Virus record (IMG/VR): IMGVR_UViG_3300010885_013353
Coordinates: 161 to 64,160 of that record
Length of the DNA stretch: 64,000 bases
Strand: one strand, 5' to 3'
From: a virus
Lineage: Duplodnaviria; Caudoviricetes
A program made the translations under genes and the position numbers. This document shows positions 1 to 64,000 of the stretch, one piece after another (within the stretch, counting starts at the first letter, position 1; the number at the start of each line of letters is the position of its first letter). The notes below the pieces were generated by a model. It did no database searches and was not told the DNA's origin. It saw only the letters and a list, made by a program, of their open reading frames with translations.

Positions 1-15
1 AAATGTTTATTTCAA

Positions 16-264
16 ATGCAAAACGCAGCAATTGAGTTAGCCAAGCCTGAGCAAGAGCCTGTGGCGTGGATGTGGGAAGATAGAACAGTTACTACTGATC
101 CTGATCGTGCAGATGGAACGTGGATACCACTCTACACCGCACCACCCAAGCGTGAATGGGTCGGTCTGCATTTGGATGATATACCCGAAACTTATGCGGG
201 TGACAAATCGTTTTTGAATATTGCAAGATGGGCAGAGGCCAAACTCAAGGAGAAGAACACATGA
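16..264 (+). CDS. Small phage accessory protein (PVAW...PLYT...AEAKLKEKN family)
   Basis: ORF with EPVAW, PLYTAPP and AKLKEKN motifs common in small phage proteins. Confidence 0.6.
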   Translation: MQNAAIELAKPEQEPVAWMWEDRTVTTDPDRADGTWIPLYTAPPKREWVGLHLDDIPETYAGDKSFLNIARWAEAKLKEKNT

Positions 265-476
265 ATGAAGAAGACGCATGGCGGGAACTTGAGCGCAAGC
301 AACGCAAGGCAGAGGAGCAACACACCACGACCGAGGCTCAGGTCAAGGCAATGGAATTTATTAACGATCACGCAAACGAGCTAGGTATCATGACGCTACG
401 CAAAGCGTTTGAGATTGGCTACCGAAGAGGTGCGTACGCAGAAAAAAGGAAACGCGATGCCACAGATAAACCTTAG
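261..476 (+). CDS. Hypothetical protein
   Basis: ATGA overlap with the upstream stop; AGGAG RBS upstream. Confidence 0.6.
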   Translation: MNEEDAWRELERKQRKAEEQHTTTEAQVKAMEFINDHANELGIMTLRKAFEIGYRRGAYAEKRKRDATDKP

Positions 477-819
477 AGCGCGAAACCCTACGATTGTTCA
501 GGAAGGGTTAAAAGAAATAGAGCCAACCACTGCCAACGCTTTGTCCGACTATGTTGGGCTACCTAGAGGCACTGTAAACGCAGTGATTGCAGAGATGCAC
601 AAGCTGCAATTGATCCATGTATGCTCTTGGGCCAGAGGCACGGGCGGTGCAAGGTTGCGCGTTTACACGATGGGCAAAGGCGTGGACTCCCCACAACCGA
701 TTAAAGCAAGCAAGGTAAAGAAAGAGTTTGTACCCGCAGGAATCCCTGAAGCTATTTTAAACCCAAGGTGCGATGAAGCCGCCGCATGGATGAGGAACCC
801 AATATGTACCCACCCTTAG
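457..819 (+). CDS. Putative winged-helix DNA-binding protein
   Basis: TANALSDYVGLPRGTVNAVIAEMH resembles an HTH; C-terminal D-x-AAAWM motif. Confidence 0.5.
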   Translation: MPQINLRARNPTIVQEGLKEIEPTTANALSDYVGLPRGTVNAVIAEMHKLQLIHVCSWARGTGGARLRVYTMGKGVDSPQPIKASKVKKEFVPAGIPEAILNPRCDEAAAWMRNPICTHP

Positions 820-1100
820 ACCGCCGTGAAGAAATCAAGCAAGCTCTTGATACGGCATTAAAGAAATCCAAAGCCAACGACCGACAGGAAGGAGGAGATC
901 ATTATCAGAACAAAGCTATTCAGCCTTGGGATTACATTGTCAGCAATAACTTAGATTTTTTTGAGGGTAACGCATTAAAATATTTAACAAGGTGGAAACA
1001 AAAAGACGGAGTAAAAGATTTAAAAAAATGTATGCACTATTTAGAAAAAATCCTCGAACGTGCGCAAAACGGAGAGTATGGCGATGTCAAGACTGATTGA
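804..1100 (+). CDS. DUF3310 (SaV / T7 gp1.7-like) protein
   Basis: GGDHY...IQPWD...FFEGNALKY..RWK.KDG..DLKK signature. Confidence 0.85.
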   Translation: MYPPLDRREEIKQALDTALKKSKANDRQEGGDHYQNKAIQPWDYIVSNNLDFFEGNALKYLTRWKQKDGVKDLKKCMHYLEKILERAQNGEYGDVKTD

Positions 1101-1734
1101 CATAACAGGTCAAAGATTTAAATATTTGATTGTTTTGTCTCGGCATGGCTTAGACTCAACAAAAAAAAACACATGGCTTTGCCAGTGCGATTGTGGTGAA
1201 ACAGCAGTGTGTACAGGGTTAAATTTAAAGTCTGGCAATAGCAAGAGTTGTGGCTGTAAAAAACATTTAAAAGGCTTAGAAAATCCTAGGACAATTACAG
1301 ATTCAGAAAGGCTGAAGGAAAGAAAGCGAGCATTAGGTACTGTTAAAACGTGGCGCAAACAAGTACTTAAAGCAAACCCATTTTGTATTAAGTGTGGCTC
1401 TAAAGAAAATTTACATGTTCACCATGTCGTAGGTTTCGCCGATTCCTTGCATTTACGAACAGATCCCAACAATGGAACAACATTATGCAAGACTTGTCAT
1501 ATGGATTTCCACATCAAGTACGGGCGTAAAACTGGGTTTTCGGAGGCAGACCTAAACGAGTTTCTGGGTGGATCACATGAACGAGCGCCAATTCTTAGTA
1601 CTGGAAATACAGTTGGAAATATAGAAGCAAGAATTATCAAGTACGTATCTCGATGGAAAGAAAAGCACGGACTGCAGGATTTAAAGAAGGCACGGCATTA
1701 CTTGGACAAACTTATCGAGGAAACTGAAAAATGA
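1084..1734 (+). CDS. HNH homing endonuclease with a fused DUF3310 C-terminal remnant
   Basis: IDITGQRF...WLCQCDCG...SCGC N-domain; CxxC...HVHH...N...LCxxCH HNH; ends IIKYVSRWKEKHGLQDLKKARHYLDKLIE. Confidence 0.8.
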   Translation: MSRLIDITGQRFKYLIVLSRHGLDSTKKNTWLCQCDCGETAVCTGLNLKSGNSKSCGCKKHLKGLENPRTITDSERLKERKRALGTVKTWRKQVLKANPFCIKCGSKENLHVHHVVGFADSLHLRTDPNNGTTLCKTCHMDFHIKYGRKTGFSEADLNEFLGGSHERAPILSTGNTVGNIEARIIKYVSRWKEKHGLQDLKKARHYLDKLIEETEK

Positions 1735-1925
1735 ACCAACCAGCATTTCCTACATGGAAAAGAACAGACGACATGGCTGAGGGCATGACCCTGCGGGATT
1801 ACTTCGCAGCGGCGATTTTACAAGGGATGTACGCAAACCCTCACCATCATTACAACACCCACTACATGGACGCGCAGGAAGCCTACGCTATGGCGGATGT
1901 CATGTTAAATGTCAGGAGAAAATGA
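1731..1925 (+). CDS. Small phage protein of the GMTLRDYFAA family
   Basis: PAFP...GMTLRDYFAA...AYAMADVML motif. Confidence 0.75.
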   Translation: MNQPAFPTWKRTDDMAEGMTLRDYFAAAILQGMYANPHHHYNTHYMDAQEAYAMADVMLNVRRK

Positions 1926-2143
1926 TGAATGAGCCTTGGAGAAGCTTTACCGAAATCGATGACATCAAAGGTTTAAACGACAAGGAGCAGATCCAGTACT
2001 GGAAATACTCGTACCACAAAGCGTACGGAATGTTTGAAAACTGCGCCGAAAACACAATGGAGCAGGTTGATTTTTATCGCAATGCAATCAAGGAGTTGCG
2101 CAGACAGCTTCAAGAGGCACGGGAACATGTCAACGATAGATGA
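1922..2143 (+). CDS. Hypothetical protein
   Basis: Coupled ORF with AGGAG RBS. Confidence 0.55.
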   Translation: MMNEPWRSFTEIDDIKGLNDKEQIQYWKYSYHKAYGMFENCAENTMEQVDFYRNAIKELRRQLQEAREHVNDR

Positions 2144-2462
2144 AAGACGTTGGTTTGATGCGGTTCAGCAGATGGGCTGCATTGTCTGTTTAAACGAGGA
2201 GCGTGGTGTCTCACCTGCTGATATACACCACATCCACAAGAACGGTAATCGCAGGGTCAGTCACCTGCATACCATTCCTTTATGCCCATTGCACCACAGG
2301 TCAGGGCATAACACCCCAGACTACGTGTCGCGCCACCCTTGGAAGAGGGAATTCGAAAGGCGGTACGGCACGGAGTGGGATCTATACGAACAGGTCAAGC
2401 AAAGGATTATCGAGGCAAGCCCGCAATCCCTGCAACCTGATACCCCTGCTGAGCAACAGTAG
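2127..2462 (+). CDS. Ref-like (recombination enhancement) HNH nuclease
   Basis: GCIVC...ADIHH...SHLHTIPLCPLHHR...FERRYGTE pattern typical of the Ref family. Confidence 0.75.
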   Translation: MSTIDERRWFDAVQQMGCIVCLNEERGVSPADIHHIHKNGNRRVSHLHTIPLCPLHHRSGHNTPDYVSRHPWKREFERRYGTEWDLYEQVKQRIIEASPQSLQPDTPAEQQ

Positions 2463-5400
2463 CAAGGACACGCTGTAGCTCGTTAATCCTATCGCGACGT
2501 TCCTGCGGCGGTATATCTTTGCTCTTGTCGATGATGTTGATCGCTTGGTTGATCTTTGTCATCTCTTGGGCAAGCTTACGCAGGGTAGGAGCAGCCCCAA
2601 TCTGAGCTAACTTTTCCTTATCGGAAACCAAAGCTTGCAATTCCTCACCGCGACCCTCATTCTTGTAGCGTGTAAACAGGTTGGCGGTTTCGGTTGCGCT
2701 CTTCTCCAGATCGTAGAAATCAGAGATAGCCTTGTTCACCTGTGGATCAGTCAAGAACGACCGCATGAATGGCATGTTCTCGAAGTTCTTTGGTGTTTTG
2801 TCCTGACCAGTTCCTGCAAGAATCAAGGAGTCTGCAAGCTCTAGACCGAACGTACCCATCTCTGCGAACGTTCCCTTAAGGAAGACATCAATCTTGGCAG
2901 GCGACATTCCGATGTTATCCAATCCTGCCTTGCTCATCATCTTGGCAAACTCACTAGCCTTACGTCCACGCTCAGACACAGGCATGAGGGAATCGCCTAC
3001 GCCCTCAATGGCACGTCCGGTGTGGAAGGAATGGTTAGATATCACCTCGAGCGTTGGCTTGGCAAACTGTGGGATTGGCACACCGCCCGTGGGCATGTTC
3101 TGGATGAAGCCTGCCTTCAGAGATGCAAGCGCTTCCTTGCCTGTGCTTGTGCCTGACATGTAGCGCACAAGAACTTCAGGAATAGTCTTAAACAGGTAGC
3201 CAACTTCATAAGGAACAACCACGCGAACAAAGGTCTTGCCGTCCTTGTCTGAGAGCGGGAACAGCCAGTTGCCATCCTTTACGTAGTCAGGTAGCTTCTT
3301 GTAGTCATCATCGTCCTGCATCATTGCGGCGTAGGCCAATGACATTGCTATCATCATCGAGGCACGGGTAGCAAACATTCGCTGAGCCTTGGCTTTCTCT
3401 TCAGGGTTTAAACCGTATCCAGTTGCTGCGCGGTACAGCGTATCCAGACCAACGATGGTTGCGTTCAAGAACGGAATCATGTTGCGAGCGGCTGCGAGGA
3501 ATTGCGAGTTGCCAGTGATAGCAAAGTTGATCGACTCACGCGCCTTCATAACTGCATAGTCAACAGCCCTGCTTTCTGACATACCATCTGCCAGTGCCTT
3601 GGCCTTGGCTTTCTTAAAGATAGCCACGCGGGTAGCAGCGTCGGACGCTTCATGGATCTCAAGCAGCCTGTGTAAACCGCGTTGGATGACCCCGGGAGGG
3701 TTTTGCTTCTCTTTGCCCACGTCACCCAAGAACTCTTGCAGGCTGACTGTGCTGTCGAACTGACCAATCACGCCACGCGAGGCAAGGATTCTTGCTTCCT
3801 CTGAGTTGCGGGTAATGATTGTCAGGAACTCTTTAGCCGAATGGAACGGCGTAATAACCCCTGCCTGACCCGTGAGGGTAGCAGAGATAGGATCGCGGAT
3901 AAGCTGACGTATCCAGAACATTGGGTTAAGCAATGCACCTGCCCGCAAGACCTTGGTAAACCCACTAAATATCTGCATAATCGGACCCATCTGGTAGGTC
4001 ATCGATTGGAATGCGGCTAGGTCGTTAGGGTTTTCAATGATGACGTGTACATCCTTTCCGCCATCACGGTATCGGAGGTTTACACGGGGATCAGATTGAT
4101 TGGTAATTTCGGCAAGGTCAGGAGAAATACCGCGCATCTGCTCAACCGATACACGGCGTGTCTGGTTTTCATAGGCAGCGGCAATCATCGTGGCAAATTG
4201 CTTGTCGATGTTTTCCCAGATGTTGCGGGTGATGTCAGCGCCCTTCAGCTCTTTGATCTTGGCTGTGGTCTTGGCTCCAGTACCGGTGCGGAAGAAACCC
4301 TCTTCATTTAAATCTTCACGGGATTTAAACAGCGGAACATAGTTCTTCTGAGCGCGGTACTTGTCTGCAGTCTGCTTGTCAATTATGCCGACAGCTTCGT
4401 GCAGGTTAACCAACGAGGTGTTAACCGTCTTCCAAATGTCGAGGATCTCCTGCACTTCCGGAGTCATCTCAAGCTGTTTCTTTGCCCAAGCGATATCTTC
4501 AGGCTTGACCTGTAGCTCACGGTTTACCTTACGGTTCTCGTTGCCAAGCTTACGCAACTCATCGATAGCGTTTTGGAATTGCGCTACCTGCCTTGGAGTA
4601 ATCTTGCCTTCTTTCAGTTCTTTCTTTAGCTCGCCTGCAAGGAAGTTTGCATCGCTAATCTGCTGCTCACCTAAAGCACGGGTGGCTTTATCTTCTTCGA
4701 TAATGTCAGCACCACGCAAAGCGCGAGCGACTGTAGCCACGTAACCACGACCGCTTAGGCCAGACTCAACCACGTTCTTATTGCTGTTTAAATTGTCTGC
4801 AAGCTGCGCTGCCCGGGCTAGGTTGTTTTCACTTGCCTCGATGCCGATAGTGCCGTCATCGTTTAGGATTGGTGTACCAGTAACAAGACCACCCTTGATA
4901 AGGTTAATATTCTGAGCCTTGGCATGGTGCAGCATGTCTGCGCGTAGAACGCCATCGTTAAACAATGGTATCGGCTGAAGCGTCTTGCTTAGCCCTGCAT
5001 ATCGATCAACCAATGCAACGCGACCGCTAGTGCGAGAGCCATCATTACGCACCGCATTAAATGCGGAGGTTGCGGCATCAATCATTGCCTTGCCTGTAGA
5101 TGGATCATCATCTGCAAGCTTGGTGTACTGGTTTGGTGGTGCGTTCTTTAGCGAATACAGGATACGACCTGTCTCATCGTACGTTCCACGGTTACCAATT
5201 GCAGACTTGATCTGGTTTGGATTGTAGACAGCAAGGTTCTTATTGCCGCCTTCTATTACGTAAAAACCGTCAAAGCCAGCTCCTTTAATGGCTTCTTGAA
5301 TTTCAGGACTTTCAATGATTTGCCACGCTCCATTCTTGATTCTTTGTAAAAAATCAGCAGGTAAATTATTTTCTTTAAACGTGCCTGTTCGATTTAATTC

Positions 5401-8400
5401 CTGAACAAGTTTTGTATAGTTTTCTGAACTTTGAAAATCAAAAGGATTTTCTGCCCGAACATAAACAGGCATGATGTTTGGACCAACCTCAAGCTCTTTT
5501 TGAATTTGATCTTTAAAGAATTCAGCCAAGCCATTAAATTCAAGCTGGGTTGGATATTTATTGTTTTTAAAATCTTCATCCAAACGATTAAAAATCCGTT
5601 TAGCATATTCACTTGTAAGTGCTTTTTCTTTTACAGCAAGTCTTAATCCTTTCTTTAAAAATTTTATTTGACCAACGGGATCCATTTCGGCAAATTTTTT
5701 GCCTAACTGTTTAATCTGTTCATTGACCATGTATTGCACAGAGTCTTCTGAAAACGTTTCTGCAAACTCAGGATTCTCAGTGACAAAGATTGCACCGGCT
5801 TGTTTCGGAATGAACTCGTCAATGATGCGAGCAGTGCCGTGGTACATAACCTTCGGTGTACCGTCTGGTTTAACAATCTTGCTGTTGCCAAAGAAGCGTT
5901 TAAACTCTGGAGTCTTGGGTGCGCGGAGGGAGTAACTGATTTTGCCAGTATCTTTACCAAAAGAGCCAGTGTTAAATGTTGATTTAACTTGCTTGGAATC
6001 TAACGCAATGTAGCTGTCGCCACCACCTTCAAATTCATTTTTATAAACAATGCCGTCGTAACCTAGCTGCTTAAGAAAGACTTTAAGTAGGTTGCTACGC
6101 TCACCCGCAGCAAAGTCATTTACATCAGACCAAGATCGGTCAATGCTTTCTGGGCCGTAATCAGGACTGCCAGCTTCCGCTTTTAATCCCGCCCACTCTT
6201 CTATATCAAAACGGTCATTATAAAAATCATCAAGGTCTTGGCTGCTGATTCCTTCTATGCCCGTCTTGTCTGCCTTTTCCATGACGGCATTCATAATGTC
6301 GTCTACGCCCCATCTGCCTGAACGGTTTTCATCTAAGCGTAACGGGTTTTTAATGTTTGCATATAGGGGAATGATGTTTGCGCCAGACTGAGGAACACGG
6401 ACACCTCTTGACTTATCCTCTGCCTTTTTTATTTCAAGCCTATTCTCCGCAGACTCTTGCGTTCCAAAATGAACGCCAAACTGAAAGTATTCGTTCTCAC
6501 CAAAGTTTGTCGTGAACTGTGGAAAATCACTGTAGGTACTGTGATAAACAACTAACGGCTGACCCTTCTCATCGACAACCTTGCTGTCTTTGAAGAAGCG
6601 TTTAAACTCTGGTGTTGTAGGCGCACGGAGAGAAAACTTCTTGCCGCCATGAACTTCATCAACTGTGCCTTCGTAGTTAACAGGCACATCCTGATTCATG
6701 ACAACCATCATTCCAAAGTCAGGAATAGCGTAACCATCGTAACCGTTATCAACGATTAAGCTTTCAAACTTATTAGCGTCACCACCAGCCTCGCGGCTTA
6801 AACGCGTCATCGTTGCACCGGGGGCCAGAATATTATCTAGTTTCTGCGTGTAAACATAGCCACCAACGCCAGCCTCACGGTTTGGCATTGTGTTGTTTGA
6901 ACGTGGGATGTAGAAATACACACGACGCTTGATACGCTCATCGTCTGATTGCTCTAAGCGCCTTGCTTCCGCGCCGCGCAAGCCTTGACCGTATTTAGCG
7001 CCGTTTAAAGCCTCGACCTTAGCCTTGCCGTAGTGCGAACCCTGAAAGCTTACTGCGTCTTCTTTGACTGGGTTGAAGCTGATGCCTGCATCGCTGCTTG
7101 GGCTGGGTCGAAGGGCAGATTGGCTAGGTCCAAAGTCTCGGAGGCTGAATCTTGGTTCTGCCCCTGTTTTTTCGACTGCGTCTCGAGCCTTGCTGATAAA
7201 GGATTCACGGAGATTGTTGAGCCTCTTTTGTAGATAGGGTCGTTTGGCTCCGCTACTCTGAAGCCGTTTGAGGATAGCATCTCCAGCAGGGTCTTCTTGC
7301 CAGTCATGGTATGGGTACTCCGATTTAGCACCGAAGGATTTAGCATCTTCAATTGGTGCAAATTGATTAATGTCATCCCTTGCTTTAGCAAGAGCCGTAA
7401 TGAAGTCCGCGTCAGGCATTAGGAACGGATTACCATCGTCTCCGCGATAGTTTATCATCACTATCTCGTTCGGACCAACCTTTGAAAATCCTGCATCAGC
7501 GCCAAGATATTGGTTCATGACACCAAGGATTTTCTTTTGTACTGCCGGTGTCAATGACTTATCAAACCTTAACGAGATGCCGTATTGCTCTTTGTTTAAA
7601 AGGCTTGGGTCGGCCCGGAAGAACGGTGTTGCATCTTGTTTAAACACGTAGGACATGGCGTAAGCCAATTCTTGCGCTTCGCTTTCAGAAACAGCAAGGT
7701 TGTCGTTGATCAACTGAACTTTTAAATTTGGATTAACTTTGCCTTCGTATGCCCCGCTCTCTACCGTCACTCGAATACGGCTTTTGATGCCTAATGCGTT
7801 GGCAATGTCCGATACAGTGTTGGCTTTCTGAACTTCCTTGGTTAACTTTTCTTTGTCAGCAAAGGCAAGCTCTTCCATCTGCGACATTGTTGTTTTAACG
7901 GACGGAATAACTTCGCCAGTAATTGTCTGGGTTCGTGCGCGAATATCAGGTGATGGCTCACTTAACTCAGAAGTTATAGGAAGACTTGTAACTTTAGCTT
8001 TCATCAGGTGCGAATAATCAGTCACCGCACGTTCAAAAGCATACTCACGCAATTCTTTGTCGTTTAAATTCTTTTTAAGTCCACGATTACGGTAGTCCTC
8101 AAACATACCTTTTGCTTTTTGAGTAACCCACGAAGCAGCTTGCACCTGTCTTGGAGGCACATCCATCTTTGACGCAAGCAAGCGAACCATGTTTTCTGCA
8201 AGCTCATACTGTGCATCGGTTGGCTGATCTTTACCAAAAATCATTCTGGTCATATGCAGATCAATCGTTGAGCGACCAGTGTCTGTGCCTTCCATAGCTT
8301 CTAACAGGTTGGTATAAAACGTATTTGTTTTGCGACCATCCCAGTCAACGCCAAAATACAGTAATGCTTCAATTTTTTTGTTTGTGTCGCCCGTGCCAAC

Positions 8401-11400
8401 TTTAATAGGCTTGCCATTTGCAAACTGATTCCACGCATTAACGGTCTTTGTAAAGTTTGCAGAGACTTCGGTAGCCGCAGAGGTAATTGCAATAATTTGG
8501 AATAGCTTCTCTGCTAAAACTTTATCGCCATTAAATGCGTCCAAAATAGCTTTTGCGGATTGCTCATACCATTGACGACCTTGTAATCCTTTTGCGGTAA
8601 AGCTTTGGAGCTTTTTAATTGCTTTACGGACATCATCAACCGTTTGTTCGGAAGTCATTCCTGCAATACGACCACCAATTTTTTTGGTTAAGTCTTCAAT
8701 CTCTTTGTTGTAAACCCTGATCTTTTGCACACTCATGGGAGTGGGATCGCCAGACAGGCTAAAACGCGTTGAATATTTGGTGGCAAACTCTGGCAAGCCT
8801 TCTTTGCGAACACCTGCACGACCCGGCTGAACAGCACCACGCTCGATGTCGGCAAAAATACGGTTAGGCAAGAACATCTCGTCGATGCTTGTAAAACCTT
8901 TGCCGGTCAAAAAATTAGTCAACGCATCAAAGAACGCGTTTAAACGGCGCATCAGGTTAGCAATCATGCCTGATGGTGGTTTGGTCTCTGTGTAGAAGCG
9001 GAATGCCTGAGCAATAGCTTCTTCTTGCATGTATTCTGGGAATCCATCAAGGTTGCCGTTCTGTTCGAGATAGACACGCTGATAGCGATCCTGCATGTCC
9101 CTGTTAAAGAACTGATTGATCCATGTATCTTTAGCCGCCTTGGTAAGGACTTTCCATTCAGCGGGTGTAAACGCACCAAGCTCTTTTAGCGCGTGAATAA
9201 CCTCATGGCGCATCACACCCAGAGGATTGTCAGAGTCTAGCGCTAAGGTGATGACTTGCTTGGCATACATGCCGTCGGCTGTGCCGTTCTCAATAGAATC
9301 GACCAGACGCAGGCCAACCTTGCCCAAGCCAAACCGTTTGAGGATAGGCAATAGCTTCTTGCGCATGTCATCAACGGTCTCCTTGAGTTCAGGAGTGGCA
9401 TCGTTAGACAGGGAGTACTTAACTTTGTATTCGTTTTCAATGCGCTGTAATGCGTTAGGCATTGAGTCAGGATTATCAGCAACCATTTCTAGTATGCCGA
9501 AGTCGTTTGGTGTCATCCGCTCTTGAGCAAGCTTAACGGTCTTGATCTGCTGAGCGTCTCGGTTAACCGATGGTGTGCTAAGGGCAGCAATAACATCACG
9601 CGGACCGGGAGGTAGATTGCCAAACACGTTCTGCAACTCAGCCTGTCGTTGCTGATACTGCTCTTGTTGTTGCTGTTGAGCAACACGTTGTTCTGCTTCT
9701 GCCTGACGTTTTGCAAGGAAAGCTGTTGCCTGCTCGTCTTCAGCAAGCTGCTCCAGACCCATGCGACGTCGTTCTTCGTTTACACGCTGACGCTCTTCAA
9801 CTGCAGCGCGAGCTTGTGCTTCTGCAGCAGCTTCTTTTGCGGCAACCTGATTAGCTTGAGTGATAGTTTCTCGACGCGGACGCTCCAAATCAATGCCGGT
9901 AGCTTCAGTTAAACGCTGATCAACAGATTTAACAGGAGCAAGACCGTAATCGATTCGGTTGTATGGCTGACCCATGTTGGCTTGACGCAACGCTTCAGCT
10001 TCGTCTGGGCTTGCAACACCACCACGCTCTTCAATGTTTCTCATAATTCGAGAAAGCATTGCTTGGCGAGGCTGGTCTTGATTTAAACGCTGAGCTTCTG
10101 ATCCAGCCAATGCTGCGCCTTCAATGCGCTGTTGAGCTGCCGCAGGAGAGACGGTAGGGGTTTCAATCGGTGGGGCAACGTAAGGCTGTGCGGTAACGCG
10201 CTGTTCAATGGCAAACCTCCCACCCATCGTTGGGTGAGGAACGATTGACAGGCTGTTTGGATCTCCACCTGACAGCTCTACGTCGCTCTTCAGGACTGCA
10301 AGACGCTGACGCGCTTGGAGCGGAGGCATTGGATTGGGATCAACGATCACAGCACGAGGCTGTCCTCGCACCTGACCAGTTCCTCCCGCCACGTCAGCTT
10401 GCGTAGACAAACGCCGACGGTCAAACTCAAACGGTTCAGTTTGCATCTGACCAAGCAACGCAGACTGCTCATCAACGCGTTGACGCATCTGTTCAGCGTT
10501 TAAAGGCTGAGTTGGTGTGCGTGGGATGGTCTGGGAAGGCGTGATTACAGGAGCAGGAGTCTGCTGTTGAAACCTATTGCCATCAATTGATTGTTGCGCT
10601 GCAGCAGGGCTTGCAAAGGTTGGGGCGTATTCCTGCCGTGGAGCTGGCTCGTTTAAACCAAATTGTTGTGCAGCCAAAGCCTGAGCGCGTTCACGCTGAC
10701 CGGGCTGAATAGCTGCCTCACCTGCACCAAGTAGGTCTGCCTCAGTTAATCCTGCGCCACCCATAACACCAGTAGCTAGGTCAACACCCTGCTGCATTGG
10801 ATATTGTTGTGGAATAACTTGCGGAACAAATGCAGGAGCCTCTTCAATAGTCTCTTGTATGGGAACTTGTACAGATTCTTGTACAGGTCCGCGTGGAGGA
10901 GCAACAGGAGCAGCTTGTGGCCTAGAAAAAGCACCAACACCACCACCCATCACGCCGCCTGCCAAGCCTTCCATCGTCGCTGCACCAGCAACACCACGGA
11001 ATGTAGGAACATCAACGCCTTCGCGCTGCAATGCAATGTTCTGTGAGCCTTGTTCGGTGCCGCCTTGCAAACCTTCTGTCAGGAATTCTTGTCCGCCAGT
11101 AACACCGGCACGACCAAATGCACCGCGTTTTGCAAGGTTTTGAGTGATGTTTTTTGCAAACCCGGGGATCAACGCTTTTTCAATACCGGTTGACGCAGCC
11201 ACACCGCCAAGCAATGTGTTGGCAAGGATGAGATCTAGGTTCTTACCGCCGTATTCCTGTGCTTGAGTAGCAGCTTGTTCAATGACCTCTTTAGGCAATC
11301 CTGCCTTGGTAAGTTCTTCGGTAACTGCGTCGTAAATAGCGCTTTTACCAACGCCCGCGCCCATGACAGCGCCTGTACCAATGCCTGCAGCCCGTGCGCC

Positions 11401-11871
11401 AATCTGCAATCCTTTCCCAATCAAACCTCCCGCAAGGGTAGGAATAATAGTTCCGAAAGCTTGGGACATAATGTCCACAGGCGCAACAGCAAACGCTTTA
11501 AACGCATCCTGCACCTGATCAAGCACACCTTTGTCTTGGGCATCTTTCATGATCCGCGCAATCTCTTGCTGATTATTCTTGGCCTGAGCGGACAGCAAGT
11601 TACCTACGTAGTCTTCAACACCACGCAGGTTTTTGGAAATAGCGTTTTCAGCACCAAAGGCATCTGTCAGCATCCGAACGCCAGACACAACACCCTTGGT
11701 AAAGTTGACTGGAATGTCTGCTGCTTGGCGTAATACGCTTTCTTTTTCTTCTGGAGCTTCTTTTTTTAAGCTTGGAAGTAATTCGGTTTCAATAGCTTTT
11801 TGAATGTCCTCACGCGACATTTCGTTAGGAAACTCGACTTTCCCAACTCCTTGGATATCTACAATAGCCAT
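2407..11871 (-). CDS. Giant polyvalent virion/ejection protein (HExxH peptidase, glycosylase-like domain, three ART-like domains, LPD38-like C-terminus)
   Basis: 3154 aa at the end of the ejection-protein cluster; RHEVIH; YHST and YHGT ART-PolyVal-type motifs; C-terminal INF..G...IPFLNA pattern resembling LPD38. Confidence 0.8.
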   Translation of the reverse strand: MAIVDIQGVGKVEFPNEMSREDIQKAIETELLPSLKKEAPEEKESVLRQAADIPVNFTKGVVSGVRMLTDAFGAENAISKNLRGVEDYVGNLLSAQAKNNQQEIARIMKDAQDKGVLDQVQDAFKAFAVAPVDIMSQAFGTIIPTLAGGLIGKGLQIGARAAGIGTGAVMGAGVGKSAIYDAVTEELTKAGLPKEVIEQAATQAQEYGGKNLDLILANTLLGGVAASTGIEKALIPGFAKNITQNLAKRGAFGRAGVTGGQEFLTEGLQGGTEQGSQNIALQREGVDVPTFRGVAGAATMEGLAGGVMGGGVGAFSRPQAAPVAPPRGPVQESVQVPIQETIEEAPAFVPQVIPQQYPMQQGVDLATGVMGGAGLTEADLLGAGEAAIQPGQRERAQALAAQQFGLNEPAPRQEYAPTFASPAAAQQSIDGNRFQQQTPAPVITPSQTIPRTPTQPLNAEQMRQRVDEQSALLGQMQTEPFEFDRRRLSTQADVAGGTGQVRGQPRAVIVDPNPMPPLQARQRLAVLKSDVELSGGDPNSLSIVPHPTMGGRFAIEQRVTAQPYVAPPIETPTVSPAAAQQRIEGAALAGSEAQRLNQDQPRQAMLSRIMRNIEERGGVASPDEAEALRQANMGQPYNRIDYGLAPVKSVDQRLTEATGIDLERPRRETITQANQVAAKEAAAEAQARAAVEERQRVNEERRRMGLEQLAEDEQATAFLAKRQAEAEQRVAQQQQQEQYQQRQAELQNVFGNLPPGPRDVIAALSTPSVNRDAQQIKTVKLAQERMTPNDFGILEMVADNPDSMPNALQRIENEYKVKYSLSNDATPELKETVDDMRKKLLPILKRFGLGKVGLRLVDSIENGTADGMYAKQVITLALDSDNPLGVMRHEVIHALKELGAFTPAEWKVLTKAAKDTWINQFFNRDMQDRYQRVYLEQNGNLDGFPEYMQEEAIAQAFRFYTETKPPSGMIANLMRRLNAFFDALTNFLTGKGFTSIDEMFLPNRIFADIERGAVQPGRAGVRKEGLPEFATKYSTRFSLSGDPTPMSVQKIRVYNKEIEDLTKKIGGRIAGMTSEQTVDDVRKAIKKLQSFTAKGLQGRQWYEQSAKAILDAFNGDKVLAEKLFQIIAITSAATEVSANFTKTVNAWNQFANGKPIKVGTGDTNKKIEALLYFGVDWDGRKTNTFYTNLLEAMEGTDTGRSTIDLHMTRMIFGKDQPTDAQYELAENMVRLLASKMDVPPRQVQAASWVTQKAKGMFEDYRNRGLKKNLNDKELREYAFERAVTDYSHLMKAKVTSLPITSELSEPSPDIRARTQTITGEVIPSVKTTMSQMEELAFADKEKLTKEVQKANTVSDIANALGIKSRIRVTVESGAYEGKVNPNLKVQLINDNLAVSESEAQELAYAMSYVFKQDATPFFRADPSLLNKEQYGISLRFDKSLTPAVQKKILGVMNQYLGADAGFSKVGPNEIVMINYRGDDGNPFLMPDADFITALAKARDDINQFAPIEDAKSFGAKSEYPYHDWQEDPAGDAILKRLQSSGAKRPYLQKRLNNLRESFISKARDAVEKTGAEPRFSLRDFGPSQSALRPSPSSDAGISFNPVKEDAVSFQGSHYGKAKVEALNGAKYGQGLRGAEARRLEQSDDERIKRRVYFYIPRSNNTMPNREAGVGGYVYTQKLDNILAPGATMTRLSREAGGDANKFESLIVDNGYDGYAIPDFGMMVVMNQDVPVNYEGTVDEVHGGKKFSLRAPTTPEFKRFFKDSKVVDEKGQPLVVYHSTYSDFPQFTTNFGENEYFQFGVHFGTQESAENRLEIKKAEDKSRGVRVPQSGANIIPLYANIKNPLRLDENRSGRWGVDDIMNAVMEKADKTGIEGISSQDLDDFYNDRFDIEEWAGLKAEAGSPDYGPESIDRSWSDVNDFAAGERSNLLKVFLKQLGYDGIVYKNEFEGGGDSYIALDSKQVKSTFNTGSFGKDTGKISYSLRAPKTPEFKRFFGNSKIVKPDGTPKVMYHGTARIIDEFIPKQAGAIFVTENPEFAETFSEDSVQYMVNEQIKQLGKKFAEMDPVGQIKFLKKGLRLAVKEKALTSEYAKRIFNRLDEDFKNNKYPTQLEFNGLAEFFKDQIQKELEVGPNIMPVYVRAENPFDFQSSENYTKLVQELNRTGTFKENNLPADFLQRIKNGAWQIIESPEIQEAIKGAGFDGFYVIEGGNKNLAVYNPNQIKSAIGNRGTYDETGRILYSLKNAPPNQYTKLADDDPSTGKAMIDAATSAFNAVRNDGSRTSGRVALVDRYAGLSKTLQPIPLFNDGVLRADMLHHAKAQNINLIKGGLVTGTPILNDDGTIGIEASENNLARAAQLADNLNSNKNVVESGLSGRGYVATVARALRGADIIEEDKATRALGEQQISDANFLAGELKKELKEGKITPRQVAQFQNAIDELRKLGNENRKVNRELQVKPEDIAWAKKQLEMTPEVQEILDIWKTVNTSLVNLHEAVGIIDKQTADKYRAQKNYVPLFKSREDLNEEGFFRTGTGAKTTAKIKELKGADITRNIWENIDKQFATMIAAAYENQTRRVSVEQMRGISPDLAEITNQSDPRVNLRYRDGGKDVHVIIENPNDLAAFQSMTYQMGPIMQIFSGFTKVLRAGALLNPMFWIRQLIRDPISATLTGQAGVITPFHSAKEFLTIITRNSEEARILASRGVIGQFDSTVSLQEFLGDVGKEKQNPPGVIQRGLHRLLEIHEASDAATRVAIFKKAKAKALADGMSESRAVDYAVMKARESINFAITGNSQFLAAARNMIPFLNATIVGLDTLYRAATGYGLNPEEKAKAQRMFATRASMMIAMSLAYAAMMQDDDDYKKLPDYVKDGNWLFPLSDKDGKTFVRVVVPYEVGYLFKTIPEVLVRYMSGTSTGKEALASLKAGFIQNMPTGGVPIPQFAKPTLEVISNHSFHTGRAIEGVGDSLMPVSERGRKASEFAKMMSKAGLDNIGMSPAKIDVFLKGTFAEMGTFGLELADSLILAGTGQDKTPKNFENMPFMRSFLTDPQVNKAISDFYDLEKSATETANLFTRYKNEGRGEELQALVSDKEKLAQIGAAPTLRKLAQEMTKINQAINIIDKSKDIPPQERRDRINELQRVLATVAQQGYQVAGIAGLPR

Positions 11872-11882
11872 TGAAATTCCTG

Positions 11883-13595
11883 TTAATTTTGCACAAAGCC
11901 TTTGCCGGGTACATATGACATAACAGATCCACCGCCACCACTTGATGAACCAGAAATGCCATACATTTGCTCTGTTAACTGATTCATAATATTTGAATAT
12001 TCATTTAACTTTGGATCTGTTTTAAGTGCATTTTGCGCAGCTTGATAGCCTTCCTTATCCAAATATGGATTAATCTTTCCTAACCGGTCTGAAAGCATTT
12101 TTTCTCGGCGCTCATACAGCGAGCCAATGTCAGATAGTCTCCTACGCATTTGATCTTCGGCTTTGTTTGAAGACCCTGCACCCGCTATCCTAGCAGCCAA
12201 TGCATCTTTATAACGAGCTTCGTTAATATCGGCTGTGCGACCAGCAATGTCTTCCATGCTCTGGTAACGCTGACCCATAAGCAGGTTCTTGTTAAGAGCT
12301 GCCCTTTCAGCCGCACGTTGTTTAGCAGATGCTCCGTATTGCGCAACACCGGCCTGTGCGCCTTGACCAATGTTGGCAAATGCGTTGGGCGATGTTCCAG
12401 ACATCATGCCAAGACCGGCGGTAAGTAACGCCATGTACTTGTCTTCTTGTTTCTGTTTGTTAAGGGCAGCACGTTCTTCTTTAATGTTGGCAAGAAACTC
12501 TTCGAACGCACTCTTTGGACGCTCACGCGCTGTGCCTTGCGATAGAGTTCCACCTGCGCCACCGCCACTACCACCGCCTCCGCCACCTACATTAGTAGCG
12601 CCACCGGGAGCGGCAGGTGCTTTCTGCGAAGCAAGAACACCTTGAATGCCAAACTCAGAACCCAAAACTTCCGGGTTTACAGATTCAGGCTCTGGCGTAA
12701 CCACTACTGTTGGCAACACCGCAGGAGATTGAGCATCAAAATCAAGCGCTGATAACGGCAATTGCTCAGGCGGCAACTCACGTCCTTTGGGTGTTGTTGC
12801 TAATGGTCCGGGAGGTGGACGACGATAACCCAGAAATGCTCGACCACCGGTTTCTCCAGTCATGAATGGTGATGGCCTTGCTCCGGGTGATGCATCTTCA
12901 GAAGAAACGTTATACGAACCCATAATTCTTGCGTACGCTTCGGGGTCTTCTTCTTTTAAACTACCCATTACATCAATTCCAACTGGATTGTATTCTGGGC
13001 TAATATTAGAATAGACTCCTTGATTTAGATCTTCGTTCGCCTCGCTCACCAGCGCTCCGCTTTGGAATCGAATAGCGCCACCAGCGTTTAAGCCAATAAT
13101 GCCGCCATCGGCCCTCTTTTCTACACCCATTGCAACTTTCTTGGTGTTGTGAATTGGAATGCCTTCAAGACCAGCAGCTTCTATTTGCTCCATGTAAGCA
13201 CGTAATACATTATTGTATTCGTCGGCCTCTTGTTCGTCTTGGTATTCTTCGTAGTCAAAGTCCTCTGCGTCACCGCCTTCAGCAAACGCAACAATACCGC
13301 CGTCGTTATATCCGGCTACAGGTAAGTTGCTAGGCATGGAATCAATGCCAGAGGCCTGCTCCATCACTCCCTGAGCAATTGGCTTTTCTGTAGGCAAACC
13401 ATATTGCTGAGCCTGTTGTTGGGCCTGTGCAAGCTGAGCCATCGCGGCAGCTTTCTTTTGCTCGCGCATCTTCTCTTCAAGCAGAGGTACGCCAACGTAG
13501 GCAGGCAACGATCCTGCTTGTATGGATTGCTGAATCTGCGGAATAGACATCCGCTCAGCCATTGCAAAACGCGAGTTCATGGAGTTAATAGACAT
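11883..13595 (-). CDS. Putative internal virion / DNA ejection protein
   Basis: Ala/Gly/Gln-rich, ALLTAGLGMMSG segment, position before the giant gene. Confidence 0.6.
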   Translation of the reverse strand: MSINSMNSRFAMAERMSIPQIQQSIQAGSLPAYVGVPLLEEKMREQKKAAAMAQLAQAQQQAQQYGLPTEKPIAQGVMEQASGIDSMPSNLPVAGYNDGGIVAFAEGGDAEDFDYEEYQDEQEADEYNNVLRAYMEQIEAAGLEGIPIHNTKKVAMGVEKRADGGIIGLNAGGAIRFQSGALVSEANEDLNQGVYSNISPEYNPVGIDVMGSLKEEDPEAYARIMGSYNVSSEDASPGARPSPFMTGETGGRAFLGYRRPPPGPLATTPKGRELPPEQLPLSALDFDAQSPAVLPTVVVTPEPESVNPEVLGSEFGIQGVLASQKAPAAPGGATNVGGGGGGSGGGAGGTLSQGTARERPKSAFEEFLANIKEERAALNKQKQEDKYMALLTAGLGMMSGTSPNAFANIGQGAQAGVAQYGASAKQRAAERAALNKNLLMGQRYQSMEDIAGRTADINEARYKDALAARIAGAGSSNKAEDQMRRRLSDIGSLYERREKMLSDRLGKINPYLDKEGYQAAQNALKTDPKLNEYSNIMNQLTEQMYGISGSSSGGGGSVMSYVPGKGFVQN

Positions 13596-13599
13596 CGCA

Positions 13600-14712
13600 C
13601 TATCCTTTCATTGCGTTATACATGCCAAGCGTATCAAGGCCGTCAGACTCTCGGTCTTTAATTGCCCCGCCTTTTGCACTGCCAAACATTTTATATGCAC
13701 CGTAACCCGCTGTTCCCAGACCAACAGCCTGTGAAATCGCGCTGGGGTTCTGATACATAGACTGCGCACCTTGCGACATGGGTAACCCACGATAGATGTC
13801 AGACATAAACCCAAGCTGTTTATACGGATAGTTCATGCTATCCATGTACTGCTGGTAACCAATATCCAGACCACGCTGTTCAAGTCCTTGTTGCATTGCA
13901 CCAGCTCGCAACTGTGCGTCAGTTATAGCCGTCTCTTGACCAAACTGAGTCTGACCCAAGGCACCAAGTGTTGAAGCCGCCGTGCCTGCAGTGTTTAAAC
14001 CTGCCAAGCCATACTGTCCAGCACCCACCGCACCTTGAACGCCTTGCAGCCCAGTCTGTAACCCCTGCAAACCTAGGTTAGAGCCGTACTGCATAGATTT
14101 TATAGCTTGATCGTAAGCAGACTGAGAGCCTTGTGCTTGAATGCTATTCAAAGCTGTGTTGCGGTTGCGCTCATTCTCAGCTCGCATCAACGCATCGCGT
14201 GTGCCACCAAAAGCACCTGATGCAGCGCCCTGACCCATGACCTTTGAGCCAGAGATGTCGTATCCGCGATTAGCTTCTTGTTTCTGCAGATCAACCACAT
14301 TCTGCATATAAGGCGACATATAAGCACCAATATCACCGGGAGACGTAGCCATGTTGGCATACTGAGACCCAGCACCAGAGGCTTGAGCGCCATACCCTAA
14401 CGCAGCGTTCTGTAACCCACGGGCTTGCTCAGGAGTTTGAAGGGCCATGCCACCGACTTGTTGTGCAAGCTGCGACCCAACGGCAATTTGTGGAGCTACC
14501 TGTTGGTTGGACACTCTGTCAAAGGCAGAGCCTTGCAACGGAGAAAACGCAGCAATCTGTTGACCAGCGTAAGGCTGATACGGATTATCGTTTATGTTTG
14601 TTAACGCAGCAGCCTGACCAAGTGATCGCTCTACATAAGGACGAGCGTATTCAGGAATAGATGTCGTTGTGACATTCTGCTGGGTAGGTGTTGATGCTCC
14701 GCCGCCGCTCAT
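13600..14712 (-). CDS. Putative internal virion / DNA transfer protein
   Basis: IPEYARPY, GAFGGTR and YPYKQL motifs; Gln/Gly-rich. Confidence 0.65.
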   Translation of the reverse strand: MSGGGASTPTQQNVTTTSIPEYARPYVERSLGQAAALTNINDNPYQPYAGQQIAAFSPLQGSAFDRVSNQQVAPQIAVGSQLAQQVGGMALQTPEQARGLQNAALGYGAQASGAGSQYANMATSPGDIGAYMSPYMQNVVDLQKQEANRGYDISGSKVMGQGAASGAFGGTRDALMRAENERNRNTALNSIQAQGSQSAYDQAIKSMQYGSNLGLQGLQTGLQGVQGAVGAGQYGLAGLNTAGTAASTLGALGQTQFGQETAITDAQLRAGAMQQGLEQRGLDIGYQQYMDSMNYPYKQLGFMSDIYRGLPMSQGAQSMYQNPSAISQAVGLGTAGYGAYKMFGSAKGGAIKDRESDGLDTLGMYNAMKG

Positions 14713-15116
14713 AGTGATACCTCTAATATGATGTACTTTTCGTTAAACCCAAACCGTCCCAACAACCTAGATACCGAATCCCTTGCTGCGCATTCTATTT
14801 TGGTAGCGCCATTGACTCGACAAATGTTTTCTAGCTGTTTAAACGTGTCTTCATTAATAATTGCTTTACCGCTTGCACCAGTAATAAACGCCACTCGGTG
14901 ATTGGGACGATTTATAAAATCCACGGTCATTGCGCCGCAAATATTATTATCATCATCCGTTGACACCAACAACATCCACTGACCAGTTAATACGTACAAC
15001 TTAATCTGTTCAAGGGAATAATCACCTTTTGCATGTACTTGCGATTCAGCTAAATGCTTTTGGACTAATCCCCAAGTTTGCGCGGCATGTTGTAGCGGAA
15101 CGTGCTGTATTTTCAT
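14709..15116 (-). CDS. GNAT-fold virion assembly protein (P22 gp14 / T7 gp13-like position)
   Basis: Position among ejection genes; GATKIECAAR...RLLGRFGF GNAT-like end. Confidence 0.55.
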   Translation of the reverse strand: MKIQHVPLQHAAQTWGLVQKHLAESQVHAKGDYSLEQIKLYVLTGQWMLLVSTDDDNNICGAMTVDFINRPNHRVAFITGASGKAIINEDTFKQLENICRVNGATKIECAARDSVSRLLGRFGFNEKYIILEVSL

Positions 15117-16630
15117 GCTGGTAGATTTCTATACGCCTTTGAGTCAACGGCTACACGACCTTTGCCAACAGACTTGCGACGATTACTCTGAACGCGATCC
15201 ATCATGGCATACAGTCGCTTAGCACCGGCATCAGTACTTCCGTTACCAAGCTCAGAAACAATACGAGCAGGAACAACGAACTCACCATCAGCAAGGCGAG
15301 CAGGCTGACGAGCGCCAATTTGAGCAGGTATGTCATCGCTAACTCCATCGCCGGGGCCTTTTAACAAACGACCACCGTCAGAATAGTCACCTAAGTGTCC
15401 ACCCCCTGCGTAACCTTGGTACGCGCCTTGCATTGGGTAGTGGGGTGCCATGTTTATTGTTTGATGTGCGCCAACTCGGTCACCCATGCCCATGTCGTCA
15501 GGGCTTTGATAACGACCACCAATATCGCCACCCATTGCGTAAGAACGCATCAAGCCACCGTTGGCTTCACCACCACCTGTGTCATTGAAACGTGATTGCT
15601 CAGACTTAAGCGCGTCAAGCTCCTCACGCATTTTTTCTAAGTCAGTTTTTTTGTTACCGGGCGCTTCAAATGTGCCTGTGTAACGTCCTGTTACTGGATC
15701 AAAACGCAAGCCACCTATCCCAGCATCAGCCGGTTTAGTAAGGGCAGACGGAGGTAAAGGATTGTATGCGCCATACCCAGCAGATCCCGGCACTTGCATG
15801 GCTGCAGGACGAGCATTTATGTTGTACTGTTGGTTGGCGCGTTCCATAACTTGTTGGTTGTACGCCTGAACAGCAGGATCTACAACACGCGCAGCAGAGA
15901 AGTCTTGCAAGGCAACGGGTTTAAACGCTTCAACACGATAGTCTTGTGGGTTGCCGCCTTCAGCTAAAGCAATAGTTCCACCATTAGCTTTGTTGTAATC
16001 GCCAACAGAAGTTACATCACCTGCTGTGTAGGAGTCATTAAAGTAAGACTGTCCGGGCTGACCATACAATGGGTTAACTTCGCGGTTAAATGTGAAGTCG
16101 CGGATGTTACCTTCGTCTGGTTTATCAGGCTCTTGACCGGGTGCCATCATGCCACCAAGCGCACCGCCTGCAAGTGCGTATTTGTTCTGAGAAAGAAAGT
16201 TTCCAATGCTAAACGGCTGTGCTGCAGTACTAGCTAACTGTGTTGTTGGCAGAGAAATTCCTGTTCCTAAAACGTTGCTGGCTGGTGTGCCTAATGCAGA
16301 TGGCATTAGTGCGGAAGATCCTGTTGCGTTTAAGCCAAGACCAGACGTAGCGCCGTTAGTCAAAGAACCACCCGCAAACATGCTAGATGGGTTTGCTAAT
16401 GCCGCAGTAGCTTCTGTAGCACCTAAAGATGTCAACCCAGTACCCGCAGCAGTACCTTCAACAGCTCCAGCGGCACCACCTAACCCACCAGCAGCGGGCA
16501 TAAACGCACCGCCTAGCGCCCCACCAATACCGCCCATCAGAGCGCCTTGGAGAACATCTTTCTTTTGAAGCGCAGCAATGCCGCCACCAAGGGCAGCGCC
16601 CATCATTAAACCGGCTACGATAGGAATCAT
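15113..16630 (-). CDS. Putative internal virion protein
   Basis: Hydrophobic Gly-rich N-terminus; C-terminal GPGDGVSDDIPA...LADGEFVVPA. Confidence 0.6.
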   Translation of the reverse strand: MIPIVAGLMMGAALGGGIAALQKKDVLQGALMGGIGGALGGAFMPAAGGLGGAAGAVEGTAAGTGLTSLGATEATAALANPSSMFAGGSLTNGATSGLGLNATGSSALMPSALGTPASNVLGTGISLPTTQLASTAAQPFSIGNFLSQNKYALAGGALGGMMAPGQEPDKPDEGNIRDFTFNREVNPLYGQPGQSYFNDSYTAGDVTSVGDYNKANGGTIALAEGGNPQDYRVEAFKPVALQDFSAARVVDPAVQAYNQQVMERANQQYNINARPAAMQVPGSAGYGAYNPLPPSALTKPADAGIGGLRFDPVTGRYTGTFEAPGNKKTDLEKMREELDALKSEQSRFNDTGGGEANGGLMRSYAMGGDIGGRYQSPDDMGMGDRVGAHQTINMAPHYPMQGAYQGYAGGGHLGDYSDGGRLLKGPGDGVSDDIPAQIGARQPARLADGEFVVPARIVSELGNGSTDAGAKRLYAMMDRVQSNRRKSVGKGRVAVDSKAYRNLPA

Positions 16631-16663
16631 AGTTTCACCTGAAAAGGGAATTAGTTAATATTA

Positions 16664-17341
16664 TCATGCAGGTAGCCTAGACACAAAGACAATACTGCCA
16701 ATTGCGGAGGGATTTGATGGTCTAGCATAAGGCACTGTTTGGGCATTCTCATGCTCAAGGTAAACACCATCAACAGGACCGACAGTGTTGTACGCTTGAT
16801 CGGTTGCCCACCACAGCCCTATAGAGTCACCCGCATTAATCTCAAACGTAACGCTTGAATAACCAACTAGGTGACTGGGAACGAGTGCGCTTTTACGGGC
16901 TGCTATGGTGAACTTACTGCTAGATCCGGGTAAGTCAACGTTGTTTATACGCAGCCAAAGGTACGCATTATGAATAGCATTGTCTGTGTTTGTAAACTGA
17001 ATACTAAAGTCAATTTTGTACACACCACCATAGGCAGCGGTTGCCGTGTTATCTACGTTTAAAGTAAAACCGTCACCAGAATCCAACGTATTCCACGAAA
17101 TCTTAGTTGGTGTGTCGGTAGCTGTGGCGTATTGGTCTGTTGTATCTTGAGCGGCTATATGCGGGTTTTGCAGGTACTGACCGCCACTGCCACCAGCCAA
17201 GGCTGAAGTTACGTTGTCTAACTGACTGAAGTACAAGCGCAGAATGTTTGTAAACTGTTCGTGAAAACGTGACTCGTACTCTCCCGGCGCAATCGGAAGG
17301 TTAGGTGCCTTAGTACCACGAAGCAATAGGTTATTAGCCAC
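16664..17341 (-). CDS. Putative tail needle/hub-associated protein
   Basis: Follows the tail hub gene; short coiled coil then a beta-sandwich-like domain. Confidence 0.5.
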   Translation of the reverse strand: MANNLLLRGTKAPNLPIAPGEYESRFHEQFTNILRLYFSQLDNVTSALAGGSGGQYLQNPHIAAQDTTDQYATATDTPTKISWNTLDSGDGFTLNVDNTATAAYGGVYKIDFSIQFTNTDNAIHNAYLWLRINNVDLPGSSSKFTIAARKSALVPSHLVGYSSVTFEINAGDSIGLWWATDQAYNTVGPVDGVYLEHENAQTVPYARPSNPSAIGSIVFVSRLPA

Positions 17342-17352
17342 TAAATATCCCT

Positions 17353-19749
17353 TTATCGCCTGCCGTCGTTCCTGATGTCAATTCTGGGAGTTCCTAATTG
17401 CCATGAAACCCCTAGTTCAGTTGACTCAATCCTGAATGCCATCTGGCGACCACGTAAGCGGGTATAGACCTGACCGTCAAACTCTTGGATGTTATATGCA
17501 CGGGATACGCCATAGTTATTAGCGCTCTGAACTTGTGGGTTGCCTGCAACACCATAAGGCGCACCGGAGTTTTGGCGGGGTTTGATGGTCATCGTGACAT
17601 AGGGTTGGTTGACGTTCGAGCCGTTAAAGTTAATGTCAGGCAAGATACGCCACACAAAACCAAAGTTATGCCCATCGCCAATGTCAAAGTCGGACGACTG
17701 AATAAACGCACTGATTGGTATAGGGGTTAACCCTGCCACGTCATCAACGTTAGACTCGTGGTACAGAATGCGTTCGTTGTAGTCCGCAGCCATAGGATAT
17801 TGGCGAATGCCAGAGTCAAGCCAAGCCGTGCGGCTCATTGTGCCGTAGTACCATGCTTTATCAAGGTAGTTATAGATGACATACTTATCCACAACGTTCG
17901 AGTTGGTTGAGCAATAGAACCACCAGACCTCGTTATAACCTTCGTTGCCACCAGCAAAAATTTGGTACGACTGATCCTTGTTTATATCATTAAAGATATA
18001 TTGACGCAGCGAGCAAGGCAGCGTCTCAACACGACCAGAATACTGATAGAACTTGCCTTCGCCCATCCAGTAGGTAATGTTGTTAATTGTGATGGCAGAA
18101 TTTGGTGAGATGATGGAGATGTTATCCATCAAAATTTCAAACTTGTAGACGTACGGCGGTCCAAGATACTGCATTGAATACAGCGCCGAGTCTGTCCAGA
18201 TCAGGATTTCCTGACGGGTATTGATGCTTGTTACAATAGTTGAGCCATGCGAAAGCCGGAACTCGCCTGATTGGTTTGTAACGTCTGGCACCCACTGGTA
18301 CGGGTTCTCTTGATCTGACCACCGTACAAGCATGGGGTCAAAGTCTGTATCAGCGTCAGTTGGGTCGTATGGGTTTGCGCCAAAGGCAATCACAAATCGT
18401 TGAATAGAAGAGGCAGAAACTTCTAATGTCTTGTTGGGTACAAACTGACCGCTAAAACCAGCAGACGTAGACAGGTCGGATAGTAACTGCGCACGGGTGC
18501 TTACGCCTGTATTGTCAAGCCAATAGTAAATTTCACCATTGCGCGGTGCAATAACCAAGTTCTGACCAAAGTTATCGTTAGACCACAGGCGGAGCTGCTG
18601 ACCAACACCGGTAGTTACTGATGCCTGACCCCATCCACGGGTTCCAGTCTGGTAGTAAGCGGTTACTGTGCCACCACCTGTTGCGGGTGCAGAAGCTGTA
18701 ATTGCTGTGCCGTAACCGTCGTTGCCCATTGCAATTGAGTACGAGTTGGCATTGATGTAGGTAATAGAAAATGATCTATTTAGAAGCGGAGCTGACAGCC
18801 CGCCAACAGCAGTAGCCCCAGCGTAGCGAACATATTGACCGTTTGTTAACCCGTGTGCAGTGTGTGCAACAACAACTGTTCCACTACCGGTACTTGTGGT
18901 GAACGGGTTGGTCAGTGTAAAGACGGCAGGGACAGGCCAAGTGCCAGCGCCCCATCCAGTACCAACAACGTAGACATCTAAGCCAGTATTGATCTGGTAT
19001 GCAGCAACAATAGCTGATCCACCGCCAGAAGCTTGGCTAGTTGAAAACACACCATTCACATTAAATGTGTACTTGCTGGAACTAATAACCCGGTATACCT
19101 GTTGCTCAGCGTTTAAATCGGTTGTTGCAAACCCAGCAAAAGCTGTAGCTCCACTAAAAGTTACAAAGTCATTCTGTACTACACCGTTTGATGTATCTGT
19201 GACCGTGATGGTTGCACATCCTACGTTTGCGCCCGTTGTGTGAGAGGCGGCAGTTGTACCGTTATAGCCACGCTCAACGCCTGTCAGGGTGTTGCTAGAC
19301 ACCCCGTTATAGACCATCTGCTCCGAACCAATCTTAATAATGCCACCAGCATTAGGAAAAGATGCAGCGCTGGTTAAAGTAATGGTGGTAGCTGTTGCAT
19401 TAATAGTGCCGTTTAAAGTACTAAATGCACTGACAAACGGGTTAGCCGCCATTGGGTTGACGGTCTTACGAATGGGTGTAACGTCGTAGTAGAAACCACC
19501 CTTCTCAATGTAGTACTTAAGGTTTGTACCAACACCCAAGTAGTTTGTGCCATCCAGATCAATCCAGTTCCAAAGCGAACGTGCTACGCCGTCATAGGTA
19601 AATGACGATAAACGTATCCAGCCACCAATCTTTTCGGGAAAGCCCGAGCGGAAACGGATCTTGTCACAGTCAAACCAACCTCCCTCATTCGCGTAGTCAG
19701 TGCCTTCGCGGTTAACGCCCGGACGGAATGTCAATTTCTGAAGGGGCAT
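17353..19749 (-). CDS. Tail tube/hub (P22 gp10-like) protein with inserted accessory domains
   Basis: KLTFRPGVN, KIGGW, VRWSDQE, EVWWFY and RTAW motifs. Confidence 0.7.
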   Translation of the reverse strand: MPLQKLTFRPGVNREGTDYANEGGWFDCDKIRFRSGFPEKIGGWIRLSSFTYDGVARSLWNWIDLDGTNYLGVGTNLKYYIEKGGFYYDVTPIRKTVNPMAANPFVSAFSTLNGTINATATTITLTSAASFPNAGGIIKIGSEQMVYNGVSSNTLTGVERGYNGTTAASHTTGANVGCATITVTDTSNGVVQNDFVTFSGATAFAGFATTDLNAEQQVYRVISSSKYTFNVNGVFSTSQASGGGSAIVAAYQINTGLDVYVVGTGWGAGTWPVPAVFTLTNPFTTSTGSGTVVVAHTAHGLTNGQYVRYAGATAVGGLSAPLLNRSFSITYINANSYSIAMGNDGYGTAITASAPATGGGTVTAYYQTGTRGWGQASVTTGVGQQLRLWSNDNFGQNLVIAPRNGEIYYWLDNTGVSTRAQLLSDLSTSAGFSGQFVPNKTLEVSASSIQRFVIAFGANPYDPTDADTDFDPMLVRWSDQENPYQWVPDVTNQSGEFRLSHGSTIVTSINTRQEILIWTDSALYSMQYLGPPYVYKFEILMDNISIISPNSAITINNITYWMGEGKFYQYSGRVETLPCSLRQYIFNDINKDQSYQIFAGGNEGYNEVWWFYCSTNSNVVDKYVIYNYLDKAWYYGTMSRTAWLDSGIRQYPMAADYNERILYHESNVDDVAGLTPIPISAFIQSSDFDIGDGHNFGFVWRILPDINFNGSNVNQPYVTMTIKPRQNSGAPYGVAGNPQVQSANNYGVSRAYNIQEFDGQVYTRLRGRQMAFRIESTELGVSWQLGTPRIDIRNDGRR

Positions 19750-19786
19750 GTTATACTCCTGTTAAGTCATTAACAAGGAGACTATT

Positions 19787-20503
19787 ATGTTCGTGTACAT
19801 CTGGAAGCATAACGATACGCCTTTTTACGTTGGCCTTACAAAGGCAATTAGCAGGACAAACCCACTTAATGCAGGAGGGCGAAACTGGCTGTGCAAACAA
19901 AAGCTTGCTGAGGTAGGCCCAAAAAATGTTGTTGTCGAACTTCATAGAGTTGAATCCACAGAAGAAGGACAAAAACTAGAATGCAGTTTAATTGAAAAGT
20001 ATGGCAGGATCCAACTTAACAATGGCCCATTAACAAATCTAAAGGTAGGTGGTGATGGGACTGAAACAATGAGTGATTCTGGGCGCTTGGCTACAAGTGA
20101 ACGGATGAAAAAGAATAACCCAATGCAAGATCCTAAAGTACGCGCAAAACTTTTGGCACGAATGAACGATCCGGATGTAAAGGCTAGATTTGCTGGTGAT
20201 AACAACCCAGCCAAACGTCCAGAAGTACGTGAGAAGCTGTTAGCCAAATGGCAAGACTCAGAGTACAAGGAACGCCAACGCGCTGCCAAAACAGGCAAAC
20301 CAATCCATTCGGATGAAGAGAAAGAAAAACGGCGGCAGAGATTGCTTGGACCAGACAACCCAATGCGTGAATACCACAAGGTCTTAAACAGCGATCCTGC
20401 AATCAAAGCCAAACGGGTCGAGAGGTTGCGTAGCCCCGAAGTGCAAGCAAAAATATCTGTAGCACTTAAGTTATCGTGGGCGAAGCGCAAAGGTCTCATT
20501 TAG
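19787..20503 (+). CDS. GIY-YIG-like homing endonuclease with repeated DNA-binding motifs
   Basis: FVYIW...PFYVG, LIEKYGR...GPLTNL..GGDG, repeated NNP-x-K/M-x-PEVR; antisense insertion in the late operon. Confidence 0.7.
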   Translation: MFVYIWKHNDTPFYVGLTKAISRTNPLNAGGRNWLCKQKLAEVGPKNVVVELHRVESTEEGQKLECSLIEKYGRIQLNNGPLTNLKVGGDGTETMSDSGRLATSERMKKNNPMQDPKVRAKLLARMNDPDVKARFAGDNNPAKRPEVREKLLAKWQDSEYKERQRAAKTGKPIHSDEEKEKRRQRLLGPDNPMREYHKVLNSDPAIKAKRVERLRSPEVQAKISVALKLSWAKRKGLI

Positions 20504-21043
20504 TTATCCAAGCATGGAAGTTGCTTTGATTTTAACAGCCGCAACTCTGTTTAGCCATCCCGTGCCATAGACATTGAAGTTGCTTAGCCCACGGTAGAAC
20601 TCTTCTTTGGCGATGCTGAATAGGTTAATAACTGTTTCGGGGTTGTTGTATGCGTTTACAGCAGCCAAAGTCAACGGTCCAATCGACCCGTCCACCGTCG
20701 CACCAACAGCACTTTGCAGAGTCTTAGCACTGCGACCAACCCCAGCATTGACAGCAAAATCAAAGACAAGATAGTCAATGCCATCCGGTAAATCGTTGCA
20801 GCGACACGCATCCCAGAACTTCTTCTTATAAAACGGTTTAACATCGGCGGGGGTGAGCTTTTTCATCTGCTCATGGGTTACCTGATGACCTGTCCAGTTT
20901 TCCCAGTTGTATTGAGTCACGCCAAGCATGGTACTTCCGGGTCGTCCATCAGGCAGTTTATTCCCATTGTCACGTGGGTCGTCGCTAAAGCCGCCCTCAG
21001 ACCCAAGCATTAGCTCAAACGATTGTTCCCAATTACTTTGCAT
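20504..21043 (-). CDS. Endolysin, glycoside hydrolase family 108
   Basis: EGGF.DDPRD.G, FDFAVNAG, VDG.IGP.T, GWLNR. Confidence 0.9.
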   Translation of the reverse strand: MQSNWEQSFELMLGSEGGFSDDPRDNGNKLPDGRPGSTMLGVTQYNWENWTGHQVTHEQMKKLTPADVKPFYKKKFWDACRCNDLPDGIDYLVFDFAVNAGVGRSAKTLQSAVGATVDGSIGPLTLAAVNAYNNPETVINLFSIAKEEFYRGLSNFNVYGTGWLNRVAAVKIKATSMLG

Positions 21044-21470
21044 TATCCTGTCCTATGAACCGTATCCATTTTTGCAGGCTTACTAATTGCTGCGTAACTT
21101 CAGCGCATTGTCCAACAAATACTGGGTTTCCGGCACTTTCATCAACTCTGGGGGTGGCACCGGAAACGGTGGGCAGGTTACCGCCACTGGGATTGGGCTG
21201 CACCCTGTTAGCATAATAGTTGCGCAAAGCAGCAATGCGAGCTTCATATTCGTCCTTTACTGATGTAAAAATTAGTTCGTGCTTTTCGACCAAGGCGGCG
21301 TTCAATTGTTCTTGAGCCTTGCCGGTAGCTGCAACCTCTGCCTTAAACTTCAAAAACTTTTCATGCTCACCAGAGTAACCTTTCCAATACGCAAAACCTA
21401 GGGCAAACCCTAACGAAATTGCAATCGCTCCAATCTTTAGCCACATCGTGCTAGATAATGGAAACATCAC
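21033..21470 (-). CDS. i-spanin (Rz-like)
   Basis: N-terminal TM helix, coiled coil, embedded lipoprotein ORF, next to the endolysin. Confidence 0.8.
   Translation of the reverse strand: MMFPLSSTMWLKIGAIAISLGFALGFAYWKGYSGEHEKFLKFKAEVAATGKAQEQLNAALVEKHELIFTSVKDEYEARIAALRNYYANRVQPNPSGGNLPTVSGATPRVDESAGNPVFVGQCAEVTQQLVSLQKWIRFIGQDNAK
21083..21247 (-). CDS. o-spanin (Rz1-like lipoprotein) embedded in the i-spanin gene
   Basis: Hand-translated MKLALLLCATIMLTG-CSPIPVAVTCPPFPVPPPELMK...; lipobox LTGC; Pro-rich. Confidence 0.85.
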   Translation of the reverse strand: MKLALLLCATIMLTGCSPIPVAVTCPPFPVPPPELMKVPETQYLLDNALKLRSN

Positions 21471-21664
21471 TTACCTTTGAAGTTATTGTCGTCAATCGTA
21501 GCAAAACCCATATACGACCCGACTACAGCAGACACAAAAATATAAAAGGGCATTGCAATCGTTCCTAGTGTCGGTGACTCAGACACCAAAATCAACAACG
21601 GAAAAACCAGCCCGGCAAGCATTGACAGCCACGCCATCCTGCGCCGATTCTTCCATCTGTCCAT
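21467..21664 (-). CDS. Putative holin
   Basis: Basic N-terminus and two TM segments, inside the lysis cassette. Confidence 0.65.
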   Translation of the reverse strand: MDRWKNRRRMAWLSMLAGLVFPLLILVSESPTLGTIAMPFYIFVSAVVGSYMGFATIDDNNFKGK

Positions 21665-21726
21665 TAAAACCTCAATCCTTTAAACCAAATAACAACCTGC
21701 GCCCACTTCTCTTTAATCCAGTTCAT
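21664..21726 (-). CDS. 20-aa amphipathic peptide MNWIKEKWAQVVIWFKGLRF
   Basis: AAGGAG RBS; stop overlaps the holin start. Confidence 0.5.
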   Translation of the reverse strand: MNWIKEKWAQVVIWFKGLRF

Positions 21727-21738
21727 TTGCACTCCTTA

Positions 21739-21936
21739 TTAAAATGTAATAGCAAACAAAGGAACAGACGTTGCGTGAATCTCAACGCTTTGTTTAGGTT
21801 CAGATAGGTCATGCCCGCAATCAGAACAGACCTGTGCTGCAAGCTCTGCCTCATTTACGTCGCGGTCACAGTTCGGGCAAAGGATCTCAACCTTGTGTGC
21901 GGCTTCTGTATCGGTCGCTTGGTTTTCAATAATCAT
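21739..21936 (-). CDS. Small zinc-ribbon protein
   Basis: CPNC...CSDC. Confidence 0.6.
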   Translation of the reverse strand: MIIENQATDTEAAHKVEILCPNCDRDVNEAELAAQVCSDCGHDLSEPKQSVEIHATSVPLFAITF

Positions 21937-21944
21937 GTTTATCC

Positions 21945-22688
21945 TTAAATTGGTACAAGGTTTGTAGTGCCAACAGTAGTGAATGTATGAAACCAGCGCG
22001 TTGCTGCACCAGAACCTGTAGAAGTAACAGTACCGCCTGTGTAGAGCTGTGTTGCGCTTACGTAGGAAACAATAACACCACCTTTTAACGAACCAAACGG
22101 GTTGTAACCAAGGCCATTACTGCCAGCAGAAGAACTTCCATGTCCTGCGGCATTTGCACCGCCGCCAGCTCCACCGCCATAGTATGAGCCGTTAATAGCC
22201 CACGTTATACCTACGCCGCCGTTGCCACCAGTGTATGTGCCGGATGTGTATGGAGGTGAATCAACAGCAGAACCACCACCGCCAACAGCACCCTGCCCAC
22301 CGCCACCACCAGAAGCCCAAGGACTGTTGTAGTCGCCTAGGTAAATTTCTTGTCCGCTGCCACCTGCATTACTGTTTCCAGATGCTCCGCCGTTAGTATT
22401 AGTACCGTCTACTGTGTTGGTTGATTGCCCGTTAACACCGCCAGCAGCCGTTGTACCGTTAAAGCTTGAGCTATTTGTAGCAGCGCCTACAACAACAGCG
22501 TAACTTTGTAACCTGCTTAATAACGCAGATATAGCCCGCACTTGACCGCCGCCACCACCGCCGCCACTGTCAGCACCGTTATTACCTGTACCACCAACAA
22601 TTACATAGTCAGCAGAAACAGGGGGGATTAACGTACCAAAACCAAACGCGCCCGTAGCCGCCGCTCCGATTGTTGATAAACGAGGCAT
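21945..22688 (-). CDS. Glycine-rich tail-associated protein
   Basis: Gly-rich runs; C-terminal GGTVT...HTFT motif. Confidence 0.65.
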   Translation of the reverse strand: MPRLSTIGAAATGAFGFGTLIPPVSADYVIVGGTGNNGADSGGGGGGGQVRAISALLSRLQSYAVVVGAATNSSSFNGTTAAGGVNGQSTNTVDGTNTNGGASGNSNAGGSGQEIYLGDYNSPWASGGGGGQGAVGGGGSAVDSPPYTSGTYTGGNGGVGITWAINGSYYGGGAGGGANAAGHGSSSAGSNGLGYNPFGSLKGGVIVSYVSATQLYTGGTVTSTGSGAATRWFHTFTTVGTTNLVPI

Positions 22689-23518
22689 TATGCAAACCTA
22701 GTTTGTGATGCAAGAACAGTAAACGTAGCACTTGCGGTTTTAATAATTGCGTAGGTGTATGCGTCAATACTGTTTGCGTTGCCTGATGCGGGTGCAGTAC
22801 CACCTTGCCATTTGGGAGTAACAGATGTTCCATCAACTTGAACTACGGTGTTGTAATACGCAGTGGCACCTTGGGTAACCAGAAACGTAGCGCTGAATGA
22901 CTGTCCAACAGACATAAGGCTGTTAAGTGCTGTGCCGCTATTACCACGGAAGTTAAGTGTCCAGTTAGCAGATGCGTTACTTGTGTAGTAAAGGACAGCT
23001 TGAGTCAGTGTATCAAAGTTAATCGTGCCTGTTGCTGCCGTTGCCGATACCGTAATGGTTTCACGGATGCCAGTTATTAACGGGTTAACAAGAGTGCTAT
23101 ATGTTGGGGGGGTCAGTACGATGCTCGCACCAAATACACCATTACTGCCATCGCAGTACAGGGTTGTCTGTGTACCAGTTAAGCAGTTAAACGCTGACCC
23201 ACTAGGTGTTTTGATGCCAACAGTTTGTGTTGTGTTGTTTGTAACGATGTAAGTTTTTGGCTCGTCAGGAATAATAACGTTTCGTGTTACCGCGTTTGAG
23301 CCATTGACTATCAGCACAGCGCTACGGGCTTCGTCTAATGTCCCGTTAAAGGAAGTAAGTGTTACATCAGCAGAGGTTACATTGACCGTTGTTACCCCGG
23401 TAATTGCTTGTTCAATCAAAGACCCAAGGTTGTTGTTGGTTGACTGCCCCCAAATGCCGTCTTGTTCGCCGTCACCGACTAACTCGATGCGTAGGGATGG
23501 TGAAAAGGTACTTGGCAT
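22688..23518 (-). CDS. Tail fibre / baseplate-like structural protein
   Basis: MPSTFS..LRIEL...GIWG..TN.N N-terminus; KWQGG.AP...DAYTY C-terminus. Confidence 0.65.
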   Translation of the reverse strand: MPSTFSPSLRIELVGDGEQDGIWGQSTNNNLGSLIEQAITGVTTVNVTSADVTLTSFNGTLDEARSAVLIVNGSNAVTRNVIIPDEPKTYIVTNNTTQTVGIKTPSGSAFNCLTGTQTTLYCDGSNGVFGASIVLTPPTYSTLVNPLITGIRETITVSATAATGTINFDTLTQAVLYYTSNASANWTLNFRGNSGTALNSLMSVGQSFSATFLVTQGATAYYNTVVQVDGTSVTPKWQGGTAPASGNANSIDAYTYAIIKTASATFTVLASQTRFA

Positions 23519-23528
23519 TATCTAGCTC

Positions 23529-23894
23529 CTATGCGGCAAGAACGTCTTGCCAATTATTTGTCTGTGCAGCATCTACATCTACCCAGCTCTCAACTTGTGC
23601 ATCGTTTACATCAACCCAACTTGAAGCCTGAATTGGAACAATATCGCTCCAAACAAAGAACGGACCAATTACGACTGTACCTTGAACGCCGGTTAAGAAT
23701 ACCGTAGCGCTACCAATTACAGTGGCGGTGCCTAAGAAACCTGTGCCTTGAACCCCAGTAAGTGTAACGTTTGCATCGGCTGTTACGTTAGCAGTGCCAA
23801 GCGCAGTTGTTCCTACCACTCCGGTCACATTAACCGCTGTGGTATCAGTTATATCAGCAAAAGCTCCAGCGGCGAATGGTAAAAAACCGAACAT
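23529..23894 (-). CDS. Putative tail structural protein
   Basis: MFGF.PFA...F start; VTGV repeats; W-rich end. Confidence 0.55.
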   Translation of the reverse strand: MFGFLPFAAGAFADITDTTAVNVTGVVGTTALGTANVTADANVTLTGVQGTGFLGTATVIGSATVFLTGVQGTVVIGPFFVWSDIVPIQASSWVDVNDAQVESWVDVDAAQTNNWQDVLAA

Positions 23895-23990
23895 TTAATA
23901 TACTTTAAGTAAAAACAACACGGCTGTTACAGCCGCAACGGGGAATAAAACATCTAAAGCTGCATCAAGCGTGTTCAAAGTTTGTGCGGT

Positions 23991-24299
23991 TCACTCTGCG
24001 GCAACCCAAGGCAACGGTACTGGCTCTGGTGTAGGGATAGCCGCTTGTGCAATCAACGCATCAACCTCTGCTTCCATTGCTGCCACACGATTTACACCCA
24101 ATGCGTCTTGTGTCCACTGCACGGCTTCGGCTTGGGTAATGTCTGCGTAAGGGATGAAGTTTGCAGCGTCAGCGGGCAGCAGGTTGACCGAGTAAGTCAC
24201 CGATTGACCGTTTTCAGCAATTGTGAAGTTGCTCATCACAACCGTTTCGGGCAGGGGTGTGTTCATTACTGACAGTGAATTGATTATCCAAGTTTTCAT
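23991..24299 (-). CDS. Tail fibre-associated protein/chaperone
   Basis: FIPYADIT....WTQDALG...LPW, downstream of the fibre gene. Confidence 0.55.
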   Translation of the reverse strand: MKTWIINSLSVMNTPLPETVVMSNFTIAENGQSVTYSVNLLPADAANFIPYADITQAEAVQWTQDALGVNRVAAMEAEVDALIAQAAIPTPEPVPLPWVAAE

Positions 24300-24496
24300 A
24301 GTTGCACCTGTGGAATTGGAGTGACTGGCGCTTGCGTAATCGCAGCCGCATCAGCCTGTTGCTTAATCTTTTGCATCAACATAAAAGCTCCCGATTTCGA
24401 TGGCAACTCACCCAACACTTGTTGGATAAAGTTAATTTCTTCGGGGGCAAGACTAAGGGGTATTTCTTTCAATTTAAAGCTCCTGTTATTAACCAA
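24296..24496 (-). CDS. Small tail fibre-associated protein
   Basis: EIN.I...LGELP...L..KIK.Q motif. Confidence 0.55.
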   Translation of the reverse strand: MVNNRSFKLKEIPLSLAPEEINFIQQVLGELPSKSGAFMLMQKIKQQADAAAITQAPVTPIPQVQL

Positions 24497-27400
24497 CTAA
24501 AAGTCTACGAGTTGTGCCGCCTGCATCTTTAATCGTAATGTAACCAGCTTGGGCAATGATACCTGCAGTGTACGTGCCAAATTTTAATACGCCTGTACCT
24601 TTAGGTGTCAGGGCTAGGTCAATGTTGGTGTCCGAACCAGCAGCTTGAATTACTGGCGAAACACCTGTTGCCGCCCCTTGCACATCCACATAGTTAACCG
24701 CACTAGCCACAACCGCAACACGCAAAGAATTTGCACCGGGCGCTCCCGCAAGAGTCCAGTTACCTGCTGAGTCTACACGACCACGCTCTGCATTTGATGT
24801 ACCGTTATTAGTTGAAAATATCATTCGCCCGGGCATTACCCCCGCGCTTACAGCGCCGTCTACAGAAACAAATAACGACGCAGCAGTTAGATAATTTGTA
24901 CCATCATATGCTAACCAAGAGTTTGTACTTACTGTATCACCATCTAGTACAACAGTTGGCGCAGCGGCAGTACCTCTTGACTTAAATTGAGCAAAATTTG
25001 GCCCTCCCGTAGCATCAGCGCTTTTTCTTAAAGCTAGTAAATTACCTGTCGTCGAATTTGAGCTAAATAATGCACCAACAATCGTTGCACTTCCCGCAGG
25101 AAGCGTGGAGTCCCCAAGGGTCAGTAAACCCGCACCTTTTGGCGTAAGGGCTATGTTAATGTTGGTGTCTGAGCCTGCTGCAACCAAAGCTGCTGCACTG
25201 CCCGTAGCTCCACCATCTACTCGCAAATAGTTAACTGTAGAAGTTGTGTAACCTATGGCAAACTGAACACTAGCTAATGAGTTTGCGTAAAAAACAATGT
25301 TGCCAGTTCCTTTACTTGAAAAATTTAACCCAATATTGGTGTCAGAGCCTTGCGCTGTAATAGATGGGCTTCCAGCGGTAGCAGCACCTGTTACTTGCAT
25401 TAAATTAACTGCGGATGCTGTATTAGCTATTGCAAATTGTTGAGTGGTAGCGCCGTTAGTCCAGAATACATGACCACCTGTGCCTTTTGATGTATAAGAT
25501 ATTCCAATATTAGTGTCTGAGCCTACCGCTGTAAATGTTGGTGCAGAGCCAGCAACATTCCCGCTTGCTTGCAAATAATTAACGGCTGATCCTACATCCG
25601 AAATAGCAAAACCCAAAGACGTTAGGTTTCTTGTATAAAAGTAATGCGCCGATACACCTTTTGTTGTATACGCAAGAGATATATTTGCATCAGAACCTTG
25701 AGCTGAAATAATTGGTAAGCCGCTCGTAACCGCACCCGTTACTTGCAAATAGTTAACAGCGGAGGCTGTGTTGGATACAGCAAATTGAATATTTGGCGTA
25801 GTGTTTGTTGAAAATACATGACCGCCAGCACCTTTTGAAAGCAATAGGATACTGACGTTCGTATCAGACCCTTGTGCTGAAAGAATTGGTGCGCCCGTAG
25901 TTGCATTTCCCGATGCTTGCAAATAGTTTACTGCGGATGCTGTGTTGCCGATGTTGAATTGGGGTGTGCTATTGCTGTAAAAGAAATGTTGTCCTGCGCC
26001 TTTTGTAAAGTATGCAAAGGCTATGTTTGTATCACTTCCAGCTGCCTGTATGTTTGGTGACTGACCTGCAATTGCACCCTGCACGTTCAAATAATTCACG
26101 GCACTAGCAACTGGCGTGACACGCAGGGATTCTGAGCCAGCCGCTGCGCCTAGTGACCATACACCTGCCGATGACACACGCCCACGGTCTATGCTACTTG
26201 TACCAAAAACAATTGCAGACGCATTGTTTGTATAAATCAATGCTTGGGTTGCTACGTTTTGAAATGCAAGATATCCCAAGTTTGCGTTTGCAAATCCAAG
26301 CGTTGTCCCGGTTGCCGCAGAGCTATTTTGCTGTAAATATGTGCCTCTAAAAGATGGTGTGGAATAATAATCCGATGCCACCGCACCAACAAGTGCGCTT
26401 GATGTTGTTGCGCTTCCTCTTGCAAAGATTGTTGACCCTGTAGTAACAACTTCCAAAGTTGCGCTTGGTGTTGCTGTTCCTATTCCCACCGCACCCGCAA
26501 AGTAATTGGGAGCTGAACCGTTAGCATAGAAGTTGTGCCTACCACCCACGGCTGCTGTACCAGTATCTGCTACTAATACAATGTCTGTCCCAGCTTGAGC
26601 GTAAGTAAATGTGGTCGTTGTTGGAACACTTGCAATAACAAAAGTGCCATTGACGCTGGTGTTAGTTACCGCTGCTACCGTTACCGACTGTCCTGCGGTG
26701 AATCCGTGCGCCACCGATGTAGTGATGGTCACTATGTTTGTGGTGCGTTCAACAAAAGTAATTGATCTTGTTGTTGCCGTAGCTATGTTGCTGTAGAAGC
26801 CGTAGTTGTTGGTTGCACCGATAAGAGTTGCATCAGCATAAAAACCAAATTGGCTAGTTACTGTGCCGCTAATCGTACCTTGTGCAGCACTATAAAGCCG
26901 AGCTTGTGAAGTTGTTACCCCAGTTATTTGACTTAATGATGCGCTAAAGTATTGTGCAATCCCGGTTACATCGGTTTGCAATTGACCGTTAGAAATAACG
27001 CCAAGGGCGTTTGTGCCACCTGTTATATTTTTACCAACGGTTAAAGAAAAATTTGTATTTGCAGTATTGCCGCCAAGAAAAACGCTGCCATTGTTTGCAA
27101 TACGCATACGCTCGGTTGGGCTAGACGCACCATCTGCCGTAACGCTAAACACCAAACGACCGGGCATATCGTTTGTGCCGGGTGTGCCGTCTACTTGTGA
27201 CAATATTTGTGCGCTACGAATAAAGTTTGTGCCATCTGAGCCGCTGAAATAAATTGCACCTAACAAATCACCACTAGATACTAAAGCGTGTGCGCCAACT
27301 GTAGCTGAATTAGATTTTGCTAACGACAATGCGCCGCCAAAGCCTGCGGCTGCATTATTGTAAATAGCTGCCCCAAGAGAAGAACTTACTCCTCCTACGC

Positions 27401-27965
27401 CCAAAACTTCAAGTCCTGCACCGTATAAACCACCGTCTCCGGTAGGCATTGACACTGTTGCTGTATGACCAACAACAACTTTTCCAGTTGCATCAATTAC
27501 CGTAGGCGTAGAGTCAGGGTTGGCACTGTCTTCAACTAGCAATGCGTTACCTGCGCCCACCTGCGTGATGCGTAGGGCTGCGTTTGCAGAGTTGTCCGAG
27601 ATGATTGCGTTGCCGTTGAACACCGGGCTGGCGGGGATATACGCATTACTACTGTCTAGGTAAACAGCTTTTTCAGCAGGGTATGTAACAAACACATCTT
27701 TTGTACCAGCCGAGAAAGTAACTGCACTCCCAGCGTTGGAAGAAGAAAGAATAGTCGTACGGGTTAATGTCCCTGCACCAACCGTGCCAATACCTACTTC
27801 CCACTCGTTTAATAACTGACTGGCAATTGTGTAATAACAGGTATTGGTGTTGCCAATAGCAGCACTGAACGTCTGATACCCAATAACGGCACCAGCAAGC
27901 GTAAAGGTTCCCGTTCCAGTCGTTACGCTGGTCTCTTTAACGCGGTCGGCTAATACAAGAGCCAT
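24489..27965 (-). CDS. Long tail fibre / receptor-binding protein with internal repeats
   Basis: MALVLADRVKET N-terminus, ERMRI motif, seven SAVNY...GSDTN...KG repeats. Confidence 0.8.
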   Translation of the reverse strand: MALVLADRVKETSVTTGTGTFTLAGAVIGYQTFSAAIGNTNTCYYTIASQLLNEWEVGIGTVGAGTLTRTTILSSSNAGSAVTFSAGTKDVFVTYPAEKAVYLDSSNAYIPASPVFNGNAIISDNSANAALRITQVGAGNALLVEDSANPDSTPTVIDATGKVVVGHTATVSMPTGDGGLYGAGLEVLGVGGVSSSLGAAIYNNAAAGFGGALSLAKSNSATVGAHALVSSGDLLGAIYFSGSDGTNFIRSAQILSQVDGTPGTNDMPGRLVFSVTADGASSPTERMRIANNGSVFLGGNTANTNFSLTVGKNITGGTNALGVISNGQLQTDVTGIAQYFSASLSQITGVTTSQARLYSAAQGTISGTVTSQFGFYADATLIGATNNYGFYSNIATATTRSITFVERTTNIVTITTSVAHGFTAGQSVTVAAVTNTSVNGTFVIASVPTTTTFTYAQAGTDIVLVADTGTAAVGGRHNFYANGSAPNYFAGAVGIGTATPSATLEVVTTGSTIFARGSATTSSALVGAVASDYYSTPSFRGTYLQQNSSAATGTTLGFANANLGYLAFQNVATQALIYTNNASAIVFGTSSIDRGRVSSAGVWSLGAAAGSESLRVTPVASAVNYLNVQGAIAGQSPNIQAAGSDTNIAFAYFTKGAGQHFFYSNSTPQFNIGNTASAVNYLQASGNATTGAPILSAQGSDTNVSILLLSKGAGGHVFSTNTTPNIQFAVSNTASAVNYLQVTGAVTSGLPIISAQGSDANISLAYTTKGVSAHYFYTRNLTSLGFAISDVGSAVNYLQASGNVAGSAPTFTAVGSDTNIGISYTSKGTGGHVFWTNGATTQQFAIANTASAVNLMQVTGAATAGSPSITAQGSDTNIGLNFSSKGTGNIVFYANSLASVQFAIGYTTSTVNYLRVDGGATGSAAALVAAGSDTNINIALTPKGAGLLTLGDSTLPAGSATIVGALFSSNSTTGNLLALRKSADATGGPNFAQFKSRGTAAAPTVVLDGDTVSTNSWLAYDGTNYLTAASLFVSVDGAVSAGVMPGRMIFSTNNGTSNAERGRVDSAGNWTLAGAPGANSLRVAVVASAVNYVDVQGAATGVSPVIQAAGSDTNIDLALTPKGTGVLKFGTYTAGIIAQAGYITIKDAGGTTRRLLVG

Positions 27966-27977
27966 GTCCGAATCCTA

Positions 27978-28427
27978 TTAAGCAATACGAATAATTGCGT
28001 TTGAAGCATCTGCTGTCGGGAATACGATAGTAAATGTACCTGCGGTTGAGGTCTTGTCGCTACCAAAGTCTAGAACCGCCACACACTTGTTGCCCTGTGT
28101 GCTGTTATAAATCATTGCGCCGCGAGCAGTAATCGTTGCTGTTGACCATGAGCTATTTGTGAACGACAGATAAGCTGTAGTGCCTGACGATACAGGAACC
28201 ACTGATATTGCCAGCGTATTGCCACCAGCCGTGTAACCTGTGCCAACCACCTCACCAGAAGTAGTATAAGCGGTTGTGGTCGCGCTAAGCGTAGCTGCTG
28301 ACGTATACAGAGCAATCTTAAATGTATCTGCTGCGGTAGAGGCGCGAATAACCCCAACACCAAAGTTGTGAATGCCATCAAGGATTTCAACCTTGAACGA
28401 TGTTGCCATTGCCTGTGTGATTGCCAT
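27978..28427 (-). CDS. Tail-associated structural protein
   Basis: TSFK.E, FKIALYTS, GYTAGG, VLDFG.DK, AIIRIA motifs. Confidence 0.7.
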   Translation of the reverse strand: MAITQAMATSFKVEILDGIHNFGVGVIRASTAADTFKIALYTSAATLSATTTAYTTSGEVVGTGYTAGGNTLAISVVPVSSGTTAYLSFTNSSWSTATITARGAMIYNSTQGNKCVAVLDFGSDKTSTAGTFTIVFPTADASNAIIRIA

Positions 28428-28444
28428 GAAAGGCTCCTAAAAAA

Positions 28445-29092
28445 TTATCGTACTGGCCCCGGAACCGGGAGTCTAAGTTGTCCGTCACGGTAAGCACTAC
28501 GACGATCTTTACCATCGCCCAAATCTTTAAGGAGCGCCAATGATTCCTGATATTTTTGCTCGTAGTAAGCGACCATATCTTGCTCGCCTTTTTGGAATAT
28601 TACAGCTTCACGCAACGCACCATACAACAACACGGACTCAAAGTTATTGCCAAGCCAGCTAGTACTAGCAGTAACAATTGACTCAGGATAATAGTATTGG
28701 TGAAGCTCAACCACATAGTTCTGGTCTGGGGTAGGACCAATGATGAACGTATAGGGAGCAAACTGCCCAAAGTACTTGGGTAGCCCAGTATCTGTTGCGT
28801 TTGGATAAGCCTGACGAATAAAGTTAACGTCTTTGTCAATCAAAAACTGTTGGTCACCACTGGTATCGGTTACAGCTAACGAAAAGGTCGCCAGATAGTC
28901 TGTCGGTAAAGACAGGTATTTATCGTTGGCAGTAAACGCGCCCACAACGTTGCGTCGAATAGCTGGGATTTGTACGGCGTTGTACACACGCTCTTCTGCA
29001 AGCTGAACAAACGTAGGAATCTGCGAAACAAATACCGATTCGGTAGTTTCCGTGTATTCTTCGATTGCAGTAACGAGCTGTGTGTAGTTCAT
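28445..29092 (-). CDS. Head-tail adaptor protein
   Basis: MNY.QL, F...AE.R, GPTPD..Y, LLYG.L.EA motifs. Confidence 0.7.
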   Translation of the reverse strand: MNYTQLVTAIEEYTETTESVFVSQIPTFVQLAEERVYNAVQIPAIRRNVVGAFTANDKYLSLPTDYLATFSLAVTDTSGDQQFLIDKDVNFIRQAYPNATDTGLPKYFGQFAPYTFIIGPTPDQNYVVELHQYYYPESIVTASTSWLGNNFESVLLYGALREAVIFQKGEQDMVAYYEQKYQESLALLKDLGDGKDRRSAYRDGQLRLPVPGPVR

Positions 29093-29095
29093 GTC

Positions 29096-29377
29096 TTACG
29101 CCATCGGTCCGCGAGCCATACGGCCCTTCGTTGCACAGCCATTGCCGCGAGTCACAATGCCTGTTGTCTTGACATCATCACGGTCAGGGTTACCAGCGCT
29201 TACGCGACCAGCAAGTGTTCCGGGATTCATCTGGCTTGCAGACAAGGTGTTAGGATCAGGCTTACGGCTAACCGCGTCCTTCATGCTAACTGGGCCACCT
29301 TTCATTGTGTGTGGCTCGGCATAGATGCCAGCATCGCCGACTTCTTTACCCATCATTTTTGCGCTAAACTTAGCCAT
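29096..29377 (-). CDS. Small basic virion-associated protein
   Basis: RG.G.ATKG..ARGPMA ending. Confidence 0.6.
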   Translation of the reverse strand: MAKFSAKMMGKEVGDAGIYAEPHTMKGGPVSMKDAVSRKPDPNTLSASQMNPGTLAGRVSAGNPDRDDVKTTGIVTRGNGCATKGRMARGPMA

Positions 29378-29379
29378 GA

Positions 29380-29571
29380 TTAACCTCTTTTTTGAGCTGC
29401 GATTTTAGCTAAGTTACGACCCATCTTCTTCATGTCAGCGTTTGTTTTGCCGCCACCAGAAGTTGGTGTGCCTTTGCCTTTCAATGCAGTAACAGTTGGA
29501 CCGCTATTACCAAGGTTCTTGCCCTCGGTCTTGCCTTTTTTTGCTACGCCATCAGCGCCACGTTTAAACAT
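29380..29571 (-). CDS. Small basic protein
   Basis: ADG.AKKGKT.G and MGRNLA motifs; AGGAG RBS. Confidence 0.6.
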   Translation of the reverse strand: MFKRGADGVAKKGKTEGKNLGNSGPTVTALKGKGTPTSGGGKTNADMKKMGRNLAKIAAQKRG

Positions 29572-29581
29572 GATTAACTCC

Positions 29582-29971
29582 TTAAGTAGTTGTAACTGTA
29601 ACTGTACCAACCTGACCATTAGCAATCAAGTCATTTGGTGTTAAACCTGTATCAAAACCGCTTGCTCCACCAACAGGATTCCAACCCCACTGAAATACTC
29701 TGCTACCACCTTCAGGGTTGCCATCTGGGCCAACGCCCGATACTAAATAACTTACATCTGGTCTTGGTTCACGAACTGCCTGTGGGTCATTGACCGGATA
29801 CATACCTAGCTGTAACTGCGGCTGATCTGGGTCCCAACAACTTGGACAAACCTTGACGTTATACAGATGCGTCTTTACTACTTGCTTTCTTAACTCTTTT
29901 AACTTGTAACGCTGACCACAACGGTCACACTCGGCAATTGCATACTTACCTGAAGCAAATTTACTAGGCAT
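29582..29971 (-). CDS. Zinc-binding conserved phage protein
   Basis: CDRCG..Y....L...VC..CWD..QPQL. Confidence 0.65.
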   Translation of the reverse strand: MPSKFASGKYAIAECDRCGQRYKLKELRKQVVKTHLYNVKVCPSCWDPDQPQLQLGMYPVNDPQAVREPRPDVSYLVSGVGPDGNPEGGSRVFQWGWNPVGGASGFDTGLTPNDLIANGQVGTVTVTTT

Positions 29972-29979
29972 AGGTCACC

Positions 29980-30900
29980 TTAGTAAAAAAGGTTTCGAGG
30001 CACAAACCGAATAGAAGCCTTTTCACGATCCTCATCAGCGGCAAGTTGAAACTGCTGTTCGTAATCTTGTTTTAAAAACAAAACACGGTTAGGGTCTACG
30101 TCCGGCAATTTAACGCTTAGGTTAAACGCAAGCCCTGCAACCATGCAGTTGATAAAACGAAACGGAATGTCTTGTGTAGAGATACCACCGCCAGAATCTT
30201 GAATACGGCGCAGCCTGTAATACACAAAGGTATACTGATCGCCCGGCGAATTTGGGGTAGGCCAGACGTTAATGTTTGGTGGGAATGTCTGATAAACAGA
30301 AACTGCTGTTAAGTGCGACACAGCGGTTGTATTTACTTGACCACGGAAACAGTTCAGCAGTTGGTTGCCGCTTACGTTTTGGTACATAATTATTTCGTTA
30401 TCAACCTTGATATAGCCTTGGCTTGGCAAGTTAGCCGCCGATACCACAGTGATGGTTGTATCCGTTGCAGATATTGCGCCATTTAAAGCGGTTGTAACGT
30501 TTGAATTAGTGTTACCCGACTGTCGGTTTATCCACACTTGAATTGGACGCCCCTGCGCGTTTTTGGTGGGGATTGTAATGTATGTGGACTCAGAGATACG
30601 TGTGATGTTGATATCAACCTGATTTGACCCAGTCCCTGTACGTACAACGGTATCCAAAAGATCAATCGTATCCAAAGGCAGGGCGTATGTAGCCTGCCCC
30701 GTAACCATCGGAATCTGACCTTGCTCAATTGTCCACAGGTTAATGCCACGGTTGGCCCACTCAATCGTCAACAGATTGATACTACGACGCGCTGTTTTCA
30801 AGTCATAGCCAGACCGAAGCTCTTTGCCGCAGCGCTCAAACGCCTCTTCGACAAGCTCTGTCAAGTCTAGGTTGAACGTCGATAGGCCGGATGTGGACAT
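29980..30900 (-). CDS. Adaptor/connector-like structural protein
   Basis: EEAFERCG, ARRS.NL...EW.NRG.NLW, VWPTP, A..EDR motifs. Confidence 0.65.
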   Translation of the reverse strand: MSTSGLSTFNLDLTELVEEAFERCGKELRSGYDLKTARRSINLLTIEWANRGINLWTIEQGQIPMVTGQATYALPLDTIDLLDTVVRTGTGSNQVDINITRISESTYITIPTKNAQGRPIQVWINRQSGNTNSNVTTALNGAISATDTTITVVSAANLPSQGYIKVDNEIIMYQNVSGNQLLNCFRGQVNTTAVSHLTAVSVYQTFPPNINVWPTPNSPGDQYTFVYYRLRRIQDSGGGISTQDIPFRFINCMVAGLAFNLSVKLPDVDPNRVLFLKQDYEQQFQLAADEDREKASIRFVPRNLFY

Positions 30901-31142
30901 TATCTGAATCCTGATGTCTTCTTAGCAATGCGTTTTGGCTGGGCTACAAATTGTTTGCCTGCCGCCTTACCTTTACGCTTTGCCTTAGTTGTAGCCGCAT
31001 ATTCTGCGGAGCTTAAAGACTTAATCGCCGCTTCCGGTAAATACCGCTCTCCAGTCTCTGACGACTTCTTGCCTGACTTGGTTGTCCATTTCTGGTCACC
31101 CCAAGATTTCAGAGACTGTTGCGGTTTTGCTAAGCTACTCAT
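30900..31142 (-). CDS. Small basic conserved phage protein
   Basis: W..QKW.TKSGK...TGERYLP. Confidence 0.65.
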   Translation of the reverse strand: MSSLAKPQQSLKSWGDQKWTTKSGKKSSETGERYLPEAAIKSLSSAEYAATTKAKRKGKAAGKQFVAQPKRIAKKTSGFR

Positions 31143-31411
31143 TTATAACCACCACCCGCTGCTTTGTACTTCTTAGCCACTAGCTGTGCTTTGCGGGCGC
31201 TCCACTGACCTGCACCCGTGCCATGAGTTGCTGCAGACTTTACTTGGGACACAATCTTCTTACGAAGGCCGGGCTTTGTGTAATTGCCCGCAGCATTCAC
31301 TTTACCACCTTCAGCGTACTGCGTGAAGTCAGTGTCATCCCGGCGAGCTTTACGCTTACCACCGGGCATCTTAGACGGGCTTATTGCACCCATACCACGG
31401 GAAGCCATCAT
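31139..31411 (-). CDS. Small basic conserved phage protein
   Basis: NYTKP.LR...GQWSARKAQ...YK..GGGY. Confidence 0.65.
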   Translation of the reverse strand: MMASRGMGAISPSKMPGGKRKARRDDTDFTQYAEGGKVNAAGNYTKPGLRKKIVSQVKSAATHGTGAGQWSARKAQLVAKKYKAAGGGYK

Positions 31412-31420
31412 GATTATTCC

Positions 31421-31843
31421 TTAGCAGCTCATGCCACCGGACTTCATTGAAATCATTGTGCCTTTAGTTTTGCCCTTGGTAGCACAACCGTCAGCACGGC
31501 TAGAAGCAGAACCGCCGCTTTTAAGCTTAGTCATGTTGGACTTTTTGCCGCCATGCAACTGTTCTTCGTGCATACCGACAGCTTTCTTAGCCATTGCTTT
31601 GTCTTGCATCATATCGTTTTTCATAACACCACCTTTGTTAAAAAAATTCATGGACCCGTGGTCCGTTTTGGGCTTGTTGATACCTTGTAAATCTGCGCGT
31701 GTATTAGGACCAAACTTCTGCCCTTTACTTGCAACAGAAAATTCTTGAGCTACATCTGTAGGAATACCGGCTTTCTTCGCAAACTTTGGATTGTGCGCTG
31801 CAGCATCCATGAATTTCTTTTGTTTTTCGCTAACGGCTGGCAT
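31421..31843 (-). CDS. Small basic protein
   Basis: MP..SEKQ..FM.A.AH; KGG/SGG repeats. Confidence 0.6.
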   Translation of the reverse strand: MPAVSEKQKKFMDAAAHNPKFAKKAGIPTDVAQEFSVASKGQKFGPNTRADLQGINKPKTDHGSMNFFNKGGVMKNDMMQDKAMAKKAVGMHEEQLHGGKKSNMTKLKSGGSASSRADGCATKGKTKGTMISMKSGGMSC

Positions 31844-32082
31844 TATTTACCCCAGTAACCGGCAATGAAACCGGCAACACCGGTTACGGCACTAACAGCA
31901 CCGCCCGCCCACATAAGTACTTTCCAACCACCACGAGCTTCTGAAAGGGTCTTTTGGATTTCGGCAAGACAGTTCTTTATAGATGCCATATCTTGAACAA
32001 GCTTGTCCATGTCATCTTGCAAATGCTTGATGTCATTTGCGTGGGTAGCAAGTTCACGGGCTGTTTGCACGGAATCTTCCAT
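31843..32082 (-). CDS. Coiled-coil protein with C-terminal TM segment
   Basis: Coiled coil followed by GGWK and a hydrophobic helix. Confidence 0.55.
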   Translation of the reverse strand: MEDSVQTARELATHANDIKHLQDDMDKLVQDMASIKNCLAEIQKTLSEARGGWKVLMWAGGAVSAVTGVAGFIAGYWGK

Positions 32083-32340
32083 TTAACATTTCCATCTTTT
32101 TAAACTTGCGGCTTTACGGGTAGGCTTACCACTCTCGTCTTTCATCGGGCCGGGCATACCAGACATCCTCGCACAGAACGATTTCTTACGAGGACCACCT
32201 TCTGGCTGCGGAGCCTTTAGGTTAGACCCTGTAGCAGCATTGTATGCTTTCCTGCCAGTCTCTGTCATCCCAGCACCTTCTTTTGTGCTAAGAAAATTAC
32301 GACCTTTACCTTTAGTAGTTTTGCGTATTGGGTTAGCCAC
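32083..32340 (-). CDS. Small basic conserved phage protein
   Basis: GSNLKAP...RKKSFCARM.G...SLKRWKC. Confidence 0.7.
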   Translation of the reverse strand: MANPIRKTTKGKGRNFLSTKEGAGMTETGRKAYNAATGSNLKAPQPEGGPRKKSFCARMSGMPGPMKDESGKPTRKAASLKRWKC

Positions 32341-32909
32341 TATGCCACCTCAAACTTATTGTGTTTAGCTATATTTTCTACAGCCGGTATAACTTGTAAA
32401 TTCCAAGGCACATGAAGGCCAGAAACAAAATTGCCTTGCAGTGGGACAATGTGGTCTACATGCCATTTAAACCTAAACATTTTTGTACGTAACGCTGCAA
32501 ACTCATACGTTTGTTTTATCATCCAATGGTCATCTTCTGTTAACCATAATGGTGTGCGCTGAGTCTTAATGGATCTACGTTTTGCTGAATTAGCCGCAAA
32601 GACTGATAAATTGTATTTTTGTCTGTTGCGCATCATCGCTTTTGATTTCTCGTGATCTGCGTAATAGTATTTTAATGCCTGTTTTTGTCTTACATCTTTA
32701 TTTTGTTGATACTCACTCGCATAATCTCGCAAAGCATCTGATACTTTTGTTTTATGCGCCCTACAACAAAAACGTGCATTTGATCGTTTAAATGAAATAT
32801 CCACCCCACACAATTCACAAGCACGGCCTTTGGCGGTAAGCCCCGCCCCTTGCTTAACCGGCAGCTTTTCACCACGACCAACAGCAAGAGATGGGGTTTT
32901 CTTAGCCAT
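32340..32909 (-). CDS. HNH homing endonuclease fused to a captured N-terminus of the downstream gene family
   Basis: RTPLW...HVDHIVPLQG..VSGLHVPWNLQVI...EN..K.N. Confidence 0.85.
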   Translation of the reverse strand: MAKKTPSLAVGRGEKLPVKQGAGLTAKGRACELCGVDISFKRSNARFCCRAHKTKVSDALRDYASEYQQNKDVRQKQALKYYYADHEKSKAMMRNRQKYNLSVFAANSAKRRSIKTQRTPLWLTEDDHWMIKQTYEFAALRTKMFRFKWHVDHIVPLQGNFVSGLHVPWNLQVIPAVENIAKHNKFEVA

Positions 32910-32910
32910 G

Positions 32911-35544
32911 TTATGCCTGCGCTTCTTTCCAGTTTAAACGTGCCTGAATTGTAGAGCTGGTTGCGGTCAACGGTGTTGCAACAATATACAAAATATCTGG
33001 GCCATCTGGGTAAAAGTTTGACTGAGAAGTGGGTACGTTATTGCTAGTACCTCCGCCCAATATTGAGTTACCTAAGTCTCGAACAATCGACAAGTCAATG
33101 GTCGTGTTACCAGATGTGTTGGAATATGCTGCAAACACAGATTCACCACCGGTTACTGTAACCGCATTGGTATTAGTTGCAACTTGCGCCAGCGAAGAAG
33201 TAACGCCGTTAGCTTGTTGAATAGGTGCAATAAAGCTACCAGATGTAGCGCCAGAAGCAAAGCCGTTCAAGATTAGGTTAATCAAGTAACCCGTACCGGT
33301 TGTGTACAACCCCAGAGAGTCTAGCTGAAGCTGTGAACGGTTAATAACCTCTTTTCCGCCGAGTAAACCAACAGTTCCGTTATCTACAGCAGGAGCCAAA
33401 CGAATTGCCAAAATAACAATAGGACTTGTACTGGCTGTAGTAATTGCAGTGGTTGTACCGTAGTTAAAGATCAACGATTTATCATCGTCATATCTACCGT
33501 CCATAATCACGGAAGAACCCCAGTGCGACAAAGACACAGCGGAGTCAGGAGCAAAGTATTCCACTGCAACGGGTGCGGTTGCGCTGTATGTAAAGGTTGT
33601 CGCAGCGCTTCCACCTGTAACGCCCCGTGTCAAGCCGGTGATGGAGGTTGCAGTTTTTCCAGTGTAGGAAATGTATTCAATTGCGCCTGTTTGTGTCGCT
33701 GTTCTAAGACAAACAGTACCCGCTGGCGCAAAACTGCTGGTATTAGCAACAGCCATTGAAGCTGTTGTGGCAGAGGCCAGTGTCGCAGTTAAATAAGTAG
33801 TAGGGTTTAAGCTATTGGATTCGTAGTGAGAAGACATGTTGCCAGAACGCATATAGGCTTCGTAGCGAATGTTGTTATTCGTAAATTGATGCACATACGA
33901 AATCAAACCTTTGCTTGTGCGCATGCCAAAACGTGAAAACCCAGCGCCATACCATGAGTAATCAATAAACCACATCTGCATTCTTGTAAGATCAAGCACA
34001 TAACCAGATGGACCTGTGCCATCCATTGGGTCTGACCACTGTGATCGAGGAACACGGGTGTCAATGGTCTTTGAAACCAAAGCAGATGCAAGAGTCGAAC
34101 CGCGATACTCGTTGCTTAAATATAGAGATGTATCGCTAACAATGGTTTGTACACGATATGACTGACCACGAATGACGATAAAGTCACCCGGAACTAGCTG
34201 CGAACTAAATTGTGTGCCTGTACCTGTAACAACGGTTTGCCCTTGAGTTACTGAAACAGTACCGTTAATCTGAGTTGTGCTGGTACGCCACACAGCGTAC
34301 AAAACTTGACCATCGTATTCAAAAAACAACCCATTTTGTTGGTCAAAAAAACCAACACGGTTGCTTGAGCCATACCAGTTTATTGGGCTTACTTTAACAT
34401 CTAGCGCTGTAACGGTTGTAATAGCCGGGGCGCTAGGCATCGTATAAGTCAACGTTGTAGGGCTTGGCACTGAGGCAACGTTAAAAGTGCCGTTGTAAGC
34501 CGCATTATCCGCACCAGTGACAATAATGGTTGTATTGTTAGCTGTTAAGTTATGCGCAAAACGTGTGGTTACCGTAGCTGTAACACCCGAAGCAGTGATG
34601 CTCGAAACAAACAGAGGAGGGCATAATGATGTGCCAGTAGAAAACTGAATGCTTTTTCCAGATTGGTAGCGGAAGTATCGGCGTGTTTGACGAATCATCT
34701 GCCCATTTGGCACACCTGCAACGGCGGAAAAAGCAACTCCGCCATCAAATGTGCGAGATTCAACATAACCAGCAGGTCGAGCAAATATATTAACTAGCCC
34801 CGCAGTCGTGGTCACTGTTCCGGAAGCGGCAGCAGCTGTGACGGTAAATGTATTAGCTGTAGGCGTTGTGGCAACAATGTAAGCACCGTTGACGTTTGTT
34901 CCACCAGTAGTTGCTACGATATAAACGTAGCTACCACGATTAAAGCCATGAGGGTTTACTGTTGTTACAGTAATAACGGTAGCGCTTGTCACGGTAACAG
35001 CTGTTGTGTTTCCAAGAACCTGAACACCACTTCCCGAATAAAAATACCCAACATACACATAGGTCAACGATGGGTTGAAATAAGCAGCAGCGTTAACTGT
35101 AGTAGAACTTCCGGGAGCCAACAGCACCGTAATCGTTGTGTTTGAGCCGCCAGTAACTACATAGCCCCAACCGTTAATGGTTGAGTTTGTAGAGTTTTGA
35201 ATAAAAATTGGTACGCCGTTAGGAATGGTTCCCGTAAACGTAATTGTAATTTGATCAGCTGTAGCAGTACCAGTGATTGCTGTAACAGCTACTGGTTGCT
35301 GGGGAATGTAGTAACAGCTTGAGCGATTATTCTGAAGCGCAATAGACTCCCACTTTGTAGGCTGCTGACCGTATTCAAAGTCGGTATCAATCAGTGATTG
35401 CGGGTTAGATACTCGCATTTTACCAACGGGGTCAGACGCACCCGGAGAAGGGGCATAATAAGGCGCAGAAGCGCCATTATCAGTTCTGCCATGAGCGGGC
35501 AGAGATTTATTTGTTACCGAGTCAACTACATTCCATCCAGACAT
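32911..35544 (-). CDS. Large beta-rich virion protein (putative tail/head appendage)
   Basis: 877 aa, Thr-rich, RQTRRYFRYQSGK and YSWYGAG motifs. Confidence 0.65.
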   Translation of the reverse strand: MSGWNVVDSVTNKSLPAHGRTDNGASAPYYAPSPGASDPVGKMRVSNPQSLIDTDFEYGQQPTKWESIALQNNRSSCYYIPQQPVAVTAITGTATADQITITFTGTIPNGVPIFIQNSTNSTINGWGYVVTGGSNTTITVLLAPGSSTTVNAAAYFNPSLTYVYVGYFYSGSGVQVLGNTTAVTVTSATVITVTTVNPHGFNRGSYVYIVATTGGTNVNGAYIVATTPTANTFTVTAAAASGTVTTTAGLVNIFARPAGYVESRTFDGGVAFSAVAGVPNGQMIRQTRRYFRYQSGKSIQFSTGTSLCPPLFVSSITASGVTATVTTRFAHNLTANNTTIIVTGADNAAYNGTFNVASVPSPTTLTYTMPSAPAITTVTALDVKVSPINWYGSSNRVGFFDQQNGLFFEYDGQVLYAVWRTSTTQINGTVSVTQGQTVVTGTGTQFSSQLVPGDFIVIRGQSYRVQTIVSDTSLYLSNEYRGSTLASALVSKTIDTRVPRSQWSDPMDGTGPSGYVLDLTRMQMWFIDYSWYGAGFSRFGMRTSKGLISYVHQFTNNNIRYEAYMRSGNMSSHYESNSLNPTTYLTATLASATTASMAVANTSSFAPAGTVCLRTATQTGAIEYISYTGKTATSITGLTRGVTGGSAATTFTYSATAPVAVEYFAPDSAVSLSHWGSSVIMDGRYDDDKSLIFNYGTTTAITTASTSPIVILAIRLAPAVDNGTVGLLGGKEVINRSQLQLDSLGLYTTGTGYLINLILNGFASGATSGSFIAPIQQANGVTSSLAQVATNTNAVTVTGGESVFAAYSNTSGNTTIDLSIVRDLGNSILGGGTSNNVPTSQSNFYPDGPDILYIVATPLTATSSTIQARLNWKEAQA

Positions 35545-35566
35545 ATTAATCTCCTATTTGTTTCAG

Positions 35567-35584
35567 TAAAGGGCCGAAGCCCTT
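35567..35584 (-). terminator. Possible weak terminator hairpin
   Basis: AAGGGC-TTCG-GCCCTTT on the minus strand, after the 35593 gene. Confidence 0.45.
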
Positions 35585-35592
35585 GAGATTAA

Positions 35593-36042
35593 TTAAGCTG
35601 TACGTGTGAACGTATAGGCAGTTGCGCTTGCAAACATCAGCGTAAAGCGAGCAATGCCCGTAGCGCCAGAAGCAATCGTCAAATCGCCAAAGCTTGTGGC
35701 AGAGTCAACAGCAGCGGTAGACAAGACACCGTTTACAGCAACAGCCATCGTTACAGTGTTTGCGCCAGCAGTGTTGTCAACATAAAGATCAAACACAGTG
35801 CCACGAACCGCACCAAGAGCCGCGCCAAGAAGCGTTCCAGTGGGAAGAGTGATTATAGTTGCGGCAGCGGAAGTAGATGTGATGTAGCCAGTAGCAACTT
35901 GTGCCGCTGTAGCTGTAGCTGTGGCGTTAATAGCAGCCGATGTAGCGTGGGTGATTGATCCAGAACCAGCAACGTTGCCGGTGATGTTGCCGATGAATCC
36001 ATTGGTCGAGGTAACTGGACCGGAAAAGGTAGTTGATGCCAT
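35593..36042 (-). CDS. Putative head decoration / structural protein
   Basis: MASTTFSGPV.S.NGF start typical of genes following the capsid gene. Confidence 0.6.
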   Translation of the reverse strand: MASTTFSGPVTSTNGFIGNITGNVAGSGSITHATSAAINATATATAAQVATGYITSTSAAATIITLPTGTLLGAALGAVRGTVFDLYVDNTAGANTVTMAVAVNGVLSTAAVDSATSFGDLTIASGATGIARFTLMFASATAYTFTRTA

Positions 36043-36057
36043 GATAGGCTCCTGTAT

Positions 36058-36112
36058 ATGCAGTACTTCGTTTCACTGTCTCTGCATCGTCCGCTGGGGC
36101 GGTCAGTGAAAC
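36058..36112 (-). ncRNA. Structured cis-RNA element, possibly Mu-gpT-DE-like
   Basis: GTTTCACTG/CAGTGAAAC 9-bp stem, inner CCGC/GCGG stem, loop ATGCAG complementary to downstream CTGCAT next to the RBS. Confidence 0.5.
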
Positions 36113-36202
36113 TGGGGGTTCCCAGATTTAAAGTAATAATACCTTAAAAACATAAAAATGCAAACAAGGTAAGTTATAACTGTTAAATATTCAGGAGGGC
36201 TT

Positions 36203-36715
36203 ATGGCTATTACCATCCAAAAAGTAGACGGATCAGACCAAAAAACTATAGCTATTCTGCGATATTTGCAAAAAGAATGCTTGCCCGCTGACGTGATGCT
36301 GTCCGCGTCACAAGGATATTGGTGGATTGCCTACACAGACAAGAATATTCCTATTGGGTTTGCAGGGCTAACAAGGTCTAACTCGTGGTTTGACTGTGGG
36401 TACTTGTGTAGAGCGGGGGTAATCTGGGAGTACCAAGGTAAGGGTATACAGAAACGACTTATTCGAGTGCGTGAGGCACAAGCAAGAAAGCTCAAGTGGA
36501 ATTGGCTAATAAGCGATACATATCAAAACCCTGCATCAGCAAATTCTTTGATAAGCTGCGGGTTTAAATTGTTTGAACCTACGTCGCCGTGGGCGTTTAA
36601 GACATCGTTGTACTGGAGAAAAAGGTTAGTATGCCGTACAAAGACAAAGAAGTACGTAAGGCAAAAAACAAACAATATGCAAAAAAATACTACGAAAAAA
36701 ACAAAGCCAGCGTAA
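36203..36715 (+). CDS. GNAT family acetyltransferase
   Basis: LCRAGV...QGKGIQKRLI, N..S.NSL...GF motifs. Confidence 0.85.
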   Translation: MAITIQKVDGSDQKTIAILRYLQKECLPADVMLSASQGYWWIAYTDKNIPIGFAGLTRSNSWFDCGYLCRAGVIWEYQGKGIQKRLIRVREAQARKLKWNWLISDTYQNPASANSLISCGFKLFEPTSPWAFKTSLYWRKRLVCRTKTKKYVRQKTNNMQKNTTKKTKPA

Positions 36716-37008
36716 TAAAAAAAGCAAAGTTAAATAAAAAGAAAAACCGCGCAGAGTGGCAAGCGTTTAAAGCGACACTTTCCTGCCAAAAATGCGGACA
36801 AAATCACCCCGCTACGTTGGACTTTCATCACATCGTTATGGATAAGTCTAACAAAAAATTAAACTATTTAACAAAGATCGGTGCGTATCACTTAGCTAAA
36901 CAAGAAATTACAAAATGCGCAGTACTCTGCGCAAATTGTCACCGTATCCATCATTACGAAGAAAAGTTAATAGGCAAACACAAAAAGAAAAAAAGCAAAG
37001 GCCCATAA
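36631..37008 (+). CDS. HNH endonuclease
   Basis: CQKCG....LDFHH...KC.VLCANCHR. Confidence 0.8.
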   Translation: MPYKDKEVRKAKNKQYAKKYYEKNKASVIKKAKLNKKKNRAEWQAFKATLSCQKCGQNHPATLDFHHIVMDKSNKKLNYLTKIGAYHLAKQEITKCAVLCANCHRIHHYEEKLIGKHKKKKSKGP

Positions 37009-37028
37009 AAAACCCCGCCGAAGCGGGG
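37007..37028 (-). terminator. Rho-independent terminator after the capsid gene
   Basis: CCCCGC-TTCG-GCGGGG-TTTTTT on the minus strand. Confidence 0.85.
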
Positions 37029-37059
37029 CCTAAACCATCAGTTTCTAACGGTTTATTAC

Positions 37060-37968
37060 TTAAGCACCAGCAGAACCGTACATGCCAAGCGGGTCCGACC
37101 AGCCGAAGCTGTAACGCTCGCGTGACTTGTAACGCACGTTGCCCGTATCAAAATCACCGTCCATCGACTGTGACAATGGTGTACGAACGAAGTGCTTCAT
37201 GCCGTTAGGCACATCAGTTGTCAAGAACCAAGCATTGGTGTCGGTCAGGAAGTTGTTAACTGTGTAACCTTCCGAAATCGAACCGTTGTTCTTGATTGCG
37301 TTGATGTCGTTGTCAGCCGTACCAACACGCAATTCTGTTTCGAGCAAACGAGTTGCAACGAACTGAAGTGCAGGAGGAATGACCAACTTCTTAGGCTTAG
37401 CAGCGATCAACAGACCACGTTCATCAGTCCAAGCAGCGATTTGAATAACTGCGTTTTCCAACGAAGTTTCGTTCAAGTCTGCAGGGGTTCCGGGAATGTT
37501 GCTGTTAACGCCACCGCCAACCAATGGGTGTGATGCGCTAAACAGTGCAACTCCATCACCGCCTGTGTAGGACGATGAGAAGCCGTTGTTCAGAACAGCA
37601 GCAGCCTTGACTTGCTTGGTGTAAGCCATTGCGCGGGCGAGAGCCTTTGTATAACGAGCCGACAAACTGTCGTACAAGTTATCTTCAATTGCCTCTTCCG
37701 TGAGCGAAAAGCCCAAAGCGATGGTTTCATGGTTGTATCGAGCAGTCCAAGCTTCCTGAGCGTTGTCGTATGCAATTGCAGAACCTTCGTTCTTAACAGG
37801 TGCAGCCGAAAAGCCAGAGAGTTTGGTTTCTTCTTCGAACGAACGCTCAGAGGTCTCTGTTTCATAGATCTCTTTGTGTTGCTCACCATAACGTGCGTAC
37901 TCCAAACCGAACAATGCGTTCAGGCCGGGGAGCAGCTCTTTCAATAGTTGTGCGCGTGAAATAGCCAT
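37060..37968 (-). CDS. Major capsid protein (Mu gpT-like)
   Basis: MAISRAQLLKEL.PGLNALFG...RYK.RERYSFG.SD. Confidence 0.9.
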   Translation of the reverse strand: MAISRAQLLKELLPGLNALFGLEYARYGEQHKEIYETETSERSFEEETKLSGFSAAPVKNEGSAIAYDNAQEAWTARYNHETIALGFSLTEEAIEDNLYDSLSARYTKALARAMAYTKQVKAAAVLNNGFSSSYTGGDGVALFSASHPLVGGGVNSNIPGTPADLNETSLENAVIQIAAWTDERGLLIAAKPKKLVIPPALQFVATRLLETELRVGTADNDINAIKNNGSISEGYTVNNFLTDTNAWFLTTDVPNGMKHFVRTPLSQSMDGDFDTGNVRYKSRERYSFGWSDPLGMYGSAGA

Positions 37969-37979
37969 GATTTAGCTCC

Positions 37980-38600
37980 TTATACGCCGATGGCGGTGTA
38001 ATAAGCATGCATACCAAAGTTGAACTTTACGATCACTTCAGGATACAGCGTGTTGCCGCCAGAAATATAAGCGGTATCAGGTACAACGTCAACAATGCGA
38101 ATTGTCAATGTGTCAGTTGTAGCGGTTGAATCAAGCAAAGCAATTTGTGAGTTACCAGCAGCAGTGATTGCAGTGTTGTTAACGATTGTTGCGTTATTGC
38201 CAACAGCCGTAAACTGAACGCCGGTCACAACTGTTGTGCCAGAAACTACAGCAACTTGAAACAGTGTGTCTGGATCATCACAAACATAAGCTGTGATAAA
38301 GCCTTGTGTCACTGTTGTGCCACCAACAAAGTTCTGTTGGAATTGCAGTTGACCAGTGCTTGGGTTGATGAATTCACAACCAAGAAACACGCCAGCGAAG
38401 CCGCCAGTAGGTTTAGCAGTTGTAGCTGCGGAACGCTCGACAGTACCGTCGGATGCGCGGATCAAGAGATCACCAAAACCAATCGAAGTTGCATACGCAC
38501 TAGCAATACGCATTTTACGAGTGGAACCGGCGAATACCTGACCACCAATCAGATTGATTGGCTTAAAGCCATAAGGCTTGTCAATAGTGGGGTAAGCCAT
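37980..38600 (-). CDS. Capsid-associated (cement-like) protein
   Basis: PYGFKP, GVFLGCEF, V.DDP motifs, directly upstream of the capsid gene. Confidence 0.65.
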   Translation of the reverse strand: MAYPTIDKPYGFKPINLIGGQVFAGSTRKMRIASAYATSIGFGDLLIRASDGTVERSAATTAKPTGGFAGVFLGCEFINPSTGQLQFQQNFVGGTTVTQGFITAYVCDDPDTLFQVAVVSGTTVVTGVQFTAVGNNATIVNNTAITAAGNSQIALLDSTATTDTLTIRIVDVVPDTAYISGGNTLYPEVIVKFNFGMHAYYTAIGV

Positions 38601-38621
38601 GTTTAACTCCAAAAATTAAAT

Positions 38622-39071
38622 TTAAGAACCTTTACCAAAACTTGTCACAGACTTACTCTCTTTAAAGAGCGGCATCCGCGCATCGCTTTGGCGCATTAAG
38701 TGATTGTCTACAGCATCCGTTTGAGCTTGCGTTTGGTTTGCATAATGTTGATTACGCTGTCCAACAAACTCTTCAGGAGTCTTGCAAAGCAATAACCCGC
38801 CGATCTCAATGCTGTCTTTAAAACGGCTATTGGGATCAACTAGCAGTTGAAATTGTGGTTGCTCATCAATACTAACAGGCTCCCATCCCTCTCTGAGTTT
38901 GGCAGAAAGATTGCGTGGGTCAGCTTGACCATTAGTAGAAATTCGTATCCAACGATATGCAAAACCAGACTGTTTATCTGGCTCAGGGAGAAGTTCTGCA
39001 GGCGACCACTGCTGGGGGCGCTTGGTTAGTTCACGGGTTTGCATTTCGCGAGGAATCTTGTTTTCAGCCAT
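38622..39071 (-). CDS. Conserved head-module protein
   Basis: YRWIR...REGWEPV...IGGLLL. Confidence 0.65.
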   Translation of the reverse strand: MAENKIPREMQTRELTKRPQQWSPAELLPEPDKQSGFAYRWIRISTNGQADPRNLSAKLREGWEPVSIDEQPQFQLLVDPNSRFKDSIEIGGLLLCKTPEEFVGQRNQHYANQTQAQTDAVDNHLMRQSDARMPLFKESKSVTSFGKGS

Positions 39072-39072
39072 T

Positions 39073-40014
39073 TTAGTTCTCCAGTTTTAAAACTTCACGT
39101 ACATATTGTTCCGGTGTAATACCAAGTTTTTTGATGGTATTAACTTGCGAGGTGCTAAGACGAATCTTTTTTGAAGATGTCGATCTTGTCGCTGGCGCAA
39201 CAACTGTCGGACTTTTTCGCGGAGCTGCCTCCGACTCTGGACCTCCAAAATTTTCTGAAAATCTTCTCCGCATTGTCTTGTCCAACACGGAGTAATACTC
39301 ATCAGATCCAACCGAAACTCCAGTGCGCTTAAGTTTTTCGTGCAAACCTAATGCTGCAGCCGTCATTTCTTCATCTTGACCAAACCAAGGATTGCGCTCT
39401 TGCCACGCCATCGCTTTTTGATCAGGACGTTGAGTCTGTTGTTGAGGTTGTACTTCAAACTTTTCCTCTTGTAAAGGGGGCATTTTGAAGTTATTTACAC
39501 GGTCCATTTGGACTGTGGTCTTGGTAATAAGCTCTTGAGCATCCAAAAGCTTGTCTGTATCACCAGAATCATAGGCTTCGCGGTACGCTTTTTTAGCCAT
39601 TTCTAGCTTAAGCTCGTTCGAATCCTTGATTGCAGCAATATATTCTTCTTGACCGCTATTTAACATGCCCTTAATGCGCTTGTTTTCTTCCAAAAGGCGC
39701 TGGGCAGTGGTCAATGTTTCTTGCTGTTCCCGGTAAGCAGCCTCTTTTGCCCGGCGTTCGTCATGCCAGACCTTCTTAAGCTGTTTAAACTTCTGTCGAA
39801 CGTCGTCGGAATAGCTTTCAAGCTCTTCTTGCTCAAGCTTTTCAACTATTTCCTTGGGCATTGGCTGACGATTTCGGTCTTCAGCGGGTGTATCGTCTTC
39901 AATTTCGATATTAAGGTCTCCATCTCCCTCAATTTCGTAACTTAATTCTTGCTTTTTGTTGTTTTCCTGCAACTCATCAGGAAACTTGAATTCATCTTTT
40001 TCAAAATTAGCCAT
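39073..40014 (-). CDS. Putative scaffolding protein
   Basis: Acidic N-terminus, coiled coil, W...NPWFG, KLGIT.EQY end. Confidence 0.7.
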   Translation of the reverse strand: MANFEKDEFKFPDELQENNKKQELSYEIEGDGDLNIEIEDDTPAEDRNRQPMPKEIVEKLEQEELESYSDDVRQKFKQLKKVWHDERRAKEAAYREQQETLTTAQRLLEENKRIKGMLNSGQEEYIAAIKDSNELKLEMAKKAYREAYDSGDTDKLLDAQELITKTTVQMDRVNNFKMPPLQEEKFEVQPQQQTQRPDQKAMAWQERNPWFGQDEEMTAAALGLHEKLKRTGVSVGSDEYYSVLDKTMRRRFSENFGGPESEAAPRKSPTVVAPATRSTSSKKIRLSTSQVNTIKKLGITPEQYVREVLKLEN

Positions 40015-40025
40015 TTAAACGCTCC

Positions 40026-40442
40026 TTATTTTCGACGAATGCCACGAGGGTCATCAACAACACCTTCAACGCTGTCTTCGTTGATCATTCGGAACTCTCG
40101 TCCATGAATAACCAATCTTGAACCTGCATTTGGGCGTACCAATACAAAGTCACCTTTCTTGCACCAAGGTCCTGTTGGATAACGTGTTTTGTCCACGTAG
40201 CAATCAGGGCCAAGATCCACTACAAACAACACAGTGGTCAGGATTTCTTCATGTCGAAGGGTTTCGTCGGCTTTTGCCAGTCCGCTGTCGTACTCTTTTT
40301 CAATCTCAGGGATGGCACAAAGGATTTTCCAGCCACTTGGGCGTGGTAACTGCGTTGCTTTCTCTTCGGCGGTGGCCTCTGAGCGGTACATTCCTACCAC
40401 CTGCGGGTTATCGGGGTTTGAGCCGATTAAAATCTCAGTCAT
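40026..40442 (-). CDS. GroES-like co-chaperonin
   Basis: P.GW.IL, GPWCK.GD.V, E.R.INED.V. Confidence 0.8.
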   Translation of the reverse strand: MTEILIGSNPDNPQVVGMYRSEATAEEKATQLPRPSGWKILCAIPEIEKEYDSGLAKADETLRHEEILTTVLFVVDLGPDCYVDKTRYPTGPWCKKGDFVLVRPNAGSRLVIHGREFRMINEDSVEGVVDDPRGIRRK

Positions 40443-40623
40443 CTGAGGACTCCATGCGTTGTTTGAGGTCTAGGGTGTAGCCCTTTGCAGTGAGGAGACC
40501 TCTCACCTCCCCGCAAAGTCGTTTGTACTCATTGAAATCGTCAACATTTCCTGTTGTTAGATGGTCTTTGAGTTGTTGAACCTTCTCGTCGATTTGTTGA
40601 ATCAACAGTTCGATAGCTGTCAT
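40435..40623 (-). CDS. Small conserved protein after the portal gene
   Basis: G...F.EYK..CG...GL. Confidence 0.6.
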   Translation of the reverse strand: MTAIELLIQQIDEKVQQLKDHLTTGNVDDFNEYKRLCGEVRGLLTAKGYTLDLKQRMESSDD

Positions 40624-43112
40624 CTTTCACCTTTTGTCGGTTTTGATTGAATACTTGCTACATGTTGGGCTATACGCTCAGCCATTTGCTGCTTATGCTT
40701 TTGTGCATCAATACCAACACGCAGTCCTTCTGACATTTGTTGAGCTTCAAGCGACTCCTTGTCCATTGAAGCTTTAGACGCAATTCGAATGCCTTCAATC
40801 TGCGCTTGTGTATCAATGCGATCTTTTTCAATCTGGAGCTGAGCGGCTTTAAGCTGCGCATCTGTCTGGTCTTTCTGTTTCTTGCGGTCAAGCTCACCTG
40901 CCTTGATCTGCAGTTCAGCCTGTTGCATTTGAACCATTGGGTCTTGTGCTTGCTGCTGGGCCTGTTGCTGCATGGCTTGTTGTTGGTTTTGTGCCAACAA
41001 ACGCTGTGCTGCTTGAGCAATTAGCGGAGCCAAGCGGGATTCAACCTGTGGATCAATGTTTACTTCTTCACCATGCTCGTCTTTCTGCGGTGGCAGATTC
41101 ATTCCAAGCTGTTTCTCAATGTCTACGCGATAGGCAAAACCTATGTGTTCGGCAATGTGCGCTTGCATGGCAGACATCAATGCTTGGGCTTGCGGCATCT
41201 GTCCTATCATTTCTGCAATCTTTGGATCTTGCACTGCGGATGTATGTACTGAAATATGCGCTTCATGGTCTTGATAAGCAAAAGCTTTTACGGGCTTCAT
41301 CATCAAGATGTTTTGGTTTTCAGTGACAGGGTCTTCAGGCTTCTGATCATCTGCCATTGGCACAAGCTTTTGCGCTTCTTTAATTCCTAGCACCTCTAAC
41401 ATCTGGCGGTGCAATAACGGCAAGTTATAAAGCTGTGGAGCGCCTTGTGCTAATTGAAGAACGGCTTGGTATTGAACAATCTTCTGAGCCATTGTTGATG
41501 CGTTTGGGTCAGAGACTGGAATAACATCCACGTTCTTGTAGTCGGACTTGCGGGCTGTTCTACTTCCTTCTTGCGGTTCGTAGCTGTATTCATCGGGGGC
41601 GTTGTCTGCCATGATGTTTTTCAACAGCTTCAACTCTTGCTTGAGCGAGTAATGGATACGCGCTTGCACTGCACTCATCACCTTCAAGGTGCGTTCAAGA
41701 ATTGCAAGCGTTGTACCGACGGGAGCTTGCGACGACATGTCGCTGATCTTTAGGTCTGCAGTGTTAGCAAAACGACGACCGTCTTCAATGATTTGGTTCA
41801 TCAAACCAATCAGGACTTGGCTTGGCTCTTTGTACGGCAGAGGCAAGATGTTGTCTTTCAATGCACCGCTTGCTACATCAACGTCGCGGAACTCACCGGG
41901 GGCGATAGGTGTATCGTCACCCTTAACGCGCATGCCACGGGTTTTAAATCCGCCGGGCAGATTTGACAAGGTACCAGCATCAACAAGCTGACGAATCAAC
42001 GATGTGCCTGACTTGGCATAAGCACCGATCAGGTGGATCAAACCAAAGCAATAGAAACCAAAGCCGGGGATGTATCCGTAGTGGACAAAGTGCTGACGCT
42101 TTAATTGCTTCTTGTCATCGGGCTTCCAGTTGCGACGGATAGACAGGACTTTGTTTGTGCCTTTCTCAATGGTGACAACATAAGGAAGAGCAATGCCTGT
42201 CTGGTTGCCGTCTTTGTCTTCATGCTCAAAGCCGGGCATGTCGTAGTTAACATGCATCTCAAGAAGTTTGTAGCGGTCATCTGCTGTAGCTCTAAACCCA
42301 AGCTTCTCGGCAATCTTCTTTTCCACTTCATCTAAAACATTAACTGGATCGCCTAAGTCCACATCACGATAGAAACCAGCAACCTGAAGCTTGCGCAGTT
42401 CGTTCTCTGTCTTACGCATCACATGCGTGATACGCTCTGCTGACTCAAGACTACTTGCGCCGTAAGGCACCACCACGTCTTCAGCAGGAATAAATAGGGC
42501 AACTTGACGGCCTAGGTTGGGGTCTTCGTAGACCTTCTTAAAGGCGTTACCAGCAAGGCCCAGTCCCCACATTGTCCGCTCTGTTTCTGGGCGGTACTCA
42601 GGCATCTTTTCTGTCAGCTCGTAGTTCATGTCCTGTCGAACACGCATGGCTGACTCTTTCATCTCTTGCGTTTCTTTGCCGATAATCTTGGTCATCACAG
42701 GACCTTCGGCAGGGAATATTGACATCACGCTTTCAGCTTGGAACTTAACCAAGGCTTCAGCTAAGAGAGGATGGTACACACCGCAGGCACCTTCCCAAGG
42801 CTCTGTTCTGTCTTCTATCTTCAGGCCCAGCAACTCAAGACCGTCTACATAGGTCTGAATCCAGTCTTTACGCGAAGCAACGTCGGATTCAAAATCATCA
42901 ACCAAGTCTGACGCAAGGGTCTGTAGGGCTGACTCGCTCATCTCTTCTGCTAGGTTTGCAGAAAACTCATCGTCGCCATCAGGCACTATTTCAATTTCTA
43001 TTCCATCCATTTCAATGGATACGGAGTCGGGGTTTTCAATCTCAATCTGGATAGCCGGATCAAGTTGATCTAAACCCATTGGTGCTTGGTAAAGTGATTT
43101 TTCAATAGCCAT
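40620..43112 (-). CDS. Portal protein (P22-like with Gln-rich barrel)
   Basis: 830 aa after TerL; PW.GA.GV.HP, AFKKVY, Q-rich C-terminus. Confidence 0.85.
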   Translation of the reverse strand: MAIEKSLYQAPMGLDQLDPAIQIEIENPDSVSIEMDGIEIEIVPDGDDEFSANLAEEMSESALQTLASDLVDDFESDVASRKDWIQTYVDGLELLGLKIEDRTEPWEGACGVYHPLLAEALVKFQAESVMSIFPAEGPVMTKIIGKETQEMKESAMRVRQDMNYELTEKMPEYRPETERTMWGLGLAGNAFKKVYEDPNLGRQVALFIPAEDVVVPYGASSLESAERITHVMRKTENELRKLQVAGFYRDVDLGDPVNVLDEVEKKIAEKLGFRATADDRYKLLEMHVNYDMPGFEHEDKDGNQTGIALPYVVTIEKGTNKVLSIRRNWKPDDKKQLKRQHFVHYGYIPGFGFYCFGLIHLIGAYAKSGTSLIRQLVDAGTLSNLPGGFKTRGMRVKGDDTPIAPGEFRDVDVASGALKDNILPLPYKEPSQVLIGLMNQIIEDGRRFANTADLKISDMSSQAPVGTTLAILERTLKVMSAVQARIHYSLKQELKLLKNIMADNAPDEYSYEPQEGSRTARKSDYKNVDVIPVSDPNASTMAQKIVQYQAVLQLAQGAPQLYNLPLLHRQMLEVLGIKEAQKLVPMADDQKPEDPVTENQNILMMKPVKAFAYQDHEAHISVHTSAVQDPKIAEMIGQMPQAQALMSAMQAHIAEHIGFAYRVDIEKQLGMNLPPQKDEHGEEVNIDPQVESRLAPLIAQAAQRLLAQNQQQAMQQQAQQQAQDPMVQMQQAELQIKAGELDRKKQKDQTDAQLKAAQLQIEKDRIDTQAQIEGIRIASKASMDKESLEAQQMSEGLRVGIDAQKHKQQMAERIAQHVASIQSKPTKGER

Positions 43113-43120
43113 GTTGTGTC

Positions 43121-44623
43121 TCAGTAATACGCAGCCTTGCGTTTAATAACGGGTTCATCATCCTCATCGGAAGCGAGGCGAAGAAACCCACCCTGTCGAA
43201 ATCTCAATAACGCCTGACTGGTAGAGTCAACCAAGTCATCATGCTCGCCGTTTGGAAACGAGGCGCATTCTTCCATGACCTCTTCAGCCCATCTTGTATC
43301 TGGACACCATACATACCCTGATGCAAACAAATCAGATATAGCGTTTACACGGGCTATCTTATCAGAACCCTTGCTTGGTGTGTACTCTGATAAAGGAATA
43401 CCAATCTGCCGCAATTCATATATCAATGGCGCACCTGCGGCTTTCTTTTCAATAATCAACGAATCTGGGTTCCATTCCTTGTACAGCTCATAAGCTTTTT
43501 TCTTTAGCTCTGGGAACTCCATGCGTTGTTTAAACGCATCTAACAGGATAATGTTAACTACATCCACCCCGGTATCATCAGGAAGGTGAAAGACACCCCA
43601 AGTTGTACAGGCAGAGTAGTCGGCCCGACTGTTCTTTTCAAAGGCGGTATCCCAGCTCTGGATTAGGTATTCACAGGTAGGGGGATGGTCCTTATGCCAG
43701 ATCTTCCACATCTCGCGCTTGATGATTGCGCCCTCTTCAGATGTTGGATTCTGTTGGTATTGAGCTTCCCACTTACTGACGGGGATTTCAGCCTTGATTG
43801 CTTCGAGTTCTTTCTTGGACCAGAACTCTTCCCAGAGCGGGTTACCAGAAGGCAAAAGAGCTGGAAACTCAATGACTTCCCACTCATCGCCTTCTCTTTT
43901 AATAGAGTTCTGTAGGATCTGTCCGGTCAGGTCTCTTTTTGACCAGCGGGTCATCACAATAATAATTGATCCGCCCGGTTGAAGTCGCTGACGAGGACCG
44001 GAGGAATACCATTCATAGACCCGATCATAGACCTCTGGGTTGCCTTGCATGGCCTCTTGTTCTGAATGCGGGTCATCAATAATCAGAATGTCAGCGCCCT
44101 TACCTGTTACTGCACCGCCTACACCGATAGCAAAGTAGTCTCCGCCTTTACTGGTATTCCAGCGACCAGCGGCCTTTGAATCACTTGAAAGCTTGGTCTT
44201 AAAGACTTCCTGATAATCAGGACTGTTTACAAGGTTCCTGACCTTTCGACCAAAACCCGTAGCAAGTTCTGCAGTGTGGGCGGTCTGAATGATCTTCTTT
44301 TCAGGATACTTGCCCAGAAACCAAGCTGGAAACAGATAGGATGCAAACTCCGACTTTGTGTGGCGCGGAGGCATGTTGATGATCAATCTCTTTAGTTCTC
44401 CATTGGCAACGCGTTCAAAGGCATCAGCCATGATCTTATGATGCCGACCGGCAATGAAGGCAGACCACATGTTGGTGACAAAAGGCATAAAGCCATCTCT
44501 GCACCGTTCTACTTTATCCGCTCGCAATAGCTGATGGATCTTGGCTATCTCAGGCGAGTTGGCAGGTAAAACATCTAAAAGCTTTAAATACCGCTTTACC
44601 TCATCGGAGGTCAGTAAACTCAT
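43121..44623 (-). CDS. terL: Terminase large subunit
   Basis: MPPRHTKS Walker A, IIDDP Walker B, MTRW, SWDTA, HDDLVD. Confidence 0.95.
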   Translation of the reverse strand: MSLLTSDEVKRYLKLLDVLPANSPEIAKIHQLLRADKVERCRDGFMPFVTNMWSAFIAGRHHKIMADAFERVANGELKRLIINMPPRHTKSEFASYLFPAWFLGKYPEKKIIQTAHTAELATGFGRKVRNLVNSPDYQEVFKTKLSSDSKAAGRWNTSKGGDYFAIGVGGAVTGKGADILIIDDPHSEQEAMQGNPEVYDRVYEWYSSGPRQRLQPGGSIIIVMTRWSKRDLTGQILQNSIKREGDEWEVIEFPALLPSGNPLWEEFWSKKELEAIKAEIPVSKWEAQYQQNPTSEEGAIIKREMWKIWHKDHPPTCEYLIQSWDTAFEKNSRADYSACTTWGVFHLPDDTGVDVVNIILLDAFKQRMEFPELKKKAYELYKEWNPDSLIIEKKAAGAPLIYELRQIGIPLSEYTPSKGSDKIARVNAISDLFASGYVWCPDTRWAEEVMEECASFPNGEHDDLVDSTSQALLRFRQGGFLRLASDEDDEPVIKRKAAYY

Positions 44624-44850
44624 AGCTTCTCGATATGCTGGACCGACTTATCCACTAAAGTCATAGACCGAATAAGGTGGGGGCGGATATCCAGCAATCC
44701 TTCTTTGCGCAACTCATGCACAAGCCGGTGGATGTTTGACTTACTTTTCAAACTCAATCCTTGCGCAATGTCAGCATAGGAAGGCGAAAACCCTTTGATC
44801 TTTATATACGTCTGGACAAAGTCCAAGACTAACTTCTGTTTAGGTGTCAT
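44620..44850 (-). CDS. Stand-alone LexA-like DNA-binding domain
   Basis: MT.KQ..VLDF........G.SPS..DIA..L...S. Confidence 0.8.
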   Translation of the reverse strand: MTPKQKLVLDFVQTYIKIKGFSPSYADIAQGLSLKSKSNIHRLVHELRKEGLLDIRPHLIRSMTLVDKSVQHIEKL

Positions 44851-45094
44851 ATTCTGAGTTAATAATCCAAAACTGTGGAGTGCGCGGACCTACATACGCG
44901 CAAGCAATGTTGAAATCGAAATACTCCCAAGCCTCATCCTCTGACATATCTTCTGCTAACTTATCAATGACCGCGTCTCTACTGTATATAACCACAGGTA
45001 GTCCCTCTGGACTAATGGTTAATCCAACAATGCAGTCATCAAAGCCATCTGCAAACAAAAGCTCAGGGTCTAACTTAGCAAGTTCTTCTTTCAA
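44840..45094 (-). CDS. Conserved hypothetical phage protein
   Basis: ADGFDD.I.G...EA.EYF.FN...AYVG..TP. Confidence 0.65.
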   Translation of the reverse strand: MKEELAKLDPELLFADGFDDCIVGLTISPEGLPVVIYSRDAVIDKLAEDMSEDEAWEYFDFNIACAYVGPRTPQFWIINSEYDT

Positions 45095-45141
45095 AATATA
45101 TATACCCCCGGGGTGAACAAAACAGAAACGTTCTGGGGTGT

Positions 45142-45170
45142 ATTCTCTATCAATGTTTAAACGAAGTCAA
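45142..45170 (-). promoter_or_regulatory. Sigma70-like promoter TTGACT-17-GAGAAT with GTTTAAAC in the spacer
   Basis: Read on the minus strand upstream of the TerL operon. Confidence 0.55.
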
Positions 45171-45180
45171 GCTTAAATGA

Positions 45181-45415
45181 AGAAGGGGTAGGGGTACGAA
45201 CGTTCGTGTTGAGGATTGGATAGTGATAGGATGTGTGGAATGTACTGTATGGGTATACAGGAGTGACGCGCCTGTTCTAGGGGGTGGGGAGTGGGTGGGG
45301 TTGGGCTATGGGCGTATCGCAAAGGGTGGGGCTGTCGCATGGCGGATCGATTGGATTGGATACGATAGGATAGGATAGATCGATTGGGATCGGATAGTCA
45401 ATAGGGATTAGCTAA
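45181..45415. other. G-rich, strand-asymmetric non-coding tract (candidate packaging/terminus region)
   Basis: G-runs and GGAT/GATA iterations between TerS and TerL. Confidence 0.5.
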
Positions 45416-45470
45416 TGACCATATCCGGATACAAAAGACCTGACCAGTTCTCTACAAAGGGTTTAAACGG

Positions 45471-46085
45471 TCAGTGCTTGGTAGCACCATCGAGCAGTGC
45501 AAGGTGCGTCTCGAGTTCCCGTTTCAGTTGGTCGGTGCTGACCTCTTCCACCTTGGTCTCCACCTTGTCGGTGAACATCCCCACAGCCCTGCCGATTAGC
45601 TCCAGTGCTTTGAGCTTAGACCCTTCGCTCTTCATCTCTTTGGCGTGAGCCAGTAGTTCGGTCATGACGTGCCGTCTGGTTGCCACAGCATCACTTACGA
45701 GGTTTTCTTCCCGCTTGTCCAAGGATGACTGGAGCAGGACACTCACTTTTGGATCGTTCATTAGACGATTCGCTGACGTTGCAATCGTGGACTCATTGGC
45801 GGTCAGGCAGTTGTAGGCTTTTCTGTAACTCTCTCTGGGAGAAAGCCCTTGAACTATCAGGGATGCAAATAGTCTTTGCTTAGCTGTTATACGTCCCCTT
45901 GTGTTCAACTTGACACCGTAGAGCTTTCCATCCTTTGTGCGTCTCTCTACGACCGATTCAACCGCTGTTCGCAGTTGCTCACTGTCTAGGACGGGCGCGG
46001 GGATTTTGAAAGCGTGTTCGCCTGTCCCAGTGCTATCACTTAACAGACCGTCAAGGTCATCATCTACCTGTGGTTTTTGGTTCAT
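45471..46085 (-). CDS. terS: Terminase small subunit
   Basis: IT.KQ..FA....G......Y...Y, A.RL...PKV, KALEL.G...GMF.DK. Confidence 0.8.
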   Translation of the reverse strand: MNQKPQVDDDLDGLLSDSTGTGEHAFKIPAPVLDSEQLRTAVESVVERRTKDGKLYGVKLNTRGRITAKQRLFASLIVQGLSPRESYRKAYNCLTANESTIATSANRLMNDPKVSVLLQSSLDKREENLVSDAVATRRHVMTELLAHAKEMKSEGSKLKALELIGRAVGMFTDKVETKVEEVSTDQLKRELETHLALLDGATKH

Positions 46086-46134
46086 TTCCTGTTCCCTTGC
46101 GTATCTGTCTCACGCCCTGAGACACCTGCCTGCG

Positions 46135-46163
46135 ATGATCACTGTTTAAACGTACAGTGTCAA
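46135..46163 (-). promoter_or_regulatory. Sigma70-like promoter TTGACA-17-GATCAT with GTTTAAAC in the spacer
   Basis: Perfect -35 upstream of terS. Confidence 0.6.
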
Positions 46164-46188
46164 CCCCAGTTCGCGAACTGTTCGTAAG

Positions 46189-46237
46189 TTATCCACAATC
46201 TGTTGCAAGTTATCCACATATCCACAAGTTATCCACA
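46189..46237 (+). promoter_or_regulatory. DnaA-box cluster
   Basis: TTATCCACA at 46189, 46210 and 46229, plus ATATCCACA at 46218. Confidence 0.8.
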
Positions 46238-46247
46238 GATTGATGAG

Positions 46248-46527
46248 CTAAGTATTCATTAGAGTTTTTATCGCAGTGGTCAAGGGGTAAGTATCAACCT
46301 CAAAACAAATCGCTCTGAGGGCGTTTAAACGGCTCGCCTTCTGTTTTGCAAAACCCTGTCTTCCAAAAATACGAATTGACTTGCGGTCGCGACCATGCAT
46401 CAGGCACTAAGCATTCATTAGAGTTTTTAACGAGGGGGTCAAGGGGGTAATGTGCATTTCAAAACAAATCGCTTAGCGGTCGTTTAAACAAGCCGCCTTC
46501 TGTTTTGCAAAACCCTCCCTTCCAAAA
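46248..46527 (+). repeat. Two imperfect ~120-bp direct repeats, period 159 bp
   Basis: Units start at 46248 and 46407; share ATTCATTAGAGTTTTTA, CAAAACAAATCGCT, GTTTAAAC, CGCCTTCTGTTTTGCAAAACCCT. Confidence 0.9.
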
Positions 46528-46565
46528 CTAAAAAGGGACAAAACACAACAAAACAGTGAAAGCCC

Positions 46566-46595
46566 TTGTGATGTTTAAACACTATCGAATACACT
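46566..46595 (+). promoter_or_regulatory. Candidate early promoter TTGTGA-18-TACACT with GTTTAAAC in the spacer
   Basis: Upstream of the early operon. Confidence 0.4.
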
Positions 46596-46614
46596 GGAGG
46601 CTCAGTACAACAAG

Positions 46615-46685
46615 GGTTCTAGGTCATCATCCAATAGCCGCCCGACTCGCCAGATGCAGGTTCTAGGTCACCATCCAAGACCGCC
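46615..46685 (+). repeat. Short direct repeat GGTTCTAGGTCAYCATCCAA...CCGCC (x2)
   Basis: Copies at 46615 and 46659. Confidence 0.8.
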
Positions 46686-46821
46686 TACATCACCGCCAGA
46701 TCCCGAGGCGCAGACTCAATCGGGAGGGGTTCTAAAACGTTGCCCCCTTAATAAAAGTGCTGATGGCTAACCAAGAGAACAGCTACCAAAGCAGGGTCAA
46801 GCCGCGAGGCTCAGCCCTGCC

Positions 46822-46867
46822 GAAAGTAACCCGACAGCATCTACTGGGTGCTGTCTGATTTACTTTC
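46822..46867 (+). ncRNA. Long RNA hairpin A (RNase III-site-like)
   Basis: GAAAGTAA/TTACTTTC outer stem and GACAGCA/TGCTGTC inner stem. Confidence 0.6.
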
Positions 46868-46880
46868 ACTGGAGAACATC

Positions 46881-47213
46881 ATGAAATATCAATACATCAC
46901 AAAGCAAGCAATCAAGCCCGAGTCGAGTTGGTCAAATGCAGACCTTGCCTTGTTTCACTACTCCAACCCCAACGGGCTGATGGCTGAAAAGAATGCACTG
47001 AACAAACAGATCAGCGAACTAGTTGATCAGGGCAAGTGCAAGGAATTTGCAGTCATTGCATACGGTTCGCTCAACACCTTATTGCCTGATCGCCTTTATG
47101 GGTTGGTCAACAAAAAAAGAGTCAGTACCAGTGATGTCTGCTACACGCTGACGGCACTAAAGCAAAGTGTCATAAAGGCGCGGGAGTTTATCGCTGAAGT
47201 CAACGCAACCTGA
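46881..47213 (+). CDS. Early hypothetical protein
   Basis: GGAG RBS, first gene of the + operon. Confidence 0.65.
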   Translation: MKYQYITKQAIKPESSWSNADLALFHYSNPNGLMAEKNALNKQISELVDQGKCKEFAVIAYGSLNTLLPDRLYGLVNKKRVSTSDVCYTLTALKQSVIKAREFIAEVNAT

Positions 47214-47260
47214 GAGTCAACCGACAACGTTTTATGAGAGCGTTGTCTGATTTACTTTCA
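47211..47260 (+). ncRNA. Long RNA hairpin B, paralog of hairpin A
   Basis: TGAGAGT/ACTTTCA outer stem and GACAACG/CGTTGTC inner stem; same TGATTTACTTTCA tail. Confidence 0.6.
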
Positions 47261-47278
47261 ACCCAACGGAGATACACC

Positions 47279-47476
47279 ATGCAAACAGCACGTAAAACAG
47301 AACTCATTCAGGACTGGGGATTTGAGCAACACGCAAGCGGCTTCTACTTCCGCGACATCTACAGCGATCATGGCTATCGTGAAATGTGGACAGCGGGAGA
47401 ACCTGACCTAATCAAGTTCCTGAAAGGCGGCGAGTGGTCGCATAACTACCAGATTGACTGGTCACTTTACAACTAA
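47279..47476 (+). CDS. Early hypothetical protein
   Basis: GGAG RBS. Confidence 0.6.
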   Translation: MQTARKTELIQDWGFEQHASGFYFRDIYSDHGYREMWTAGEPDLIKFLKGGEWSHNYQIDWSLYN

Positions 47477-47514
47477 CCAACGGGGCGAAAGCCCCTCACT
47501 ACTGGAGATACACC

Positions 47515-47748
47515 ATGCACACAATGACTGACGTTATCGACTTCGCAAAATGCTCTGCCCTTACTGCCATCGATCAGATGGACGCGTTCGAGGACAGTGA
47601 GACCGCACACTGGCTTAACCTGATCGAAACTTTGAACGAATATCGGGCATCAATTGAGCGCGGTATCGATCAACCCTTTATTAAGACCGTTCGCCAAGCT
47701 CTCAAGGCTTACAACGATGAAATCGAATTAATCAAAGCAACCAACTAA
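47515..47748 (+). CDS. Early hypothetical protein
   Basis: GGAG RBS. Confidence 0.6.
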   Translation: MHTMTDVIDFAKCSALTAIDQMDAFEDSETAHWLNLIETLNEYRASIERGIDQPFIKTVRQALKAYNDEIELIKATN

Positions 47749-47764
47749 CCAACTGGAGATCACT

Positions 47765-47854
47765 ATGGACGCTTACATTTTCTTAGCTGTTTATACCGCC
47801 TACACCGCCCTAGCCTACGGGGTTTTGTATGCCCTTGAAACCCTCGAAAAATAA
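47765..47854 (+). CDS. 29-aa single-TM peptide
   Basis: MDAYIFLAVYTAYTALAYGVLYALETLEK with GGAG RBS. Confidence 0.55.
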   Translation: MDAYIFLAVYTAYTALAYGVLYALETLEK

Positions 47855-47867
47855 AGGAAACCTACAA

Positions 47868-48008
47868 ATGAAAACGCAACCAAGCAAGACCTACCCTTGG
47901 GAACTGATTACCGAACGCGAAAAGCTCTACTTCAAGACATTGAAAGACGCGAGGCTGTTTGCCCAACAACAGGCGTACGGTCTATCGATTATCCGCAAGC
48001 GCAACTGA
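47868..48008 (+). CDS. 46-aa early protein
   Basis: AAGGA RBS; FKTLKDA motif; its stop codon lies in the hammerhead core. Confidence 0.6.
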   Translation: MKTQPSKTYPWELITEREKLYFKTLKDARLFAQQQAYGLSIIRKRN

Positions 48009-48048
48009 TGAGACCTGACTGGTCGAAACCGCTCCGGCGGTCTTGTGC
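47999..48048 (+). ncRNA. Type I hammerhead ribozyme
   Basis: GCGCAA-CTGATGA-GACC(tgact)GGTC-GAAA-CCGC(tccg)GCGG-TC-TTGTGC: full core and three stems. Confidence 0.9.
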
Positions 48049-48067
48049 AAACTAACGGAGGCTTACC

Positions 48068-48307
48068 ATGATATTTTTGACCGCTCCTGCTACAGAAGTT
48101 TACTTACACTGGCTGTCCTCAGTGGTTGAGGACTTTGAAAATCACGATCAAGATGCGTGGATTTCCCACGCCGAGGCTATTGCAATCAACACCCGCAAGG
48201 GTGATGACGTTGTAATCGAAGTTCGAGCCAACGAGTCACTGACTGGCAGACCTGAGACCTTCAAGCTTTCCCCCAATTGGTTTTTTACTTTTCCTGTAGA
48301 GGCTTAA
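48068..48307 (+). CDS. Early hypothetical protein
   Basis: GGAGG RBS. Confidence 0.6.
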   Translation: MIFLTAPATEVYLHWLSSVVEDFENHDQDAWISHAEAIAINTRKGDDVVIEVRANESLTGRPETFKLSPNWFFTFPVEA

Positions 48308-48309
48308 TC

Positions 48310-48888
48310 ATGTACAACAATCGCGAGCAGTACCTCAATGCGGCAGTCGATGAACTGCGCTCAGTGTTCGACTCTGTCAACTACCCTTTGCCTGCGCTGA
48401 TTCGCGTGGCTTGCGGGTTTCCCTCTAGCAAGTCCCGCTCACAGCACCGAGCCATTGGTGAGCATTGGTCACCCAGTGCAAGCACTGACGGGCATCATGA
48501 GATTTTGATCTCGCCTGTGATCGATAACCCTGTTGACGTTTTTGCTGTGCTTGTCCACGAACTGTGCCATGCGGCAACAGACGGTGACGGGCATCGAGGA
48601 CGCTTTCCCCATGCGGCTCGCGCCCTGTGGTTAGAGGGCAAACCGACAAGCACCCATGCGGGTGACCTATTCAAGTCGAATTTCGCAGGCTTGATCGAAA
48701 GCTTGGGCGAGTACCCCCACGCCGCCCTGAACGTGGGCTTGCAGAAAAAGACGCAGTCAACACGCATGCTTAAGGCTCACTGCGTGGCTTGTGGATATAC
48801 CGTACGAATCTCTTTCAAGTGGGCATACAAAGACGGCGCACCGAACTTGCCGTACTGCCCGAATGACTCAGTACCACTCATCGTTTAA
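48310..48888 (+). CDS. SprT-like zinc metallopeptidase with C-terminal Zn ribbon
   Basis: LVHELCH...GH...F; RMLK..C..CGY.VR. Confidence 0.8.
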   Translation: MYNNREQYLNAAVDELRSVFDSVNYPLPALIRVACGFPSSKSRSQHRAIGEHWSPSASTDGHHEILISPVIDNPVDVFAVLVHELCHAATDGDGHRGRFPHAARALWLEGKPTSTHAGDLFKSNFAGLIESLGEYPHAALNVGLQKKTQSTRMLKAHCVACGYTVRISFKWAYKDGAPNLPYCPNDSVPLIV

Positions 48889-48906
48889 ACATCGGAGGCT
48901 TACATC

Positions 48907-50286
48907 ATGCGCGGACTCGTCCTTTTCCCCCTGCCCCAACTCAACGCGGCACTGGTCGCTGTTGGTCAGAAACCAGTCGAAAACAAAACGACTGCCATTG
49001 CTCAGCTTGAGACCTTGGTCAACAGCGGGTTGATCAGCTTTGACCAGATCAAGAATATTGCACCACTTCCCCCTGTATCTGCCGTTGACCCTCGCGTTGA
49101 ACGGATTGCAACCGAGGTGACGCGAGTCGAAAAGCTTATGCATTCTGCCCTGAATGAGGTCTCAGACATTCGGCGCAAGACGCAGAGCTTGCAGGGCGTG
49201 GACTACCACAAGGTCAACGACTCGATCCGCTCGACTGTCGCTGACCTGTTCGATCAGTTCAAGCAGACTGCCCACCAGTTCCCTGTGCAGGCGGCGGCGG
49301 TTGCTAAAGCATTCCCCAAGACGCGCAGGGAAGAGGCACAACACGTCTTTGACGGTGACCTCTTCTACAATGATGACGAGGGCAACTTGATCGACTTCAG
49401 CACGCTTGAGGTCGAGGTCTGGGACGATCCTGCCGCCCCTGCACTGGTGACCGACTACGTGTTCAACCCTGCCGCTTTACACCAGACCCTGATCGCCCTG
49501 TCAACCACTCTGCCCCACAACACGTGGTTGGGCGGTGAGCGTGGCACAGGCAAGACCGAGTTCGTGACCCAGATCGCGGCGCGTCTCAAGCGTAAGCTCT
49601 TCCGTATCAATTTTGACGAGGGTCTGGAGCGTTCCGAGTTCATCGGTTCGAACACAATTGAGAACGGTAACGTGGTCTGGAAAGCAGGCACGTTGACTCA
49701 GGCGATCCAGTACGCAGGCTCGATCATCTTGCTCGATGAGGTCGGCTTTGCTCGTGCGCAGAACATCTCCCCGCTCCATGCGGTGACCGAGCGTTCAGTT
49801 CACCGCGCACTGGTGATCGCTGAGACTGGCGAGCGTATCCCTGTTTCGACTGGCGTGGTGTTCTTTGCCGCTGACAACTCGACTGGGCATGGTGACGAGT
49901 CAGGCAATTTTGCAGGGGTGCGTGAGCAAAACAGCGCGTTCTTGGATCGGTTCAGCTATACGCTCCGGTTCAACTACTTGCCAGAGGATCAAGAGGTTGA
50001 CCTGATCACCAAGCGCACAGGCTTAAACGCAGACGCAACGCGCTCATTGGTTAAGTTTGCCAACGTTGCACGTGCCAAGGCTCGACTGGGTCTACTGACA
50101 CAGCCCCCAAGCTTGCGTCAAATCTTTGCATGGGCGGCGGCAATCAAAGGCGGTTTGCCAGTTGGTACAGCGTTCAATAACGCTATCGTCAACAAGTTTC
50201 CAAGCGAGTGCGAGGCTGAATTGCGCGGGATTTTCTCAGCGTCAATCGACTCTGCTCAACTTAAATCTTATTTAGGGGTGCAGTAA
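48907..50286 (+). CDS. MoxR/CbbQ/CobS-like AAA+ ATPase
   Basis: GERGTGKT Walker A, ILLDE Walker B, AFLDRF. Confidence 0.9.
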   Translation: MRGLVLFPLPQLNAALVAVGQKPVENKTTAIAQLETLVNSGLISFDQIKNIAPLPPVSAVDPRVERIATEVTRVEKLMHSALNEVSDIRRKTQSLQGVDYHKVNDSIRSTVADLFDQFKQTAHQFPVQAAAVAKAFPKTRREEAQHVFDGDLFYNDDEGNLIDFSTLEVEVWDDPAAPALVTDYVFNPAALHQTLIALSTTLPHNTWLGGERGTGKTEFVTQIAARLKRKLFRINFDEGLERSEFIGSNTIENGNVVWKAGTLTQAIQYAGSIILLDEVGFARAQNISPLHAVTERSVHRALVIAETGERIPVSTGVVFFAADNSTGHGDESGNFAGVREQNSAFLDRFSYTLRFNYLPEDQEVDLITKRTGLNADATRSLVKFANVARAKARLGLLTQPPSLRQIFAWAAAIKGGLPVGTAFNNAIVNKFPSECEAELRGIFSASIDSAQLKSYLGVQ

Positions 50287-51290
50287 TGAAAGGGATCGAT
50301 GTCAAACGCGGCGTTGCCGCAACAATGGAGCGGATCGTTGCCAACAGTGGCTCAGCTTTCCGCAGTCTTGAAGTCAAGTGGTTCGGCAACACCGCAGGGA
50401 TCAACTTCACCCGCGAGGGTGCGCAGATCGATGCGACAGTCGTGTTCCCGTCCCTTGACGAGCTTGCCGAGGTTGATCGCGGCACGTTCAATAACCTGAT
50501 CGGCTTTGCCATCCATGAGGGTCTGGGTCATGGGCTGTACACAAACAACGAGCCTTGGGATGACGCTCGAACAACGCATGGTCAGTACGTAGGGCAATTG
50601 ATCAACGGTCTTGAAGACCCGCGCATCGAACAACGTGCCATCGACTCAGGCTTTGCACCCAACAGCAAGTTCCTGTTCGAGAATCTGCTGAACGCTGTGC
50701 TTGAGCGTGACGGGTACGTTGAGCCTGATGACCTGAAAAACATCCCGTTCCTGCTCGCGGTCGAGGGTCGGCGTTTAAACGGCTATCACGTCAACGTCCC
50801 ATCGATCACCGATCAGTCACCATTGGCTGTGCATTTACATGAGGCTCTGCAGTCTGCAAAGAAGTCAAGCAACACTGAGGGCGTGGTGCTTGCGGCGGTC
50901 AAGCTTTACGAGCAGATCAAGAAGTACGCAGACGAGCAACAAGGCTCTAAAAGCAAACCCAAGGGGGATGGCAAGGGTGACCAGAAAAAACCGCCTACAG
51001 ACGGTTCTGACGCGTCTCAGGGGGATTCTCAGGGCAACCCACTGGGTCAGCAAGACAAGCAGGACTCTGAGCAAGGCAAGCAGGACTCCGATCAGGGTGA
51101 CCAGTCGGGTGACCAATCCGACAAGAGCGGGGAGAAGGGCGGGTCAAAGGGCAAGTTGGGCGGGGGGCGCAAGGTTGACCCCGCGAGCTTTATTGAATCG
51201 GAAGTTAAGGACAAGGCGATGGCATCAAAGGAAAGGATTCCTCGTCCGTACACAAACAAACCAACCATTGAAAAATTTACTTGGGAGTGA
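50286..51290 (+). CDS. CobT-N-like putative metallopeptidase domain with low-complexity linker
   Basis: GFAIHEGLGH, NGLEDPRIE; D/Q/G/K-rich tail. Confidence 0.7.
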   Translation: MKGIDVKRGVAATMERIVANSGSAFRSLEVKWFGNTAGINFTREGAQIDATVVFPSLDELAEVDRGTFNNLIGFAIHEGLGHGLYTNNEPWDDARTTHGQYVGQLINGLEDPRIEQRAIDSGFAPNSKFLFENLLNAVLERDGYVEPDDLKNIPFLLAVEGRRLNGYHVNVPSITDQSPLAVHLHEALQSAKKSSNTEGVVLAAVKLYEQIKKYADEQQGSKSKPKGDGKGDQKKPPTDGSDASQGDSQGNPLGQQDKQDSEQGKQDSDQGDQSGDQSDKSGEKGGSKGKLGGGRKVDPASFIESEVKDKAMASKERIPRPYTNKPTIEKFTWE

Positions 51291-51292
51291 TC

Positions 51293-52099
51293 ATGAGGCT
51301 CGACAAAGCAAGCTGTGACCGCAAGTTCTTGCAGTATTACAACGATGTTCCGGTAGGCATGGGCGCGACACGAGCGCATCTCCTGCGCATTCTACGGTCG
51401 GTCGATCTGGTCGGTTGGTCTAGCCACGAAGAGTCAGGCAAGCTTGACCGCAAGGCACTGACCCGCTTTGCTACCGGATCAACCACAGTGTTTAAACGGC
51501 GTGACGTGAAAGAGGCTGACACGAGCGCGGTCTCTGTGCTGATCGATTGCAGTTCATCAATGAACGAAGACGGTCGAATACAGGTCGCGCATGGTGTAGC
51601 AATTCAACTGTCGCGCATCTTTGATAAGGCAGGCGTTAACTTTGCGGTGACCGGATTCAAGGGACACAGCACTGCCCAGTACGCACAGCAACGCGGCAAT
51701 GGTGTTGAGTACAGGACTGATGGCGAGGACACTAGGCTGATCCCGTTCAAGACATGGGGCGAGTCGATGCGCTCTGCCTCTTCCAAGCTTGGATCGATCA
51801 GCTATTGGGCAGGCTCAGCAACGCCCGACTATTCCGCTCTTATGCTATCCATCGAAGACCTTGCCAAACAGCGCGAGACGCGCAAGGTTTTGTTTGTGCT
51901 GACAGATGCGGACGGATTCATTCCTGAGCATATCAGGCACGTACAGAACGTTGCCAAACAGCAGGGCATCACCATTGTTGCGGTAGGTATTGGTTCGCAA
52001 GAGATCAAGCAGGTATTCGACAATGCCAGTGCGGCAAACGATCTGCGCGACTTAGGCTCAGCATCATTCAACACATTACTCAAAACACTCAGGAGGTAG
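51293..52099 (+). CDS. VWA-domain protein (CobT C-terminal-like)
   Basis: SGKLD, LIDCSSSM MIDAS, VLTD, AVGIG. Confidence 0.85.
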   Translation: MRLDKASCDRKFLQYYNDVPVGMGATRAHLLRILRSVDLVGWSSHEESGKLDRKALTRFATGSTTVFKRRDVKEADTSAVSVLIDCSSSMNEDGRIQVAHGVAIQLSRIFDKAGVNFAVTGFKGHSTAQYAQQRGNGVEYRTDGEDTRLIPFKTWGESMRSASSKLGSISYWAGSATPDYSALMLSIEDLAKQRETRKVLFVLTDADGFIPEHIRHVQNVAKQQGITIVAVGIGSQEIKQVFDNASAANDLRDLGSASFNTLLKTLRR

Positions 52100-52100
52100 T

Positions 52101-52295
52101 ATGGAATTATCAGAAAAGCTTGCGGCGGCACTGGACGGGGAGGAGCTAGACGATGTCATCCCCGCGCTCGCCATGCTGTTGGCGCAGGCAGGGGCAATGG
52201 CTTGCAACGACAAGGACGTGTTTAGTGGTTACGTCCTAGAGGTGATAAGCAGTGTTTATGATGCGCAGGATTCAATCAACAATTCAATTCAGTGA
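52101..52295 (+). CDS. Hypothetical protein
   Basis: AGGAGG RBS. Confidence 0.55.
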   Translation: MELSEKLAAALDGEELDDVIPALAMLLAQAGAMACNDKDVFSGYVLEVISSVYDAQDSINNSIQ

Positions 52296-52314
52296 CCAAA
52301 CAAGGAGAAATAAA

Positions 52315-52542
52315 ATGAGTACATGGAACTTTAGATTGTTGGACGTAACTGATGATAACGGCGGTGATCCGTACCTTGAGTTGTGCGAGGTGTACTACAA
52401 CGACAAGGGCGATCCTATAGGGTATAGCGAACCCTGCACAGGTAGTGAGACCATCGAGGGTATGTTGGACTTATTGCGGATGCACTCCCTCGCCTTAAAT
52501 AAACCCGTACTAAAGAAGTCTGACTTTAAAAAGGAGCATTAA
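52315..52542 (+). CDS. Conserved small phage protein
   Basis: WN.R....EVYY...G.P..Y...A..KPVL. Confidence 0.65.
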   Translation: MSTWNFRLLDVTDDNGGDPYLELCEVYYNDKGDPIGYSEPCTGSETIEGMLDLLRMHSLALNKPVLKKSDFKKEH

Positions 52543-52543
52543 A

Positions 52544-52894
52544 ATGGACTATTCAAAATTCTTTATCGAGAAAACCAGTGAGGGTTACATGGTGCGCGAC
52601 ATAGTGTCGGACGAGTACCTGTGCGACAGCAATGGCGATAACACGTTCGAGCTTTGGGCGTACGCGCATGATGTCCTACTCACCCACGTTGAGTCACAGA
52701 CTGTCGAGCGGTACATCGATGACCGTTGGTACACCTCAGACGTGCAAGAGGTGCGTCCTGATTTAAACGATGATCAGGCTTGGGAAGTATTGCAATCGAT
52801 CAAACGCAATCATGACGCGACAGTCGGCATTAACTGGGACGTGATCAGTGATACAGCGGATAACCTTTTCCCCCTGCCGGAGGACGAAGAATGA
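52544..52894 (+). CDS. Hypothetical protein
   Basis: W...DV....PDL...QA..VL.....HDA..GINW. Confidence 0.65.
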   Translation: MDYSKFFIEKTSEGYMVRDIVSDEYLCDSNGDNTFELWAYAHDVLLTHVESQTVERYIDDRWYTSDVQEVRPDLNDDQAWEVLQSIKRNHDATVGINWDVISDTADNLFPLPEDEE

Positions 52895-53287
52895 AAACCT
52901 ATCAAGTGCAAGTTCATTACCAAGCAACAGGATATTTCTCGATCATTGCGGAGAGCGAAGAGGATGCATCACAGCAGGCTATCCGCAAAGCGTACTCAGA
53001 ACATCCAGATGACTTGTTTGCTGAAGTGGTTAACGTTGAGGAGGAAACAGAATGAAGACCGTCGGAGATTGGATCGCCTTTGTGGCGGTCTTTGTTGTTG
53101 CGCTCGCTATGCTTGACTGGGCAATTGATATTTTTGTGGAGTTACCATGATGAAATTTAAAATTAATTTTGTAGATGTAATTGATGCCAACACCGAAGAA
53201 GAGGCATACGAAGAGTTGTTGCGCTACCTTGGCGAGGTTGTTAATAACCAAGACGTAACAGCATTTGATTTTGAGCAAGTTAAGTAA
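52891..53287 (+). CDS. Three coupled mini-ORFs (52891-53055; 53052-53150, TM peptide; 53147-53287)
   Basis: ATGA overlaps; I.A.SEE.A and IDA.TEEEA motifs. Confidence 0.5.
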
Positions 53288-53289
53288 AC

Positions 53290-53327
53290 CACCCCCCTTC
53301 TGCTACGGCGGTCGGGGGGTTTTTTTT
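53290..53327 (+). terminator. Rho-independent terminator of the early operon
   Basis: ACCCCCC...GGGGGGT stem followed by a T-run. Confidence 0.8.
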
Positions 53328-53447
53328 CGCCCAAAGAAACCTGACCAGTTCTCTCTCCCTTGTCGTAGGGAACTCCCAGTCATGACTGTTTAAACGATGA
53401 ATCTCTGCCCGGGAGGACTCCCGCCCGGGCGGTCGGCATATGCTTGT

Positions 53448-53927
53448 TTAAACGCTGAGCAGTACGCTGGTGTCCATGTTTATGTAGGCGTTCGTTCGCG
53501 TGGCTGTTCCACCGTTTATTGTTGCTTGTGTGGTCGTGGAATCAATCCGGATAGACGGCACGTACAAACCATTGGCATCGACAAGCTCTTGCACCAACAG
53601 AACATCGGACTGCTTGAGGTACAAGAACCCAACGACTTTGACGCACAACGACTTAGCGATTGACCTTGCCCGCTCAAGCTTGTCGAACGTCACCAACCAT
53701 TCATTGCTGTATGACTGTTTAAACTTCATAAGGTCACAGTCGTACCTGCACTTGGTTTCCACTATCGCCTTGATGCAATTATCCAAAACAAGAAACGCAT
53801 CAACGTCCGCAGGACGATCCTTCGGGGTCTCAATGTACCTGTACTTCGGGTAGGAGATTAGGAATATCTCCTTTGCCCTCTGTTCGTCAGGCAACGTGGT
53901 TTGCCCCCTCGGCGAAAGAATATCCAT
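53448..53927 (-). CDS. PD-(D/E)XK nuclease-like protein
   Basis: DVDA...IVETKCR. Confidence 0.6.
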   Translation of the reverse strand: MDILSPRGQTTLPDEQRAKEIFLISYPKYRYIETPKDRPADVDAFLVLDNCIKAIVETKCRYDCDLMKFKQSYSNEWLVTFDKLERARSIAKSLCVKVVGFLYLKQSDVLLVQELVDANGLYVPSIRIDSTTTQATINGGTATRTNAYINMDTSVLLSV

Positions 53928-54203
53928 TTATTTTTTAGGTTTGTTTGTTTTGACCGTATGGTCTGAGTTGCGGCTAAACGAACGGTTAGCACTTGGGGTC
54001 TTCAGCTTGAGATTGGACTTGGCGTTCGTGCCACCCTTGGATAGAGGCGTTACGTGGTCAATGTCCTTTCCTGTGCGGTCGATACCCTTGGCATCCATTG
54101 CATAACGCGCTCGCTCGCGGACGTTACGCAAGGGTTGTTCGCCACGCTCTTGTTGCTGAGCGTATTCTTTTTTATACGGTCTCTTCTTGTTCACGTATGG
54201 CAT
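53928..54203 (-). CDS. Small HNH endonuclease
   Basis: KDIDH..PLSKGG.N..SNL......NR. Confidence 0.8.
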   Translation of the reverse strand: MPYVNKKRPYKKEYAQQQERGEQPLRNVRERARYAMDAKGIDRTGKDIDHVTPLSKGGTNAKSNLKLKTPSANRSFSRNSDHTVKTNKPKK

Positions 54204-54423
54204 TTCGTTTCTCGATTAAAGATTTATCCATGATGCTACCAACCCAATACCCTGCAGGATTTTTAAGCATCTTCTTGTCCAACATTTCCTGAGCGTTTAA
54301 ACAGCGTCTGTCTACGCCGAAGACGCCGGTTCGGTGTTTCTCAAATGCGTAGTTCGAGTTGAAGTATTCCCTGCACGCACCGCACTGATTCCTACTGCTT
54401 CCAAGTTTCATTTCAAGCCTCAT
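54172..54423 (-). CDS. FDXHR-type zinc-binding protein
   Basis: CGAC..YF....AFEKHR.G....RRC. Confidence 0.7.
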   Translation of the reverse strand: MRLEMKLGSSRNQCGACREYFNSNYAFEKHRTGVFGVDRRCLNAQEMLDKKMLKNPAGYWVGSIMDKSLIEKRNAIREQEETV

Positions 54424-54424
54424 T

Positions 54425-55378
54425 TTAACGTTTAAACACGTAAGTTCCACTGTCCATCAGATCCAGTGGTCTAGCCCTGCTGTCCGATAGATACTGCTTA
54501 CAGCTTGGGTTGTACCACAGGGGTACGCGCCCTTCCCATTCCCCGTGGCGGTTCTTGTCAATTGACAGGATGGCATCGGGCATTGACTGCGCTTCTTTGT
54601 CATCGGGATTCTTCTCTACGGTACGCTCCTTGTGCTTGTTGCGGTAAACGATGATCACTTGGTCGGCAAGGTCGGTCATCGCCCCCGATCCCGCGAGGTC
54701 GAACTTGTTGGGTATCTTCTGCTCGTTCTCTTGTTTGCGGATGTGATGCACAAGGTGAACATGGACGTTGTATTGTTGGGCAAGTTGGGTGATCTGGTTA
54801 ACGAAATCCTTCTGGGCGTTGTAATCATCCACGCCCTTGACGCACTTCATGAGCGAGTCAATGATCACGTGCTTGAGTCCTTTGGATGCGGCATAGCGGA
54901 TCGCGCCGTAGATTATCCTCGTCTCGATATTGCCTTGGTGATTGAACACGTACCCCGCGCACAGCATAAAGTCCATGAACTTGTTCAGGATCATATCGGT
55001 AGGCTGATCATTCATACAAGCCTGTATCGCCATCCGTTTTAAGGTAGCCAAGGGCTTCATCTCAAGGGAAATGTTTAGCACTCCCTCGCCCTGCGCGATC
55101 CATCCAAGGCTCACCATGCCAAGCAGTTGCGACTTGCCATGACCGTTGATCCCTGCCCAGATGGTCGTTTCACCTGTCCGGAAACGGATGTTGAAATGCG
55201 TTGATCCCCAAGGAAGTTTCGCACCCGTCACTTGGTCGGGGCTTTTAAAGCTATCGATAAGCTCGTCCCTGAACGTACTGCCATCGTATACCTTGGCTTG
55301 AACCTCATCGTCCACTGTGTAGGGGATGATGCTATCGCCGTTGATAATTTGAAGAGCTAAACTTTCGTAGTCTCTCAT
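54425..55378 (-). CDS. DnaB/Twinkle-like SF4 helicase
   Basis: GINGHGKS, ISLEM, IIDSL, HLVHH, GSG...D, KNR.G. Confidence 0.85.
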   Translation of the reverse strand: MRDYESLALQIINGDSIIPYTVDDEVQAKVYDGSTFRDELIDSFKSPDQVTGAKLPWGSTHFNIRFRTGETTIWAGINGHGKSQLLGMVSLGWIAQGEGVLNISLEMKPLATLKRMAIQACMNDQPTDMILNKFMDFMLCAGYVFNHQGNIETRIIYGAIRYAASKGLKHVIIDSLMKCVKGVDDYNAQKDFVNQITQLAQQYNVHVHLVHHIRKQENEQKIPNKFDLAGSGAMTDLADQVIIVYRNKHKERTVEKNPDDKEAQSMPDAILSIDKNRHGEWEGRVPLWYNPSCKQYLSDSRARPLDLMDSGTYVFKR

Positions 55379-55695
55379 TGTTTACACCTTATGATTTCCA
55401 TTTCGCAGCCGTCGTCCCAGCAAAGCACAGACGGTTTAAACGTCAATACACGCTCAGCAAATGATCGGACGCGCTCGCTGTTTGCGCCTACGATATGCAC
55501 TTGAAGATCACGCAAGGCATTAAAAGATAGTTTGGCAGGGTCATCAGTTGAGTCAACAAACATAACGTTAACTGGAAACTTCTTCATGACCTCGCCTTTC
55601 TTGATCCGGTATGGCATAGCGTCAACGTAAAAGAACACCTTGTTTAAACGCTCACCCTTCTTTGCTGCTGTCAAAATATCGTTGTAGCCTTGCAT
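55375..55695 (-). CDS. Hypothetical protein in the replication module
   Basis: Coupled between initiator and helicase. Confidence 0.55.
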   Translation of the reverse strand: MQGYNDILTAAKKGERLNKVFFYVDAMPYRIKKGEVMKKFPVNVMFVDSTDDPAKLSFNALRDLQVHIVGANSERVRSFAERVLTFKPSVLCWDDGCEMEIIRCKQ

Positions 55696-56339
55696 CACCA
55701 ATCCCTCCAGTCTGCAGACAGCTTTGTCTGTTTTTCACCTACCCACTCAGCTTTGAATCCAGTCCATCCTCTTGCACAGATTTCCTGTAACGCATCGTTC
55801 AAAGTCATGTTTGCTTTCTTTGCTTCGCGTTCAATACCTTGGATTGCAGTATCGGTAATGGATGCTTTCTTTGCTTTTCGTTGCCGAACAAAGTCATCCC
55901 AAACAGACTGTGATACGCCGTCAGGCGGTGTAGTATTTATATTGTTTATTGGTTTATGGTTATTGGTTAGTTGCACACTCGTTGTACCAACGTTCAACGG
56001 TCGTTCAACAGCCCCGTGTTTATTAGCTTTCCTGACCTCTGCACTTTTCTTTCCTGCTAAACTCGCAAACTTTAACTTGTTGTGGTAGTCGCGAATTTGC
56101 TCGTCTGCCCGCTTGTTTACCCACCCTTTTTCGGTCAATAAAAAGTACTCGTTAAGCACCCGTTCAACGTCCGTTGAACACTCGCTCAACCCGATTATTG
56201 ATGCGGGATTGTCTTTTGGGATAGGCTTTTCTTGGAGGTAGTACAGGTCAAGTAAACGCCTGTATGCCAAGTCTTGCATCGGCGTGAGGTAGCGAGTATG
56301 GCTCGCGTAATCACCAATATTGAATTGATAGTAATGCAT
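55695..56339 (-). CDS. DUF1376/YdaU-family replication initiator-like protein
   Basis: MHYYQFNIGDY..HT..L...DLAYRRLLD.YY; W.DF...RK.K; GW.GFKAEW. Confidence 0.85.
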   Translation of the reverse strand: MHYYQFNIGDYASHTRYLTPMQDLAYRRLLDLYYLQEKPIPKDNPASIIGLSECSTDVERVLNEYFLLTEKGWVNKRADEQIRDYHNKLKFASLAGKKSAEVRKANKHGAVERPLNVGTTSVQLTNNHKPINNINTTPPDGVSQSVWDDFVRQRKAKKASITDTAIQGIEREAKKANMTLNDALQEICARGWTGFKAEWVGEKQTKLSADWRDW

Positions 56340-56341
56340 GG

Positions 56342-56830
56342 CTATCTTCCCCCATGACAAGCGAACTCACCATGATGCTGTTCACGAGCCAGACGGCAGC
56401 ACTGATCCGCTAAATTGACATCCCTGAACCTGCCAAGAGTTTTTACTTTTCCGTGAATGCGAATCCTCGCAACCCATTTTTGAGTAGATTTCTCCCAGTA
56501 AACGCCTTTTATTTTTGACTTGCTTGTGCTTTTAAAGTTTGCATTGTATTGATTTTGCTGAACGGTAGCTGCACGTAAGTTTTCAATTCTGTTGTCATCC
56601 TTAATGCCGTTGATGTGATCAATGACATCCGGAAAAAATCCATGAAACATCAAAAAAATAAGTCGGTGTTCCATGTATGACTTGCTACGGACTGTTATTT
56701 TTCTATAACCCCTAGCATTTTTTGTCCCCGCTCTGACCCCATACAGTTGGGGTTTTTGTAGAATGATTGCATTCCAATACAACGCACCGTTGTTGTATAC
56801 AAACAATCCCTTGACCAATTCTTGGTTCAC
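56342..56830 (-). CDS. HNH homing endonuclease with AP2-like domain
   Basis: HRLIF...IDHING.K.DNRIENLR...KGVYW...KW.ARI...LG.F. Confidence 0.9.
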   Translation of the reverse strand: MNQELVKGLFVYNNGALYWNAIILQKPQLYGVRAGTKNARGYRKITVRSKSYMEHRLIFLMFHGFFPDVIDHINGIKDDNRIENLRAATVQQNQYNANFKSTSKSKIKGVYWEKSTQKWVARIRIHGKVKTLGRFRDVNLADQCCRLAREQHHGEFACHGGR

Positions 56831-56834
56831 ATAG

Positions 56835-56945
56835 CCGCCAATAAAAAAAGCCTTAGTTAGCATCCTCACCGTTTTAAGGTGTTGGCGGACTTGTGGACAC
56901 AAGCAGGACGCTAACTAAGGCTTGTCCAATGAATCACCCCCGCCA
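56835..56945 (-). ncRNA. C4/CI-like antisense RNA with flanking target boxes
   Basis: 19-bp stem, two inner hairpins, CCGCCAA in the junction, TTGGCGG upstream and downstream. Confidence 0.65.
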
Positions 56946-57289
56946 AGGGATGTACTGATTTTGCACTACATCAAAACAAAAGTAAAGCGTGGGGGTCACA
57001 TAAAGCAGTGTCGAAATCAAAGAGTGGCGAGAGTGCGAGTGCCTGCCAAGGTACTCATGTATCCCATACCATACAAGGAGCTAACCCTCGTATCCCCCAC
57101 ACCGCTAAATTATCACAACAATTATATACGAACGTTCGTAATCAAACAATAGCCACACAGAGTCGCAAACATAAGTATTGATCTTGCATTTTATTGGTGT
57201 ATTATTGCAATACTTTCCCGTGATTAAGCCTCCGTGAAATAGATCTGTTCAGGGTCGGTAAAGGCAGGTGTCCCCCTCGGCATCTGCCT

Positions 57290-57643
57290 TTATTTTTTGG
57301 TGACCGTTATCTCGCATCGAGGGTTCTCTTTATCCAACCCCCAGTAGATGTGCTTCTCTTTTACCTGTCGGTCGTTCAGGTAAGTGACCCCCTGCAGTAA
57401 ATCAAGGATCAGACTCTCGTCTAGGTCAGGTCTGCGTGACGCATAGTGAATCGTCATGGTGACAATCACATCCCCTGTGAACGGTTCGCATCCCAGCGAA
57501 GCAACTTGCTGTTGAAACGCATCAGCATAAGACAGGGCTTTTGCAGACTTTATCAGCCGTGACATAGAGCCAAACCGTACTAACCTGCGGGAGTTCGACT
57601 TTGAGGCAGGTTCGCCGTATATGGTCAAGGTGATGTTGCTCAT
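57290..57643 (-). CDS. rusA: RusA-like Holliday junction resolvase
   Basis: G.P.SK.N, RRPDLD....D.LQG..Y.NDRQV, NPR.EI. Confidence 0.8.
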   Translation of the reverse strand: MSNITLTIYGEPASKSNSRRLVRFGSMSRLIKSAKALSYADAFQQQVASLGCEPFTGDVIVTMTIHYASRRPDLDESLILDLLQGVTYLNDRQVKEKHIYWGLDKENPRCEITVTKK

Positions 57644-58389
57644 AATTTATTCAAACCTTCTGTTGGGTAGCCAAGCTTTTTTGCCTGACGATTCCACGCA
57701 CGGGCGGCTGCTTCTGGCGTATCAAACCTTCCAAGGTGGATGATTTGTTTCTTGTGCTTAATTGAAGCTTGATATTTGTTGCGTGTTTTATCGTGATATA
57801 CGCCCTTGAAACCAGAATTTGATGTTGGCAATCTAAATCTGTTTGCTTTGGCTAGTTTTTTTCGATGTTGTTTTGTAATCACCTTCCCTTTGCATGACTC
57901 TGCCAGATTGCGACAATGATCTAAGGTTCTCGGTGGTTTTGGTATCCCCTTCAGCGCGGCAGAAAGCTTTGCAATTGCCTGCTCTGACATTGATTTCCCA
58001 AGCTTTGCCTTCCTCATTAAAAGACGTGTCCTTTCGGTCGGGCTGTACATTCCACTGCCGCCGCCGTTACCGTTCACCAACCCATTTTTTTTGAAATGTT
58101 TAATCCAATTACGCTCTGCATCCGAATGAGATCCATACTCTACCGCTTGCAAAACTCGCAAAGTGGGGCGTAATAATTCCGCCCTTAATTCACTTAGCCA
58201 TCCGCATTTACAAGAACCTTTCGCATCCCGTAGATGCGCAGTCAGCCTGTTTTTAGGTGAATCGGACTTGCCGACATAACGAACCAACCCATCTCTAGGG
58301 TCAACGAGAGCGTAGATGTATGTCAATCTACACACATCTGTGCTTTTTGATGCAGGCTCGCCAAAAATAATTAATGAAAGTACTTGCAT
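57640..58389 (-). CDS. GIY-YIG homing endonuclease with NUMOD3-like and AP2 domains, fused to a RusA-like N-terminus
   Basis: YIYAL.DPR...VRYVGK....R...H; SGFKGV...LGRF.T.E.AARA. Confidence 0.85.
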   Translation of the reverse strand: MQVLSLIIFGEPASKSTDVCRLTYIYALVDPRDGLVRYVGKSDSPKNRLTAHLRDAKGSCKCGWLSELRAELLRPTLRVLQAVEYGSHSDAERNWIKHFKKNGLVNGNGGGSGMYSPTERTRLLMRKAKLGKSMSEQAIAKLSAALKGIPKPPRTLDHCRNLAESCKGKVITKQHRKKLAKANRFRLPTSNSGFKGVYHDKTRNKYQASIKHKKQIIHLGRFDTPEAAARAWNRQAKKLGYPTEGLNKL

Positions 58390-58412
58390 GGTTTATTTTC
58401 TTTTGATATTAT
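58384..58412 (+). promoter_or_regulatory. Sigma70-like promoter TTGCAT-17-TATTAT with extended -10 TG
   Basis: Directly upstream of the exonuclease RBS GGAGG. Confidence 0.65.
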
Positions 58413-58436
58413 TTGTTTTCCATATACGGAGGCTTA

Positions 58437-59336
58437 ATGAAGATCACCAATAAATTCGGGTTACCGCAACCCTTTGTAGACCTTGCAACCAAGAGCGCAT
58501 ACAGCAAGGGACGCGCTGACTATTCTGTCACAGAAATCATTTCCCCGCCAAGAATCCAACGCTTACGTATCAAGCATTGGGAAGACATGGAGCAAGACGT
58601 AAGCGACATGACTTGGTCTTTGATGGGGACGATGGCACACAATCTGCTTGAGAAGAAAACTACCAATGGATTGCAGGCAGAGGAACGCCTGTATGTAGAG
58701 ATTGATGGTGTTGTCCTATCGGGCGCAATGGATTTGCAGGAAGAGGTCGATGGCAGTATCAAGATCACTGACTACAAATTTACAAGCGCGTGGGCGTTGC
58801 GCGAAGACAAGATCGAGTGGATATTGCAACAGAACATCTACGCATGGATGGTAGGCAAGATCAAGGGCAAGAAAGTATCATCGATCAGCATCTGTGCTTT
58901 TATCCGCGATTGGAGTCGCCGCGAGGCTGCTACAAACCCGAGTTACCCACAGGCTAGTGCGCAGGTATTACCGATTGCGTTAATGGATTCTAGCGATGTA
59001 GAGAAATACATCAAGGAGCGGATCGAGTTGCACCGTCAGGCGAGGGTTGATGCTGACTGGGACAACGAACTGATCCACTGCACAGACGAGGAGCGTTGGT
59101 CAAGGGAGACCAAGTACGCGATCAAGAAGGAAGGCAGGAAGTCGGCGGTGCGTGTACTCGACACACATGATGAGGCGATGGCATTGCTTGCTGAGATGCC
59201 AGAAAAAGATGTTGCCTCTGCCAAAGTGTTTATTGAAATCCGCAAGGGTGAGTCGGTGCGTTGCACTGGCAACTTCTGCGGTGTAGCAAAGTGGTGTTCA
59301 CAGTTCAACAAGGAGCAAGAAAATGAGCGTGTTTAA
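58437..59336 (+). CDS. PD-(D/E)XK exonuclease (Cas4/RecB-like)
   Basis: SVT....PP, GT..H..LE, SG..D, DYK, Q.N.Y, C-terminal Cys cluster. Confidence 0.8.
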   Translation: MKITNKFGLPQPFVDLATKSAYSKGRADYSVTEIISPPRIQRLRIKHWEDMEQDVSDMTWSLMGTMAHNLLEKKTTNGLQAEERLYVEIDGVVLSGAMDLQEEVDGSIKITDYKFTSAWALREDKIEWILQQNIYAWMVGKIKGKKVSSISICAFIRDWSRREAATNPSYPQASAQVLPIALMDSSDVEKYIKERIELHRQARVDADWDNELIHCTDEERWSRETKYAIKKEGRKSAVRVLDTHDEAMALLAEMPEKDVASAKVFIEIRKGESVRCTGNFCGVAKWCSQFNKEQENERV

Positions 59337-59943
59337 ACAGCTTCAGAAGGCGAGGACAATGTTTCTGTCCTCCGACATCAAGAAGTCCGGCAAGAACAAG
59401 TTTGCAGGTTACGAGTACTTCGAGCTTGGTGACTTTATTCCTGCCATCCACAAGATCTTTAACGAGGTCGGGCTGTGTGGCGTGGTGCGGTTTACCAATG
59501 ACACTGCATCTCTGACGGTCTACGGTGACGAGGGTAGCATCGATTTCACAAGCCCGATGGTGTTTGCTGAAAACAGCAAGGGTCAGGCAATACAGAATTT
59601 AGGTAGTACTCATACGTACATGCGCCGTTATCTTTGGCTCATGGCGATGGAGATTGTGGAACATGATTCCGTGGATGCCGCCGCGCCTGCAGAAACCCCT
59701 GCCAAACCGATTGTAAAAGCCGTGGCAAAACCAGTGGAAAAGACGGTCGGTGCAACAGAGGATCAAAAGTTGTTTGTGGATAAGCTTATTGAGTGGGCGG
59801 CAGAGCAAGATTCACAGAAAGAATTGGTCGGTGCTTGGAAATCTAACCAAAAACAGATCGATGCATTAAAGAGTTCAGACCCCGCTCTATTTGAGCATTT
59901 AAAAACCTGCTTTACAGAAATGAAAGCAAACATCAAGGAGTAG
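59323..59943 (+). CDS. ERF-family single-strand annealing protein
   Basis: KSG.NKF..Y.YFEL.D; Q.LGS..TY.RRY. Confidence 0.85.
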   Translation: MSVFKQLQKARTMFLSSDIKKSGKNKFAGYEYFELGDFIPAIHKIFNEVGLCGVVRFTNDTASLTVYGDEGSIDFTSPMVFAENSKGQAIQNLGSTHTYMRRYLWLMAMEIVEHDSVDAAAPAETPAKPIVKAVAKPVEKTVGATEDQKLFVDKLIEWAAEQDSQKELVGAWKSNQKQIDALKSSDPALFEHLKTCFTEMKANIKE

Positions 59944-59945
59944 TT

Positions 59946-60227
59946 ATGGCTTACGAACCAAAACCAAATACCGGTAGTTTATTTTCCAACAAGGAAAAGA
60001 AAAGTCCACAGTCACCAGACTATCAGGGCGATATCTTGATCGACGCTTCAAAGCTCGAGATCGTTAACGGCGTTGCCAAGATCAAGATTGCCGGATGGAA
60101 AAAGACAGCAGCAAGTGGTCTTGTGTACCTATCATTATCGGTAGATACGTTTAAACCTAAAGATACACCAGACCCCCGTCGAAATTCAGCGTCTATTACA
60201 GACCTGAAAGATGATATACCCTTCTAA
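59946..60227 (+). CDS. SSB-like protein
   Basis: G.LF.N..K....PDY.G, AGW, LSLS, acidic DDIPF tail. Confidence 0.7.
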   Translation: MAYEPKPNTGSLFSNKEKKSPQSPDYQGDILIDASKLEIVNGVAKIKIAGWKKTAASGLVYLSLSVDTFKPKDTPDPRRNSASITDLKDDIPF

Positions 60228-60237
60228 GGATAACTTA

Positions 60238-60648
60238 ATGAACGCACTTCAATTCGAAGCAGTAAAGGTGTCGCTTAAGCAAGACCGCACTGGCTTTGTA
60301 TTGACCTTGAGTATCCATCCTGACGAGATTCCCGAAGAGCTGTTGCGGGATTTCGTTGGGTCGCGATACGGGGTGGCAATGGTTCGCATCCAAGACGATG
60401 AGACCACTACGCCCTATGACAACAGGGTCAAACACGCAGGCATCCTCTGTCGCACACGTGAGTTTCAGGTGTGGCTATGCGAAGAAGGTCATGCTCAGCA
60501 CAAGAACGAACAAGAGGCTATCGATGCTGTTTACACGCTGTGCGGTATTGCATCACGCACGGAGCTAAACGGTAACGCTGAAGCCAAATTAAAATTTGAC
60601 ACTATGGTGGAAGAGTATGAGCATTGGAAAAAAACAGACGCGTTCTAA
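60238..60648 (+). CDS. Conserved hypothetical protein
   Basis: AG.LCR..FQ.W...CGI.SR.EL. Confidence 0.6.
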   Translation: MNALQFEAVKVSLKQDRTGFVLTLSIHPDEIPEELLRDFVGSRYGVAMVRIQDDETTTPYDNRVKHAGILCRTREFQVWLCEEGHAQHKNEQEAIDAVYTLCGIASRTELNGNAEAKLKFDTMVEEYEHWKKTDAF

Positions 60649-61360
60649 AGTTCCTGTCAAGGCGGTAATGATTTACATGCCGGTTAACGAAGCTGAACGC
60701 ATGAAGAAGTTTGCAGATGATCGCGCAATCTCTTCATCCAAGGTTGCTCGCGAAGGTATTTACATGCGCATGGATCGGGACGGTGACAAGTTTGAGCAGG
60801 GTTTCAATGAAGGTTTAAACACTGCAATAGCTGTTGTCAGGGAAACCAAAGGCGCACAGATGATGTTCCCGTCTGGCAAGTCATTCGCTCAGTTGGTATG
60901 CGATGGGCTTGAGCCACTGATCCGTCCGGTGAAACATGAATGACGAAGACCTAAGAGATTTCTTTGCCGCGTTTGCAATGATATCCAAGGCATGGATTCC
61001 TCCTAATCTAGAAGACCATGCCAAGAACTGTTACGCAATAGCAGACGCAATGATTGCCGAGAGGAACCGATTACCCGAAGAAGGTATAGCAAGCGTAGTA
61101 AAGAAACGTAGGAAACCCAACCCAAAAGAGGCTTAATCATGGAATGTAAAGTCAAGATCGGCTCAGCGTATGAACCTAAGTGGTTTGAACGCAGGTACAC
61201 ACAAGGCACGTACTCAGCCAAGAATATTCCTCCGTGCGTAGAAACAGCTTGGTTGCAACATGCAATGCTAGGCGGAACGTTTAAACGAAGAGTGTCTCGC
61301 TGGCAGGTGTTGTTCTTTACCGTCTCTGCTGCAGTATTGTTTTTAATTGCTTATTACTAG
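60617..61360 (+). CDS. Three small ORFs (60617-60943 possible RHH; 60936-61136 LRDFFA family; 61139-61360 C-terminal TM)
   Basis: Coupled ORFs from the ORF track. Confidence 0.5.
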
Positions 61361-61370
61361 GAGCTTTATC

Positions 61371-61523
61371 ATGAAAAAATATATTGTTGGTTTGGTGCTT
61401 GCGTTGTCAGCAACTGCTGTTTACGCATCATGCACAACAAGCACCATCTTCTCAGGCGGTCGCATGGTTGTCTGCACAACGTGTTGCTATACTTATGGGA
61501 ATTGCACAACAACTTGTTTTTAA
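61371..61523 (+). CDS. Secreted 6-Cys miniprotein
   Basis: Hand-translated MKKYIVGLVLALSATAVYA-SCTTSTIFSGGRMVVCTTCCYTYGNCTTTCF; AGGAG RBS. Confidence 0.75.
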   Translation: MKKYIVGLVLALSATAVYASCTTSTIFSGGRMVVCTTCCYTYGNCTTTCF

Positions 61524-61532
61524 AGAGTCACC

Positions 61533-61982
61533 ATGCCCCAAAAAGAATACTTCGCAAAACTTCGGAAAACCCGCAAAGAGCTTGGGCTATGTCTCGCTTG
61601 CGGCAAGCATCCATCGCCGTGTGAGCCATGCAGGAAAAGAAACAGAGAAAGGATGCGAGGTATTCGTGCAGGAATTTCGCAAGAGGAAAAGCAAAAAACT
61701 TGGAAAACAAAACGTGATTATTTTTTAACGCATAAGTTTGGAATTACCACGAAAGACTACGACAGAATGTTGATTGAACAAAATAATTGTTGCGCAATAT
61801 GTTTTAGCACATACACAGGAGATAAACGCTCTAAAAATTTTCATGTTGATCATTGTCATGCAACAGAAAAAGTCAGAGGATTGCTTTGTTCGGCTTGCAA
61901 TAAGGGGTTGGGGTTGTTTTCTGAATCAGAGCAAAAATTAAAAAGTGCAATTGAATACGTTCGAAAATGGACTGACAATTAA
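61533..61982 (+). CDS. Endonuclease VII-like (HNH) protein
   Basis: Q...CAIC...VDHCH.T.KVRGLLC..CN..LG. Confidence 0.9.
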   Translation: MPQKEYFAKLRKTRKELGLCLACGKHPSPCEPCRKRNRERMRGIRAGISQEEKQKTWKTKRDYFLTHKFGITTKDYDRMLIEQNNCCAICFSTYTGDKRSKNFHVDHCHATEKVRGLLCSACNKGLGLFSESEQKLKSAIEYVRKWTDN

Positions 61983-62003
61983 ATTTAAACAATCGGAGGC
62001 TAA

Positions 62004-63747
62004 ATGAACGACAGAAACTTTGCGTCAATACTACGCACGCTAGAGCTTGGTGACATGATGACGCACGAAGAGATGAGTACAGTCGCAAGGATGTTAAGAG
62101 GCTACAAAGCTGACGCAGAGCGCTACCGTTGGTTGAACCAAGCCACGCATCAACTGTTCATGGTCACAGAGCATGGTTTAAACGAGCAGGTCGATCGGGC
62201 TATGAACGGGGGGCGGGAATGAAAACAATTATTCACGTCAACCAACACGCTGTGCGCTCCAACGTCAAGCATGGTACGAACGAGCCAGTGCTGACGGTCA
62301 AGACATACAAGAGCAATACCTACGCCCATGAGATCAAGATTCATGGTGAATCAACGATTGTGTATTCCCCTGAGAAGCCTTTGTCTTGCGGCGCTCGGGT
62401 GTGGATAGAAACGCAAGCTAATGTGGAGATACTGAAATGAAACACAAACTCGCAGAACTAATACACGCATGGGCTGACGGGGCGCAGATTCAGGTTTATT
62501 GCAACGATGGCATTTGGGAAGATGTTGACTATCCAGCTTGGGGGGGTGGGATTGAATACCGCATCAAGCCTGAGCCTAAGCCTGATGTTGTACGAAATAT
62601 TACCGTTGAAGCAACATTAAAGTGTGGCGAAACGTGTGGTGAAGCATTTGTACAAGTTTTTAAGTCAGGAAAATATATTTTTCCCAATTTACGCCTGACC
62701 TTTGACGGCGAAACAGGCAAGCTGAAATCGGCGGAGGTTATATGAACGAACGAGATTCTGAATTTAAATTGTGGTGGGATGACGAGGACGAAGAGTTCCG
62801 TGACGAGCTACGCAAGAAGGATGCTAAGCATGTGTGGGATGCAGCGTTTAAAGCAGGTGGCGCACGACCTTGGTGGTCAATCACACGAGAGCAATGGGCT
62901 GTGCTGAACAAGAAGCTTGGGGGTGGGAAATGATTACTTTTTTAACAGCGTTTGCATTGTCCCAATACGATGCAAGCCCTTTTTGGTGGGCTGCCTTTTG
63001 GTTAGTGATAGCGTTTGAAATTTATAGGAGCCTAGAAAAATGATGGATTTTTACCCCCACCCAACAGATCCAAATTTAGTAATTTTAAAAACAACACCAC
63101 GATACATAGCCAAGCACTCTGACGAAGACCTACGGGCGGCGGTACTTGCTGAGCGTGAGGCGTGTGCGAAGTTGTGTGAGGACGAACACAAGATACGATT
63201 GGCAGAAATCAGAGCAAGGGGAAACACATGAGCATCGAAGCAATGAAGCAATGGGCTGTACTAAACAAAAAACTTGGAGGTGGAAAATGAGCAAACCAAT
63301 GACAAAAGTTGATCTCGACAACGCTATTGAAGAAATAAACGAAACGGCGGCTAAAAAAATACTGGAGCTTGAGCGAGTAGACAAAGTTGTACAAACTGCG
63401 GTACTGGCTGAGCGTGAGGCTATTGCAAAAATGTTTGAAGCAAAAATATGGGCGTATGAAAAAAGAGAAATTGTCGCAGCAATCAGAACAAGGGGTGAGA
63501 AATGAACGAACGAATTAAAGAGCTTGCTGTGCAAGCGGGGATGCACTACAGAGCATTAAGTGATGAATTTTGCGAGGCTGACACAGATGGCGTACCTTTT
63601 GAAATGATGGAACGCTTTGCCGAGCTAGTCGATGCCGCTGCGGTGGCGAGAGAGCGTGAACGATTGAAAGCGTTGAAGCCTGTGGTTTGGCAGCATCTTG
63701 CAGGGCGCAACATACCATTTTACGCACTAGACGAGGTGACGAAATGA
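62004..63747 (+). CDS. Array of small accessory ORFs (62004-62222, 62219-62440, 62437-62745, 62742-62933, 63040-63231, 63228-63290, 63287-63505, 63502-63747)
   Basis: ATGA-coupled ORFs with DAERYRW, IHVNQH, I.AWADG and AEREACA motifs. Confidence 0.6.
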
Positions 63748-64000
63748 CAAACACAAAACAACCAGAGGCGTTGCGACTGGCTGATGCAATTGATCCTCCG
63801 CAAATTGCTTGCTTGCCCGAAACTCGTGCAGTAGCCGCAACCGAACTCCGCCGCTTGCATGAGGAGGTCAAATATATACCTGCGCTAGAGCGAGTGTTAG
63901 ATAAGCAAGCCGCAGAGATACTACGCTTATACGAAGAAAACAAACGCCTACTTGCCGCCAACAAAGATTCAACGAATCACTTTGATGCGCTGATGGCGGA

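What the first reader, a model, noticed from the sequence alone, without database searches (positions are those of the whole stretch)
1971..62183. Palindrome GTTTAAAC occurs at least 36 times, unevenly: a possible genome-marking system
Seen: exact copies found by eye at 1971, 2188, 3406, 5898, 6600, 7638, 8938, 10651, 13993, 14837, 15919, 29562, 32932, 39783, 43528, 45155, 45461, 46144, 46323, 46482, 46573, 48883, 50773, 51490, 53388, 53446, 53717, 54295, 54430, 55434, 55642, 59331, 60149, 60813, 61279 and 62176. A base-composition null predicts roughly 1-2. Copies lie in coding DNA in several frames (FK, LN, V-stop) and in intergenic DNA. They cluster at 45.1-46.6 kb (6) and 53.4-55.6 kb (7). 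I found none in the ~13.6-kb tail/lysis block (15.9-29.5 kb). Established: phages usually avoid palindromes; HIP1, Chi and DUS show that such enrichment can mark a functional site. Inference: a binding or modification site for a phage or host protein (self-recognition, DNA organisation, regulation). No methyltransferase is visible in the window.
Basis: partly seen in the sequence, partly recalled or inferred. Interest (0 to 1): 0.85.

Follow-up and report, generated by a model that had tools for sequence, protein, structure and literature searches.

The report
Phage DNA word read by SprT-like protein
This phage keeps 36 copies of the eight-letter palindrome GTTTAAAC under selection, and the word travels across unrelated phages with the zinc-ribbon tail of one small SprT-like protein, so it is probably that protein's undescribed docking site.

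Summary
All 36 GTTTAAAC sites are at the stated coordinates, against 1.7 expected. A codon-preserving shuffle gives 3.7 coding sites against 28 observed. 28 of the 47 protein contexts that allow the word carry it.

The window is a complete 64-kb environmental phage. It is not a host-driven HIP1-like signal. Five TerL relatives without the gene have 0-3 sites.

The word, or GTGTAAAC, tracks a SprT-like gene (phrog_6361; window 48310-48888) whose C-terminal ribbon carries KKQ[S/T/G]TRxLK:
- 12 of 12 named phages with this signature are enriched. Their hosts are Actinobacteria and Alpha-, Beta- and Gammaproteobacteria.
- 5 of 5 homologues without it have 0-1 sites, including three that share a host strain with two enriched phages.
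- In a reverse test, 16 of 47 viral contigs found only through paired words encode the family, against 0 of 50 for a control palindrome.

The densest arrays go with protease-dead or ribbon-only proteins. Binding, not proteolysis, therefore looks like the core function.

Sites are conserved at orthologous positions, and two sit in promoter spacers. Binding itself is inferred, not shown.

This scan reached the same link before on other DNA: 30 notes in at least 27 genomes. My searches found no paper on it.

The parts
48310..48888 (+). SprT-like gene (192 aa from ATG). It has an N-terminal HELCH metalloprotease domain and a C-terminal Cys ribbon preceded by KKTQSTRMLK. It is the proposed reader of the word. 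Its stop codon lies inside the site at 48883.
   Evidence: phrog_6361, E 2.3e-37, full length. PF10263 scores 15.1 bits, below the cut-off of 25.6. Sequence. AF2 model pLDDT 85.3. Top Foldseek hit is abylysin 4jiu, E 6.2e-3, prob 0.99.
45142..45170 (-). Sigma-70-like promoter TTGACT-17-GAGAAT with GTTTAAAC (45155-45162) in the spacer. It lies upstream of ORF 44840-45094 and the LexA-DBD ORF.
   Evidence: site; 22 of 25 aligned relatives keep the word
46135..46163 (-). Sigma-70-like promoter TTGACA-17-GATCAT (10 of 12) with GTTTAAAC (46144-46151) in the spacer. It lies upstream of the small terminase gene.
   Evidence: 8 of 8 aligned relatives keep the word
46564..46603 (+). Possible promoter TTGTGA-18-TACACT around the site at 46573, before the early operon. 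Seen by eye only; the scan tool did not list it.
   Evidence: sequence; not listed; 6 of 6 aligned relatives keep the word
1971..1978 (.). GTTTAAAC site, intergenic
2188..2195 (.). GTTTAAAC site, in ORF 2034-2462
3406..3413 (.). GTTTAAAC site, in the 3154-aa ORF
5898..5905 (.). GTTTAAAC site, in the 3154-aa ORF (internal repeat with 6600)
6600..6607 (.). GTTTAAAC site, in the 3154-aa ORF
7638..7645 (.). GTTTAAAC site, in the 3154-aa ORF
8938..8945 (.). GTTTAAAC site, in the 3154-aa ORF
10651..10658 (.). GTTTAAAC site, in the 3154-aa ORF
13993..14000 (.). GTTTAAAC site, in ORF 13600-14712 (ejection-protein-like)
14837..14844 (.). GTTTAAAC site, in ORF 14709-15116
15919..15926 (.). GTTTAAAC site, in ORF 15113-16630
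29562..29569 (.). GTTTAAAC site. By eye it sits at a minus-strand gene start (AAGGAG..ATG TTT AAA C).
32932..32939 (.). GTTTAAAC site, near the 3' end of ORF 32911-35544
39783..39790 (.). GTTTAAAC site, in ORF 39073-40014; kept in 15 of 26 aligned relatives
43528..43535 (.). GTTTAAAC site, in the large terminase gene; kept in 23 of 132 aligned relatives
45461..45468 (.). GTTTAAAC site, intergenic, just past the small terminase stop. Kept in 9 of 14 aligned relatives; the other 5 read GTGTAAAC or GTTTACAC.
46323..46330 (.). GTTTAAAC site in copy 1 of the 133-nt direct repeat
46482..46489 (.). GTTTAAAC site in copy 2 of the 133-nt direct repeat
50773..50780 (.). GTTTAAAC site, in ORF 50286-51290; kept in 34 of 44 aligned relatives
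51490..51497 (.). GTTTAAAC site, in the CobT/VWA-like ORF
53388..53395 (.). GTTTAAAC site, intergenic
53446..53453 (.). GTTTAAAC site overlapping the stop of ORF 53448-53927
53717..53724 (.). GTTTAAAC site, in ORF 53448-53927
54295..54302 (.). GTTTAAAC site, in ORF 54172-54450
54430..54437 (.). GTTTAAAC site at the junction of the DnaB-like helicase ORF end and the next ORF start
55434..55441 (.). GTTTAAAC site, in ORF 55375-55701
55642..55649 (.). GTTTAAAC site, in ORF 55375-55701
59331..59338 (.). GTTTAAAC site overlapping the stop of ORF 58413-59336 and the start of ORF 59323-59943
60149..60156 (.). GTTTAAAC site, in ORF 59946-60227
60813..60820 (.). GTTTAAAC site, in ORF 60596-60943
61279..61286 (.). 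GTTTAAAC site, in ORF 61139-61360
62176..62183 (.). GTTTAAAC site, in ORF 62129-62440

Best explanation
GTTTAAAC, more exactly YGT[T/G]TAAACR, is the cognate DNA site of the phage's own SprT-like protein (window 48310-48888).

Y-x-V/A-R ... P-x-C-P). Because the site is a palindrome, the domain probably binds as a dimer.

Selection writes the word wherever it is cheap:
- in non-coding spacers;
- across stop codons (GTT TAA AC);
- at gene starts;
- in most F-K and L-N codon pairs that allow it.

The protein is thereby tethered at dozens of fixed positions on the phage chromosome.

I think the most likely primary effect, at about 0.4 given binding, is control of phage transcription. This would act through promoter occlusion at the sites inside -35/-10 spacers, with the intragenic sites possibly acting as roadblocks. 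Where the HExxH domain is intact, it would add local proteolysis of a DNA-bound protein.

Shown here: the enrichment, selection at the DNA level, the conservation of sites, and the two-way co-occurrence of word and ribbon signature. Inferred: the physical binding, the dimer, and the regulatory effect.
For: (1) Selection at the DNA level.
- 36 sites against 1.7 expected; 28 coding sites against 3.7; 28 of 47 permissive contexts filled.

(2) The gene.
- The ORF matches phrog_6361 at E 2.3e-37.
- tblastn finds homologues in 157 phage records.
- It is the only window ORF with blastp homologues in all 5 unrelated phages first fetched. Those five were chosen for having it.

(3) Forward test on named phages: 12 of 12 proteins with Q[S/T/G]TR[ML]xK go with an array.
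- Window: 36.
- Venkman: 34 against 1.71 expected.
- Mica: 7 against 0.09.
- Arya: 7 against 1.0.
- VroomVroom: 18 GTGTAAAC.
- Gretchen: 14 GTGTAAAC plus 2 GTTTAAAC.
- JackieB: 41 plus 1.
- 4A: 13 plus 1.
- R5C: 17.
- Mano: 4.
- Floof: 16 plus 1.
- Percival: 14 plus 2.
- Sources; signatures.

(4) Homologues without the signature: 5 of 5 have 0-1 sites.
- Dismas 0, Skylord 0, BAjuniper 0, Epa5 0, CN1 1.
- Dismas, Skylord and BAjuniper infect the same M. foliorum strain as Floof and Percival.

(5) Family controls.
- The five nearest named TerL relatives (47-59% identity) have 3, 1, 0, 2 and 0 sites.
- None has a convincing phrog_6361 match; the best is E 0.0048.

(6) IMG/VR loci.
- The word is the top palindromic 8-mer in 17 of 17 loci carrying close relatives of the gene, and the top 8-mer of all in 78 of 80 loci found through the signature.

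(7) Reverse test.
- Of 47 viral records found only through GTTTAAAC-N20-50-GTTTAAAC, 16 encode phrog_6361 at E <= 1e-5.
- Of 50 records found through the control palindrome CAAATTTG, 0 do.
- Among the first 50 loci, 14 of 21 with at least 5 copies are positive, against 2 of 26 with fewer.
- The signature regex hits 15 of 80 loci against 0 of 80 controls.

(8) The ribbon, not the protease.
- 8 of the 15 signature ORFs lack HExxH.
- Two of them are ribbon-only ORFs: 55 and 58 aa from the start codon, listed as 60 and 61 aa stop to stop.
- Three more, read in full, are full-length forms with HExxH replaced.
- Six of these eight have 1.6-3.3 sites per kb, and they include the five densest of the 15; L246 has 0.7 and the HExxH-bearing L268 has 3.1.

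(9) Sites are conserved.
- 142 of 291 aligned instances keep the exact word, against 12.6% for other 8-mers in the same alignments.

(10) Position.
- Two predicted promoters hold the word in a 17-nt spacer.
- 19 of 36 sites lie within 100 bp of an ORF boundary, against 11.6 expected (P 0.008).
- A site lies at most about 80 bp upstream of the SprT-like gene in Mica, Arya, Mano, VroomVroom, Gretchen, JackieB and Floof.

(11) Residue and base.
- QGTR loci show GTGTAAAC:GTTTAAAC at 0.33, against 0.15 in Q[ST]TR loci (Fisher 1.8e-6, not corrected for phylogeny).
Against: - No binding experiment exists and none can be run here.
- The co-occurrence counts are not corrected for phylogeny. The 80-locus sets are mostly one freshwater clade, and the six GTGTAAAC phages include at least five related actinophages (phage 4A's host is unrecorded).
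- The simple rule 'S/T reads T, G reads G' fails. 25 of 26 QGTR loci in IMG/VR still have GTTTAAAC as their top word.
- 7 of 21 word-dense records show no phrog_6361 match. One of them is rated 100% complete (G038, 20.5 kb, 7 sites); the other six are rated 9-31% complete.
- In this window no site lies directly upstream of the gene. Only 4 of 80 clade relatives have one within 100 bp.
- Pfam's SprT-like model scores below its cut-off and the Zn_ribbon_SprT model finds nothing.
- The ribbon fold matches only generic zinc ribbons, Z <= 3.4.
- The promoters are consensus matches, 3 found against 2.5 expected in shuffles.
- A regulatory role does not obviously explain the near-regular spacing in JackieB and Gretchen, nor the 6 sites inside one giant late gene.
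Confidence: 0.72

Rival explanations
1. Host-driven iterated palindrome, like HIP1. The host's repair bias, methyltransferase or another host factor enriches the word in host and phage alike.
For: HIP1 in cyanobacteria and their phages is a precedent (recalled, not read here). The host of this phage is unknown, so its genome could not be counted.
Against: - The same word or its one-base variant is enriched in phages of Arthrobacter, Microbacterium, Streptomyces, Dinoroseobacter, Methylophilales, Burkholderia, Achromobacter and Enterobacter.
- Phages of one host strain, M. foliorum NRRL B-24224, split by ribbon signature: 17 and 16 sites against 0, 0 and 0.
- TerL relatives without the gene have 0-3 sites.
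- No methyltransferase of three Pfam families is found in the genome.
Confidence: 0.03
2. Another phage protein reads the word. The SprT-like gene merely travels with it, or acts on that reader, for example as a protease that cleaves a repressor bound there.
For: - The window encodes other DNA binders: a LexA-DBD 76-aa ORF beside a word-bearing promoter, a small terminase, and an HNH-AP2 endonuclease.
- Cluster AZ phages keep a sigma-like HTH protein next to the SprT-like gene (passages of 10.1101/2025.05.26.655371).
- IrrE, a protease that acts on a repressor, is the second Foldseek hit (E 0.09).
Against: - No other window ORF has blastp homologues in more than 2 of the 5 unrelated word-bearing phages.
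- The word follows the C-terminal signature even where the protease motif or the whole protease domain is missing.
- The word is lost in homologues that keep the protease but lack the signature.
Confidence: 0.1
3. The word is an address for a DNA-tethered protease. It places a Spartan/ArdC-like metalloprotease on the phage's own DNA so that it can cut host proteins that bind or track along it. Proteolysis is the point; gene control is not.
For: - HELCH is intact here and in 7 of the 15 signature ORFs.
- The fold resembles minigluzincins, Wss1 and SPRTN.
- The homologue in Bordetella phage CN1 is annotated as an antirestriction protein.
- Near-regular spacing in JackieB (CV 0.56, P < 0.0002) and Gretchen (CV 0.42, P 0.0002) fits coverage of the whole chromosome.
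Against: - Most of the densest arrays occur with proteins that have lost HExxH or the whole protease domain. The array keeps its value without proteolysis in cis.
- No substrate is known.
Confidence: 0.25
4. RNA-level element. GUUUAAAC in the mRNA leader acts on translation initiation or RNA processing.
For: In Venkman and in IMG/VR locus L217, several sites sit exactly between a Shine-Dalgarno sequence and ATG. Three window sites overlap stop codons.
Against: - The asymmetric variant occurs on both strands relative to transcription: JackieB 22 and 19, Gretchen 7 and 7.
- Most window sites are deep inside ORFs in two frames.
- Sites lie in promoter spacers.
- A palindrome suggests a duplex-binding dimer.
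Confidence: 0.04

Closest known systems
Stoperators and operators of Cluster A mycobacteriophages (L5 gp71 / Bxb1 gp69 type repressors). PMC9283540 and PMC6550527: search listing and abstract starts seen; details recalled.
   Same: - A phage-encoded DNA-binding protein has one short cognate word.
- The word is scattered in many copies over the phage genome, in intergenic and coding DNA.
- It includes sites at promoters.
   Different: - Stoperators are asymmetric 13-14-bp sites read by a monomeric HTH immunity repressor, are orientation-biased, and are confined to one cluster of temperate actinophages (recalled).
- Here the site is an 8-10-bp palindrome.
- The candidate reader is a zinc-ribbon tail on a metalloprotease-like protein.
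- The pair occurs in lytic-looking and temperate phages of at least four bacterial classes.
- Repression has not been shown.
SprT / Spartan (SPRTN) / Wss1 DNA-dependent metalloproteases (PDB 6mdw, 5ln5, 5jig; PMC5127644, listing only)
   Same: - HExxH minigluzincin-like protease domain followed by a small zinc-binding DNA-binding module.
- These structures appear among the Foldseek hits.
- SEA-PHAGES annotators already call the homologues 'SprT-like protease'.
   Different: - The known members bind DNA without sequence specificity and clear DNA-protein crosslinks (recalled).
- No cognate word or dispersed site array is described for them.
- Pfam PF10263 scores below its cut-off and PF17283 is not matched here.
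HIP1 (GCGATCGC) of cyanobacteria
   Same: An 8-bp palindrome is over-represented many-fold, is written into coding DNA in several frames, and is conserved.
   Different: - HIP1 is a host-genome property linked to orphan methyltransferases (recalled).
- Here the word is a property of the phage, follows a phage gene across hosts, and no methyltransferase is present.
ArdC-type antirestriction proteins (DNA-binding domain plus metalloprotease domain)
   Same: A mobile-element protein joins a DNA-binding module to a SprT/Wss1-like protease. One homologue (CN1) carries that annotation.
   Different: - ArdC binds single-stranded DNA non-specifically (recalled).
- The CN1-type homologue lacks the ribbon signature, and its genome lacks the word.

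Membership tests
PHROG phrog_6361 (phage 'SprT-like protease' family) | Full-length profile match | tested here: met
   E 2.3e-37, 129.7 bits, residues 3-184 on profile positions 6-196 of 203
Pfam SprT-like (PF10263) | Score at or above the curated cut-off (25.6 bits) | tested here: not met
   15.1 bits, E 8.6e-4 in the six-frame search. No Pfam family at E <= 0.01 in hmmscan.
Pfam SprT-like (PF10263) | HExxH zinc-binding catalytic motif | tested here: met
   HELCH at residues 83-87; invariant in 24 of 24 aligned relatives
Pfam Zn_ribbon_SprT (PF17283) | Profile match to the C-terminal ribbon | tested here: not met
   No match at E <= 1. The ribbon here has its own signature.
Minigluzincin / Wss1 / SPRTN protease fold | Structural similarity of the N-terminal domain | tested here: inconclusive
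   Foldseek: 4jiu at E 6.2e-3, prob 0.99; 6mdw at E 0.24; 5ln5 at E 0.66. No hit at E <= 0.001.
Stoperator-type dispersed repressor sites | Many copies of one cognate word, in coding and non-coding DNA, some at promoters | tested here: met
Stoperator-type dispersed repressor sites | Asymmetric site with orientation bias relative to transcription, read by an HTH immunity repressor | tested here: not met
   The site is a palindrome. The asymmetric variant is on both strands (22/19 in JackieB, 7/7 in Gretchen). The candidate reader is a zinc-ribbon protein.
Stoperator-type dispersed repressor sites | Binding blocks transcription | not testable with these tools
   Needs EMSA, ChIP and RNA-seq
HIP1-like host iterated palindrome | Enrichment is a property of the host genome and goes with a cognate methyltransferase | tested here: not met
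   Same-host phages split by ribbon signature. No methyltransferase of PF01555, PF00145 or PF02086. The host genome itself is not available.

The most novel reading that the evidence does not exclude
An address-guided protease system. A short DNA word written all over a phage chromosome recruits a Spartan-like metalloprotease to the phage's own DNA. There it removes host proteins that bind or track along that DNA, such as silencers, restriction motors or crosslinked enzymes. Protease-dead and ribbon-only descendants have been re-used as pure site blockers. This would be the first sequence-addressed DNA-dependent protease. It would also be a self-DNA recognition principle shared by phages of Actinobacteria and Proteobacteria.
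Probability: 0.25. Interest if true: 0.9.

Novelty: new variant of a known kind. Interest (0 to 1): 0.75.

Why it matters
A gene annotated in hundreds of phage genomes as 'SprT-like protease' has no known function. If the link holds, the gene gains a testable DNA target.

A striking genome signature also gains an explanation. The signature is an exact 8-bp palindrome kept in up to 3 copies per kb, in phages from soil actinobacteria to marine and freshwater proteobacteria.

The link predicts a widespread phage control or self-recognition module:
- The read-out is simple, because the word is a PmeI site and the protein has 192 aa.
- There are natural controls: same-host phages with and without the ribbon signature, and protease-dead and ribbon-only forms.
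- Cultured models exist: Microbacterium, Arthrobacter and Streptomyces SEA-PHAGES, Dinoroseobacter phage R5C, and Methylophilales phage Venkman.

It also gives annotators a rule. The ribbon signature KKQ[S/T/G]TRxLK predicts the word array, and the array predicts the signature.

Tried and rejected
- **Maximal-order Markov expectation.** It gives 26.2 for the word. I rejected it as a null because the 7-mers it conditions on are themselves made by the sites.
- **megablast of 20 kb against named phages.** No match. The phage has no close named relative.
- **Methyltransferase search.** PF01555, PF00145 and PF02086 give nothing at E <= 1. Other methyltransferase families were not searched.
- **One-to-one rule between the residue after Q (S/T or G) and base 3 of the word (T or G).** It holds in 12 of 12 named phages but fails in IMG/VR. 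There, 25 of 26 QGTR loci have GTTTAAAC on top. Only a shift in the ratio remains.
- **Autoregulation as a general feature.** Only 4 of 80 clade relatives have a site within 100 bp upstream of the gene. 27 of 80 have one across its stop codon.
- **Homodimer prediction** (complex prediction, two copies). The answer was 'no answer' (score 0.08, mark 0.42). It is not evidence either way.
- **Fold search of the ribbon-only model.** Only generic zinc-ribbon or rubredoxin-like matches, Z <= 3.4. No DNA-binding relative was identified.
- **Rfam at gathering threshold on the whole window.** 0 families.
- **Literature.** I ran five searches:
  - 'GTTTAAAC' + 'palindrome' + 'phage';
  - 'GTTTAAAC' + 'overrepresented' + 'motif' + 'bacteriophage';
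  - 'GTTTAAAC' + 'SprT';
  - 'GTGTAAAC' + 'phage';
  - 'SprT-like protease' + 'phage'.

  None returned a paper linking the word to the protein. [quoted passage not shown] Supplements were not seen and might list repeats.
- **Not done.**
  - No phylogeny-corrected association test.
  - No count in any host genome.
  - Cluster FP Arthrobacter phages were not fetched. They are said to lack the gene but keep the neighbouring HTH protein.

Full report
**What the window is.** The window is 64,000 of the 64,160 bases of one virus record with direct terminal repeats, rated complete. It has no close named relative. Its large terminase is 47-59% identical to those of seawater phage 023Pt_psg01, Pelagibacter phages HTVC027P and HTVC023P, lake phage DSL-LC04 and the freshwater cyanophages MinM2 and Pag-Yong1. 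IMG/VR holds a large clade of closer relatives. 316 stretches encode a relative of this terminase, and the best 80 are at least 79% identical. The host is unknown.

**The observation.** Dinucleotide shuffles give 1.70 +/- 1.18 (max 6). The word is the top-scoring 8-mer of all 8-mers in the window (36 against 1.78 under an order-2 Markov model).

Shuffling synonymous codons within each of 87 ORFs leaves 3.74 +/- 1.85 sites (max 12 of 1000) where 28 are observed. There are 47 places where the protein sequence allows the word by codon choice alone: x-F-K-[LPHQR] and [CRSG]-L-N. 28 of them carry it. TTT-AAA is used in 36 of 63 F-K pairs, and TTA-AAC in 29 of 85 L-N pairs.

Eight sites are intergenic, although only 5.5% of the window is. 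Three overlap stop codons as GTT-TAA-AC.

The flanks are otherwise unrelated. Position -1 is Y in 28 of 36 sites and +8 is R in 28 of 36, so the site is a 10-bp palindrome, YGTTTAAACR.

The distribution is uneven (gap CV 1.44, P 0.006). The 13.6-kb empty stretch is unlikely by chance (P 0.0059). It also has only 3 permissive contexts, against 15 in the first 16 kb. Lack of opportunity and lack of selection cannot be separated there.

**Finding the partner.** After six calls I looked at this scan's earlier notes. They tie the same word in other phages to a small SprT-like zinc-ribbon protein. I treated this as a lead and tested it.

The window has such a gene at 48310-48888. It encodes 192 aa with HELCH and a C-terminal Cys-rich tail. 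It matches phrog_6361 at E 2.3e-37. It scores under the Pfam SprT-like cut-off and does not match Zn_ribbon_SprT. Its stop codon is inside the site at 48883.

An AlphaFold2 model from 24 sequences has pLDDT 85.3 and pTM 0.82. Its best Foldseek matches are the minigluzincin abylysin (4jiu, E 6.2e-3, prob 0.99), IrrE, selecase, SPRTN (6mdw) and Wss1. None reaches E <= 0.001. [quoted passage not shown]

**Forward test.** tblastn finds the protein in 157 named phage records. I examined 16 of them. I chose them for diversity of host and of match length, not at random.

Unbiased 8-mer ranking puts GTTTAAAC first in three phages:
- Methylophilales phage Venkman: 34 against 1.71.
- Burkholderia phage Mica: 7 against 0.09.
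- Enterobacter phage Arya: 7 against 1.0.

It puts the one-base variant GTGTAAAC first in four:
- Streptomyces phage JackieB: 41 against 0.05.
- Phage 4A: 13.
- Arthrobacter phage VroomVroom: 18.
- Microbacterium phage Gretchen: 14.

Pattern counts add four more:
- Dinoroseobacter phage R5C: 17.
- Achromobacter phage Mano: 4.
- Microbacterium phage Floof: 17.
- Microbacterium phage Percival: 16.

Five homologue-bearing phages have no array: Dismas 0, Skylord 0, BAjuniper 0, Pseudomonas phage Epa5 0 and Bordetella phage CN1 1.

**The ribbon signature.** The alignment explains the split. All twelve array-bearing proteins share K-K-Q-[S/T/G]-T-R-[M/L]-x-K just before the first Cys, and an Arg in the next strand (..Y-x-V/A-R..). 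The five others have different residues there (SRSGKSIK...VVS, or no Cys at all).

Across 12 ribbon sequences, Q, T, R, K, C, R, P and C are invariant.

Dismas, Skylord and BAjuniper infect the same Microbacterium foliorum strain as Floof and Percival. Host effects therefore cannot explain the difference.

The five nearest named relatives by terminase lack a convincing phrog_6361 match. They have 3, 1, 0, 2 and 0 sites in 57-65 kb.

**Larger samples.**
- The word is the top palindromic 8-mer in 17 of 17 IMG/VR loci with close relatives of the gene.
- The word is the top 8-mer of all in 78 of 80 loci found through the signature peptide.
- It is the top palindrome in 71 of 80 terminase-relative loci, and 79 of 80 have at least one copy.

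These sets are largely one clade and are not independent.

**Reverse test.** I scanned IMG/VR for two words 20-50 bases apart, with no reference to any gene. Of the first 50 loci, 47 records could be searched, and 16 encode phrog_6361 at E <= 1e-5. Most of these records are fragments.

The same procedure with the control palindrome CAAATTTG gives 0 of 50.

Within the first set, 14 of 21 loci with at least 5 words are positive, against 2 of 26 with fewer.

A regular expression for the signature hits 15 of all 80 word-pair loci and 0 of 80 control loci.

**Protease or ribbon.** Eight of those 15 signature ORFs have no HExxH.
- Two are ribbon-only proteins: 55 and 58 aa from the start codon, listed as 60 and 61 aa stop to stop.
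- Three that I read in full keep the N-terminal domain, but the HExxH helix is replaced.
- Six of their eight contigs carry 1.6-3.3 sites per kb and include the five densest arrays among the 15 signature loci; L246 has 0.7 per kb, and the HExxH-bearing locus L268 has 3.1. Two examples are 37 sites in 12.4 kb and 24 in 7.3 kb.

The word therefore follows the ribbon and does not need proteolysis in cis. I did not find this point in the earlier notes.

The ribbon-only model (pLDDT 78.4) resembles only generic zinc ribbons (Z <= 3.4).

**What the sites look like.** They are conserved in place. In alignments under 95% identity, 142 of 291 instances keep the exact word. Other 8-mers of the same alignments are kept in 12.6% of cases (10,757 of 85,244). 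At 45461, the non-identical relatives read GTGTAAAC or GTTTACAC.

Two of the three sigma-70-like promoters predicted in 44.6-47.0 kb hold the word inside a 17-nt spacer. They lie before the small terminase gene and before the operon that leads to the large terminase. The scan as a whole is at shuffle level, 3 against 2.5. By eye, two Gretchen sites sit the same way (TTGCGC-17-TATAGT).

19 of 36 sites lie within 100 bp of an ORF boundary, against 11.6 expected (P 0.008).

In seven named phages a site lies at most about 80 bp upstream of the SprT-like gene. In this clade that is rare (4 of 80), and a site across the gene's stop codon is common (27 of 80).

In Venkman and in locus L217, several sites fill the spacer between the Shine-Dalgarno sequence and ATG. 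I read this as use of unconstrained DNA.

Spacing differs between phages. It is clustered here and in Venkman. It is more even than random in JackieB (CV 0.56), Gretchen (0.42) and R5C (0.61).

**Reading.** The best-supported statement is that YGT[T/G]TAAACR is the cognate site of the ribbon domain of this protein family. This rests on co-occurrence in both directions, a signature that predicts presence or absence, same-host controls and site conservation. Binding has not been observed.

For function I favour control of phage transcription from many operator-like sites. The protease would be an accessory that some lineages have dropped. A sequence-addressed protease acting on DNA-bound host proteins remains a live and more novel alternative.

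A host-driven palindrome, a modification mark and an RNA element are each poorly supported.

**Novelty.** Dispersed cognate sites of a phage regulator are known: the stoperators (PMC9283540, abstract start seen). SprT-like proteases are known and annotated. The pairing of a sequence word with this protein family is not in the papers I could search. This scan has reached the same link before on other DNA, with 30 notes in at least 27 genomes.

Noticed in passing
window 46190-46240: Four DnaA-box-like TTATCCACA words in one orientation. They lie between the word-bearing promoter of the small terminase gene and the 133-nt repeats. This is a possible DnaA-assisted origin.
   Followed up: no
window 46248-46380 and 46407-46539: A 133-nt direct repeat in two copies (79% identity, 159-nt period), with no convincing ORF. 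Each copy has a GTTTAAAC at its centre, flanked by short inverted repeats.
   Followed up: partly
window 44620-44850 (-): A 76-aa ORF that is only a LexA-type DNA-binding domain (PF01726, E 7.8e-13). It lies directly upstream of the large terminase gene and downstream of a word-bearing promoter.
   Followed up: no
window 48907-52099 (+): Directly after the SprT-like gene come a CobS/MoxR-like AAA+ ATPase (phrog_249) and a CobT/VWA protein (PF11775, PF00092).
   Followed up: no
window 47999-48048: Another first-stage note reports a hammerhead ribozyme here. A whole-window Rfam scan at gathering threshold returned 0 families. I did not run the more permissive E-value mode.
   Followed up: partly
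Pseudomonas phage Epa5 (L122-L125) and Bordetella phage CN1 (L126-L128): These phages carry a signature-less homologue and lack GTTTAAAC. They are instead strongly enriched for CCCTGGGC / CCTGGGCG: 57 against 5.6 in Epa5 and 44 against 8.4 in CN1.
   Followed up: no
Streptomyces phage JackieB (L129-L131), Microbacterium phage Gretchen (L006): The sites are spaced more evenly than random (gap CV 0.56 and 0.42; P <= 0.0002). This is unlike the clustered pattern in this window.
   Followed up: partly
Gretchen L006 30-37 and 101-108; Percival and Floof at 30 and about 100: Two sites sit at the extreme left end of these linear genomes, just before the small terminase gene. This echoes the word-bearing small terminase promoter of this window.
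   Followed up: no
window 56342-56902 (-): An HNH endonuclease with an AP2-like DNA-binding domain (PF13392, E 1.4e-15; PF00847 below its cut-off) lies in the replication module.
   Followed up: no
IMG/VR record G038 (locus L250): A 20.5-kb record rated complete, with 7 GTTTAAAC in the 11.9 kb held (29% GC), but no phrog_6361 match. It is either a chance case in AT-rich DNA or an array with a different reader.
   Followed up: no

Follow-up and report, generated by a model that had tools for sequence, protein, structure and literature searches.

A type I hammerhead ribozyme between two small phage genes, member of a widespread class with a probable role in intercistronic mRNA processing

A type I hammerhead ribozyme lies at positions 47999-48048 on the + strand of a phage genome, and there is little doubt that it is under selection. 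Judged by its sequence and architecture it belongs to a widespread phage class of type I hammerheads that Rfam gathering scores miss. The members of this class probably cut long messenger RNAs into gene-sized pieces, and constitutive intercistronic mRNA processing or insulation is the role that we consider most likely, with fair confidence, on the evidence of sequence and gene context. The DNA analysed here, called the window, is a stretch of 64,000 nucleotides taken from an IMG/VR virus record of 64,160 bases that carries terminal repeats, and it leaves out very little of that record. The labels of the sequencing runs give fresh water as the source of the phage, which is uncultured.

All features named below are on the + strand. 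The core CUGAUGA is read directly at 48005-48011. It is followed by stem II, formed by GACC (48012-15) and GGUC (48021-24) and closed by loop II, UGACU, then by GAAA (48025-28) and by stem III, in which CCGC (48029-32) pairs with GCGG (48037-40) around loop III, UCCG, and A48028 contributes a further pair with U48041. Stem I joins GCGCAA (47999-48004) to UUGUGC (48043-48048) through six pairs, one of them G-U. In hammerhead numbering, C17 of the GUC cleavage triplet is C48042, which puts the predicted cut at 48042/48043. The conserved core bases (C3 U4 G5 A6 N7 G8 A9, G12 A13 A14, A15.1-U16.1 and H17) are all present, as are the standard pairs adjacent to the core, namely G48012-C48024 (10.1-11.1), U48043-A48004 (1.1-2.1) and A48028-U48041 (15.1-16.1). 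Three helices together with these core-adjacent pairs are the acceptance rule for hammerheads in the accessible part of the Methods of PMC3088659. Stems II and III are closed by loops, and stem I is open and carries both ends, which is the type I topology. Just outside stem I lie an unpaired A on the 5' side (47998), which is an A in all 17 related sequences described below, and an unpaired AA on the 3' side (48049-48050); both flanks are conserved in the class.

Folding of 47985-48065 gives the three-way junction as the structure of minimum free energy. A descriptor consisting of the core, GAAA, UH and stems of at least 5, 3 and 3 pairs, run over both strands of the window, gave this hammerhead as its only match, and the same descriptor found nothing in 300 random sequences of the window's length drawn from a first-order Markov model. 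The first-pass annotation had proposed a hammerhead at this site from the letters alone, and each of its elements was recovered at the coordinates given there. In the window, the minimum-free-energy fold also extends stem I through UCCG (47992-95) and CGGA (48056-59). A role for this distal extension in masking the ribosome-binding site was considered and dropped, as the extension is not conserved across other upstream contexts.

Curated models recognise the element at low score. RF00163 (Hammerhead_1) aligns end to end, model positions 1-45, over 47999-48048 with 22.1 bits (E 0.0036 in a 251-nt search), below its gathering score of 34, which is the threshold of a single curated model and not a biological criterion. 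The Infernal check suggested earlier thus gave a full-length alignment with a score under that threshold, and at gathering score Rfam returned no match anywhere in the window. E-value mode brought up two models and no others, RF00163 and RAGATH-1-hammerhead (17.9 bits, E 1.1); related sequences scored 27.3 and 29.3 bits with RF00163. At E <= 10 the RF00163 model is unspecific, because it matches 13 of 14 control genomes. A second ribozyme or RAGATH motif was not found at the hairpin repeats of 46050-47990 (Rfam, E-value mode), and blastn of 47400-48900 against cultured phages gave no match. The score under the gathering cut-off and an unexceptional folding energy (z = -0.57 for 47985-48065) are what one might expect of a chance resemblance or of a decayed, inactive relic. 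On the other hand, the 300 random sequences gave no match, and the relatives show an invariant core with covarying stems, so that we regard either origin as scarcely credible.

These relatives were fetched through the conserved 192-aa phrog_6361 protein encoded downstream of the hammerhead, which led to 17 viral loci with a protein identity of 59-99%. All but one of them (L016) carry a hammerhead upstream of the phrog_6361 gene, with an identical core-to-GAAA span of 24 nt. The alignment of 17 sequences, 11 of them distinct, is unambiguous. Its core is invariant except for N7, which is U or C. Over the 11 distinct sequences every pair cell is standard (171 of 171), and compensatory changes occur at 9 of the 16 pairs and in all three stems. 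None of 500 shuffles reached the observed value, and pairing dropped to 31-46% when partners were slid by 1-3 columns. RNAalifold, applied independently to the related sequences, gave the same three helices.

A covariance model built from this alignment, R1, finds one site in the window. In locus L004 it finds a second hammerhead, with 59.3 bits, which had no part in building R1. This second copy is orthologous to that of the window, with flanks that are 92% identical. Its stem II is GGGU/ACCC as compared to GACC/GGUC in the window, so three of the four pairs have changed and all are compensated. The L004 homologue of the 46-aa open reading frame that precedes the window's hammerhead (start MKTQPSKT...) sits between the two copies. 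Because the other L004 copy precedes this homologue, the hammerheads flank a single small gene there.

For fast cleavage at low, cellular Mg2+ concentrations, hammerheads need stem I and loop II to make a tertiary contact. The flanking As, at a distance of six pairs from the core, are candidates for such a contact: they may take the place of a loop I and touch the 5-nt loop II, itself four pairs away from the core. When the alignment of related sequences was inspected by eye, no pseudoknot joining loop II to the flanks was seen. The window hammerhead is very probably active, with self-cleavage predicted from its bases and their conservation. The 20 listed holders of the window sequence are all DNA contigs, with no RNA run among them.

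To examine how far such elements extend, a degenerate pattern was derived from the related-sequence alignment. It gave at least 120 viral-contig stretches, of which 80 were taken to R1. At E <= 0.001, and among the matches listed, R1 made 138 matches in 78 of these 80 further viral loci. Two or more copies were present in 34 of the 78 loci, and none of these loci mixed strands (among the matches listed); same-strand arrays occur, such as the seven copies in L099 among these matches. Together with the 18 copies of the first set there are 156 matches, and removal of exact duplicate contexts and of those without a full 6-nt stem I ahead of the core left 140 contexts, which are related to one another and in which the gathering pattern fixes part of the motif. 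Stem I has six pairs in this class, and 125 of the 140 contexts among the matches listed have GUC as their cleavage triplet. A model-fitted alignment of the matches listed comprises 127 distinct sequences; pairing in it stands at 99.6%, with covariation at 14 of 16 pairs. At gathering score, no Rfam family detects any of 57 class matches in 16 loci.

The flanks of stem I, which lie outside both the search pattern and the R1 model, are conserved as well. Among the matches listed, the base on the 5' side is A in 136 of 140 contexts, and on the 3' side the first and second bases are A in 128 and 114 of 140, respectively. The window shares these flanks with A47998, A48049 and A48050.

In prokaryote genomes, 596 billion bases in all, the pattern matched 35 stretches, where chance alone would supply about 17 (18 fixed bases and two strands, uniform composition assumed). 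An R1 match was present in 21 of the 35 loci, and many of these matches are on short MAG contigs with arrays, e.g., eight in 5.8 kb in L157. Members of the class also occur in two cultured phages, Flavobacterium phage vB_FspP_elemoC_14-1A (MT497067.1, about 16950-17005) and Pelagibacter phage Jormungand, and in neither is the element annotated as RNA. The GenBank record of vB_FspP_elemoC_14-1A has a doubtful antisense 35-aa 'hypothetical protein' called over the hammerhead site, and the Jormungand member has genes for ArdA, MarR and an integrase around it. The window element itself is ordinary in kind; its significance is that it leads to a large, easily recognised and under-annotated class that Rfam thresholds miss.

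In the window the ribozyme occupies the whole intercistronic spacer. Upstream is the 46-aa open reading frame (47868-48008), which starts at ATG 47868 and matches no Pfam or PHROG family. Its TGA stop codon, 48006-48008, was read directly and is U4-G5-A6 of the ribozyme core, in agreement with the first-pass annotation. Equally borne out was the placing of the cut 25 nt ahead of the next start codon (ATG, 48068-70) with the ribosome-binding site GGAGG intact, since the latter is at 48057-61, beyond 48042/48043. Counted from the first base of stem I the upstream stop is at +7, and the start is at +20 after the ribozyme. The predicted 3' cleavage product begins its coding part with a 79-aa open reading frame (48068-48307), for which Pfam and PHROG profile searches gave no family. 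It is followed by a 192-aa protein with an HExxH motif (48310-48888), which belongs to phrog_6361, a family of unknown function (E 2.3e-37). Next are a CobS/MoxR-like AAA+ ATPase (48907-50286) with AAA_5 and CbbQ_C matches and a CobT-like VWA-domain protein (51281-52099) with CobT_C and VWA matches. These matches support the earlier AAA and VWA labels. The label SprT found no support from Pfam, NCBIfam or PDB sequences; the protein matches only phrog_6361.

The + strand gene cluster extends over 46848-53055 and adjoins a non-coding region with DnaA-box-like repeats. A weak terminator-like hairpin is present at 47807-47823, upstream of the hammerhead. The cluster had been called an early operon, a label that was not established: no sigma-70-like promoter was found on the + strand of 44500-53500. 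Hairpin early promoters of the N4 kind were considered because a 3154-aa protein is present, but this is a polyvalent protein (ART-PolyVal, LPD38) that matches no RNA polymerase family, and the phage is not N4-like. The capsid protein of the window has a weak Mu-like gpT match.

The position of the conserved hammerhead between these genes fits the self-processing of the mRNA that the first-pass annotation had proposed, with the reservation that the mRNA cannot be called early. Hammerhead cleavage leaves a 2',3'-cyclic phosphate on the 5' product and a 5'-OH on the 3' product (PMC8782182, in its accessible part). Once transcribed, the ribozyme would fold into the three-way junction and cut itself after C48042. 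The predicted 5' product is the mRNA of the 46-aa open reading frame with its stop codon and a 34-nt tail of hairpins II and III, ending in the cyclic phosphate. The 3' product would begin with a 5'-OH at U48043, continue through 6 nt of the former stem I, the AA and a short spacer rich in A to the ribosome-binding site, and then carry the 79-aa, phrog_6361, AAA and VWA genes in this order. Such processing would give the downstream genes a fixed 5' end whatever stands upstream and would uncouple the fates of the two mRNAs. In a type I hammerhead the cut falls close to where the motif ends on its 3' side, and every observed upstream stop is 5' of the cut; the 5' product would therefore stay a complete message.

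We also considered that cleavage might unmask the ribosome-binding site, and dropped this explanation, as the predicted unpaired probability of the 25-nt leader in the window is 0.70 in the precursor and 0.70 in the product. The class means for this leader are 0.62 before the cut and 0.68 after it (138 contexts, among the matches listed). Since predicted accessibility is unchanged in the window, cleavage brings no obvious translational gain, and the gain more likely lies in the fate of the mRNA or in its independence from the upstream context. The same unimproved accessibility could also be read in the opposite direction, as a cut that destabilises one of the products, e.g., by 5'-OH-dependent decay as for glmS in Bacillus, and lowers downstream expression. 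Cleavage of glmS does reduce the expression of its gene, according to the part of PMC6765202 available to us. Such a function is hard to reconcile with an element that is kept upstream of the phrog_6361 gene in 16 of 17 relatives, and we hold it to be quite improbable.

The class contexts show how constitutive processing would be arranged with respect to the genes. Stop offsets were measured from the first base of stem I, for upstream frames of at least 45 aa and downstream frames of at least 40 aa. An upstream frame of this size ends near the ribozyme in 130 of 140 contexts among the matches listed, and the positions of its stop fall into several groups. Among these listed matches, the stop is the core UGA at +7, as in the window, in 31 of the 130 contexts, a TAG using G1 (-2) in 24, a TAA in stem I (+3) in 23, a codon that directly abuts stem I (-3) in 16 and a codon in loop II (+17) in 9. 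Elsewhere in the ribozyme (+2, +18, +20 and +21) there are 4 of the 130, and 22 lie further upstream, at -4 to -55; the remaining one, at +266, is an artefact, an in-frame upstream extension of the downstream frame through the ribozyme (all among the matches listed). Downstream start codons cluster 14-25 nt after the ribozyme in the 140 contexts of the matches listed. A stop at -10 to +21 combined with a start at 5-40 nt was found in 114 of 140 contexts among the matches listed, the window included. When the opposite strand was read, 1 of 140 had this combination, and of 700 positions chosen at random in these loci, 21 did. The core UGA is thus one of several recurring stop arrangements, and others are about as common.

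These stops could mean that translation gates the ribozyme, a generalised form of what the first-pass annotation had put forward, with a ribosome on the upstream frame unfolding stem I and the core so that cleavage takes place only when that frame is untranslated. The ribosome covers roughly a dozen bases on the 3' side of its A site. A ribosome terminating at -3 to +17 would therefore cover or unwind the 5' half of the hammerhead, and translation of the upstream frame and folding of the ribozyme should exclude each other. Among the matches listed, the stop is inside the hammerhead in 67 of 130 contexts and abuts it, at -3 or -2, in 40 of 130. The stops are built from conserved ribozyme bases, namely A-1, G1, A5A6 of stem I, the core UGA and loop II, and in the window the core UGA is used. 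If gating were correct, downstream mRNA processing would be coupled to upstream translation. On the other hand, the stop position is not fixed, with five common arrangements and 22 of 130 stops at 4-55 nt upstream among the matches listed. Furthermore, loci L002 and L005 are without the 46-aa frame and have only a doubtful 31-aa frame that reads into the same ribozyme. Ordinary genome compaction gives the same stop pattern, and because the arrangements vary, the pattern agrees equally well with tight packing of the ribozyme against the gene before it and with a dedicated ribosome gate. We therefore view gating as rather unlikely.

A different explanation is suggested by the way in which homology breaks off around the element. 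Homology to the relatives stops exactly at the 5' edge of stem I, and the flanks upstream are unrelated. The hammerhead and leader (47998-48070) form a 73-nt island with 97% identity to L002 and L005. The open reading frames after the hammerhead belong to six different families among 18 copies, the distance from hammerhead to phrog_6361 gene ranges from 187 to 887 nt (by subtraction), and the leader is duplicated around inserted frames in L002-L005. This block of about 73 nt could be mainly a patch of DNA homology for the exchange of accessory genes, with ribozyme activity secondary, and the L004 hammerheads on both sides of one small open reading frame would suit such a function. A recombination patch has no need of an invariant unpaired core or of compensatory stem changes, and the divergence of stem sequences lowers homology. 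As the main function of the block, gene exchange is unlikely in our view; it is compatible with a processing role and does not exclude it.

A more extended proposal, which we put forward only tentatively and consider rather unlikely, combines several of these observations. The class might act as a translation-aware insulator of gene cassettes, with the stop inside conserved ribozyme bases, the cut just before a standard leader, a location at gene-exchange points and A/AA flanks that contact loop II. Upstream ribosomes would transiently keep the ribozyme unfolded, and its folding would then irreversibly free the downstream mRNA with a fixed 5'-OH leader. The block of about 70 nt would mark swap points for small accessory genes, possibly anti-defence genes, leaving the expression of the neighbours undisturbed. 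In this proposal the tertiary contact to loop II would come from the conserved A/AA that flank the 6-pair stem I, and these would replace a closed loop or bulge.

Constitutive intercistronic processing, our preferred role, can be approached through the context of the class. The rules seen among the matches listed, i.e., a stop integrated in the ribozyme, a start 14-25 nt after it and same-strand arrays, turn 'processing of polycistronic RNA' into concrete experiments. Such experiments are feasible in real infections, because the cultured phages vB_FspP_elemoC_14-1A and Jormungand carry class members.

Intergenic hammerheads have been known in phages since 2011 (Perreault et al., 2011; PMC3088659). 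As described in the accessible text of that paper, there are hundreds of bacterial hammerheads, many near prophage genes; the tandem prophage hammerheads that were tested cut polycistronic RNAs of about 2 kb in vitro, and one arrangement also did so in E. coli. The strongest gene associations of hammerheads are with Mu-like phages, according to the available part of PMC10085705. In the part of PMC6765202 consulted here, the roles of bacterial hammerheads are called largely elusive, and the processing of polycistronic transcripts is suggested. The present class resembles the prophage and phage hammerheads in the accessible text of PMC3088659 in the consensus core, the three stems, the intergenic position, copies that flank single genes or short blocks, and the proposed processing of polycistronic RNA. 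The neighbours ardA, marR and integrase, as around the Jormungand member, are shared as well. It differs from the set in that text by an open stem I of exactly six pairs with an unpaired A (5') and AA (3'), by a stem II of four pairs closed by a U-N-A-N-U loop of 5 nt, the loop and the stem II length being partly fixed by the search pattern, and by the upstream stop that is usually built into the ribozyme. The fixed architecture with flanking As and the counted stop rule were not found in the accessible hammerhead literature, and the supplementary alignments of PMC3088659 may hold members of the subgroup.

The HHphage hammerhead of the haloviruses HF1 and HF2 is a close parallel in position. 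There, according to the same accessible text, a transcript 5' end is within three nucleotides of the hammerhead site, and this site precedes a start codon by 13 nt (PMC3088659). In the window the distance is 25 nt, and the ribozyme there probably likewise heads a gene block on one transcript. The 5' end near the cut was mapped in HF1/HF2, whereas the cut in the window is predicted from the sequence. Furthermore, HHphage has an atypical core insertion and comes from archaeal saltern viruses, whereas the core in the window is fully canonical and its phage is from fresh water (HHphage as described in PMC3088659, in part). The glmS ribozyme, too, is self-cleaving; it lies in the leader of a bacterial mRNA, and its cut alters the fate of the downstream message, as the available part of PMC6765202 describes. 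Its fold is different and it depends on a metabolite, whereas the window element is without an evident ligand-binding element.

In its presumed working the element also resembles an engineered part. RiboJ is a ribozyme insulator derived from satellite RNA. It is no relative by descent, and the insulating effect suggested for the window is an analogy with it. In both, a self-cleaving hammerhead in front of a ribosome-binding site trims, or in the window would trim, variable upstream RNA and standardises the 5' leader.

Locus L004, a related viral locus that shares the conserved downstream phrog_6361 gene with the window, has two hammerheads (1981-2030 and 2178-2227), one on either side of a single 46-aa ORF that is a homologue of window ORF 47868-48008. 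The predicted release product would be an RNA of ~197 nt ending in a 5'-OH and a cyclic phosphate. Same-strand arrays with copies a few hundred nt apart were found in the wider phage hammerhead class, both on viral contigs (seven copies in L099 and six in L034) and on contigs from prokaryote genomes (eight in 5.8 kb in L157, six in 2.7 kb in L167 and five in L175). In L099, a conserved element of ~30 nt comes after every hammerhead copy, and the start codon is ~39 nt away.

The small genes of the window's operon look like exchangeable cassettes. Linker or leader sequences are repeated between its small ORFs (47268-47287 and 47504-47523; 47470-47484 and 47742-47756), and in L002-L005, the related loci that include L004, the hammerhead leader (the GGAGGCTTACCATG region) is present twice, flanking inserted ORFs. 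Two plus-strand hairpins with stems of 10-11 pairs (46822-46868 and 47210-47260) retain their pairing despite differing stem sequences. Downstream of each comes the same 17-mer, TGTCTGATTTACTTTCA, and an ORF start lies shortly 3' of the hairpin. The hairpins are kept at 87-96% in L002, L003, L005 and L018, another of the related loci, and in L004 both sit inside a longer block that is 98% conserved. Possible roles are those of terminator, processing site or promoter element.

The non-coding region upstream of the operon contains, inside 50 nt of the plus strand (46189-46237), one ATCCACA and three exact copies of the word TTATCCACA (46189-97, 46210-18 and 46229-37). These sequences fit the DnaA-box consensus, which points to a possible replication origin or DnaA-binding region. 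The same non-coding region holds two direct repeats of 133 nt (46248-46380 and 46407-46539; 79% identity, separation 159 nt) and a further 20-nt repeat (46615-34 and 46659-78). An Rfam search in E-value mode over 46050-47990, which takes in these repeats and the two hairpins, gave no match.

Elsewhere in the window, a minus-strand ORF of 3154 aa (2407-11871) is a phage polyvalent protein. It carries LPD38 and DUF7178 domains together with ART-PolyVal, the polyvalent-protein ADP-ribosyltransferase. It matched no RNA polymerase family and is not a virion RNA polymerase. Three HNH or homing-endonuclease-like ORFs (56342-56902, 57640-58389 and 1060-1734) are dispersed among the replication and recombination modules.

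Class hammerheads also occur, without annotation as such, in the GenBank records of two cultured phages. In Flavobacterium phage vB_FspP_elemoC_14-1A (MT497067.1, locus L181, 2462-2569), an antisense CDS for a 35-aa 'hypothetical protein' is annotated across the hammerhead. In Pelagibacter phage Jormungand (MT375528.1, locus L182, 2497-2557), the hammerhead and the 3' end of gp49 overlap, with ArdA genes upstream of the hammerhead and MarR and integrase genes downstream.
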